Shown: positions 1 through 32,000 of the stretch, piece after piece
Position numbering within the stretch: position 1 is the first letter of the stretch
Layout: each line of letters opens with the position of its first letter
NCBI RefSeq assembly: GCF_001894925.1
Contig: NZ_BCXD01000022.1
Coordinates: forward strand, 1-32,000
Source of the DNA: Rhodococcus rhodnii NBRC 100604
GTDB lineage: Bacteria > Actinomycetota > Actinomycetes > Mycobacteriales > Mycobacteriaceae
DNA length: 32,000 nucleotides
Reading direction: 5' to 3'
Made by a program: the position numbers and the translations under genes
The notes under the pieces: generated by a model
What the model was told of the DNA's origin: nothing
Seen by the model: the letters and a program-made list of their open reading frames with translations, nothing else
Databases searched by the model: none

Positions 1-181
1 AGTTAGTCGCCGCGTCGAGCGCGAGTCCCGCATCGGCGGCCGAGCCACGCGAGACGCGAGCGAGCAAGGTGCCGTCGATCGGTGAGCGGTCGTCGAATCG
101 ACGTGCAGACGACACCCGCTGGCCACCGATCCAGTGATCGGTGCTCACCACGACGCCGTCGACGTTCGCGAAGTTCATCAT
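1..181 (-). CDS. Aldehyde dehydrogenase family protein, N-terminal fragment (gene continues past the left edge)
   Basis: Not in the ORF track. My own reverse-strand translation from ATG 181-179 gives MMNFANVDGVVVSTDHWIGGQRVSSARRFDDRSPIDGTLLARVSRGSAADAGLALDAATN with no stops down to position 2. GGAGA Shine-Dalgarno at 191-187, 5 nt upstream. The HWIGG..V....F...SPIDG..LA.V pattern is the usual ALDH N-terminus. Confidence 0.6.
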   Translation of the reverse strand, partial: MMNFANVDGVVVSTDHWIGGQRVSSARRFDDRSPIDGTLLARVSRGSAADAGLALDAATN

Positions 182-246
182 GCTTGTCTCCTGGTTCGGG
201 CACCGGACGGTGCGCCGGGGACGAAGGGGCTACGGGACAGAACCCG

Positions 247-996
247 TCAGCCGAAATGCGATCCGCCGTTGACGTGCAGCGTCTGCCCGGTGACGAAGGA
301 CGATCCGCCGCTCACGAGATAGGCGACGGTTCCGACGAGATCGCCGGGGGTCTGCTCACGTTGCAGACAGCGCCCGGCGATCGCTCGGTCGCGCGCGCCG
401 GGACTGCGGGAGTGCAGGTCGTCGTCGGGGACGTAGTCGGGTGCGATCGCGTTGACCCGAATGTCGTCGGGGCCCAGTTCGCGTGCGAGCGACCGGGTCA
501 TCCCCCCGATCGCGGCCTTGGCAGCTGCGTAGTGCACGACGTTCGCCAGGCCCTTGTACGCGGTCGCGGAGGACACGTTGACGATCGAACCGCCACTGCT
601 CTTGCGCATCCACGGGACGACTGCGCGGATCGCGTTCCATGTGCCCTTGACGTTGATCTCGAAGCACGCGTCGAAATCGGACTCGGGGATCTCTTCGAAA
701 GGCCCCCGCACCATGGTCCGGAAGTAGCCGGCATTGTTCACGAGGGCGTGCACCGCGCCGAACTCCTCGTACGCACGACGTGCCATCGCCTCGAGCGTGT
801 CGACACTGCGCAGATCGACGTCGACTCCGATCGCACGAGAACCGTTCTCCCGCAACTGCGCAGCGGCCGCCTCGCTCCCCCGGAGATCGGCGACCACGAC
901 CGCCGCCCCCTCCCGCGCGAGCGCGGTGGCGTACGCCTTGCCCAGATGGACTGTCGCGCCCGTGACGACGACGACGCGTCCGTTCAGTGCACCCAT
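247..996 (-). CDS. Short-chain dehydrogenase/reductase (SDR); possible diol dehydrogenase of the cluster
   Basis: C-terminal 249 aa of track ORF 247..1473, starting at ATG 996-994 (MGALNGRVVVVTGAT...). NNAG motif and a catalytic S...YAAAK (YxxxK) are present. The glycine motif is atypical: TGATVHLG instead of TGxxxGxG. Confidence 0.85.
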   Translation of the reverse strand: MGALNGRVVVVTGATVHLGKAYATALAREGAAVVVADLRGSEAAAAQLRENGSRAIGVDVDLRSVDTLEAMARRAYEEFGAVHALVNNAGYFRTMVRGPFEEIPESDFDACFEINVKGTWNAIRAVVPWMRKSSGGSIVNVSSATAYKGLANVVHYAAAKAAIGGMTRSLARELGPDDIRVNAIAPDYVPDDDLHSRSPGARDRAIAGRCLQREQTPGDLVGTVAYLVSGGSSFVTGQTLHVNGGSHFG

Positions 997-1736
997 TGCC
1001 TCCCCCTCCTGTCGTTCGTATCGTGCGTGTCGTACGTGTCGTACGTGTCGTACGTGTCGTACGTGTCGTACGTGTCGGTGTCGGTGTTCGTGTCGGACCC
1101 GTCCGTCGGGGCCGGGCCAAGAGGCTCGCCCGGCCCGGTGTGCATCGGGGCGCGGTGATCGAAACTGTGGCGCCCGGTCCAGCGCTCCACCGGTTCGGCA
1201 TCGATTCCCAACAGATCGAGTGCTCGTACGACCGTGTGATCGACGATGTCCTGCACGGTGTGCGGACGGGTGTAGAACGCGGGAACCGGCGGCATCACGA
1301 TCGCGCCCGACGCGGTCGCCTCGGCCATGAGTCGAATGTGCCCTGCGTGCAACGGAGTCTCGCGGAGCAGCAGGACGAGTCGGCGACGCTCCTTGAGCGT
1401 GACGTCGGCCGCCCGCACGAGCAGGTTCTCGTCGTAGGCGTTCGCGACACCGGACAGCGTCTTGACGCTGCACGGCGCGACGAGCATGCCTGCGGTGCGG
1501 AAAGACCCGCTCGAGATCGCGGCGGCGAGGTCGCCGTCGGAGTACGTGTGCGTCGCGAGCGCCGTCACGTCGGCGACCGTCATCCCGGTCTCCTGAACGA
1601 TCGTCGCGCGGCCGCTCGACGAGACGACGAGATGCGTCTAGACACCGAGTGCCCGCAGCATCTCGAGCGCCCGGATACCGAGGACTGCGCCCGAGGCGCC
1701 CGAGATGCCGACGACGACGCGTCGCGAGGAGTCCAT
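984..1736 (-). pseudogene. ubiX: Flavin prenyltransferase UbiX interrupted by an in-frame TAG (1640-1638), with a 62-aa low-complexity C-terminal extension
   Basis: Minus strand from ATG 1736 reads MDSSRRVVVGISGASGAVLGIRALEMLRALGV-TAG-THLVVSSSGRATIVQETGMTVADV...SSGSF...APCSVKTLSG...RETPLH...PPVPAFY...ERWTG. It is colinear with UbiX/Pad1 proteins. The stop keeps the frame (track ORFs 1638..1940 and 984..1583 are in the same phase). There is a 1-nt gap to the upstream dehydratase stop. Confidence 0.8.
1011..1097. repeat. 9-bp tandem repeat: five perfect GTCGTACGT units (1029-1073) flanked by degenerate copies
   Basis: Read directly from the sequence. Perfect units at 1029-1037, 1038-1046, 1047-1055, 1056-1064 and 1065-1073. 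Degenerate units at 1011-1028 (gtcgttcgt, atcgtgcgt) and 1074-1097. Encodes (TYD)n in the ubiX frame. Every unit contains the palindrome CGTACG. Confidence 0.95.
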
Positions 1737-1737
1737 G

Positions 1738-3459
1738 TCAGCCTTTCGTCGTGGTGGGGAGGCAGAAGTCGAAGTCGCAGCCTTCGTCGGCCTGCAGGAC
1801 GTGATCGCGGTAGAGCCGGGAGTAGCCGCGCTCGTCGCCACATGCGGGCGGCTGCCACTCCTCCCTGCGCCGATCGAGTTCCTCGTCGGAGACGAGGAGC
1901 TCGAGCGAGCGCTGCCGCACCGACATCCGGATCCGGTCACCGTCCCGAACGAGGGCGAGCGGGCCCCCCACCGCGGCCTCGGGAGCGATGTGCAGCACGA
2001 TCGTGCCGTACGCCGTTCCGCTCATCCGCGCGTCCGAGATCCGCACCATGTCCTTGACGCCCTGCTCGGCGAGCACCTTGGGGATCGGGATGTAGCCCGC
2101 CTCGGGCATCGCCTCGGCGACCGGTCCCGCATTGCGCAACACGAGGACGTCGTCCGCGCGCACATCGAGATCGGGTGAGTCGATCCGGTCCGCCAGATCC
2201 TGCAGCGAATCGAAGACGACGGCGCGTCCTTCGCTCTCGAACAGCGACTCGTCCGCCGCCGAGCGCTTGAGGATCGCTCCACCGGGCGCGAGATTGCCCG
2301 AGAGCGAGACGATTCCGCCGACGACGGACACCGGTGTCGCCACCGGTCGGACGACCCGCTCGTCGCGCCACGGATCGGTGTCCGCGAGCACGTCGCGCCA
2401 GGTCGTTCCCGCCACCGTGGCGCAGTCGAGGTTCATCAGGTCACCGAGTTCGCGGAACACCGCGGGTACGCCGCCCGCGCGGTGGAAGTCCTCCATGTAG
2501 TGCTCGCCGGAGGGCTTGAGGTCGACGAGGACCGGAGTCGTGTCGCTCAGCCCGTTGAGTTCCTCTGCGGTGAAACCGAGGCCGAGACGACGTGCCATCG
2601 CGGTCAAGTGGATGACGGCGTTCGTCGAGCCACCGATCGCGAGCAGAACACGCAGGGCGTTGACGACCGAGTCCTTCGTGACGATCTCACTGGGCCGCAC
2701 CGCGACTCGAGCGAGCTGCGTCGCGAGCGCCCCACTCGCCTCGCCCGCTCGGAGGCGGTCCGCGTGCACGTTCGGGATCGCCGCCGTGCCCGGCAACGAC
2801 ATGCCGAGGGCTTCCGCGATGCACGCCATCGTGCTCGCGGTGCCCATCACCGCGCAGGTGCCCGACGTCGTCGCGAGATTTCCCTCGACGGCGGTGATCT
2901 GCGGCTCCGTGATCTCGCCGGCGCGGTACCTGCCCCAGAAGCGCCGGCAGTCGGTGCACGCACCGAGCCGTTCGCCGTGATAGCTGCCCGTCATCATCGG
3001 GCCGGTGACCACCTGTACCGCAGGCTTGTCCACCGAGAACGCACCCATCAACTGGGCGGGCACGGTCTTGTCGCACCCGCCCACGAGCACCACCGAGTCC
3101 ACGGGCTGGGCCCGCACCATCTCCTCGACGTCCATCGCCATGAGGTTGCGAAACTTCATCGACGTCGGATGGAGAAACGGCTCACCCAGCGAGATCGTCG
3201 GGAACGCCACGGGCAGCCCGCCCGCGAGCATGACGCCCCGCTCGATCGCCGCGACGAGTTCGGGCATCTGCCGGTGACAGTTGTTGAAACCGCTCTCCGA
3301 CGTGGCGATTCCGATCGTCGGACGGCTCAGGGCGTCCTCGCCGTATCCCATCGACTTGGTGAAGCTGCGCCGCAGATAGGCCGCGAAGCCGGGATCGCCG
3401 TAGTGGGTGAGATTGCCCGTCAGACCCTGCGGCCCGTCCGTGGACTCGGTGCCGGTCAT
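1738..3459 (-). CDS. IlvD/Edd family dehydratase (sugar-acid / dihydroxy-acid dehydratase type)
   Basis: 573-aa ORF. Family Fe-S and active-site motifs FNNCHRQ, VLVGGCDKTVP and TSGTCAVMGTASTM are present. Its ATG (3459-3457) overlaps the upstream gene stop as ATGA. Confidence 0.9.
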   Translation of the reverse strand: MTGTESTDGPQGLTGNLTHYGDPGFAAYLRRSFTKSMGYGEDALSRPTIGIATSESGFNNCHRQMPELVAAIERGVMLAGGLPVAFPTISLGEPFLHPTSMKFRNLMAMDVEEMVRAQPVDSVVLVGGCDKTVPAQLMGAFSVDKPAVQVVTGPMMTGSYHGERLGACTDCRRFWGRYRAGEITEPQITAVEGNLATTSGTCAVMGTASTMACIAEALGMSLPGTAAIPNVHADRLRAGEASGALATQLARVAVRPSEIVTKDSVVNALRVLLAIGGSTNAVIHLTAMARRLGLGFTAEELNGLSDTTPVLVDLKPSGEHYMEDFHRAGGVPAVFRELGDLMNLDCATVAGTTWRDVLADTDPWRDERVVRPVATPVSVVGGIVSLSGNLAPGGAILKRSAADESLFESEGRAVVFDSLQDLADRIDSPDLDVRADDVLVLRNAGPVAEAMPEAGYIPIPKVLAEQGVKDMVRISDARMSGTAYGTIVLHIAPEAAVGGPLALVRDGDRIRMSVRQRSLELLVSDEELDRRREEWQPPACGDERGYSRLYRDHVLQADEGCDFDFCLPTTTKG

Positions 3460-4436
3460 GCCGAGGCCCCGACCTTCAGCTCGTTGACCGCTCCCTTCGG
3501 CTGCTCGCCCGCGAGCGTGTCGAGCAGATTCTGCACCGCGAGATCGGCCATCGCACAGCGGGTCTCGACCGTCGCGCTACCGATGTGAGGCAGCAGGACG
3601 ACGTTCTCTAGCGTCATGAGCGGGTCCTCCGCGGGCAGCGGCTCGGTGGTCATGACGTCGAGCGCTGCGCCTGCGATCGCACCACTGCGCAGGGCGTCGA
3701 CGAGCGCCGGTTCGTCGATGAGCGTGCCGCGCGCCGGGTTCACGAAGAAGGCACTCTCCTTCATCGCCGCGAACTCGGCGGCACCGATCGATCCGGCGGT
3801 CGATGCGTCCAGCGGCACCAGCACGATGACGACGTCCGACTGCGCGAAGAGGTCGTCACGCGAGACGTAGCGGGCGTCGCCGGGCACCTCGCCGTCGATG
3901 GGTGTCCGGTTGTGGTAGGTCACGTCCATACCGAGCGCGTGCAGCACCGGCGCGACCTTCTTGCCGATCCGGCCCAGCCCGAGGATGCCGACCGTCTTGC
4001 CGTGGACGTCGGTCGTCAACGGGAAGGGGTTTCCGGCGACCCACTGGCCGGCGCGCACGAACCGTTCCGCGCGGGAGAGCCCACGCACCGCGTTGAGCAC
4101 CGCACCGACGGTCAGCGCCGCGACGGCATCGTCGAGGACACCCGGGGTGTTGCAGATCTGGACGCCACGCTCGGTCGCCGCGGGCACCTCGATGTTGTCG
4201 TAGCCGACCGCGTAGTTGGACACGGTCTTCAGCGACGGCAGTTCCGCGAGTACCGACGCGGTCACCGGCTGCTTCACGGTCGTGAGCCAGCCGACGATAT
4301 CGGCGTGCTCACCGACGGTCTCGGCGGTGAGCACGGTGGACGACGGCAGGGTCACCACGTCGTACTCGGCCTCGATGCGGCCGAGGAGATCGTCCGCGAG
4401 GGGCGCGGAGACGAGGACCTTCTGCTTGTTCTGCAT
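3456..4436 (-). CDS. D-isomer-specific 2-hydroxyacid dehydrogenase (glyoxylate/hydroxypyruvate/2-ketoacid reductase type)
   Basis: 326 aa from ATG 4436-4434 (MQNKQKVLVSAP...) inside track ORF 3456..4670. NAD motif GLGRIGKKV. Catalytic Arg (NPARG) and His (LPHIGSAT) contexts are present. Confidence 0.88.
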   Translation of the reverse strand: MQNKQKVLVSAPLADDLLGRIEAEYDVVTLPSSTVLTAETVGEHADIVGWLTTVKQPVTASVLAELPSLKTVSNYAVGYDNIEVPAATERGVQICNTPGVLDDAVAALTVGAVLNAVRGLSRAERFVRAGQWVAGNPFPLTTDVHGKTVGILGLGRIGKKVAPVLHALGMDVTYHNRTPIDGEVPGDARYVSRDDLFAQSDVVIVLVPLDASTAGSIGAAEFAAMKESAFFVNPARGTLIDEPALVDALRSGAIAGAALDVMTTEPLPAEDPLMTLENVVLLPHIGSATVETRCAMADLAVQNLLDTLAGEQPKGAVNELKVGASA

Positions 4437-4465
4437 GTTTGCTGCTCCTGTTGTTCGAGAGTCGG

Positions 4466-4786
4466 TCAGATCTGGTTCTCGGGAATCGTCACCGCGATCC
4501 CGTCGAGGCCCGCGGTGGCCTCGATCTGGCACGCGAGCCTGCTGGTCGGCTCGCACTCGGGGCTGAGCCCCACGAGGACTTCTTCCGTGGGATCGAGCGG
4601 GCCGGATGCGTCGAACCACTGCTGGTCGACGATCACGTGGCACGTTCCGCGGATCGCGCCGCCTCCGCACTCGGCGACGATTCCCTCGACGCCCTCCTGC
4701 CGGGCCGCCTCCATGAGGGTCAGACCCTCGTCGACGTCCAGCACGACCGCGGGATCACCCGACTTGTAGTGAAAGGTCGCTTTCAT
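4466..4786 (-). CDS. [2Fe-2S] ferredoxin, adrenodoxin/putidaredoxin type, lacking the second canonical Cys ligand
   Basis: 106 aa from ATG 4786 (MKATFHY...), with AGGTGA 5 nt upstream; GTG 4795 is an alternative start. Fold-typical GLTLMEAA, AECGGGAIRGTCHV and SRLACQI. The expected C-x5-C-x2-C reads C-x5-R-x2-C here. Confidence 0.8.
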   Translation of the reverse strand: MKATFHYKSGDPAVVLDVDEGLTLMEAARQEGVEGIVAECGGGAIRGTCHVIVDQQWFDASGPLDPTEEVLVGLSPECEPTSRLACQIEATAGLDGIAVTIPENQI

Positions 4787-5972
4787 CCGATTCACCTGCC
4801 TTCACTGTGGTGGCGAGTTCACGCAGTCCGAGCGCGAACTGCCGTGGGCTTCCGAAGGCTTCGACGCTGACGAGTGCACCTCGGCAGCTACGACGAACGA
4901 CGAATCCGCCGTCCTCGGTCTCCTCGACGCTGTCGACGACGCTGTCGGTCGCACCGACGAGACCTGCGATGCGCAGTTGGGTTCCGTACTGCTCCGACCA
5001 AAAGGTCTCCGGGCGGAGGGCCGGCGGCGGGGTGCCGGCGATCGCCGCTGCGGCGATGCGGGCCTGCGCCATCGCACTCGCGACGGACTCGACACCCGCC
5101 GACACGCCGGAGGCGGTCCGCGTGATCGCGACGTCGCCGATCGCATAGATGTCGGGATCCGATGTGCGACAGCACTCGTCGACGACGATACCCCGTGCCG
5201 TCTCGATACCGCTCGCGGCGGCGAGCTCGTCACGCGGGCACGCGCCGATCGCGAGGACCGCCCAGTCGACGTCCAGCGTCCGGCCACCGCGCAGCGCGAT
5301 CTCGATCCCGCCTCCGGACTCGACCGCACCGCGCCCACCGGTCACGGCTGTGACTCGCTCGCCGAGAACGAACCGTATCCCGCTGTCCTCGTGGATCTTT
5401 CGAATCCGTTGCGCAGTGTAGCGAGACACCCGCCCCGGCAGCACATCGGCCGTCGACTCCACGACGGTCACCGAGCTCACCAGTCCCGAGAGCGAACTCG
5501 CCGCTTCGAGGCCGAGGAAGCTGCCGCCGATCACCGCGACGCGATCACCCCGACGTGGCGCCACGGCGAGAGAATCGTCGAGCGTCCGGATCGTGTGGAT
5601 CCGGGACGACCCGGCCCACTCCGGGCGGATCGCATCGGCACCCGTCGCCAGGACCAGTGCGTCGTAGGCGATCTCCTCGCCCGCGGCGGTCCGCACGACC
5701 GACCCCTCACGATCGATCGCGACGACCGGATCACCGATCCGCACCGAGACGGACTTCGCTTCGTAGGCGCGCTCCGAACGGAGCGTGAGCTTCGCCGGAT
5801 CGGTGGCACCGCCGAGAACGCCCTTCGACAGCGGTGGCCGTTCGTACGGGAGATGCGCTTCACCGCACACGATCGTGATCGGGTCGCCGTATCCGGCGGA
5901 GCGCAGCGCGAAGGCGACCTCGCACCCGGCCTGTCCCCCACCGACGACGACCGTTCCCGCTCGCGAGGCCAT
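4755..5972 (-). CDS. Ferredoxin--NAD(P)+ reductase (FAD-dependent pyridine nucleotide-disulfide oxidoreductase) of the dioxygenase system
   Basis: 405 aa from ATG 5972-5970 (MASRAGTVVVGGGQAGCEVA...) inside track ORF 4755..6404. FAD motif GGGQAG, second dinucleotide motif VIGGSFLGLE, AIGD near the C-terminal third. The start overlaps the beta-subunit stop by 1 nt (TGATG). Confidence 0.88.
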   Translation of the reverse strand: MASRAGTVVVGGGQAGCEVAFALRSAGYGDPITIVCGEAHLPYERPPLSKGVLGGATDPAKLTLRSERAYEAKSVSVRIGDPVVAIDREGSVVRTAAGEEIAYDALVLATGADAIRPEWAGSSRIHTIRTLDDSLAVAPRRGDRVAVIGGSFLGLEAASSLSGLVSSVTVVESTADVLPGRVSRYTAQRIRKIHEDSGIRFVLGERVTAVTGGRGAVESGGGIEIALRGGRTLDVDWAVLAIGACPRDELAAASGIETARGIVVDECCRTSDPDIYAIGDVAITRTASGVSAGVESVASAMAQARIAAAAIAGTPPPALRPETFWSEQYGTQLRIAGLVGATDSVVDSVEETEDGGFVVRRSCRGALVSVEAFGSPRQFALGLRELATTVKAGESDESDLSLQVG

Positions 5973-6538
5973 CAGAAGAACACCGTGAGCGACTTGGCGA
6001 GCAGAACGTTCTGGTCCAGCCGGATCTCGCGACGCGCCAGCCCGAACGATCCGTCCGCGCGGCGGCGCCACGTGTCGAACCGCTTGCCGACGAACAGGTT
6101 GACCTCGTCCTCCTGACGGTTCTGGTAGAGCAGCAGCTTCGATCGCACCGTCACCTCGCCGCTCGCAGGTTCCGTGCCGACGATCCGGACGTTGGTCACG
6201 AGCCGGGAGACACGCGAGACCGGCTCCTCGGACCAGTGCATTCCGGTGCGCAACTGCGCAACTCGCTTGGCGAGCGTCGACTTGTCCTCGTCGAACCACG
6301 CCATGTCCTCGCCTTGCCGGGTCGTCTCGCCGGTCTGGCGGCTCTGCACGTTGCGCACGAGCGGCATCCAGTAGACGAGATCGTCCTCGAGCAGGTCGAG
6401 CCATGCCGCGAACTCGCGGTCGTCCAGGAGATCGGCCTCCGTGTAGTACCTCTCCTCGATCTCACGGAGCAGTTCCGGAGTGGGCAGCGCCGGAACCGCG
6501 CTCGCGGGTGCGACAGAACCCGCGCCTGCCGCCGTCAT
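5972..6538 (-). CDS. Aromatic ring-hydroxylating dioxygenase, small (beta) subunit
   Basis: 188 aa from ATG 6538-6536 (MTAAGAG...EERYYTEADLLDDREFAAWLDLL...) inside track ORF 5972..6916. Size and sequence style match RHO beta subunits. ATGA overlap with the alpha-subunit stop. Confidence 0.85.
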   Translation of the reverse strand: MTAAGAGSVAPASAVPALPTPELLREIEERYYTEADLLDDREFAAWLDLLEDDLVYWMPLVRNVQSRQTGETTRQGEDMAWFDEDKSTLAKRVAQLRTGMHWSEEPVSRVSRLVTNVRIVGTEPASGEVTVRSKLLLYQNRQEDEVNLFVGKRFDTWRRRADGSFGLARREIRLDQNVLLAKSLTVFF

Positions 6539-7887
6539 CGGGTGTGCTCGCTCTCGGGCATCGGGATCTCCTTCCACGAGGACGCCTTCATGAACTGCGC
6601 CCACCGCCGGTAGAACGCGCGCGCGTTCTCTTCGTTGAACTCCCCGTTCTCGACGGCGTTGTCGAGTTCGGGCACGGGCCGCGCGTGACCGAGGCCCATC
6701 TGGTAGTTGAAAAAGAGTTGCCTCGACCGCCAGCCTTTGCTCGCCCGCGTGGCGTACGCCCAGTTCTCCATGTCGTCGGACTCGGTGAGGCCACCCGGGC
6801 CGGAATAGCGCATGTAGTACCGCCTCGCCTCGTCCTTCACGACCTCCGGCGCGTCCTCGTCGACGAGGAAGATCCGCCACATCTCCGTCTCGGTCGCGCT
6901 GATCGGGTGCACCCACGCGATCGTTCGCGGCTGCCGTCCGTGAAAAGACATGCTGGGAAAGATCGTTCCCACACTCATCGCGACGCGCATGTCGTCGCCG
7001 AGGCGCTCGACCCGGCTCTCGTGGACCTTGCGGTAGTACTCCTGCACCTCGGGGTTCTCACCCCAATTGCCCGAGACCCCGTCGTACTCCTCGTGGAAGG
7101 GCAGCTGCCCGATCACACCGTGGCCGTGCTCGGGGAAGCACAGCGTGATGCGGTTCCCGAAGCTGTCGCGGCGGCCTTTGCCGCTGGGACCGATTCCTAC
7201 CGCATCGACCGAACGGTGGCTCACGTCGTGGTACAGATCGCCGATGAAGTTCTCCGGGATCATCTTCCAGTTCGCCTGGACCCGCCACTTCTGCACACCG
7301 CCGATGACCTCGGCGCCCCCCGGGCGCCCGTCGCGATAGTCGAGCGCGTAGTCGAGGTACAGCCGCATGTCACCGAGGTAGTCGAGCAGCGGCGGCGCCT
7401 CCTCGTCCCAGGACGCCCACACCGTGCCCTTGTAGATCTCGACGCGGGGAACCGAGATCAGTCCCCACTTCTTCTTGTCGAGTTCCGAGTGGTAGTGAGT
7501 GTCGTAGCCGGGAACGTTGTACAACTCGCCGGGCCGATCGACGAGACGACCGTCGGTCGAGAAGCTCCAGCCGTGGTACGGGCACGTGAAGGTGCGTGTG
7601 TTCCCCTGGTCCGACCGGCAGAGCTTCATGCCCCGATGTGTGCAGGTGTTGAGCAGTACGTGAATCTCCCCGGCCTTGTCACGCGTGAGGATCACGGGAT
7701 CGGTTCCCATACGCGACTGGAAGTAGTCGTTGGGTTCCGGTACGAGACCGACGTGACCCACGAAGAGCCAAGCCCGGCCGAAGACGTGCTCGAGTTCCTG
7801 CTCGAATAGTTCGTCGTCGACGAAGATCTCGCGAGCGACGACGCCCTCGACATCGACATCGACCAGTTCGTCGATGGACTTCTTCAT
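6535..7887 (-). CDS. Aromatic ring-hydroxylating dioxygenase, large (alpha) Rieske subunit
   Basis: 450 aa from ATG 7887-7885 (MKKSIDELV...) inside track ORF 6535..9045. Rieske motif CTHRG-x17-CPYHGW. Mononuclear-iron region ENFIGDLYHDVSH and the later ESDDMENW. GAAGGAG Shine-Dalgarno upstream. Confidence 0.92.
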   Translation of the reverse strand: MKKSIDELVDVDVEGVVAREIFVDDELFEQELEHVFGRAWLFVGHVGLVPEPNDYFQSRMGTDPVILTRDKAGEIHVLLNTCTHRGMKLCRSDQGNTRTFTCPYHGWSFSTDGRLVDRPGELYNVPGYDTHYHSELDKKKWGLISVPRVEIYKGTVWASWDEEAPPLLDYLGDMRLYLDYALDYRDGRPGGAEVIGGVQKWRVQANWKMIPENFIGDLYHDVSHRSVDAVGIGPSGKGRRDSFGNRITLCFPEHGHGVIGQLPFHEEYDGVSGNWGENPEVQEYYRKVHESRVERLGDDMRVAMSVGTIFPSMSFHGRQPRTIAWVHPISATETEMWRIFLVDEDAPEVVKDEARRYYMRYSGPGGLTESDDMENWAYATRASKGWRSRQLFFNYQMGLGHARPVPELDNAVENGEFNEENARAFYRRWAQFMKASSWKEIPMPESEHTR

Positions 7888-7940
7888 AGCGACTCCTTCG
7901 TGAGGGCTGTTCGCGAACGGACCGTGCGGTGCTCGGGCGA

Positions 7941-9419
7941 TCAGCCCATGCCGCCGGTGCAGACGTATTTGATCTCGGTGTACTCGTCGAGCCCCCAGTG
8001 CGAGCCCTCCCTGCCGATGCCCGACTCCTTGACGCCACCGAACGGCGCCACCTCGGTGGAGACCGAGAAGTCGTTCATCCCGACCATGCCGAACTCGAGC
8101 CCCTCCGCGATCCGGGTGAGCCGTCGGTAATCGGTCGTGTAGCAGTAGGCGACGAGCCCGTACGCGGTCGCGTTGGCGCGGCGGACCACCTCGTCGTCGT
8201 CGTGGAAGCGCATCACCGGAGCGATCGGGCCGAACGTCTCGTCGCTGCAGCACCGCATCGCGTCGTCGGCGTCGAGCAGGACCGTCGGCGCGAAGAACGC
8301 CGGTCCGTGCTCGTGAGCGCCGCCGCCGCACGCGAGCGTCGCACCGCGCTCGACAGCATCGTCGACGAGCGACGACATCGACTGCGCTGCAACGGGGTTG
8401 ATCATCGATCCCACCTCGACCCCGGCAACCGCGCCGTTGCCCACGGCGAGAGCGCGGACGCGAGCGACGAAGGCCGCGACGAAACGGTCGTAGATGCCGT
8501 CCTGGACGTAGATGCGGTTCGTCGCGACGCACGCCTGGCCGGCGTTGCGGAACTTCGAGCGCACGGCGCCCTCGACGGCCGCGTCGAGTTCGGCGTCGTC
8601 GCACACGATGAACGGAGCATTGCCGCCCAGCTCGAGCGAGACACGCTTGACGGTGCCGGCCGATTGCTCGCCCAGGAGCTTGCCGACCCGGGTAGACCCG
8701 GTGAAGGTGAGCTTGCGGACGAGTGCACTCGACGTGAGCTCCCCGCCGATCTCGCGTGCAGTGCCGGTCACGACGTTGAACACACCCGCGGGGACGCCCG
8801 CACGATCGGCGAGCCGGGCCAGGGCGAGCGCCGACAGCGGCGTCTCCTCCGACGGCTTGACGACCATCGTGCATCCGGCTGCCAGCGCGGGCCCGGCCTT
8901 GCGTGTGATCATCGAACTCGGGAAGTTCCACGGTGTGATCGCGGCGACGACACCGACCGACTGACGGATCACCTGGAGCCGGCGGTCCGCGCGATCGGTG
9001 GGGATCGTCTGGCCGTACGCCCGGCGTCCCTCTTCGGCGAACCACGTGAGAAAAGCTGCGGACGCGCCGATCTCGGCACGGGACTCCGCGAGCGGCTTAC
9101 CCTGCTCGGCGGTGAGCAGCGCGGCGAGCTCCTCCTCGTGATCCGCAATGAGGTCCGCCCAGCGGCGGAGCACCGTCGACCGCTCTCCGGCGGTGCGCGC
9201 CCGCCAGTCGTTCCACGCGGCGTGCGCTGCCTCGATCGCGACACGTGTCTCGTCGGCGCCCATCTTCGGCACCGATCCGATACGCCTTCCGGTCGCCGGG
9301 TCGACGACCTCGACGACCTCACCCGAGTCGGCGGCCGTCCACCGTCCGTCCACGTACGCGCGGTCCAGTGCCGCGGCGGTGAGATCCACGTCCGTGCGGA
9401 CGTCTGCTGCCAGTGTCAC
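7941..9419 (-). CDS. gabD: NAD(P)+-dependent succinate-/glutarate-semialdehyde dehydrogenase-like aldehyde dehydrogenase
   Basis: Track ORF 7941..9452. The preferred start is GTG 9419, with GAAGGA 8 nt upstream; GTG 9452 is the alternative. Long stretches match E. coli GabD as I recall it: ITPWNFPSSMITRKAGPALAAGCTMVVKPSEETP, VGKLL...VSLELGGNAPFIV, FRNAGQACVATNR (catalytic Cys), DETFGP. Confidence 0.88.
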   Translation of the reverse strand: MTLAADVRTDVDLTAAALDRAYVDGRWTAADSGEVVEVVDPATGRRIGSVPKMGADETRVAIEAAHAAWNDWRARTAGERSTVLRRWADLIADHEEELAALLTAEQGKPLAESRAEIGASAAFLTWFAEEGRRAYGQTIPTDRADRRLQVIRQSVGVVAAITPWNFPSSMITRKAGPALAAGCTMVVKPSEETPLSALALARLADRAGVPAGVFNVVTGTAREIGGELTSSALVRKLTFTGSTRVGKLLGEQSAGTVKRVSLELGGNAPFIVCDDAELDAAVEGAVRSKFRNAGQACVATNRIYVQDGIYDRFVAAFVARVRALAVGNGAVAGVEVGSMINPVAAQSMSSLVDDAVERGATLACGGGAHEHGPAFFAPTVLLDADDAMRCCSDETFGPIAPVMRFHDDDEVVRRANATAYGLVAYCYTTDYRRLTRIAEGLEFGMVGMNDFSVSTEVAPFGGVKESGIGREGSHWGLDEYTEIKYVCTGGMG

Positions 9420-9495
9420 GTCATCAGTCCTTCGAAAGAGTGCTGTCCTCACATCGCGCGAGAGAACGAGTTCGGATGTGCGGCGGCGACCGCGG

Positions 9496-10920
9496 TCAGC
9501 GCGTGATCCACTCGCGCAGGTCGATGGCGGCCGCGCCGGGAATCACGGCGCGCTCGGGACGATCCGACGCCCGCGCCGCGATCGGAGCCGTCGCGACGAT
9601 CCCCATGCGCGCGGTCGTCCCGGTGTCGGTGAGGCGCTTGTTCACCGGATTCCCCTTCCCACCGGAGATCACCACGAGGTCCTCGTCGGCGCGGAACCAT
9701 GTCGCGATCGCACGTTCGACGGCCTGCGCGTCGAACGGATCGACATCCCCGTCGACCACCACGACGAGCGTGACATCACGGTGAGCCGCGAAGGCCGCGA
9801 GCACCGTGTCCTTGCCGTCGCCGTCGTGCGCGGTGTCGACGGACACCACGACGTGGAACTTGTTGAGCCCGCCGCCGGTCACGTTGATCGCCCGTACCCC
9901 GGGGATGCCGCCGCGCATCGCGGTGAGCATCGCGGGCTCGTTGGGCAGACCCATGAGCAGCAACTGCTCGGACGATCCCGAGATCATGCCCTGGTACACG
10001 GGATCGCGCCGGTGCGTGACGGCGTCGATCCGCACGACGTGGCGCTGCGTGACGCCTTTGTAGAACCCCGCGAACTCCGCGAACGGCCCCTCGTTGCCAC
10101 GCTCGTTCGGCAGTACGTGCCCTTCGAGCACGTACTCGGCACGAGCGGGCACCATGAGCGAGTTCGTGACGCCGCGCACGAGTTCCTCAGGCCGCCCGCG
10201 CAATCCGCCGGCGATACCGTACTCGTCGGCCCCGAAAGGGACCGCCGACCCCGAGGTTCCCGCCGCGAAGCGCAGCGGCGCATCCACACCCACGACGATC
10301 GAGACCGGCATCGGCAGGTTCTGTTCCTCGTAGGCATCGAGGATCCGGTGCAGATGCCGCGGGACGATCACCATCCGCAGTTCACGCGGCCCCTTGACCT
10401 GCATCCGGTGGTACGACAGATTGCGCTGCCGTGTCTCGGGATGCTCGGCGGTGACGATTCCCGACGTGATGTAGGGGCCACCGTCGTGCTCGAAGTGGGT
10501 GAGGACGGGCAACGCGGTCAGGTCGACCTCGTCGCCCGTGCGCACCGTCTCGTGAACGGGCGCATCCGTCACCTCGATCGGCGAGATCGGACACGACAAC
10601 GCCCGCGCGTAGCGATCCGTGAGCGATCCGGCGGTCACGCCCAGCGCGAGTGCCACCCGTTCGCGTGTGGCGTCCGTTCCGATCACGACGCTCGCACCGC
10701 GGTGGCCGACTGCGCGGAACATCAGCGCGGGGCCCGCCGTCACGTCGGCCCGATGAGCGATCGCCGCGAGCTCGTGGTGCGCCGCGACCGTGCGGTCGAC
10801 GATCGCGAGTTCGCCTGCCGCATCGAGCCGTTCGATCTGCTCGCGCAACGACGTCACCGCTGCCGTCGTTGTGGTCGCCGTGTCCGAGTTTGCCGTCGTG
10901 TCCGAGTTCACCGCTGCCAT
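9496..10920 (-). CDS. UbiD-family (prFMN-dependent) decarboxylase
   Basis: 474 aa from ATG 10920 (GAGGTGA upstream) inside track ORF 9496..10962. Family-typical NLSYHRMQV, ADEYGIAGGLRG and EGPFAEFAGFY. The N-terminus carries a Thr/Ser/Asn-rich extension (MAAVNSDTTANSDTATTTTAA). Confidence 0.88.
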   Translation of the reverse strand: MAAVNSDTTANSDTATTTTAAVTSLREQIERLDAAGELAIVDRTVAAHHELAAIAHRADVTAGPALMFRAVGHRGASVVIGTDATRERVALALGVTAGSLTDRYARALSCPISPIEVTDAPVHETVRTGDEVDLTALPVLTHFEHDGGPYITSGIVTAEHPETRQRNLSYHRMQVKGPRELRMVIVPRHLHRILDAYEEQNLPMPVSIVVGVDAPLRFAAGTSGSAVPFGADEYGIAGGLRGRPEELVRGVTNSLMVPARAEYVLEGHVLPNERGNEGPFAEFAGFYKGVTQRHVVRIDAVTHRRDPVYQGMISGSSEQLLLMGLPNEPAMLTAMRGGIPGVRAINVTGGGLNKFHVVVSVDTAHDGDGKDTVLAAFAAHRDVTLVVVVDGDVDPFDAQAVERAIATWFRADEDLVVISGGKGNPVNKRLTDTGTTARMGIVATAPIAARASDRPERAVIPGAAAIDLREWITR

Positions 10921-10930
10921 TTCTGTCACC

Positions 10931-11692
10931 TCACACCACAGCGCGATCCTGCTCGGGAACACCGAGCAGTCCCATCACCCGCTCGTATGCGGCCTCGACG
11001 GCCGGGTCGGTCAGGCTGCGGGGATGCTCGGCGTCGATCGTGATGTGGTCGAGAACGCGGCCGGGCCGCGCGGACAACACGATCACCGATGTCGCGAGCG
11101 AGATCGCCTCCATCACGTTGTGGGTGACGAACACGATCGTCGAACGACGTTCCAGCCACAGGTCACGCAGGAACAAACGCTGCGTGCGCGCCGTCATCTC
11201 GTCGAGCGCGGAGAACGGCTCGTCCATGAGCAGCATCGCCGGCTCCGTCGCGAGCGCGCGGGCTATCGAGACTCGCTGCTGCATTCCGCCCGAGAGCGCC
11301 GCCGGGTAGAAATCGCCGTAGTCGGAGAGGCCGGCGGCAGCGAGGTACTCGGAGGTCTGCTGCTGGAACGGAACCCGCCTGTTCTGCGACCTGGCCGCTC
11401 TCGTGATCTCGAGGTTCTCCTGGACCGTCCGCCACGGCAGCAGCCGGGCGCGCTGGAACACGAATCCGATCTCCTCGGGCGACGGCGCGTCCAGTAGTCC
11501 GCTCGTCGGCTTCTGCAGTCCCGACAGGATGTTGAGGAGCGTCGACTTGCCGCTGCCGGAAGGGCCGAGGATCGCGACGAACTCACTGTCCCCGACGGTG
11601 AAGGAGATGTCGTCGAGCACCTGCAACTGTTCTCCGCCGGGAACCGCGAAGCTCTTGCACACGCCGTCGAAGGTGATGATGGGTTCAGGCAC
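10931..11692 (-). CDS. ABC transporter ATP-binding protein, NitT/TauT (nitrate/sulfonate/taurine) family
   Basis: 253 aa with a GTG start. Walker A GPSGSGKST, signature LSGGMQQRVSIARAL, Walker B LLMDEPFSALD. 8-nt overlap with the permease stop. Confidence 0.9.
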   Translation of the reverse strand: MPEPIITFDGVCKSFAVPGGEQLQVLDDISFTVGDSEFVAILGPSGSGKSTLLNILSGLQKPTSGLLDAPSPEEIGFVFQRARLLPWRTVQENLEITRAARSQNRRVPFQQQTSEYLAAAGLSDYGDFYPAALSGGMQQRVSIARALATEPAMLLMDEPFSALDEMTARTQRLFLRDLWLERRSTIVFVTHNVMEAISLATSVIVLSARPGRVLDHITIDAEHPRSLTDPAVEAAYERVMGLLGVPEQDRAVV

Positions 11693-12584
11693 GCTGTTCT
11701 CCTTCCTCGATCACGGTGGACTTTCCTCCGCCGAACTTGCCCATCGGGCGTTCGCGCCACAGGAAGGCGCGCCGCTCGAGCGGCCGCAGTACGACGTACT
11801 CGAAGAGAGCGACGAAGATCATGAAGCCGATCGTCCAGGCGATCACCGCGGTGAGGTCGTAGAGCTGGAACGCCCGGTTCACCTGATAGCCGACGCCGTC
11901 CGAGAGCCCGAGCAGCTCGATCATCACGACGTACTTCCAGCAGACACCGAACGCCTGTCGTGCCGCCGTGATCGCCGGCCCCGCGAGCTGCGGGAGGATG
12001 ACGTGCCGGAACTGCGCGTAGCGGGAGTAGCCGAAGACCTGCGACATCTCCTGCAGATCGGTGTCGAGTCGTTTGGTTCCCTGCCAGAAGTTCACGGCGA
12101 TCATCGGCACCGCGAGGTATCCCATCGCGATGATGGCGCTCGACTCGTTGAGGCCGAGCGCGATGAGGATGATCATCGCGATGAAGATCCCCGGCTGCGA
12201 CATCCCGGTGACGATGAACAGCTCGAAGAACGACTCGCCCTTGCGCGACCGCCCCATCGCCGTTCCGATGAGGAAGGCGGTGACGTACGCGATCGCGAAT
12301 CCGCCGAGCACGCGGCGGACCGTGAGCCACATCTGCTCGTAGAACTGTGAGCCCGTCAGCAGTTCGTACAGCGCACCGAGCGTGTCCGGGACGGTGGGCA
12401 ACACCGAACTGAGGACGGTGGTGCTCGCGACGACCCAGAGCAGCAGGACCGTGAGGAGAAAGGCCAGCCGAAAGATCATGGCCGAGCCGAGGATCCGTGA
12501 GATCAGCGACGGCGCCGACTCGTTCTCCGTGGTCCGCGTGCGCTCCGTACGAGGGCTCGTGTCCTTGGGCGCGGTAACGGTCAC
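11685..12584 (-). CDS. ABC transporter permease, NitT/TauT family
   Basis: 299-aa hydrophobic ORF with multiple TM segments and a BPD-type EAA-like loop region (MSQVFGYSRYAQFRHVILPQLAGP). GTGA overlap with the binding-protein stop; the start is therefore tentative. Confidence 0.85.
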   Translation of the reverse strand: MTVTAPKDTSPRTERTRTTENESAPSLISRILGSAMIFRLAFLLTVLLLWVVASTTVLSSVLPTVPDTLGALYELLTGSQFYEQMWLTVRRVLGGFAIAYVTAFLIGTAMGRSRKGESFFELFIVTGMSQPGIFIAMIILIALGLNESSAIIAMGYLAVPMIAVNFWQGTKRLDTDLQEMSQVFGYSRYAQFRHVILPQLAGPAITAARQAFGVCWKYVVMIELLGLSDGVGYQVNRAFQLYDLTAVIAWTIGFMIFVALFEYVVLRPLERRAFLWRERPMGKFGGGKSTVIEEGEQRA

Positions 12585-13582
12585 GACTGCTCACCTCCAC
12601 CGTCGAACAGCACCATCGTGTCGATGTCGTGCTCGCGCTGCAGCAGACCGATCTCCCGCGCGCGCTCGAGTTCCTCTTGCGCGAAGGTCAGGTTCTCCTC
12701 CGTGTAGGCGGGAATGAGCAGGGGCGCGAATCGCTCGAACAGCAGGTCGGTGCCCTCGGGCGCCGTGAGATTCACCGCGTCCGCGTTCGCCTCGTAGATC
12801 GACTTGTCGGAACCGGCGATCTCCGTGGCGCGCGCGGCGAGGCGCTGCATGAGGTCCGCATCGTTCTCCTCGAGCCAGTCCGATCGCGCGGCCCAGTTCT
12901 GCGACGGCGCGAGCGACTGTCCCGCTTCCTCCCAGTAGTGCGCGGTATGGAACAGCTCGCGGTAGCCACCCTCGGTCAGCATGCGCGTGGTGTTCGGCTC
13001 GTATTGGGTGATCGCCTCCATCTCCCCGGTGTCGAGCAGACCCTGGAGCAGTCCGCCCGAATCGGCGAGCATGAGCCGATAGTCCTCCTCCATGTCGATC
13101 CCCATGTCCTGCAGGACGAAGTACGACTCGGAGTAGACGCTGACGGTCCGATGCAGCGACGCGACCGGCTCGCCGAGAAGGTCCTCGGCCGTCCGGTACG
13201 GCGAGTCCTCCTCGACGATCATCGACGAGTTGGCGGCCCAGGTGGGCGAGATGCCGACGACGTCGTGACCCTGTTCCTGTGCGGAGGCGAGGTTGACGAT
13301 GCTCATGAAGCCCATGTCGATGTCGCCGTTGGTGAGAGCGATCTGGGCGGTCTTCTGCGCCATCGGCTTGTACTCGACCTCCACGCCGAGTTCGTCGCCG
13401 GCCTGCTCGAGCGCCTCGACCATGAGGGCCGCGATCCCGACATCCGAACCGCCGACCACGACCTTGGGTCCGCTCGACTCGGATTCGGCGGAGCCGCATG
13501 CCGTCAGGGCCAGTACAGTGGCGACCCCGACGCCGAGTGCGCGCAGACCACGGCCTGTACGGGGTGTGTTCTCAGGAGCCAT
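12581..13582 (-). CDS. ABC transporter substrate-binding lipoprotein (NMT1/SsuA/TauA-like)
   Basis: 333 aa. Signal peptide with lipobox LALTAC. GGAAAGG Shine-Dalgarno 7 nt upstream of ATG 13582. First gene of the transporter set. Confidence 0.8.
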   Translation of the reverse strand: MAPENTPRTGRGLRALGVGVATVLALTACGSAESESSGPKVVVGGSDVGIAALMVEALEQAGDELGVEVEYKPMAQKTAQIALTNGDIDMGFMSIVNLASAQEQGHDVVGISPTWAANSSMIVEEDSPYRTAEDLLGEPVASLHRTVSVYSESYFVLQDMGIDMEEDYRLMLADSGGLLQGLLDTGEMEAITQYEPNTTRMLTEGGYRELFHTAHYWEEAGQSLAPSQNWAARSDWLEENDADLMQRLAARATEIAGSDKSIYEANADAVNLTAPEGTDLLFERFAPLLIPAYTEENLTFAQEELERAREIGLLQREHDIDTMVLFDGGGEQS

Positions 13583-13747
13583 GTGTGGGCCTTTCCTGAC
13601 CGATTGGTTGACTCTGCCCCGCGCTCGTCGAACGAAACCCGGATTCGGCTGCTTCGGCGAATTCCGGTGCGAGAGCGGGCGTTCGACGGCAGTTTCCGTG
13701 ATGTTCGGGTGGTGGTCACCGCCGTTGGGACAACCATAGGATCGAGA

Positions 13748-15307
13748 TCACACCTCGCGAACGCTCCCCGTTGGACAATTTCGGAGACGATCTGTCGCCT
13801 GCTCGGACAGTTGCGGGTAACGCTGCAGCGCGGCGAACCACAACTCGGCACGCGCGGTGGGATCGCTGAGCATCTTCCCCAGGAGTCGTTCGATACGACG
13901 GACCCGCGAGCGCAGCGTGTGACGGTGAACGCCGAGGAGATCCGACGCGGTCTCGACATGTCCGTTGAGGCCGAGCCACGCGATGAGCGTCCGGCACAGG
14001 TCGCCGGCGCGTTCGCCGTCCGCGACCTCGATCGGCGCGAAGATGCTCGCCGCGATGTCGCCGTCGTCGGCCGCCACGAGCAATGCGGAGTACGTGGGCC
14101 CGACCCGGCTGCCGACCTCGAGAACCCCCATGCTCGTCGCGGCCGCGGCCGTCGCTGCGCGATCGGCCTGCTTGAGCGCCTGCTCGGCGTCGCCGATCCC
14201 ACGAGCGACCGCGATTCCCACGGAATGCCGGCTGGCATGCACGAGGGTCCGCTCGATCGCCTCCGCGTCGAGGTGCCGCTCGCTCATGAACATCGCGAGC
14301 CGGCTCTTGTACCGGGCGACCAGGACGTTGGATCGGTAGGCCTCGACGTCGCTACGGATCGCGTCGATCTCGGGTTTCGGAACGTGGATCACCGCGACGG
14401 CGATGCGCCCCGACGCAAGCGGCCCCCCGAACAGGACGGTCATCTGTTCGGGGGGCAGGAGGTGGTTGTCGAGGATCATCACGAGTGCGTCGAGCCGACG
14501 CCGCTCGGCGAGAGTACGGGTCGCTTCGAGCTCGAGTTCGAACCCCAGCACCTCGGCGGCGATCGCGCCGACGCGATCGCGTGGCCCCCTGTCGTCGGGC
14601 ATCCCCCCGACGACGAGGGTCCCCAGGTGGCGGGACCTGCCGCCGAGCGGAAGCACCTCGATGCGCTCGCCGTTCGCGATGACCGAGGCACTGGCGAAGG
14701 TGCCGGAATCGCGAGTGCGGGCGAGCACGTCGGCGACATCGGCGAGCCGGTCGACCGCAGCGCGCGGTGCGACGGTACGGACCACGCCGACCGGAGAGAG
14801 CAGCGCGGCCCACCCGCCACCCTGCTCGGCCAGCGCCGCGACCAGAGCGTCCGCACCTCCTCGGAGCGCGGCCCTCGTGAGCGCCTCCCGGATCCGGTTG
14901 TCGCGGGCCTCCACCGCGTGGTCACGCTCGGCGATGACATCCGCTACCGCCTTGGTGACGGCGATGAACGGTGTCGGCGAGGCGATTTCGAGAAGCACGA
15001 GATCCCAGCGCCGGCACGCCTCGACGAGTTCGACCGGAACCTCGTCGTGGCTCGGACCCAGCCCGAACCCGATTCCGACCACTCCGACCTTCGCGAGTCG
15101 CTCGACGTACCCACCGAACTCGCGGCGTTCACGGAAGCGCATTCCGGTCGTCAGCAGGATCTCGCCACCGTTGAGGTACCTGGTCGGGTCCTCGTGCTCA
15201 CTGGTAGCCACCCACGAGATCTCGGTGTCGAGACGCTCCTGCCCGACGATCACCCGAATGCCGAGACGCACATCCTCGACGACGCTTCGCAACGTTGAAT
15301 CCACCAC
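13748..15307 (-). CDS. PucR-family transcriptional regulator
   Basis: C-terminal ~519 aa of track ORF 13748..15964. Preferred start is GTG 15307 or 15304, with GGAGG 4-7 nt upstream; ATG 15358 is the alternative. N-terminal PurC-like region (ISWVATSEHEDPTRYLNGGEILLTTG). C-terminal PucR HTH (LLGVHRHTLRSRVRRIERLLG). Confidence 0.85.
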   Translation of the reverse strand: MVDSTLRSVVEDVRLGIRVIVGQERLDTEISWVATSEHEDPTRYLNGGEILLTTGMRFRERREFGGYVERLAKVGVVGIGFGLGPSHDEVPVELVEACRRWDLVLLEIASPTPFIAVTKAVADVIAERDHAVEARDNRIREALTRAALRGGADALVAALAEQGGGWAALLSPVGVVRTVAPRAAVDRLADVADVLARTRDSGTFASASVIANGERIEVLPLGGRSRHLGTLVVGGMPDDRGPRDRVGAIAAEVLGFELELEATRTLAERRRLDALVMILDNHLLPPEQMTVLFGGPLASGRIAVAVIHVPKPEIDAIRSDVEAYRSNVLVARYKSRLAMFMSERHLDAEAIERTLVHASRHSVGIAVARGIGDAEQALKQADRAATAAAATSMGVLEVGSRVGPTYSALLVAADDGDIAASIFAPIEVADGERAGDLCRTLIAWLGLNGHVETASDLLGVHRHTLRSRVRRIERLLGKMLSDPTARAELWFAALQRYPQLSEQATDRLRNCPTGSVREV

Positions 15308-15374
15308 ACAACCTCCAGTTTGTCCGGCGAGGATAACCAGAGACCGCGGAGTGTGCATTCCGGCGAATCGGACA

Positions 15375-16526
15375 TCACAGTCGGAGTTGCTCGCTACTCG
15401 CCGGTAACTCGACGGCGGTGTGCTCCCCCAGTTCGGGGGGCGCACTGCGATACCGCACGGGCGTGTGCGACAACGAGATCGGGTTCGCCACCTGACGCAC
15501 GCGCGCCGCGCCGACCTCGACGACCGGCTCGTTCCCGATCCGATCCGCGAACGCGATCGCCTCGGCGACGTCGTTGACCGGGCCGGCCGGGATTCCGCGC
15601 GCAGTGAGAACACCGAACCAGTGCTCGGCCGTGTTCGTGCGCAACGCCGCCTGAAGAAGCGGTGCGAGTTCGCCGCGATGCGCGACGCGGTCGGCATTCG
15701 TCCGGAAACGATCGTCGCCCGCCGATTCGCAGAGCCCGAGAACGTCGCACAGGGCGGCGAACTGACGGTCCGTGCCCACCGCCAGCGCGAGTGGGCGGTC
15801 CGCCGTGTCGAACAGCTCGTACGGAGCGATCGACGGATGTGCGTTGCCGGACGCCGTCGGGACCACCCCCGCTCCCAGGTACGCCGATCCCTGATTGACG
15901 AGTGAGGACAACAGCGTCGACAGCAGATCGACGTCGACCCGCTGCCCCTCGCCCGTGCGGTCACGATGCCGGATCGCTGCGAGAACTCCTGCCAGAGCGT
16001 GCATCCCGGTCAGCACGTCGACCAGCGCGACACCGACCTTCGTCGGCGTGTCCGGGTCCGGCCCGGTGATGCTCATCAATCCGCCCATTGCCTGCGCGAG
16101 CAGGTCGTAGCCGGGCAACTCCGCCCCGCCGGCGCGGCCGAAGCCCGTGATCGCGCAGTACACGAGACCGGGCCGCACGGTCGACAGGCGTTCGTACCCG
16201 AGCCCGAGCCGCTCCATGGTGCCCGCCCGGAAGTTCTCGACGACGATGTCGGCGCCGGCGACGATCCGCAGCGCCTCCTCGCGCCCAGAGGGATCCGCGA
16301 GGTCGAGCACGACCGAGCTCTTGTTCCGGTTCACCGCGGTGAAGTACGTCGCGGTGCCGGCCTCGTCGCGCGGCGGAGCCCACGCCCTGGTGTCGTCACC
16401 GACCCCTGGGCGCTCGATCTTCACGACGTGCGCACCCATGTCGGCGAGCATCATCGTCGCGTAGGGCCCCGCGAGCACCCGGCTGAAATCGGCGACGACG
16501 AGCCCGTCCAGTGCCCCCGCCGTCAT
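15375..16526 (-). CDS. Family III CoA-transferase (CaiB/BaiF type; glutarate or dicarboxylate CoA-transferase candidate)
   Basis: 383 aa from ATG 16526 (MTAGALDGLVVADFSRVLAGPYATMMLADMGAHVVKIERP...) inside track ORF 15375..16682. ATGA overlap with the upstream acyl-CoA dehydrogenase stop. Confidence 0.88.
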   Translation of the reverse strand: MTAGALDGLVVADFSRVLAGPYATMMLADMGAHVVKIERPGVGDDTRAWAPPRDEAGTATYFTAVNRNKSSVVLDLADPSGREEALRIVAGADIVVENFRAGTMERLGLGYERLSTVRPGLVYCAITGFGRAGGAELPGYDLLAQAMGGLMSITGPDPDTPTKVGVALVDVLTGMHALAGVLAAIRHRDRTGEGQRVDVDLLSTLLSSLVNQGSAYLGAGVVPTASGNAHPSIAPYELFDTADRPLALAVGTDRQFAALCDVLGLCESAGDDRFRTNADRVAHRGELAPLLQAALRTNTAEHWFGVLTARGIPAGPVNDVAEAIAFADRIGNEPVVEVGAARVRQVANPISLSHTPVRYRSAPPELGEHTAVELPASSEQLRL

Positions 16527-17716
16527 GCCCGGAACGCCGCGTGTCCGGTGAGGGCCTTGCCGATCGACAGCAGGTGCATCTCGCTGGTGCCCTCGTACGT
16601 CAACACCGACTCGAGATTGTTGGCGTGGCGCAGTGCCGGGTACTCGAGGGTGATACCGCTCGCACCGAGCAGCGTCCGGCACTCCCGGACGATGCGCAGG
16701 GCTTCACGAACGTTGTTGAGCTTGCCGACGCTGATCTGCTCGGGCCGGATGGAACCCGAATCCTTCAGTCCTGCAAGGTGAAGAGCCAGCAACATGCCCT
16801 TGCCGAGTTCGACGGTCATGTTGGCGAGCTTCTCCTGCGTCAGCTGGAACGCAGCGAGCGGGCGATCGAACACCTCGCGGTGTTCGGTGTACTCGAGTGT
16901 CGCCTCGAGCGAGTCGCGGGCGGCGCCCAACGCACCGAACACGATCCCGAAACGTGCTTCGTTAAGGCACGAGAGCGGAGCGCCGAGACCGCGTGCCTCG
17001 GGCAGTTCCGCCGACGCCGGAAGCCGCACCCCGTCGAGCACGAGTTCCGAGGTCACGGACGCGCGCAGCGAAAGCTTCCGGGAGATAGCGGACGCCGAGA
17101 AACCCGGAGTGTCGGTCGGGACCACGAAACCCCGCACGCCCTCGTCGGTCTGGGCCCAGACGGTCGCGACATCCGCGAGACTGCCGTTGGTGATCCACAT
17201 CTTCGAGCCGTCGAGCACCCAGTCGTCACCGACCCGCTTCGCACGGGTGCGCATTCCGCCCGGGTTCGATCCGAAGTCGGGCTCGGTGAGGCCGAAGCAT
17301 CCGATGGCGTCGCCGGACGCGAGCCGCGGCAGCCACTCCTGCTTCTGCTCCTCGGACCCGAAGCGATGGATCGAGAACATCGACAGCGAACCCTGCACCG
17401 AGACGAAGGAACGGAGCCCGCTGTCGCCTGCCTCGAGCTCGAGGCAGGCCAGCCCGTAGCTCAGTGCGGTGGTGCCGGCACAGCCGTACCCGTCGAGATG
17501 CATCCCGAGCAGCCCGATCCTGCCGAACTCACGAGCGAGATCACGTGGCAGCGAACCCGATTCGAACCACTCTGCGATGTGCGGCCGCAGCGTCGTGTCG
17601 ACGAACCGGCGAACCGTCGACGCGATGTCGCGCTCCTCCTCACCGAGGAGCGAATCGATGTCGAGCAGGCCGAGCGGGGTCCTGGTGGCGGCCGGTGATG
17701 CCAGTGTTGCAGTCAT
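16523..17716 (-). CDS. gcdH: Acyl-CoA dehydrogenase, glutaryl-CoA dehydrogenase-like
   Basis: 397 aa from ATG 17716 inside track ORF 16523..17764. Motifs GCFGLTEPDFGSNPGGMRTRA, WITNG and VLTYEGTSEMHLL. Pairing with a family III CoA-transferase matches the known gcdH-gcoT arrangement in Pseudomonas. Confidence 0.82.
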   Translation of the reverse strand: MTATLASPAATRTPLGLLDIDSLLGEEERDIASTVRRFVDTTLRPHIAEWFESGSLPRDLAREFGRIGLLGMHLDGYGCAGTTALSYGLACLELEAGDSGLRSFVSVQGSLSMFSIHRFGSEEQKQEWLPRLASGDAIGCFGLTEPDFGSNPGGMRTRAKRVGDDWVLDGSKMWITNGSLADVATVWAQTDEGVRGFVVPTDTPGFSASAISRKLSLRASVTSELVLDGVRLPASAELPEARGLGAPLSCLNEARFGIVFGALGAARDSLEATLEYTEHREVFDRPLAAFQLTQEKLANMTVELGKGMLLALHLAGLKDSGSIRPEQISVGKLNNVREALRIVRECRTLLGASGITLEYPALRHANNLESVLTYEGTSEMHLLSIGKALTGHAAFRA

Positions 17717-17738
17717 GGCGAGGCGTCTCTTTCTGTGA

Positions 17739-19133
17739 TCAGGGAGCGACGGTGGCGAATGCACTGCGCAGCACCGCGAGCCCGTCGTCGAGCAGGTCGT
17801 CGGAGATCGACAGCGGGGGCAGGAACCGCAGGACGTTGCCGTAGGTCCCCGCTGTGAGTGTGAGCAGACCGTTGCGATGGCAGTACGCGTTCACCGCTGC
17901 GGTGACGGTGGGATTCGGCGTGGCGGTGCCCGGTTCGACGAGCTCGACCGCGATCATCGCGCCACGTCCACGGACATCACCGACGACATCGTGGGACGAC
18001 GCGATCTCACCGAGCGCGAGGAGCATTCGGTCACCGATCTCACGAGCTCGGCCGAGAAGCCCCTCCTCGCGAATCGTCTCGAAGACGGCGAGGGCCGCTG
18101 CGCAGGCCACCGGATTACCGCTGTAGGTTCCGCCGATTCCGCCGGGAGGCGCGGCGTCCATGATGTCGGCCCGGCCCGTGACGGCGCCGATCGGCATACC
18201 GCCGCCGAGCCCCTTCGCGGTGACCAGCATGTCGGGTACGACGGATTCGTGCTCGCATGCGAACCACTCACCGGTGCGCCCGATTCCCGTCTGTACCTCG
18301 TCCGCGACGAACACGATTCCGCGGGCGGAGCAGAAGTCGCGCACGCGGGTGAGGAAGCCGGGCGGCGGAACGATGAAGCCACCCTCCCCCTGGATGGGTT
18401 CGAGTACGACGCACGCCACCGAGTCGGCGCCGATCTGCGCGTCGATCAGCAGTTCCAGCTGAGCGAGCGCTTCGTCGGCGGCGTTCGCCGGCCCACTCGG
18501 CCACCGGTACGGATACGGCATCGGCGCCCGGTACACCTCGGGCGCGAAGGGCCCGAACGCGTGCTTGTACGGGCGATTCTTCGCCGTCATCGTCATCGTC
18601 ATCAGCGTGCGGCCGTGGAAGGCGTGATCGAACGTCACGACGGCGGAGCGGCCGGTGAAGGCCCGCGCGTACTTGATGGCGTTCTCCACCGCCTCACTGC
18701 CGGTGTTGAACAGCGCGGTGCGCTTCTCGTGGTCGCCGGGGGTGAGGGCGTTGAGTTCCTCGGCGACCGCGACGTATCCCTCGTACGGGGTCGCGAGAAA
18801 GCAGGTGTGGGTGAACGACCGCGCCTGTGCATCCATTCGCGCGACGACGCGGGGCGCCGCGTTGCCGACCGTCGTCACCGCGATGCCGCTGCCGAAGTCG
18901 ATGAATCGGTTGCCGTCGACATCCTCGACGATCCCACCCGACGCCGCTCCGACGTAGACGTCCGCCCCGCTGAGCAGCCCCGCGGGTACGGCGCGCGAGC
19001 GTCTCGCGGCGAGGTCGCGCGAGCGTTCGCCCGGCAACTCGGTCGCGATGTGGCGGGACTGCGGGGGCGGCTCGCCCGCGTCCGGTCCGGTGGGTACCAC
19101 CTGCACTGCCGGGGTCACCTGCACTGATGTCAT
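17739..19133 (-). CDS. gabT: Class III PLP aminotransferase (4-aminobutyrate / 5-aminovalerate aminotransferase)
   Basis: 464 aa. GAAGGAGA Shine-Dalgarno directly upstream of ATG 19133. Motifs NTGSEAVENAIK, VADEVQTGIGRTGEWFA and the PLP-lysine context LVTAKGLGGG. Confidence 0.88.
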   Translation of the reverse strand: MTSVQVTPAVQVVPTGPDAGEPPPQSRHIATELPGERSRDLAARRSRAVPAGLLSGADVYVGAASGGIVEDVDGNRFIDFGSGIAVTTVGNAAPRVVARMDAQARSFTHTCFLATPYEGYVAVAEELNALTPGDHEKRTALFNTGSEAVENAIKYARAFTGRSAVVTFDHAFHGRTLMTMTMTAKNRPYKHAFGPFAPEVYRAPMPYPYRWPSGPANAADEALAQLELLIDAQIGADSVACVVLEPIQGEGGFIVPPPGFLTRVRDFCSARGIVFVADEVQTGIGRTGEWFACEHESVVPDMLVTAKGLGGGMPIGAVTGRADIMDAAPPGGIGGTYSGNPVACAAALAVFETIREEGLLGRAREIGDRMLLALGEIASSHDVVGDVRGRGAMIAVELVEPGTATPNPTVTAAVNAYCHRNGLLTLTAGTYGNVLRFLPPLSISDDLLDDGLAVLRSAFATVAP

Positions 19134-19282
19134 GCGTCTCCTTCGCGGTTCGTAGGGCCGACTCTAGGAGTGCGCCACCCGACCGCGAACCCTCCGAAGT
19201 GGCCGATGACGGGGGCGATCTTGTACAGCACGGACGGTCGACGGACTGCGTCGTCTCCGTCCGCGACCTTCCGGTCCGGCGC

Positions 19283-19301
19283 ACAGGTTAGGCTTTCCTC
19301 A
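19283..19301. promoter_or_regulatory. Candidate IdeR/DtxR iron box
   Basis: acAGGTTAGGCTTtCCTcA against the IdeR consensus TWAGGTWAGSCTWACCTWA gives 15 of 19 matches. The left half-site is essentially perfect. It ends 18 nt upstream of the siderophore-binding protein start. Confidence 0.45.
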
Positions 19302-19319
19302 TTCGGAAGGAGTTTTTCT

Positions 19320-20321
19320 GTGCCCACCCCCATGACACGGCGACTCGCGGTGGCCGCCCTGGCCGCGACGACGGCGATCGCCCTCGCTGCCTGCTCGTCG
19401 GACGACGCCGACACCTCCGCGGCGCCGGGCGGCGACGGCTATCCCGTCACCATCGCCAACACCTTCGGTGAGACGACGATCGACGCGAAGCCCGAGACCA
19501 TCACGACCCTCGGCTGGAACGCCGAGGACATCGTCTACGCGCTCGGCGAGACACCCGCGGCGATGCCGCGGCACAGCTACGGCGCCGAGGAGAACGGCGT
19601 CATGCCGTGGCTGCAGGATCGCTACGATCCGTCCGCGACGACCCTCCTCGACACCGAGAACTCGACTCCGGTCGAGGCGATCGCGGCCGTCGGCCCCGAC
19701 GTGATCCTCGCACCCTACGAGGGCTTCGATCAGGACACCTACGACAAGCTCTCGGCGCTCGCCCCGACCGTCGCCTACCCCGGCGACGCGTGGCAGACGT
19801 CGTGGCAGGAGCAGACCGAGATCGTCGGCGAAGCGCTCGGCAAGTCCGACGAGGCAGCCGAACTCGTGCGGGGTCTGGACGACACGCTCGCCCGGACGGC
19901 TGCGGAACACCCCGAGTTCGAGGGCAGGACGATCTCCGTCATCGACGTCTCGCAGCCGGGCACCGTGAACGTCTACATGCCCACCGACGCCCGCGTCCAG
20001 CTGCTCACGTCGCTCGGGTTCACGCTCGCGCCCGGCGTGCAGGCGCTGGCCGACGCCGCCGAGGACAAGACGTTCTTCACGGAGATCTCGGCCGAGAACG
20101 TCTCCGACGTCGACGCCGACGTCGTGATCGCCTTTTCCACGACGGGTACCGACCCGACCACCAGCCCCGCCCTCGCGGGTCTCGGGGCCACCGAGCGCGG
20201 CGGACTCGTCCCCATGACCGACACGAAGATCGTTGCGGGCCTGAGCCAATCCAGTGTGCTCGCGACTCCCTGGGTGCTCGAACAGATCACGCCGATGCTC
20301 TCGGAGGCCGCGCAGCGCTGA
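19320..20321 (+). CDS. Iron-siderophore ABC-type substrate-binding lipoprotein (FecB/FhuD-like), with no adjacent permease or ATPase
   Basis: Inside track ORF 19170..20321. Preferred start is GTG 19320, with GGAAGGAG 7 nt upstream; ATG 19332 is the alternative. Signal peptide with lipobox IALAAC. Sequence style matches periplasmic siderophore-binding proteins (TTLGWNAEDIVYALG, GPDVILA). Confidence 0.78.
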   Translation: MPTPMTRRLAVAALAATTAIALAACSSDDADTSAAPGGDGYPVTIANTFGETTIDAKPETITTLGWNAEDIVYALGETPAAMPRHSYGAEENGVMPWLQDRYDPSATTLLDTENSTPVEAIAAVGPDVILAPYEGFDQDTYDKLSALAPTVAYPGDAWQTSWQEQTEIVGEALGKSDEAAELVRGLDDTLARTAAEHPEFEGRTISVIDVSQPGTVNVYMPTDARVQLLTSLGFTLAPGVQALADAAEDKTFFTEISAENVSDVDADVVIAFSTTGTDPTTSPALAGLGATERGGLVPMTDTKIVAGLSQSSVLATPWVLEQITPMLSEAAQR

Positions 20322-20337
20322 CCCGCTCGCAACCTCG

Positions 20338-20406
20338 CGAACCGACCCCGACGTCGCGCCTTCGGGCGTAGCGTGCCCGTCAGGCACCGACATCGGGGTC
20401 GGTTCG
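20338..20406 (+). other. 69-nt intergenic three-way-junction stem-loop element
   Basis: Outer stem 20338-20356 pairs with 20388-20406: 19 positions, 18 Watson-Crick pairs and one C-A mismatch. It encloses hairpin CGCC-TTCG-GGCG (20357-20368) and hairpin GTGCC-CGTCA-GGCAC (20373-20387), joined by TAGC. Confidence 0.6.
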
Positions 20407-20423
20407 TACGTGCTGGAGGAATC

Positions 20424-21857
20424 ATGTCGCAGAGCGTCGGTGGTTACGACAGCGCGTCACGCGCCGACATCGGCCACGCCGTCCTCTACGCCGCCGCGGC
20501 GGCGCTGGGCGGCTTCATGTTCGGCTACGACACCGCCGTCATCAACGGCGCCGTCGGCGCGATCCGGGATCACTTCGAGATCGGGGCCGGCGAAACGGGA
20601 CTCGCGGTCTCGCTGACCCTGCTCGGCGCCGCACTCGGCGCCTGGACCGCGGGCCGCATCGCCGACCGCATCGGCCGAATCCGGGTCATGCGCATCGCCG
20701 CGATCCTCTTCGCGATCGGCTCGCTCGGTTCGGCCTTCCCGTTCAGCATCATCGACCTCACGTTCTGGCGATTCATCGGCGGCACCGCTGTTGGTCTCGC
20801 CTCCGTGATCTCTCCCGCCTACATCGCCGAGATCTCACCCGCCCGCATCCGTGGCCGGCTCGGTTCGATGTATCAGCTCGCGATCGTCCTCGGCATCGCC
20901 GTGTCCCAGCTCGTCAACTACGCACTCGCCTCGGCGGCGGGCGGCGCCGGCGAGAACCTGCTCGGCATCGACGCCTGGCAGTGGATGCTCGCGATCGCGG
21001 CGATCCCGTCGCTGCTCTATCTCGTTCTCACCGCGACGATCCCGGAGTCGCCACGCTTCCTCGTCGCGCAGGGCAAGCTCGACCGGGCGCGCAAGATCAT
21101 CGCCGATCTCGAGGGGGGCGACGAGGCACGCGTGACGGCACGGATCGACGAGATCCGCGAGTCGCTCGGCGCCGAGCGTACCCAGGTCAGCGTGCGCGCG
21201 TTGTTCTCGAAGATCACCGGCGTCCGCGCGCTCGTGTTCATCGGCATCGGGCTCGCGATGCTGCAGCAGTTCGTCGGCATCAACGTGATCTTCTACTACT
21301 CGTCGACGCTGTGGCAGGCCGTCGGCTTCGGTGAAGACCGCTCGCTGTTCATCAGCGTCGTGTCCGCACTGGTCAGCATCGTCGGCACCTTCGTCGCGAT
21401 CGCGATGATCGACCGCGTCGGACGAAAACCGCTCCTGCTCGTCGGCTCGCTCGGTATGACGATCTCGCTCGCGACCGCCGCCGTGTGCTTCCACTCCGCG
21501 GAGATCACCCGCAACGCCGACGGCGAGACCGTCGCGACGCTGAGCGGCGCGAACGGGACGATCGCCCTCATCGCCGCGAACGCGTTCGTGTTCTTCTTCG
21601 CCGCGTCGTGGGGCCCGGTCGTCTGGGTCCTCATCAGCGAGATCTTCCCGAACCGCGTGCGTGCCGCCGCGGTCGGCGTCGCGACGGCGTCGAACTGGAT
21701 CGCGAACTTCGTCGTCTCCTCGACGTTCCCGTCGCTGTCCGAATGGAACCTCTCGACCACGTACGGCATCTACGCGCTCATGGCGCTCGCGTCGATCCTG
21801 TTCGTCGTGAAGGTGGTACCCGAACCGAAGGGGCGGACGCTCGAAGAGGACGGCTGA
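20424..21857 (+). CDS. MFS sugar porter family transporter
   Basis: 477 aa from ATG 20424 (GGAGGA 3 nt upstream) inside track ORF 20373..21857. Sugar-porter signatures GRIADRIGRIR, PESPRFL, and PEPKGRTLEE at the C-terminus. About 12 hydrophobic segments. Confidence 0.9.
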   Translation: MSQSVGGYDSASRADIGHAVLYAAAAALGGFMFGYDTAVINGAVGAIRDHFEIGAGETGLAVSLTLLGAALGAWTAGRIADRIGRIRVMRIAAILFAIGSLGSAFPFSIIDLTFWRFIGGTAVGLASVISPAYIAEISPARIRGRLGSMYQLAIVLGIAVSQLVNYALASAAGGAGENLLGIDAWQWMLAIAAIPSLLYLVLTATIPESPRFLVAQGKLDRARKIIADLEGGDEARVTARIDEIRESLGAERTQVSVRALFSKITGVRALVFIGIGLAMLQQFVGINVIFYYSSTLWQAVGFGEDRSLFISVVSALVSIVGTFVAIAMIDRVGRKPLLLVGSLGMTISLATAAVCFHSAEITRNADGETVATLSGANGTIALIAANAFVFFFAASWGPVVWVLISEIFPNRVRAAAVGVATASNWIANFVVSSTFPSLSEWNLSTTYGIYALMALASILFVVKVVPEPKGRTLEEDG

Positions 21858-21860
21858 GCC

Positions 21861-23774
21861 TCAGGCTCCGACGGGGCCCGCGGTCCCCGCACCGCCGCTC
21901 GTCTCGGCGACCCAGTCTCCGATGCGACGTGCGATGTCGTCGGCGGTGAGCCCGAGCCGCGCGTGGATCCGGTCCCGCGAGGCGTGATCGAGGAACTGCT
22001 GCGGCACACCGAGTTCGCGAGTCGGGGTGCACACACCCGCGGCGCGCAGCGCCGACGAGACCGCCGACCCGGCACCGCCGTGCACCCCGCTGTCCTCGAC
22101 CGTCACGACGAGCGACGCATCGGCAGCGAGCTTGACGACGGCCGCCGGAACCGGCAGCACCCACCGGGGGTCGACGACGACGGCGTCGATACCGCGAGAC
22201 GCGAGCCGCTCGGCAGCACCGATCGCCGCCGACGCGAACGGGCCGACCGCGACGACGAGCACTGCACCGGCACGCTCGTTCGGGCTGTGCAGTACGTCGA
22301 CGACGCCGTCGAGCCGCTCGATCGCGGGGATGTCGTCGCCGACGGTGCCCTTGGGGAACCGCAGCGCCGTCGGGCCGTCGCCGACCTCGAGCGCTTCACC
22401 GAGCTCTTCGCGCAGGCTCGCGGTGTCACGCGGCGCCGCGACCCGCATGCCGGGAACGATGCCGAGCAGCGAGAGATCCCACATCCCGTTGTGGCTCGCG
22501 CCGTCGCTGCCCGTGATGCCGGCGCGGTCCAGGACGAGGGTGACGGGAAGTTTCAGGAGCGCGACGTCCATGAGCAGTTGGTCGAACGCGCGATTGAGGA
22601 AGGTCGAGTACACCGCGACGACGGGGTGCATCCCGCCGAGCGCGAGACCCGCCGCGGACGTCACTGCGTGCTGCTCGGCGATACCGACGTCGAACATCCG
22701 GTCGGGATAGTGAGCGCCGAATTCGGCGAGCCCGGTCGGGCCCGCCATCGCTGCCGTGATCGCGACGACGTCCTCGCGCGTCCGGGCGCGGTCGATCAGT
22801 TCCGACGAGAACACGGACGTCCAGTCCGGGGCAGCAGCGGCGATCGACTTGCCGGTGATCGGATCGATCACACCGGTCGAATGCATCTGATCGGCTTCGT
22901 GGTTCTCGGCGGGCGCGTAGCCCATCCCCTTGCGCGTCACGGCGTGGACGATGACCGGTCCGCCGAACGCCTTCGCCCTGCGCAGCGCCGACTCGAGCGA
23001 CGCGAGGTCGTGGCCGTCGACCGGACCGAAGTACTTGATACCGATGTCGGTGAACATCACCTGCGGGCTGACCGCGTCCTTGAGGCCTGTCTTCATCCCG
23101 TGCAGGACGGAGTAGGCCGCGCGGCCGACGAACGGCAGCTCGGTGATCATGCGGCGGCCGCGGTCGAGCGCACGCTCGTAGCCGGGCTGGAGCCGCAGCG
23201 ACGCGAGGTGATCGGCGAGCCCGCCGATCGTGGGTGAGTACGAGCGGCCGTTGTCGTTGACGACGATCACGAGCGGACGATCGCTGCCCGCGGCGATGTT
23301 GTTGAGCGCTTCCCAGCACATGCCGCCGGTGAGGGCGCCGTCACCGACCACGGCGACGACGTGATCGGAGCGTCCCTGCAATGCGAACGCCTTCGCGAGA
23401 CCGTCGGCGTACGACAGCGCCGCCGACGCGTGCGACGACTCGACCCAGTCGTGCTCGGATTCGGCCCGCGACGGGTAGCCCGACAGGCCGCCCTCCTTGC
23501 GCAGTCCGTCGAACTCGTCACGACGGCCCGTGAGGATCTTGTGGACGTAGGCCTGGTGCCCGGTGTCGAAGAGGATCGGCTCTCGCGGCGACTCGAACAC
23601 GCGGTGAATCGCCATCGTGAGCTCGACGACTCCGAGATTCGGACCGAGATGACCACCGGTCGCGGACACCTTCTGGACCAGGAACTCACGGATCTCCGCC
23701 GCGAGCTCGACCATCTCGTCCGACGTGAGCCGGCGCAGGTCGTCAGGCGTCCCCACTCGACCGATGACACCCAA
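21861..23774 (-). CDS. dxs: 1-deoxy-D-xylulose-5-phosphate synthase
   Basis: Track ORF 21861..23894. Preferred start is TTG 23774, with GGAGGGAG 8 nt upstream, giving an N-terminus colinear with mycobacterial Dxs (..[26 protein letters not shown]). Motifs [14 protein letters not shown], the ThDP motif GDGALTGGM...NDN, and [12 protein letters not shown]. Confidence 0.95.
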
Positions 23775-23946
23775 CGAGATCGCTCCCTCCGTCACGGCAT
23801 GCGGGCCACACCCGCGCACACTCCGATGCTGCCGCCTCGGCAGTTCCCCACAGTCTACGAGCAACCGGCGAGTGCGACACATCACGGCGACCACTCCGAG
23901 GTGAGCGCGTCGACCGCGGGGTGGGCGCCGAGATCGCCGCCGACGA

Positions 23947-24549
23947 TCAGAACGGAAGGACGTGCCACGCGGCGAGGAGGAGCAGAACCCCCAGGCCCAG
24001 GTCGAGGACGAAACAGAACTCGGTGAGCGAACGCGGAACGACCCGGCCTCGGATCCAGTAGATCGCGTCCCACACCGCGTGCCCGATCGCCGCAGCCGCA
24101 GCGAGGTACACCGACACGAGCGGAGCGGCGAACATCGCCGCCAGCGCGAGGCACGTGAAGCCGGCGAAGGCCGCTGCCTGCAGGACGAACTCGCGTACGT
24201 CGATCCGTGATCGGCGCAGCAGCCCCACCACCGTGAATCCGGCGGCCGCGACGATCAGCACGAGGGTGGGATCGAGTCCCGCGACACCTGCGGCGACGAC
24301 CGCGACCGACGCGAGGGCGACCATCGGCCAGCCACTACGCGGGGAGCCCACCGACGCGGCGGCGAGATAACACATCGCCGCGGTCACGATGATCATCGAC
24401 GTGACGTGCGGATCGGGCTCGCCAGGCGATTTCACGAGGAGAACGACGAGGGCGACGAGTGAGGGCCACCGTGCGAGGAGGTACCAGAGGACGGGGTGCC
24501 CGGCATGGTGGCGTGCGGGCGTTGCCGTGCGGGAAGTCGTGGATGTCAT
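23947..24549 (-). CDS. Hypothetical integral membrane protein
   Basis: 200 aa from ATG 24549 inside track ORF 23947..24663. About 6 hydrophobic segments and no recognisable motif. The alternative GTG 24663 start (GGGGGA 7 nt upstream) would put it 15 nt behind the response regulator gene. Confidence 0.55.
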
Positions 24550-24678
24550 GACTTCGAGTCTCGAGTCCGCCGCCGCTCGTCGACCCCGTGCATCTGCCGT
24601 GACCGGTCGTGCACCTGTCACGGCCGACCCGTGCGGATCGCGCGAGCCTTCCGGGATCTCCACTGCCGGGTCCCCCGG

Positions 24679-25293
24679 CTACAGCCAGCCGTTCTCGCGG
24701 GCCACGCGCACCGCGTCCGAGCGGCCGTCGGCCTCGAGCTTGCGTGCAGCCGTGCCGAGATGATTGCGGACGGTCCCCTGCGACAGTCCGAGCGTCCGCG
24801 CGATCTCCCGGATCGATGTCGTCCGCGCGGCCGCGCGCAGCACATCCGTCTCGCGCGGCGTCAACGGTGTCTCCGGGGCGGTGAGTGCCTCTGCCGCGAG
24901 GACCGGGTCGACGTAACGCTCGCCCGCATGCACTCGCCGCACGACCTCCGCGAGCGCGCTGCTGGGCGCACCCTTGGCGAGGAACCCTCGCGCACCCGAT
25001 TCGAGCGCGGGCCGCAGCACGTGCGGACGACCGTGACCGGTGAGGATCACCCCGGCACATGACGGCAGCACACGGGCGAGTTCGGCGATCACACCGAGCC
25101 CGTCGAGCGACGGCATCTGGAGATCCACGACCGCGACGTCGGGCCGGTGCGCGAGTGCCGCGTCGATCGCATCGTGGCCGTTTCCCGCGGTCGCGACGAC
25201 GACGAGATCGTCGCTGCGTTCGAGCAATCCCGTCAGGGCGTCGCGGATCATCGCGTCGTCGTCGGCGAGGAGAATCCTGATCTGCCCTGTCAT
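24679..25293 (-). CDS. Two-component response regulator, NarL/LuxR family
   Basis: 204 aa from ATG 25293 inside track ORF 24679..25944. Receiver domain (ILLADDD...VAVVDLQMP). C-terminal LuxR HTH (LTPRETDVLRAAARTTSIREIARTLGLSQGTVRNHL). ATGA overlap with the kinase stop. Confidence 0.92.
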   Translation of the reverse strand: MTGQIRILLADDDAMIRDALTGLLERSDDLVVVATAGNGHDAIDAALAHRPDVAVVDLQMPSLDGLGVIAELARVLPSCAGVILTGHGRPHVLRPALESGARGFLAKGAPSSALAEVVRRVHAGERYVDPVLAAEALTAPETPLTPRETDVLRAAARTTSIREIARTLGLSQGTVRNHLGTAARKLEADGRSDAVRVARENGWL

Positions 25294-26495
25294 TCCTCCT
25301 CCTTCCGAGCGGGCGACACATGAACCTCGAAGCCGCCGCTGGTGGCACGCCCGGCGGCCAGGTGCATCCCCACCTCGGCGCACCGGGCGGCGAGTGCTCC
25401 GAGCCCCGTTCCTCCGGAGTGCTCGGCATCGACCTGCCCGCCGTCGTCGGCGACCGTGAGGCTCGGGGCGTCGGCACCGCCGCCCACTCGGATCGTGACG
25501 TGGCGAGCGTCGCTGTGCCGGACCACGTTCGTCACCGCTTCCCGCAGCACCGCAGCGAGCAGTGCCGACACTCGCTGCGGCATCCGGTCGAGCAGGGCGG
25601 GTTCGGCGACGACGGTGACGCCCGTCCCCGCCGAGGCCAGGACGGCGCGCGCCGCGTCGATCCGGTCTCGCAGGTCTCCCGCGGTGTCCTGGTAGACGGC
25701 CCGCCGTGCTTCGGCGAGCGTCGACGCCGCCATCTCCCGGATCGTCGATCCGGCCTGCTCCGCGCGCGCCGGATCCGTCCGCACCAGGGCCTCCGCGAGT
25801 TCCGCTTCGAGCGCGATGACGCCGAGCCGATGCCCGAGGACGTCGTGGAGTTCGCGAGCGACCCGAAGCCGTTCGCGGGCGACCGCGAGTTCCGCGCGGG
25901 CGTCGCCACCCGCGTGTGCCGCCGCCAGCAACCGCAAGAGCCACACCGCGATCTCACCCGTCAGCCACACTCCGAGCGCACACCCGAGCGTCACGACGAC
26001 CGCCGCGAGAGTGCCGCCACCGAACACGACCGCGCCGAGCGCCGCCGCGGCGGCGAGTACGCCCGCCGCGACCAGGCCGGCGACCCGATGCACCAGCGCA
26101 CACGCCGCTGCCGCCGCACCGGCGAGCCAGGCCCACGGGTGACGGTCGTCGACCGCGGCGAGCGACACCGGAGCCCACGCCGCCGCCGTCGCGGCCAGCA
26201 GGGCACCGAGCGCCCACCACTCCGTACGCCGTCCGGCCGACGGAGCGGTGGCGAGCCACAGCACCACTGCCAGCGCGGCCGCGACCGGGGCGAGCACCGC
26301 ACCGAGCGCGAGACCCGCCGCACCACCTCGCCACGCGAGTCCCGGCAGCACAGCGACGAACACCGACCCGACCACCACGACGAGAAAGACCCAGACGACG
26401 TGCTCGGGCCGGACGCCCGTGCCGGGAGCGTCTCGCCCCGTCCTTCGCTCGCCCACAACGCTCCTCTCCACCACCAGGAGAACTGCCGTCATCAT
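25290..26495 (-). CDS. Sensor histidine kinase, HisKA_3 (NarX/DesK/LiaS-like), multi-TM sensing type
   Basis: 401 aa. Ala/Leu-rich N-terminal half with several TM segments and no obvious extracytoplasmic domain. H-box ARELHDVLGHRLG and ATPase region REAVTNVVRHS...GGTGLGALAARC. The start codon is uncertain. Confidence 0.85.
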   Translation of the reverse strand: MMTAVLLVVERSVVGERRTGRDAPGTGVRPEHVVWVFLVVVVGSVFVAVLPGLAWRGGAAGLALGAVLAPVAAALAVVLWLATAPSAGRRTEWWALGALLAATAAAWAPVSLAAVDDRHPWAWLAGAAAAACALVHRVAGLVAAGVLAAAAALGAVVFGGGTLAAVVVTLGCALGVWLTGEIAVWLLRLLAAAHAGGDARAELAVARERLRVARELHDVLGHRLGVIALEAELAEALVRTDPARAEQAGSTIREMAASTLAEARRAVYQDTAGDLRDRIDAARAVLASAGTGVTVVAEPALLDRMPQRVSALLAAVLREAVTNVVRHSDARHVTIRVGGGADAPSLTVADDGGQVDAEHSGGTGLGALAARCAEVGMHLAAGRATSGGFEVHVSPARKEEE

Positions 26496-26723
26496 GGCCG
26501 AGGGCTACCTCGTGCGCGGTGATTCCGCATTCACCGACACGCAGCGATGAGTTGTCGCCGTGGCATCGGTCTCCACCTCTCGTGGCGGGAAATCCACCCC
26601 GTCCGGCAGAAAAACGACTTGCCCGGCTCCACCGCGGTCGGCAAGGCTGAGAGCACACGGACGCCCGCACCTGCACGGCGCCGGTTTCTCTCACCCGCCG
26701 CCCGCCCGACGAAGGGATACCCC

Positions 26724-27728
26724 ATGCACGCCGACGGCCTCGCCATCGAGACCCACGGCCTCGTCAAACGCTTCGGCGACACGCTCGCTGTCGACGGACT
26801 CGACATGTCCGTTCCGATGGGAGGCGTGTACGGCGTGCTCGGTCCCAACGGCGCGGGAAAGACCACGTCGATCCGGATGCTCGCGACATTGCTGCCCATC
26901 GACGGCGGTACCGCGCGCGTCCTCGGCCACGACGTCGCGAGCGATCCCGAGGCAGTCAGGAGCCGCGTCGCGCTGACGGGCCAGTTCGCCTCGCTCGACG
27001 AAGACCTCACCGGAGTGGAGAACCTCAACCTGCTCGGCAGGTTGTACGGGTACTCGCGCCGGTCGGCACGCAGCCGGACGGACGCGCTGCTGTCGGCGTT
27101 CGGGCTCGAGGATGCGGCGAACCGCCAGGTCAAGAACTATTCGGGCGGCATGCGCCGCCGGCTCGACATCGCCGCGTCGATCATCGTGACCCCCGAGCTG
27201 ATCTTCCTCGACGAGCCCACGACCGGACTCGATCCCCGCAGCCGCAACCAGGTGTGGGACATCGTGCGCGCGCTCGTCGCCGGCGGAACGACGGTGCTGC
27301 TCACCACGCAGTACCTCGACGAGGCCGATCAGCTGGCCGATCGCATCGCGGTCATCGACCAGGGCCGCGTCATCGCCGAGGGCACCGCGGGCGAACTCAA
27401 GGCGTCCGTCGGCTCGGGCGCCCTCCACGTACGCGTGCGCGACGCCGCACATCGCGAGAACGCGATCACGATCGCGACGCGGGAACTCGGGGCCGAGGTC
27501 GTGCGCGAGGCCGATCCGTTCGCGTTCACCGTGCGCTCGGACGACGCGCCGCGCATCGCCTCGACCCTCACCGCGCTCGACGACGCAGGCATCGCGGTGG
27601 GCACCTTCGCCCTCGGCCAGCCGAGCCTCGACGAGGTGTTCCTCGCGCTGACGGGGCATCCCACCGAGGACTCCGCGCCCAGCACCACCGACCAGCACAG
27701 CACGAGTCTCGAGGAGAAGACGGCATGA
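26724..27728 (+). CDS. ABC transporter ATP-binding protein, DrrA-like (ABC-2 exporter)
   Basis: 334 aa from ATG 26724 (GAAGGGA upstream) inside track ORF 26547..27728. Walker [10 protein letters not shown], signature [12 protein letters not shown], Walker [13 protein letters not shown]. Confidence 0.92.
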
Positions 27729-28567
27729 CGACGACCCCCGCCCCCACCCGGGACGCATCGGTATCCGCGGTCGCGGACGTCCTGCGCATGCCCGAACCGC
27801 GTCCCGCGCGCCCGTCCGCGCTCTCGACGTCGATGGCGTTCGGTCACCGCGCGCTGCTGAAGATCAAGCACGTCCCCGAGCAACTGTTCGACGTGACGAT
27901 GTTCCCGATCATGTTCACGCTGATGTTCACGTTCCTGTTCGGCGGTGCGCTCGCGGGATCGACCGAGGCCTACGTCCAGTTCCTCATCCCGGGGATCCTG
28001 GTCCAGACCGTCGTCATGATCACGATGTACACGGGCCTGACGCTGAACAAGGACATCGAGAAGGGCGTCTTCGACCGCTTCCGGTCGTTGCCGATCTGGC
28101 GGCCGTCACCGCTGGTGGGAGCCCTCTTCGGCGACATCGTTCGCTACACGATCGCGTCGATCATCGTCATGATCCTCGGCCTCGTGCTCGGGTTCCGGCC
28201 CGAGGGCGGCCCGATCGCCGTTCTCGCGTCGATCGCCCTGCTGCTGCTGTTCTCGTTCAGCCTGTCGTGGGTGTGGACGATGTTCGCGATGCTCATGCGC
28301 ACCGAGCAGGCGGTCATGGGCGCGTCGATGTTCATCCTGTTCCCGCTGACCTTCGCGAGCAACATCTTCGTCGATCCGGCGACGATGCCGAGCTGGCTGC
28401 GCGCATTCGTCGACGTCAACCCGATCAGCGCACTGGTCACCACGATCCGCGCGTTCTGCGCAGGCGAGTTCGACGGCGGCCAGCTCTCCGTCGTGCTGCT
28501 GTGGTGCGCGGGCTTCGTCGTGCTCTTCGGACCGCTCACGATGCGCCTGTACAACCGCAAGCACTGA
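27725..28567 (+). CDS. ABC-2 type transporter permease
   Basis: 280 aa from ATG 27725 (ATGA overlap with the ATPase stop) inside track ORF 27254..28567. Six hydrophobic segments, in the usual DrrB-like arrangement. Confidence 0.88.
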
Positions 28568-28582
28568 CCGGCCCGGCAGGGC

Positions 28583-29854
28583 TCACCGCACCAGCAGTGC
28601 CACGCATTCGACGTGGTGCGTGAGCGGGAACGCGTCGAACGCCCGGATGTGTTCGGCGCGGTACCCGTGCTCCGTGTACAGCGCGAGATCGCGGGCGAAC
28701 GACGCGGGGTCGCACCCGATGTGCACGATTCGCTCGGGTGCGGCGTCCGCGACCGCGGCCACGACGGCCTTCCCCGCACCGGAGCGGGGCGGATCGAGGA
28801 TCACGGCGGTCGGCTCCGGGGTGAGCGCGGCGAACGCGCCTTCGACACGTCCGGGGTGCAGCCGGATCTGTGCGAGATCCGCGAGCGCCAGGACTCCGAG
28901 GCGGTGCGCCTCGGGCGACGACTCCACCGAGTCGACCCGCCCGACCTCCCCCACCTGCGGCGCGACGGCGGCGGCGAACACCCCGACGCCGCCGTACAGA
29001 TCCCACACGATGTCGCCGGGCGTCGGGGCCGCCCATTCCGCCACGAGCTGCGAGTAGGTCTGCGGTGCCGTGCGGTGCGCCTGCCAGAAGCCCGTCGGCG
29101 CGAGCGTCCATTCACGCGACCCGACGCGTTCGACCGCCTCGCCACTGCCCAGCACGACCCTCTCGTCACGGGGCCGGCTCTCCGCGGCGCGCCGGGCGGC
29201 GGCGCCTCGCCGGCCCCGATCGAACCGCGCGGTGCGGCTCAGCCGCGGCGGGGCGATCTCCACGACGTGACGAGCGTCGTCGGAGTCGAGCGCGATCGCG
29301 ATCTCGGCACCCGGGCGCCACTGCCGCTCGCCGATCCCCTCGTACGCGCTCGCGAGCATCTGCGGGCAGCGCAGGTCGGCGACGATCTCGTTGCTGCGAT
29401 ACCGGCGGTGACCCGCCCGCCCCTGCTCGTCGACGCCGAGCCGCACCCGGCGGCGCCATCCCGTCGTTCCCAGGCCACCGGGCATCTCCTCGACGCCGAT
29501 CTCGCGATCGTCGCGCGCGATTCGCGACAGCAGATCCGACACGACCCGGCTCTTCATGCTGCGCTGGAGTTCCGGTGTGGCATACGAGAAGTCGCAGCAG
29601 CCCGCGCCTCCCGGGCCCGAGATCGGGCACAGCGGATCGATCCGATCCGGCGACGCATCGAGGATCTCGGTCACCTCCGCTCGGCAGAACGAACCGCCGC
29701 GGTCCTCGTGCACGCGCACACGCACACGTTCGCCGGGCAGGCCGTGGCGCACGAACACGACCCGGCCCTCGTGCCGCCCGACGACGAAGCCGCCGTGGCC
29801 GGGACCGCCGAGGGTCGTCTCGAACTCGGCGCCGAGCCACGAACTGCCGGTCAT
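28583..29854 (-). CDS. Class I SAM-dependent RNA (uracil-5-) methyltransferase, RumA/TrmA family with TRAM-like N-terminus
   Basis: C-terminal 423 aa of the 1118-aa track ORF, from ATG 29854. Cys cluster CPISGPGGAGCCDF plus LRCP. SAM motif VWDLYGGVGVFA, then ILDPPRSGAG and the nucleophile context HIGCDP. Confidence 0.85.
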   Translation of the reverse strand: MTGSSWLGAEFETTLGGPGHGGFVVGRHEGRVVFVRHGLPGERVRVRVHEDRGGSFCRAEVTEILDASPDRIDPLCPISGPGGAGCCDFSYATPELQRSMKSRVVSDLLSRIARDDREIGVEEMPGGLGTTGWRRRVRLGVDEQGRAGHRRYRSNEIVADLRCPQMLASAYEGIGERQWRPGAEIAIALDSDDARHVVEIAPPRLSRTARFDRGRRGAAARRAAESRPRDERVVLGSGEAVERVGSREWTLAPTGFWQAHRTAPQTYSQLVAEWAAPTPGDIVWDLYGGVGVFAAAVAPQVGEVGRVDSVESSPEAHRLGVLALADLAQIRLHPGRVEGAFAALTPEPTAVILDPPRSGAGKAVVAAVADAAPERIVHIGCDPASFARDLALYTEHGYRAEHIRAFDAFPLTHHVECVALLVR

Positions 29855-31875
29855 CGACGCTCCTCGTCGGGTCGGTTCCGGCCCGTGCCGGATGGATCGA
29901 AGCCCCGGCGACTGGCGCCGGGGGTGCTGCGGGGATCGAGCGGTTTCGACTCCCGCGACGACTGCAGCTGCCACGGCACGCTCGTGACCATGACGCCGGG
30001 CTGGAACAGCAGCCGGCTCTTGAGCCGCAGCGCACTCTGATTGTGCAGCAACTGCTCCCACCAGTGCCCGACGACGTACTCGGGAATGAACACCGTCACG
30101 ACGTCGCGGGGCGAGTTCCGTCGCACACGCTTGACGTAGTCGAGCACCGGCCGGGTGATCTCGCGGTACGGCGACTCGACGACCTTGAGCGGAACCCGGA
30201 CGTCGCTCTCCTCCCACTGCCGCACGAGCGCGCGGGTGTCGGCGTCGTCGACGTTGACCGTGATCGCCTCGAGCGTGTCCGGCCGCGTCGCCCGCGCGTA
30301 CGCGAGCGCGCGCAGCGTCGGCATGTGCAGCTTCGAGACGAGGACGATCGAGTGCGTGCGGCTCGGCAGCACGCCGTCCCACTCCTGGTTCTCGAGTTCG
30401 CGGGCGACGTTGTCGTAGTGCCGGCGAATGAGCTTCATGACGACGAACACCGACACCATCGCGACGATGGCGATCCACGCGCCCGCGGCGAACTTGGTGA
30501 GCAGAACGATCACGAGGACGGTCGCCGTCATCGCGAGCCCGGTCGCGTTGATCAGCCGCGAACGGTGCATCCGGCGGCGTGCGGTGGGGTCGCGCTCGTC
30601 GCCGAGCGCGCGCGTCCAGTGGCGGATCATGCCCGTCTGGCTCAGCACGAACGACACGAACACGCCGACGATGTAGAGCTGGATGAGGGCCGTCACCTCG
30701 GCACCGAACGCGACGACGAACGCCATCGCCGCGAGCGAGAGCGACAGGATGCCGTTGCTGAACGCGAGCCGGTCGCCGCGCGTGTGCAGCTGACGGGGCA
30801 GGTAGCGGTCCTGCGCGAGAACCGATCCCAGCACCGGGAAACCGTTGAACGCCGTGTTGGCCGCGAGCACGAGGATCAGGGCCGTGACGCCCGCGATGAA
30901 GTAGAACCCGGGCGAGAAGCCCGCGAAGACGGTCTCGGCGATCTGCGTGATGAGCGTCTTCTGCTGGTAGTTCTCGGGGGCGCCGACGAGTTGCGCGGCG
31001 GGATCGTGCGCGTACACGATGCCGATCTTCTGCGCGAGCACGATGATGCCCATGAGGAAGACGATCGCGAGCGCACCGAGCATGAGCAGCGTCGTCGCGG
31101 CATTGCGCGACTTGGGCTTCCGGAACGCCGGCACCCCGTTGCTGATCGCCTCGACACCGGTCAGCGCGGCACACCCCGACGAGAACGCCCGCGCGATGAG
31201 GAAGGCGAACGCGATGCCGTACAGATGCGAGTCCTCCGCGACGAGCTGGAACTCCGACGACGGCGCGCGCAGGTCCTCCCCGAAGACGTAGGTGCGCGTC
31301 AGCCCCCAGCCGAGCATGATCAGCATGCCGCCGATGAACGCGTACGTCGGGATCGCGAAGGCCGTCCCCGACTCGCGGATACCGCGCAGGTTGACGGCGG
31401 TGAGCAGCGCGATCGCCGCCACCGCGAACAACACCTTGTGCTCGGCGACAAACGGGATCGCCGAGCCGATGTTGGAGGCCGCCGCGGAGATCGAGACGGC
31501 GACGGTGAGAACGTAGTCGACGAGCAGCGCACTGCCGACCGTCAGGCCCGCGTTCGGCCCCAGGTTGACCGTCGCCACCTCGTAGTCGCCGCCGCCCGAC
31601 GGGTACGCGTGGACGTTCTGCCGGTAGCTCGCGACGACGACGAACATGACCGCCGCGACGGCGAGTCCCACCCAGGGCGAGTACGCGTACGCCGAGATTC
31701 CCGCGATCGAGAGCACGAGGAAGATCTCCTCGGGCGCGTACGCGACGGAGGACATCGCATCGGACGCGAACACCGGGAGCGCGATGCGTTTGGGAAGCAG
31801 CGTGTGCCCGAGCGTGTCGCTCCGGAAGGGGCGGCCGAGCAGAAGCCGCTTCACGGCGGTCGAAACCTTTGGCAC
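29851..31875 (-). CDS. APC-superfamily permease with a ~190-aa cytoplasmic C-terminal domain
   Basis: Inside track ORF 29851..31983. Tentative start GTG 31875; TTG 31881 is the alternative. N-terminal KRLLLGRPFRSD, about 12 TM segments, then a soluble tail (HSIVLVSKLHMPTLRALAYARA...VFIPEYVVGHWWEQLLHNQSALRLK). Its stop overlaps the methyltransferase ATG as ATGA. Confidence 0.82.
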   Translation of the reverse strand: MPKVSTAVKRLLLGRPFRSDTLGHTLLPKRIALPVFASDAMSSVAYAPEEIFLVLSIAGISAYAYSPWVGLAVAAVMFVVVASYRQNVHAYPSGGGDYEVATVNLGPNAGLTVGSALLVDYVLTVAVSISAAASNIGSAIPFVAEHKVLFAVAAIALLTAVNLRGIRESGTAFAIPTYAFIGGMLIMLGWGLTRTYVFGEDLRAPSSEFQLVAEDSHLYGIAFAFLIARAFSSGCAALTGVEAISNGVPAFRKPKSRNAATTLLMLGALAIVFLMGIIVLAQKIGIVYAHDPAAQLVGAPENYQQKTLITQIAETVFAGFSPGFYFIAGVTALILVLAANTAFNGFPVLGSVLAQDRYLPRQLHTRGDRLAFSNGILSLSLAAMAFVVAFGAEVTALIQLYIVGVFVSFVLSQTGMIRHWTRALGDERDPTARRRMHRSRLINATGLAMTATVLVIVLLTKFAAGAWIAIVAMVSVFVVMKLIRRHYDNVARELENQEWDGVLPSRTHSIVLVSKLHMPTLRALAYARATRPDTLEAITVNVDDADTRALVRQWEESDVRVPLKVVESPYREITRPVLDYVKRVRRNSPRDVVTVFIPEYVVGHWWEQLLHNQSALRLKSRLLFQPGVMVTSVPWQLQSSRESKPLDPRSTPGASRRGFDPSGTGRNRPDEERR

Positions 31876-32000
31876 CGGCAAAGCGTAAGCCCGACCCGAC
31901 CCCGCGTGGTCGGCAGGAGAGCACGTGTCCGAATCGCAACGATTGCGCAGATCACGGCCCCTCCAGCGTCGAACCGCGCGCACGATCGGGGTAGGTTCAC

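Follow-up and report, generated by a model that had tools for sequence, protein, structure and literature searches.

A conserved actinobacterial gene cluster, possibly a catabolic operon for a carboxylated heteroaromatic or pseudo-aromatic acid, is being lost in Rhodococcus rhodnii

Gene Content and Layout

What might a gene run that joins a UbiD decarboxylase and a Rieske oxygenase to sugar-acid-type enzymes degrade, and does it still function in Rhodococcus rhodnii? We addressed this question in the window (the whole 32,000-nt stretch of DNA analysed) and in related loci of other genomes. Our preferred reading, with a probability of roughly 0.4, is an actinobacterial catabolic operon, shared by several soil species, for a carboxylated heteroaromatic or pseudo-aromatic acid that R. 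rhodnii is losing.

A sequence-only reading had described a 14-gene coupled operon starting at 13582. Fourteen co-directional minus-strand genes do run from 13582 to 1, and Pfam and NCBIfam confirmed all of the proposed families (UbiD/UbiX, Rieske dioxygenase, SDR, aldehyde dehydrogenases [ALDHs], IlvD/Edd, 2-hydroxyacid dehydrogenase [2HADH], and ABC importer). The start has to be moved, however: the tight co-directional run extends upstream to 19133, taking in the first four genes below.

17739..19133, minus: class-III aminotransferase (Pfam Aminotran_3, E 1e-124); stop overlaps the start region of the next gene
16523..17764, minus: acyl-CoA dehydrogenase (ACAD; NCBIfam ACAD models)
15375..16526, minus: family III CoA-transferase (best NCBIfam match succinate--glutarate CoA-transferase, E 1.6e-104, below cut-off); shares an ATGA with the ACAD stop through its probable ATG at 16526
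13748..15358, minus: PucR-family transcriptional regulator (weak PmfR match; orthologues with Pfam PucR and HTH_30); 16 nt separate its start from the CoA-transferase stop
13583..13747, minus: intergenic region with conserved blocks (five-species alignment)
12581..13582, minus: ABC substrate-binding lipoprotein, NMT1/phosphonate-bd type (Pfam Phosphonate-bd, SBP_bac_3, and NMT1, all weak; sole PDB relative SsuA, E 0.002)
11685..12584, minus: ABC permease, NitT/TauT-type (BPD_transp_1; best NCBIfam matches SaoP, SsuC, NtrB, and TauC, all below cut-offs)
10931..11692, minus: ABC ATPase (ABC_tran; best matches SaoA and TauB-type)
9496..10920, minus: UbiD-family prFMN decarboxylase (TIGR00148, 310 bits vs. 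cut-off 245)
7941..9452, minus: ALDH1, succinate-semialdehyde-dehydrogenase-like (TIGR01780 SSADH, 642.2 vs. cut-off 646.35; GabD model, E 7e-203); start uncertain (9389, 9419, or 9452)
6535..7887, minus: Rieske oxygenase alpha subunit (Pfam Rieske and Ring_hydroxyl_A; CTH...CPYH and H-x4-H motifs; best PDB matches HcaE/BphA)
5972..6538, minus: Rieske oxygenase beta subunit (Ring_hydroxyl_B, E 1e-40)
4755..5972, minus: FAD ferredoxin reductase, glutathione-reductase type (Pyr_redox_2 and Reductase_C)
4466..4786, minus: adrenodoxin/putidaredoxin-type [2Fe-2S] ferredoxin; second cluster cysteine replaced by Arg (codon 4649-4651)
3456..4436, minus: D-isomer-specific 2HADH, GhrB/glyoxylate-reductase-like (2-Hacid_dh and 2-Hacid_dh_C; best NCBIfam matches glyoxylate reductase and GhrB, below cut-offs)
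1738..3459, minus: IlvD/Edd-family dehydratase, sugar-acid subfamily (NF004784, 797 bits vs. cut-off 539)
984..1736, minus: UbiX flavin prenyltransferase pseudogene; in-frame TAG at 1638-1640 in place of a conserved Glu
1010..1077, no strand: tandem repeat, 9 nt, 7.6 copies (TRF), in the 3' tail of the UbiX reading frame
247..996, minus: SDR oxidoreductase (NCBIfam SDR models)
1..181 (coding positions 2-181), minus: ALDH2 stub, first 60 codons (translation); gene cut by an insertion sequence (IS) just past position 1

All nine junctions claimed earlier were reproduced from ORF coordinates: lipoprotein/permease (GTGA overlap, 12581-12584), permease/ATPase (8-nt overlap, 11685-11692), ATPase/UbiD (10-nt gap, 10921-10930), alpha/beta (ATGA overlap, 6535-6538), beta/reductase (1-nt overlap at 5972), reductase/ferredoxin (32-nt overlap, 4755-4786), 2HADH/IlvD (ATGA overlap, 3456-3459), IlvD/UbiX (1-nt gap at 1737), and UbiX/SDR (13-nt overlap, 984-996). 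The junctions not listed then are short gaps: 43-106 nt for UbiD/ALDH1, depending on the start chosen, 53 nt for ALDH1/alpha, 29 nt for ferredoxin/2HADH, and 65 nt for SDR/ALDH2. No intrinsic-terminator-like site lies between operon genes; the sole match (6954-6971) falls inside the alpha coding sequence, and its occurrence is below chance expectation. The spacing predicts that the run is co-transcribed. The region at 13583..13747, which matched no Rfam family, holds two blocks conserved in all five species, TATGGTTG.CCCA.CG.CGG and CACGG.AAC.GC.GTCGA, together with a conserved RBS region, and is probably the operon promoter/operator.

Conservation Across Genomes

Is the gene set more than a chance assembly? 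Its conservation in other genomes had been named as a test that could refute the proposal. PucR and all 14 genes proved collinear, at 59-88% amino acid identity, in four further species (Rhodococcus sp., Nocardia rhamnosiphila, N. speluncae, and N. flavorosea), and a core—UbiD/UbiX, the four-component Rieske oxygenase, D-2-hydroxyacid dehydrogenase, IlvD-type dehydratase, SSADH-like ALDH, and PucR—recurs in another order at four loci (Mycobacterium sp., a Pseudolysinimonas metagenome-assembled genome, and two other assemblies), namely alpha-beta-Fdx-2HADH / PucR / ALDH1-FdR-IlvD-UbiX-UbiD. Collinearity in four species together with a core that survives reshuffling argues that the set is a real, conserved functional unit, predicted to act under a PucR-type regulator.

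Within this unit, conservation is uneven. The alpha subunit is 83-88% identical in the four species and 61-70% identical in Mycobacterium, Achromobacter, Bordetella, and others; PucR is 74-79% identical in the four, and its gene lies inside every related cluster. No locus, proteobacterial loci included, has the oxygenase without the 2HADH. The 2HADH and the IlvD-type enzyme, which had been viewed as out-of-place sugar-acid or branched-chain genes, number among the genes most consistently retained together; the closest PDB entries of the latter, 8ej0 and L-arabinonate dehydratase 5j83, put it in the aldonate-dehydratase subfamily. ALDH1 orthologues in the reshuffled clusters are 55-57% identical. 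The importers, SDR, and ALDH2 vary from lineage to lineage, the SDR being 74-77% identical in the four species and absent from the reshuffled clusters. Upstream of PucR, aminotransferase orthologues (73-79% identity) occur in all four collinear species. ACAD is a neighbour only in R. rhodnii and N. rhamnosiphila (83% identical) and is absent from the other three collinear species; only two of the five genomes carry ACAD and CoA-transferase.

More distant loci contain parts of the set. In Bordetella petrii, the oxygenase, ferredoxin, ferredoxin reductase, and 2HADH form, with a TctC carboxylate-binding protein and a GntR regulator, a complete island of eight genes flanked by housekeeping genes; a similar arrangement occurs in Achromobacter, and both lack UbiD. 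A paralogous cluster on an R. qingshengii plasmid (oxygenase 52%, 2HADH 39%, and SDR 47% identity) adds a KdgD-subfamily 5-dehydro-4-deoxyglucarate dehydratase and two ALDHs; thus, the oxygenase/2HADH pair is tied to sugar-acid-type lower-pathway enzymes there too. A ring-cleavage dioxygenase, reported as missing from the window, was found neither there nor in the 10 kb beyond position 1, nor in any related locus. Our search for a published substrate, a characterised orthologous cluster, or a paper on the gene set found none, in keeping with the earlier view that the set matches no characterised pathway, and the route appears undescribed.

Decay of the R. rhodnii Copy

Does the R. rhodnii copy remain functional? 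The claim of a 14-gene coupled operon holds for its junctions and families and fails for its intactness, as three of the genes are broken. UbiX (984-1736), which had been taken as intact, carries the in-frame TAG where orthologues read G(V/I)E(T/S)HLV; one R. rhodnii record does not call the gene, and another splits it into 32 + 196 aa. In the ferredoxin, three of the four cluster cysteines remain (Cys46Arg; CGGGAIRGTCHV vs. CGGGAICGTCHV in four of four orthologues). ALDH2, counted earlier as a whole fourteenth gene, is a 60-codon stub interrupted immediately left of position 1 by an IS5/IS427-like element with 18-bp terminal inverted repeats and a TAA target duplication; the remaining 426 aa lie beyond the element, and its excision in silico restores AATKAFPEW, matching Nocardia. 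All three lesions are common to both R. rhodnii assemblies, which differ only in one unit of the 9-nt repeat. Lineage-private substitutions are also enriched in UbiD and UbiX relative to the remaining operon genes (44 v 34 against 205 v 328; Fisher P = 0.003). With these three breaks, the copy is being lost. The nonsense codon means that the operon yields no prFMN; with the ferredoxin ligand lost and ALDH2 split as well, the pathway is very probably inactive in R. rhodnii.

A Proposed Pathway and Its Alternatives

What reaction sequence would the intact operon encode? We deduce the chemistry from enzyme families and gene co-occurrence. In a furan- or pyrrole-2-carboxylate or the 2,5-dicarboxylate, our candidate substrates, the oxygenase would cis-dihydroxylate the C=C bond whose carboxylate-bearing carbon adjoins the ring heteroatom. 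The resulting hemiketal or carbinolamine would collapse to a 3-hydroxy-2-oxo acid, so that the ring would open without a cleavage enzyme. The 2HADH could then reduce the 2-oxo group, the IlvD-type enzyme dehydrate the 2,3-diol to a 2-keto-3-deoxy acid, and ALDH1 oxidise a terminal semialdehyde to 2-oxoglutarate. SDR and ALDH2 may generate the carboxylate by oxidising a hydroxymethyl or formyl side chain. UbiD/UbiX would take off one carboxyl, conventionally ahead of dioxygenation, while the ring is intact, turning a dicarboxylate into a monocarboxylate as HmfF does, or, less conventionally, after ring opening.

The order "import, decarboxylate, dihydroxylate" put forward from sequence is weakened by the self-sufficient oxygenase/2HADH islands without UbiD in B. 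petrii and Achromobacter; UbiD may therefore act before or after this pair. The proteobacterial oxygenase orthologues, at 66% identity and without any UbiD, speak against decarboxylation first unless specificities differ.

The UbiD itself, placed among characterised members as had been proposed, adjoins the furandicarboxylate (FDCA) decarboxylase HmfF: signature residues assign it to a distinct "Q-N-K" subclade related to HmfF, and its closest PDB entry is PtHmfF (6h6v, E 5.6e-79). A PhdA-like identity was rejected (7pda, 4e-35). In HmfF, a His fixes furan specificity (HudA paper), whereas the R. rhodnii protein has Gln there, and Asn replaces an Arg conserved in the HmfF clade. FDCA is therefore doubtful as its substrate.

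Could the ring instead be a pyridine? An actinobacterial counterpart of the catabolism of dipicolinate (pyridine-2,6-dicarboxylate), or of a related pyridine acid, is unlikely, though it is the alternative that survives best. UbiD would remove one of two carboxylates beside the ring nitrogen, and hydroxylation and ring opening by the oxygenase would release ammonia. Dipicolinate is isosteric with FDCA, each having two carboxylates that flank a heteroatom, and the His-to-Gln change might suit a ring nitrogen; PucR regulators and a neighbouring aminotransferase suit a nitrogen compound. Dipicolinate is also consumed by Rhodococcus sp. 23C1 and Mycobacterium frederiksbergense 23ON, through genes as yet unassigned; the first step in Alcaligenes is an O2-dependent hydroxylation, and alpha-ketoglutarate is among the known products (PMC11472048), all of which fits. 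However, the DipR operator GTATAC reported in all dip clusters (PMC11472048) has, at the proteobacterial loci with the closest oxygenase homologues, no occurrence in B. petrii and one, inside a CDS, in Achromobacter. The list of those homologues lacks Alcaligenes faecalis, B. pertussis, and B. bronchiseptica, all dip carriers, and the C7/C6 chain would need a C-C hydrolase or 4-oxalocrotonate-branch enzymes, absent from the core.

We regard as distinctly improbable a scheme placing UbiD after ring opening, in which, whatever the lineage, oxygenase and 2HADH would make 5-dehydro-4-deoxyglucarate from a heteroaryl 2,5-dicarboxylate. Proteobacteria would continue with their own KdgD/KGSADH and Actinobacteria with the IlvD-type dehydratase, giving 2,5-dioxoadipate; UbiD would decarboxylate its dienol, 2,5-dihydroxymuconate (an open-chain FDCA analogue), to 2,5-dioxopentanoate, which ALDH1 would convert to 2-oxoglutarate. 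This would leave the 66%-identical oxygenase/2HADH module with one role across phyla, and the scheme accounts for the IlvD-UbiX-UbiD adjacency in four loci, the constant association of ALDH with UbiD, and the altered HmfF pocket residues, while making the KdgD-containing paralogous cluster the alternative solution. It also suits a member of the same UbiD clade that lies on a Solirubrobacterales contig beside amine oxidase, RidA, and ALDH, a context that yields 2-oxo acids and consumes aldehydes. Yet we infer the whole of it; we know of no UbiD enzyme that decarboxylates an enolised 2-oxo acid, and in Fdc1 alpha-hydroxycinnamate/phenylpyruvate forms a dead-end adduct that ties up prFMN.

More doubtful still is a conventional route for a carbocyclic aromatic acid (phthalate- or hydroxybenzoate-like). 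The oxygenase product would be a cis-dihydrodiol rearomatised by 2HADH or SDR, UbiD would decarboxylate a hydroxy-aromatic acid as its clear relatives AroY and VdcC do, ring cleavage would be encoded elsewhere, and IlvD and the ALDHs would serve other purposes. The nearest oxygenase relatives in annotated clusters (~50% identity) do sit in phthalate-type (pht) operons for carbocyclic-ring substrates, alongside TctC transporters and a decarboxylase of the class II aldolase type, which also counts against the preferred reading. But IlvD, 2HADH, and ALDH1 keep company with oxygenase and UbiD through two independent gene orders and three actinobacterial families, cleavage dioxygenases and class II aldolases are missing from all loci, in B. 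petrii the island pairs the oxygenase only with 2HADH, and to our knowledge no dihydrodiol dehydrogenase belongs to the 2HADH family. Hardly credible is a mosaic of a GABA/5-aminovalerate module (aminotransferase, PucR, SSADH-like ALDH, and glutaryl-CoA enzymes) beside unrelated same-strand aromatic and sugar-acid genes: PucR, class-III aminotransferase, and GabD-like ALDH resemble actinobacterial gabT/gabD regulons, and the patchy ACAD and CoA-transferase would agree, yet the core stays together across families despite complete reshuffling, many junctions overlap by 1-32 nt, and the reshuffled clusters lack the aminotransferase while always keeping ALDH1.

Relative to the preferred reading of a carboxylated heteroaromatic or pseudo-aromatic substrate, the PucR regulators, adjacent aminotransferase, and GabD-like ALDH could equally indicate an N-heterocycle whose breakdown ends in succinate semialdehyde.

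Gene content and regulation of the operon

Pfam and NCBIfam matches place in a family each gene of the minus-strand operon that runs from position 13582 to the left edge of the R. rhodnii window, as well as the genes directly upstream of it.

Genes of the operon and its upstream neighborhood (coordinates, strand, assignment by Pfam/NCBIfam)
17739-19133, minus, class-III aminotransferase
16523-17764, minus, acyl-CoA dehydrogenase (ACAD)
15375-16526, minus, family III CoA-transferase
13748-15358, minus, PucR-family regulator
12581-13582, minus, ABC binding protein (SBP)
11685-12584, minus, ABC permease
10931-11692, minus, ABC ATPase
9496-10920, minus, UbiD
7941-9452 (start uncertain), minus, aldehyde dehydrogenase ALDH1
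6535-7887, minus, Rieske oxygenase alpha subunit
5972-6538, minus, Rieske oxygenase beta subunit
4755-5972, minus, ferredoxin reductase (FdR)
4466-4786, minus, ferredoxin (Fdx)
3456-4436, minus, D-2-hydroxyacid dehydrogenase (2HADH)
1738-3459, minus, IlvD/Edd dehydratase
984-1736, minus, UbiX
247-996, minus, SDR
2-181, minus, aldehyde dehydrogenase ALDH2, first 60 codons

The sequence-only reading had described nine gene junctions as overlaps or very short gaps, and ORF coordinates reproduced all nine exactly; the other junctions leave 29-106 nt between genes. No intrinsic-terminator-like site lies in the intergenic spaces of the operon—the sole match falls inside the alpha gene and is below chance expectation. 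From the spacing, we infer that the operon genes are co-transcribed. The 165-nt spacer between the PucR and SBP genes (13583-13747) holds non-coding blocks, directly after the PucR stop, that are strongly conserved in Rhodococcus and Nocardia (TATGGTTG.CCCA.CG.CGG and CACGG.AAC.GC.GTCGA) and would fit a candidate PucR operator/promoter for the operon. A search of Rfam for RNA elements that might hint at the ligand, riboswitches included, gave no match. The best matches of the importer's permease and ATPase are of the SsuC/TauC and SsuB/TauB types, all far under the equivalog cut-offs, and the NMT1/SsuA-like matches of the SBP are weak.

Conservation of the gene set across genomes

How widely is this gene set shared? 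PucR and all 14 operon genes are collinear, at 59-88% amino-acid identity, in a Rhodococcus sp. (two assemblies), Nocardia rhamnosiphila, N. speluncae, and N. flavorosea. UbiX and Fdx are intact in these relatives, as is ALDH2 as far as the loci extend. All four have the aminotransferase gene upstream of PucR; ACAD and the CoA-transferase are found only in the window and in N. rhamnosiphila. The conserved unit takes in PucR, and the aminotransferase is a neighbor. Within 15375-19133 of the window, aminotransferase, ACAD, and CoA-transferase are translationally coupled (ATGA at 16523-16526), and this run, which looks like a 5-aminovalerate/glutarate or GABA module, stops 16 nt before the PucR start.

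More distant UbiD and oxygenase homologues led to loci with a reshuffled order (Mycobacterium sp. NPDC004974, a Pseudolysinimonas metagenome-assembled genome [MAG], and two further assemblies). Here the genes run alpha-beta-Fdx-2HADH, PucR, ALDH1-FdR-IlvD-UbiX-UbiD, in some cases with a second ALDH next; the importers vary (SBP_bac_5 ABC, SBP_bac_1 ABC, or MFS), and the SDR is missing. An Actinomycetales MAG keeps UbiD, PucR, Fdx, 2HADH, IlvD, and UbiX in a cluster with an extra molybdenum hydroxylase subunit, and has the oxygenase alpha gene elsewhere on the same contig. The core that withstands reshuffling consists of the four-component oxygenase, 2HADH, IlvD, ALDH1, UbiD/UbiX, and PucR. A metagenome scan with ALDH2 for downstream context yielded a best match of 55% identity and no orthologous clusters. 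Our literature searches found no paper tying these gene families to a defined substrate. The sequence-only reading is largely right: its main proposal, a conserved gene set matching no characterized pathway, survives the refutation tests it had set itself, with both collinear and reshuffled loci found and no substrate offered by the literature.

A widespread pairing of Rieske oxygenase and 2-hydroxyacid dehydrogenase

The oxygenase has the motifs CTHRG...CPYHGW and DLYHDVSH and matches the Pfam families Rieske, Ring_hydroxyl_A and B, Fer2, and Pyr_redox_2 with Reductase_C. With its Rieske CXH...CXXH motif, His-His-Asp ligands of the mononuclear iron, beta subunit, and separate Fdx and FdR, it is of the alpha3beta3 type. 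It scores 346 bits against the HcaE equivalog (3-phenylpropionate dioxygenase), well short of the cut-off of 830. Homologues of the alpha subunit number in the hundreds in Proteobacteria at 57-70% identity (including Achromobacter, Bordetella, Pigmentiphaga, Azospirillum, Aminobacter, and Belnapia), and 1,750 database proteins match the Achromobacter oxygenase at E <= 1e-100.

In B. petrii, the oxygenase sits in an island between the housekeeping genes lpx/rnhB and ppsA that contains only alpha, beta, Fdx, FdR, 2HADH, a 68-aa ORF, a TctC carboxylate-binding protein, and a GntR regulator; this set recurs in Achromobacter mucicolens. The proteobacterial island proteins are 66/57/57/43/51% identical to those of the window. 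Because the only enzymes in the island are the oxygenase and 2HADH, these two should suffice to turn an imported carboxylate into something that general metabolism can use. The oxygenase-2HADH pair is the evolutionary nucleus of the system and is widespread beyond Actinobacteria.

The best plasmid match to the oxygenase (52%) belongs to an R. qingshengii cluster with an ABC importer, a 2HADH homologue (39%), the oxygenase, an SDR (47%), two ALDHs, a homologue of the 68-aa ORF, and a 5-dehydro-4-deoxyglucarate dehydratase of the KdgD subfamily that scores above the NF002958 cut-off. Of the further plasmid matches at about 50%, the three that were opened (H2, H4, and H5) all lie in phthalate-type operons, with a class II aldolase decarboxylase and a dihydrodiol dehydrogenase beside the oxygenase.

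The small ORF encodes 68-69 aa with the motif NPQDG.WL..RY...P.LVD..EQ..FATD and has no family assignment (L021 7199-7405; L014 14599-14808; L018 10872-11036, in the respective loci). It lies between Fdx and 2HADH in the proteobacterial islands. On the R. qingshengii plasmid it follows the gene of the beta subunit and carries no annotation; window-type clusters lack it. A 4-oxalocrotonate-tautomerase-like enzyme was considered and rejected, as there is no Pfam match and no N-terminal Pro.

Among the other core enzymes, IlvD belongs to an aldonate-type subfamily (NF004784, 797 bits against a cut-off of 539), shows the motifs NNCH, GGCDK, and GTCAVMG, and stays below the cut-off of the L-arabinonate dehydratase equivalog (653 against 882). 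Against the models for succinate-semialdehyde dehydrogenase (GabD), ALDH1 falls just short of TIGR01780 (642.2 against 646.35) and further short of NF008415 (674.7 against 828). 2HADH is GhrB-like.

A UbiD subclade with an altered pocket

The window UbiD is 100% identical to an R. rhodnii entry, matches PF20695, PF01977, and PF20696, and exceeds the TIGR00148 cut-off (310.5 against 244.85 bits). The sequence-only reading had envisaged a phylogeny to place it among characterized members. Among solved structures, the closest were those of PtHmfF (6h6v/6h6x, E 5.6e-79, about 40% identity), followed by AroY, AnInD, and VdcC. PhdA was remote (7pda, E 4.2e-35, 125 bits), far behind all four, and a PhdA/phenazine route was rejected. 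Aligned to PtHmfF, the protein keeps SYHRMQV (Arg) and NEGPFAEFAG (two Glu), corresponding to the conserved Arg/Glu...Glu ionic network next to prFMN in UbiD enzymes (PMC8988006). His296/297 of HmfF is stated to be key to furan-type specificity in the HudA paper (PMC7976604); the position of PtHmfF His296 is Gln in the window UbiD and in its whole subclade (17-18 members). We surveyed this and two further positions in 120 homologues plus PtHmfF.

Residues at PtHmfF positions 296/304/331 by UbiD clade
Window clade, Q-N-K, about 17-18 sequences
Sister clade, H-Y/F-K, 14 sequences
Canonical HmfF clade, H-R-R, 28 sequences
Large, partly archaeal group, H-H/R-W, 55 sequences

The HmfF structure paper reportedly has R304 and R331 binding the distal carboxylate of 2,5-furandicarboxylate (FDCA). 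The window protein is therefore a UbiD related to HmfF with an altered pocket, and not demonstrably an FDCA decarboxylase.

UbiDs of the window clade and of the sister clade also occur in other settings. On a Solirubrobacterales metagenome contig (L011, 134-9264), a UbiD of the Q-type clade lies with UbiX beside an ALDH, an FAD amine oxidase, a PotD-type ABC importer, and RidA; oxygenase, 2HADH, and IlvD are missing there. The one contig inspected for the sister clade (the JGI contig of homologue P0029, H-Y/F-K type) carries a three-subunit molybdenum hydroxylase, an NMT1-type ABC importer, UbiX, a PNPOx-like protein, and an FMN dehydrogenase, and is a second uncharacterized UbiD-centered cluster type.

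A proposed ring-opening route to sugar-acid metabolism

What chemistry could unite these enzymes? The sequence-only reading had suggested looking left of position 1 for an extradiol dioxygenase or hydrolase, and inspection of that region in L001, the R. rhodnii locus that runs on beyond the window, found neither. Our proposal follows from the lack of any cleavage dioxygenase and from the need to explain why the oxygenase is obligatorily paired with 2HADH, an aldonate-type dehydratase, and an omega-semialdehyde ALDH. The oxygenase would dihydroxylate the carboxylate-bearing C=C beside the ring heteroatom, and the hemiketal or carbinolamine would open to a 3-hydroxy-2-oxo acid, which 2HADH would reduce to a 2,3-dihydroxy acid and IlvD would dehydrate to a 2-keto-3-deoxy acid; ALDH1 would oxidize the aldehyde end. 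Starting from a C5 acid (2-furoate or pyrrole-2-carboxylate), the core enzymes would exactly suffice to reach 2-oxoglutarate. From a C6 diacid (FDCA or pyrrole-2,5-dicarboxylate), oxygenase and 2HADH would give 5-dehydro-4-deoxyglucarate, which would account for the small gene set of the proteobacterial island as well as for the paralogous cluster with KdgD. SDR and ALDH2 may oxidize a hydroxymethyl or formyl precursor. Conventionally, UbiD/UbiX would convert a diacid to a monoacid ahead of the oxygenase; a less conventional alternative has them act after ring opening, decarboxylating an open-chain dienol after the dehydratase.

We propose, tentatively and at a probability of roughly 0.3, that the Rieske oxygenase and 2HADH form a widespread, unrecognized ring-opening module (in Actinobacteria and many Proteobacteria). 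The module would turn furan- or pyrrole-type 2-carboxylates or 2,5-dicarboxylates directly into a sugar-acid intermediate, either 5-dehydro-4-deoxyglucarate or the corresponding C5 compound, with no need for CoA chemistry or a cleavage dioxygenase. In the same proposal, the Q-N-K UbiD clade would be a new decarboxylase of heteroaromatic dicarboxylates; a more radical version has this prFMN enzyme stand in for KdgD and decarboxylate an open-chain 2-oxo diacid in its dienol form. The enzyme families are all known; their combination and the implied chemistry are new. If true, this would be a new aerobic route for heteroaromatic acids in which an oxygenase and a reductase alone reach central sugar-acid metabolism. 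FDCA, a monomer for bioplastics, would then be among the candidate substrates, as would furan acids of fungal or Maillard origin and carboxylates of pyrrole or pyridine, and both a large uncharacterized Rieske oxygenase family and a new UbiD subclade would gain functions. Culturable type strains carry intact orthologous clusters, making the model directly testable.

Several known systems share features with the operon. Lower D-glucarate and Weimberg-type routes use an IlvD/Edd or KdgD dehydratase followed by alpha-ketoglutarate semialdehyde dehydrogenase, and share with the operon an aldonate-type IlvD/Edd dehydratase, a GhrB-like 2-ketoaldonate-type reductase, and an omega-semialdehyde ALDH. 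Unlike those routes, the operon lacks sugar- or aldonate-oxidizing enzymes. Its sugar-acid enzymes are joined to an oxygenase and a prFMN decarboxylase, which points to ring opening as the source of the "sugar acid." In angular dioxygenation (dibenzofuran/carbazole, class IIA/III Rieske enzymes), a hydroxyl is placed on the carbon bonded to the ring O or N and the hemiacetal opens spontaneously; dibenzofuran dioxygenase has a putidaredoxin-type ferredoxin and a GR-type reductase. These systems offer a precedent for the mechanism. Their substrates are neutral and tricyclic, and the ring that is left is then cut by an extradiol enzyme.

The hmf furan pathway (Cupriavidus basilensis; Pelotomaculum thermopropionicum structure 6h6v) likewise has a UbiD-UbiX pair (HmfF/HmfG), and HmfF, the closest solved relative of the window UbiD, acts on a heteroaromatic acid carboxylated beside the heteroatom. 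However, its clade has His296/Arg304/Arg331 where the window subclade has Gln/Asn/Lys, and the pathway proceeds through furoyl-CoA synthetase, a molybdenum furoyl-CoA dehydrogenase, and the HmfH oxidase, in place of which the operon has a Rieske oxygenase and sugar-acid enzymes. The hmfABCDE-type set (AMP-ligase, three-subunit molybdenum dehydrogenase, and hydrolase) was absent from all loci examined, as were furoyl-CoA synthetase and HmfH oxidase. With the key His replaced and the hmf genes absent, a canonical HmfF/FDCA decarboxylase was rejected.

A pyridine dicarboxylate is the strongest rival to a furan- or pyrrole-type substrate. Dipicolinate is chemically reasonable in this role and isosteric with FDCA. 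In the dip cluster of Alcaligenes faecalis JQ135, the first step is the O2-dependent hydroxylation of dipicolinate by DipD, and dipicolinate degraders exist in Rhodococcus and Mycobacterium (PMC11472048). As in our proposed route, O2-dependent attack on a heteroaromatic dicarboxylate (here 2,6) comes first. The dip regulator, however, is the GntR/FadR protein DipR, with GTATAC operators at dip promoters (PMC11472048), whereas that of the window is PucR. GTATAC occurs nowhere in the B. petrii locus and once, inside coding sequence, in the Achromobacter locus, and the dip carriers Alcaligenes faecalis and classical Bordetella are missing from the list of oxygenase homologues. The published dip cluster was rejected as an orthologue of the oxygenase module on these two grounds, which also suggest that the oxygenase family is probably not DipD (ASR91160.1).

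A carbocyclic aromatic acid would be expected by analogy with the Gram-positive-type phthalate 3,4-dioxygenase (pht) operons. Their alpha and beta subunits are about 50% identical to those here, and both systems combine an anionic aromatic substrate with a GR-type reductase and a ferredoxin that is a protein of its own. The pht operons, however, decarboxylate with an enzyme of the class II aldolase type, use another dihydrodiol dehydrogenase and a small ferredoxin of the 3Fe-4S kind, and lead into protocatechuate cleavage, whereas this one has UbiD/UbiX, 2HADH, an IlvD-type dehydratase, an adrenodoxin-type Fdx, and no cleavage route. Neither a class II aldolase-type dihydroxyphthalate decarboxylase nor a dihydrodiol dehydrogenase lies beside the oxygenase in the window or any orthologous locus.

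Recent decay of the R. rhodnii copy

Three genes of the R. rhodnii copy are broken. UbiX has an in-frame TAG at 1638-1640 (codon 33, LRALGV*THLVVSS), where four of four orthologues have Glu; the gene is uncalled in one R. rhodnii assembly and split into pieces of 32 and 196 aa in the other. The residues after the stop still score 199-202 bits, above both family cut-offs (109 and 188), and this part would be without the N-terminal GISGASG FMN-binding loop. In Fdx, R. rhodnii alone has CGGGAIRGTCHV in place of the orthologues' CGGGAICGTCHV, a Cys46-to-Arg change. The motif C-x5-C-x2-C...C, which we take to supply the adrenodoxin-type [2Fe-2S] ligands of this Fdx, thereby loses its second ligand, leaving R. 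rhodnii Fdx short of the four Cys that the cluster requires.

ALDH2 is broken after codon 60 by an IS5/IS427-like element (L001 10999-11875) that adjoins window position 1 on its left. The element is about 870 bp long. Its two ORFs (DUF4096 and DDE_Tnp_1) overlap, inverted repeats of 18 bp (CTGATCGTTTCAGAATGA) form its termini, and TAA is duplicated at the target site; excised in silico, the element leaves ALDH2 reading ...AATKAFPEW..., identical to Nocardia. A second R. rhodnii assembly has a contig that stops 130 nt into the element, which suggests further copies in the genome.

The left 11 kb of the window match QRCM01000001.1 (assembly GCA_008011915.1) base for base. Over 11.1 kb, a single 9-nt repeat unit is all that sets the second assembly, GCA_020054395.1, apart from the window; this assembly has the same UbiX TAG, Cys46Arg, and IS end, so the three lesions are not sequencing errors. 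A 9-nt tandem repeat occupies 1010-1077 in 7.6 copies (plus-strand consensus TGTCGTACG; GACACGTAC on the gene strand, coding DTY), within an abnormal C-terminal extension of the UbiX frame just ahead of the SDR start.

Lineage-private substitutions over 4,739 aligned codons are fewer in R. rhodnii (249) than in the other Rhodococcus (362), which indicates that the decay is recent. Long-term relaxed selection across the whole operon was rejected on these counts; UbiD and UbiX alone carry a relative excess (44 v 34, compared with 205 v 328; odds ratio 2.1, p = 0.003). The catalytic motifs of UbiD, oxygenase alpha, ALDH1, and IlvD look intact. The window's operon copy is a recent pseudogenized relic. 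R. rhodnii is the gut symbiont of the kissing bug, and three independent lesions in one operon show cleanly how a host-associated actinobacterium has recently been losing a pathway.

Flanking genes

To the left of position 1, L001 continues with the IS element, the rest of ALDH2 (best models, HpaE and 2-hydroxymuconate-semialdehyde dehydrogenase), a TPP enzyme, a KshA-like Rieske protein, and then divergent TetR and IclR regulators. The TPP enzyme is acetolactate-synthase-like (NF005760, 579 bits, over its cut-off) and spans 13154-15995 together with the KshA-like oxygenase. It was rejected as a pathway member because it is not orthologous to the TPP enzyme of the Actinomycetales MAG cluster and was seen in none of the other loci. 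In the rest of the window (19170-32000), the ORFs at 19299-20393, 23947-24663, 25954-26694, and 26691-27758 had no Pfam match; the following were assigned.

Genes assigned in the remainder of the window
20373-21857, plus, MFS sugar-type transporter
21861-23894, minus, DXP synthase
within 24679-25944, minus, LuxR-type response regulator
28583-31939, minus, TRAM and U5-methyltransferase protein (3' part of a long ORF)

Follow-up and report, generated by a model that had tools for sequence, protein, structure and literature searches.

The closest described relatives of the gene studied here are the UbiX/Pad1 enzymes, among them A. niger PAD1 (6QLG), E. coli O157 Pad1 (1SBZ), and P. aeruginosa UbiX (3ZQU/4ZAF), with which it shares full-length homology (189 bits to 6QLG). 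In the P. aeruginosa enzyme (PaUbiX), the conserved Glu49 removes the C6 proton during ring closure; the E49Q variant is unable to make prFMN (PMC6541611). Like these enzymes, the ubiX gene of the window (the whole stretch of 32,000 nucleotides analyzed here, from contig NZ_BCXD01000022.1 of Rhodococcus rhodnii NBRC 100604) encodes the GxSG loop, Glu49, and all family-invariant residues, and a UbiD gene is found in the same cluster. Unlike them, it has an amber codon in place of residue 33, so that the enzyme is most likely not made, and its reading frame specifies an extra (DTY)n tail of about 40 residues.

A second comparison is with the HmfF/HmfG-type UbiD/UbiX pairs of heteroaromatic acid decarboxylation. 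The best PDB match of the cluster's UbiD is 6h6v/6h6x (269 bits, full length), which we take to be HmfF, the furan-2,5-dicarboxylate decarboxylase, and in both cases a catabolic cluster is provided with its own UbiX. The neighboring genes are, however, unlike those of the described hmf clusters, as they encode a Rieske dioxygenase, a 2-hydroxyacid dehydrogenase, an IlvD/Edd dehydratase, an SDR, two aldehyde dehydrogenases (ALDHs), and a TPP enzyme. The host of this locus, R. rhodnii, is the gut symbiont of Rhodnius prolixus, a Chagas-disease vector. Taken as a whole, the data very probably reflect a genuine amber point mutation in the sole ubiX of this genome, with no active UbiX to be expected, inside a decaying accessory cluster.

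The Interrupted ubiX Reading Frame

The following features of the ubiX region are referred to below.

984..1736, minus strand: ubiX pseudogene, from ATG 1736 to TGA 986..984, 250 codons, counting the TAG at codon 33
1640..1638, minus strand: in-frame amber codon TAG, codon 33 of ubiX, in the frame read from the sequence; also in L045, L046, and L047
1641..1736, minus strand: N-terminal 32 codons, corresponding to beta1, the GISGASG loop, and helix 1; no Pfam match by itself
1590..1592, minus strand: codon 49 (GAG), counterpart of the catalytic Glu49 of PaUbiX, intact, between the TAG and the restart ATG
984..1583, minus strand: residual 199-aa ORF from the ATG of codon 52
1010..1077: 9-bp unit in 7.6 tandem copies, source of the (DTY)n tail at the 3′ end of ubiX; assemblies differ in the number of copies

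Read on the minus strand from ATG 1736, the frame runs for 32 codons (MDSSRRVVVGISGASGAVLGIRALEMLRALGV) to the TAG at 1640..1638 and goes on in the same phase to TGA 986..984. The original prediction, a nonsense substitution rather than a frameshift, is borne out, as the TAG is in phase with both flanks of the frame and no frameshift was found between 1736 and 984, the phase being unchanged across the TAG. When the TAG is read through, the resulting 250-aa product is recognized by the UbiX models NF004685 (243.2 bits, cut-off 188) and TIGR00421 (238.7 bits, cut-off 108.9), and Pfam Flavoprotein spans its residues 6–170. A UbiX-family gene should have an unbroken frame for a Rossmann-like flavoprotein of about 190–210 aa; the frame is uninterrupted in all homologues examined but is broken by the TAG in the window's ubiX.

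The translation also agrees with the two fragments that had been predicted, namely an upstream peptide of 32 aa that contains the GISGASG loop and a downstream ORF of 199 aa without it. The latter starts at Met52 and is devoid of the catalytic Glu49 as well. The ATG of codon 52 is the only canonical in-frame start after the TAG; gene callers run on other assemblies annotate the residual piece as 196 or 178 aa. The N-terminal G-x-S-G loop and Glu49 are both encoded in ubiX (S15 and E49 are invariant in the alignment of 19 homologues described below), and, from the positions of the stop and the restart, no translatable unit joins one with the other. Because the only canonical restart falls after the catalytic Glu49, both fragments are predicted to be inactive.

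At the other end of the gene, the (DTY)n tail accounts for the approximately 40 residues that the window's UbiX has in addition to those of its relatives and creates the overlap with the start of the SDR gene. The number of DTY units is four in one assembly and five otherwise.

Conservation of Codon 33

We aligned the window's UbiX with its 19 closest homologues, which are 58–82% identical to it. Position 33 is glutamate in 19 of 19, within the motif E-[T/S]-H-L, and it is therefore the conserved Glu of the ETHL motif that the stop replaces, in keeping with the original prediction. The window's UbiX matches every invariant column of this alignment, and in the two closest relatives examined at the DNA level codon 33 is GAA.

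We also considered whether the lost residue might be the catalytic E49 of PaUbiX, and rejected this. Within the N-terminal 60 residues, the window's UbiX and PaUbiX are collinear, with residues 3–53 aligned on 3–53 and no length difference, so that the stop corresponds to residue 33 of PaUbiX. The counterpart of PaUbiX E49 is Glu49 of the window's UbiX (codon 1592..1590), which is intact. Outside the closest homologues, PAD1, E. coli O157 Pad1, and an archaeal UbiX likewise have Glu at residue 33, whereas the solved UbiX proteins 7km2 and 2ejb have His and Ser there, respectively. Position 33 is conserved at the level of the subfamily and not universally required. The harm done by the stop at codon 33 lies in the truncation and not in the identity of residue 33.

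The Same Stop in Other R. rhodnii Data Sets

A rival reading is an error of sequencing or assembly, the true codon being GAG and the gene intact. Other assemblies were searched for proteins identical to the dehydratase and the SDR encoded on either side of ubiX, yielding 14 and 5 contigs, respectively. The codon-33 TAG is present in GCA_008011915.1 (4.45-Mb contig), in GCA_020054395.1, and in the Logan assembly of SRR15276525. In these three sources the first 600 nt of ubiX have 0 mismatches to the window, and no substitution separates them from it over up to 7.4 kb, the sole difference being one 9-bp repeat unit (in GCA_020054395.1). A further 11 contigs are similar, grouped by the same neighboring products and by ubiX pieces of 32 aa plus 196 or 178 aa.

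GCA_008011915 corresponds to R. rhodnii ATCC 35071T, with 69.7% G+C and 4,458,924 bp (PMC11449289). GCA_008011915.1 may not be independent of the window's assembly, and in favor of an error it can be said that one matching assembly may share its project of origin with the window. The other two sources, GCA_020054395.1 and the Logan assembly of SRR15276525, are independent of it. The same base thus occurs in a second NCBI assembly, which differs in the number of repeat units, and also in independent Logan assemblies. The window's genome has a marker-gene completeness of 99.97%, and the genes next to ubiX are free of frameshifts. An error peculiar to a single assembly is very unlikely as the source of the TAG, and we regard sequencing or assembly error of any kind as highly improbable.

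The TAG-bearing sources are clonal and may all derive from one cultured strain. Since all of them are essentially identical over 7.4 kb, the mutation could be confined to a laboratory lineage rather than being species-wide. It appears to be recent relative to the approximately 20% protein divergence from the nearest relatives, judging from the sequence of ubiX, which is otherwise undamaged and no more diverged than its neighbors.

The Catabolic Cluster and the UbiD Partner

The genes of the cluster that are most relevant to ubiX are the following.

9496..10962, minus strand: UbiD-family decarboxylase, the only one in the genome, intact, presumed client of UbiX
1738..3459, minus strand: IlvD/Edd-family dehydratase, intact, directly upstream of ubiX
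247..996, minus strand: SDR, intact, downstream of ubiX with a 13-bp overlap

The cluster occupies 13 kb, between 13582 and the start of the window, with all genes on the minus strand and separated by short gaps or overlapping. Its order is ABC transporter (binding protein, permease, and ATPase), UbiD, a succinate-semialdehyde-dehydrogenase-like ALDH, Rieske dioxygenase alpha and beta subunits, ferredoxin reductase, [2Fe-2S] ferredoxin, 2-hydroxyacid dehydrogenase, IlvD/Edd dehydratase, ubiX, and SDR. The same order, with an intact ubiX of 204 aa and followed by the second ALDH and the TPP enzyme, is found in other Rhodococcus genomes and on one metagenomic contig. The cluster is catabolic and horizontally distributed, and we consider it accessory because UbiX was found in only 2 of 24 further genomes searched within the genus. 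Literature searches for the substrate of the pathway returned nothing specific for this gene order. The 3′ end of the reductase gene overlaps the start of the ferredoxin gene by about 32 nt (window 4755–4786), and the gene calls of other assemblies agree (2674 vs. 2705, L045).

UbiD had been assigned to the same operon as ubiX, and this stands in part. Both genes belong to the same co-directional and tightly packed cluster, which is syntenic in other Rhodococcus, but they are not adjacent, UbiD lying 7.8 kb upstream of ubiX with seven genes in between; a single operon is plausible. An apparent stop inside UbiD, suggested by a tblastn HSP, was discarded, being the natural TGA at the end of the gene plus a spurious extension of the alignment.

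A search for a second ubiX elsewhere in the genome was among the checks that accompanied the original prediction. The genome-wide search found neither a second ubiX nor a substitute, the window's gene being the sole UbiX-family match. Two other candidates were rejected, a flavoprotein on contig C26 that is CypD/CoaC-like and a match on C3 that belongs to a 469-aa frame typical of CoaBC.

Further Lesions and Probable Decay of the Pathway

Two other genes of the cluster are damaged.

4466..4786, minus strand: [2Fe-2S] ferredoxin, with Arg46 (CGC, 4651..4649) in place of the second Cys of C-x5-C-x2-C
1..181, minus strand: 5′ fragment of the second aldehyde dehydrogenase, about 46–60 codons, cut by an IS element just past the end of the window and contig

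The ferredoxin of the window has Arg at position 46, against Cys in the two orthologues and in the solved putidaredoxin-type ferredoxins (Cys46Arg), and has lost a cysteine ligand of its [2Fe-2S] center. In the second ALDH, a contiguous assembly shows an IS of about 0.9 kb between residues 1–46 and 55–480, carrying a DDE_Tnp_1/DUF4096 transposase and 18-bp terminal inverted repeats (L045:7455-8348, L048:4992-5885). It is because of this IS element that the window's contig ends there (C22/C37 break). Near-identical copies of the IS are found on contigs C40 and C25. The remaining genes of the cluster align over their full length with their orthologues and contain no stops. The glycine motif of the SDR was also considered as a lesion and dismissed, as its VHLG is common to the orthologues.

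Very probably a single-base change, in its simplest form GAG to TAG (G to T), made codon 33 of the single ubiX amber. Translation would then stop after 32 residues and could restart only at Met52, without the flavin/phosphate loop and Glu49. We infer that no active flavin prenyltransferase is to be expected from either piece, nor, in consequence, any prFMN, which would leave the intact HmfF-like UbiD of the cluster without its cofactor. The ubiX stop is one of at least three lesions in the cluster, and the whole pathway appears to be decaying in this insect-gut symbiont, probably non-functional and in the course of being lost from a host-associated Rhodococcus with a small genome. A working prFMN/UbiD decarboxylation pathway should not be assumed in R. 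rhodnii, a point relevant chiefly to gene annotation and to symbiont biology. The locus also provides a small and well-documented case of multi-hit decay of an accessory cluster, in which a nonsense codon, a missing metal ligand, and an inserted IS lie within about 6 kb of one another.

Nonsense Codons Elsewhere in the Genome

The genome was scanned for stops flanked on both sides by coding-like sequence in the same frame. The scan is homology-free and conservative, and it covers stops. The ubiX site itself was just below the threshold (0.23 vs. 0.25), and for this reason the number of pseudogenes given by the scan is a lower bound. For three of its candidates, comparison with 30 genomes of the genus confirmed that a single codon breaks a gene which is uninterrupted in 29–30 of them. 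The first is the only mycothione reductase gene (mtr) of this genome (NF005884, 687 bits), which is intact in 30 of 30 genus genomes and in which CAG has become TAG at codon 311, ahead of the dimerization domain (contig C9, 176153, minus strand; L027:405-1784:-). The others are a YceI-like gene, with CAG to TAG (C34:15555, minus strand; L026), and an alkyl sulfatase, with TGG to TGA (C6:101228, minus strand; L030), both uninterrupted in 29–30 genus genomes. The nonsense codon in mtr may matter more than that in ubiX for the redox physiology of the symbiont.

From the codon usage of this genome (70% G+C), we calculated that about 70% of all possible single-base nonsense changes yield TAG. The foremost route is GAG to TAG, with 21%, GAG making up 83% of the Glu codons. 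Three TAG and one TGA among the four verified cases are what is expected from chance mutation, and the lesion in ubiX is the most ordinary nonsense mutation for this genome.

Other candidate in-frame stops affect an NMT1-type binding protein (C24:4609, TAG), a BPD_transp_1 permease (C1:4916, TAA), a LivH/LivM junction that lacks a start codon within 30 codons (C1:275322, TAG), and a DUF349 protein (C28:46455, TGA).

Termination at the Amber Codon

The in-frame TAG codons of ubiX, mtr, and the YceI-like gene, all three of them conserved, could be taken as a sign of programmed UAG recoding, through pyrrolysine or a dedicated suppressor, or else ubiX could function as a protein in two pieces. We looked for the machinery of recoding over the whole genome. 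ARAGORN found no tRNA with a CUA anticodon, and the best match to PylS scored 22.5 bits against a cut-off of 178. The release factor RF1 (prfA) is intact (470.9 bits, cut-off 423), and TAG terminates 269 of the 2084 confident ORFs (13%), a normal use as terminator that shows no avoidance of the kind expected under amber recoding. The excess of TAG among the in-frame stops was likewise rejected as a sign of recoding, since it matches the prediction from codon usage, and at the corresponding sites the orthologues have normal codons for Glu or Gln. As for two pieces, a restart at Met52 excludes the catalytic Glu49. We have rejected a suppressor or recoding at UAG on these grounds, and the odds that either it or a two-piece UbiX applies here seem to us vanishingly small. 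That the UAG codons of ubiX, mtr, and the YceI-like gene are read through usefully by some unrecognized mechanism, the genes being down-tuned rather than dead, is hardly more credible.

Simple leakiness of termination is somewhat more probable, though still an unlikely account. Near-cognate tRNAs that occasionally read the UAG, with Gln, Tyr, Lys, or Trp as residue 33, would give a little full-length UbiX, and, prFMN being a cofactor, this might perhaps be enough for a partly active UbiD. A rare read-through product might indeed be active, given that position 33 is not universally Glu (as in 7km2 and 2ejb), and the remainder of ubiX is undamaged. The base after the TAG is A, and TAGA is among the rarer contexts of natural TAG ends in this genome (43 of 269). 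Against this, the genome has an intact RF1 and no suppressor tRNA, nothing sets the ubiX site apart from its other nonsense codons, and the crippled ferredoxin together with the IS-split ALDH speaks against selection on the pathway. The amber mutation therefore leaves ubiX a real but ordinary pseudogene, and no new mechanism is implied.

In the same tRNA search, ARAGORN reported a 72-nt "SeC" tRNA with anticodon TCA at 14917-14988 (complement) of a genome contig, which is short for a selenocysteine tRNA; the TGA-interrupted alkyl sulfatase lies in the same genome.
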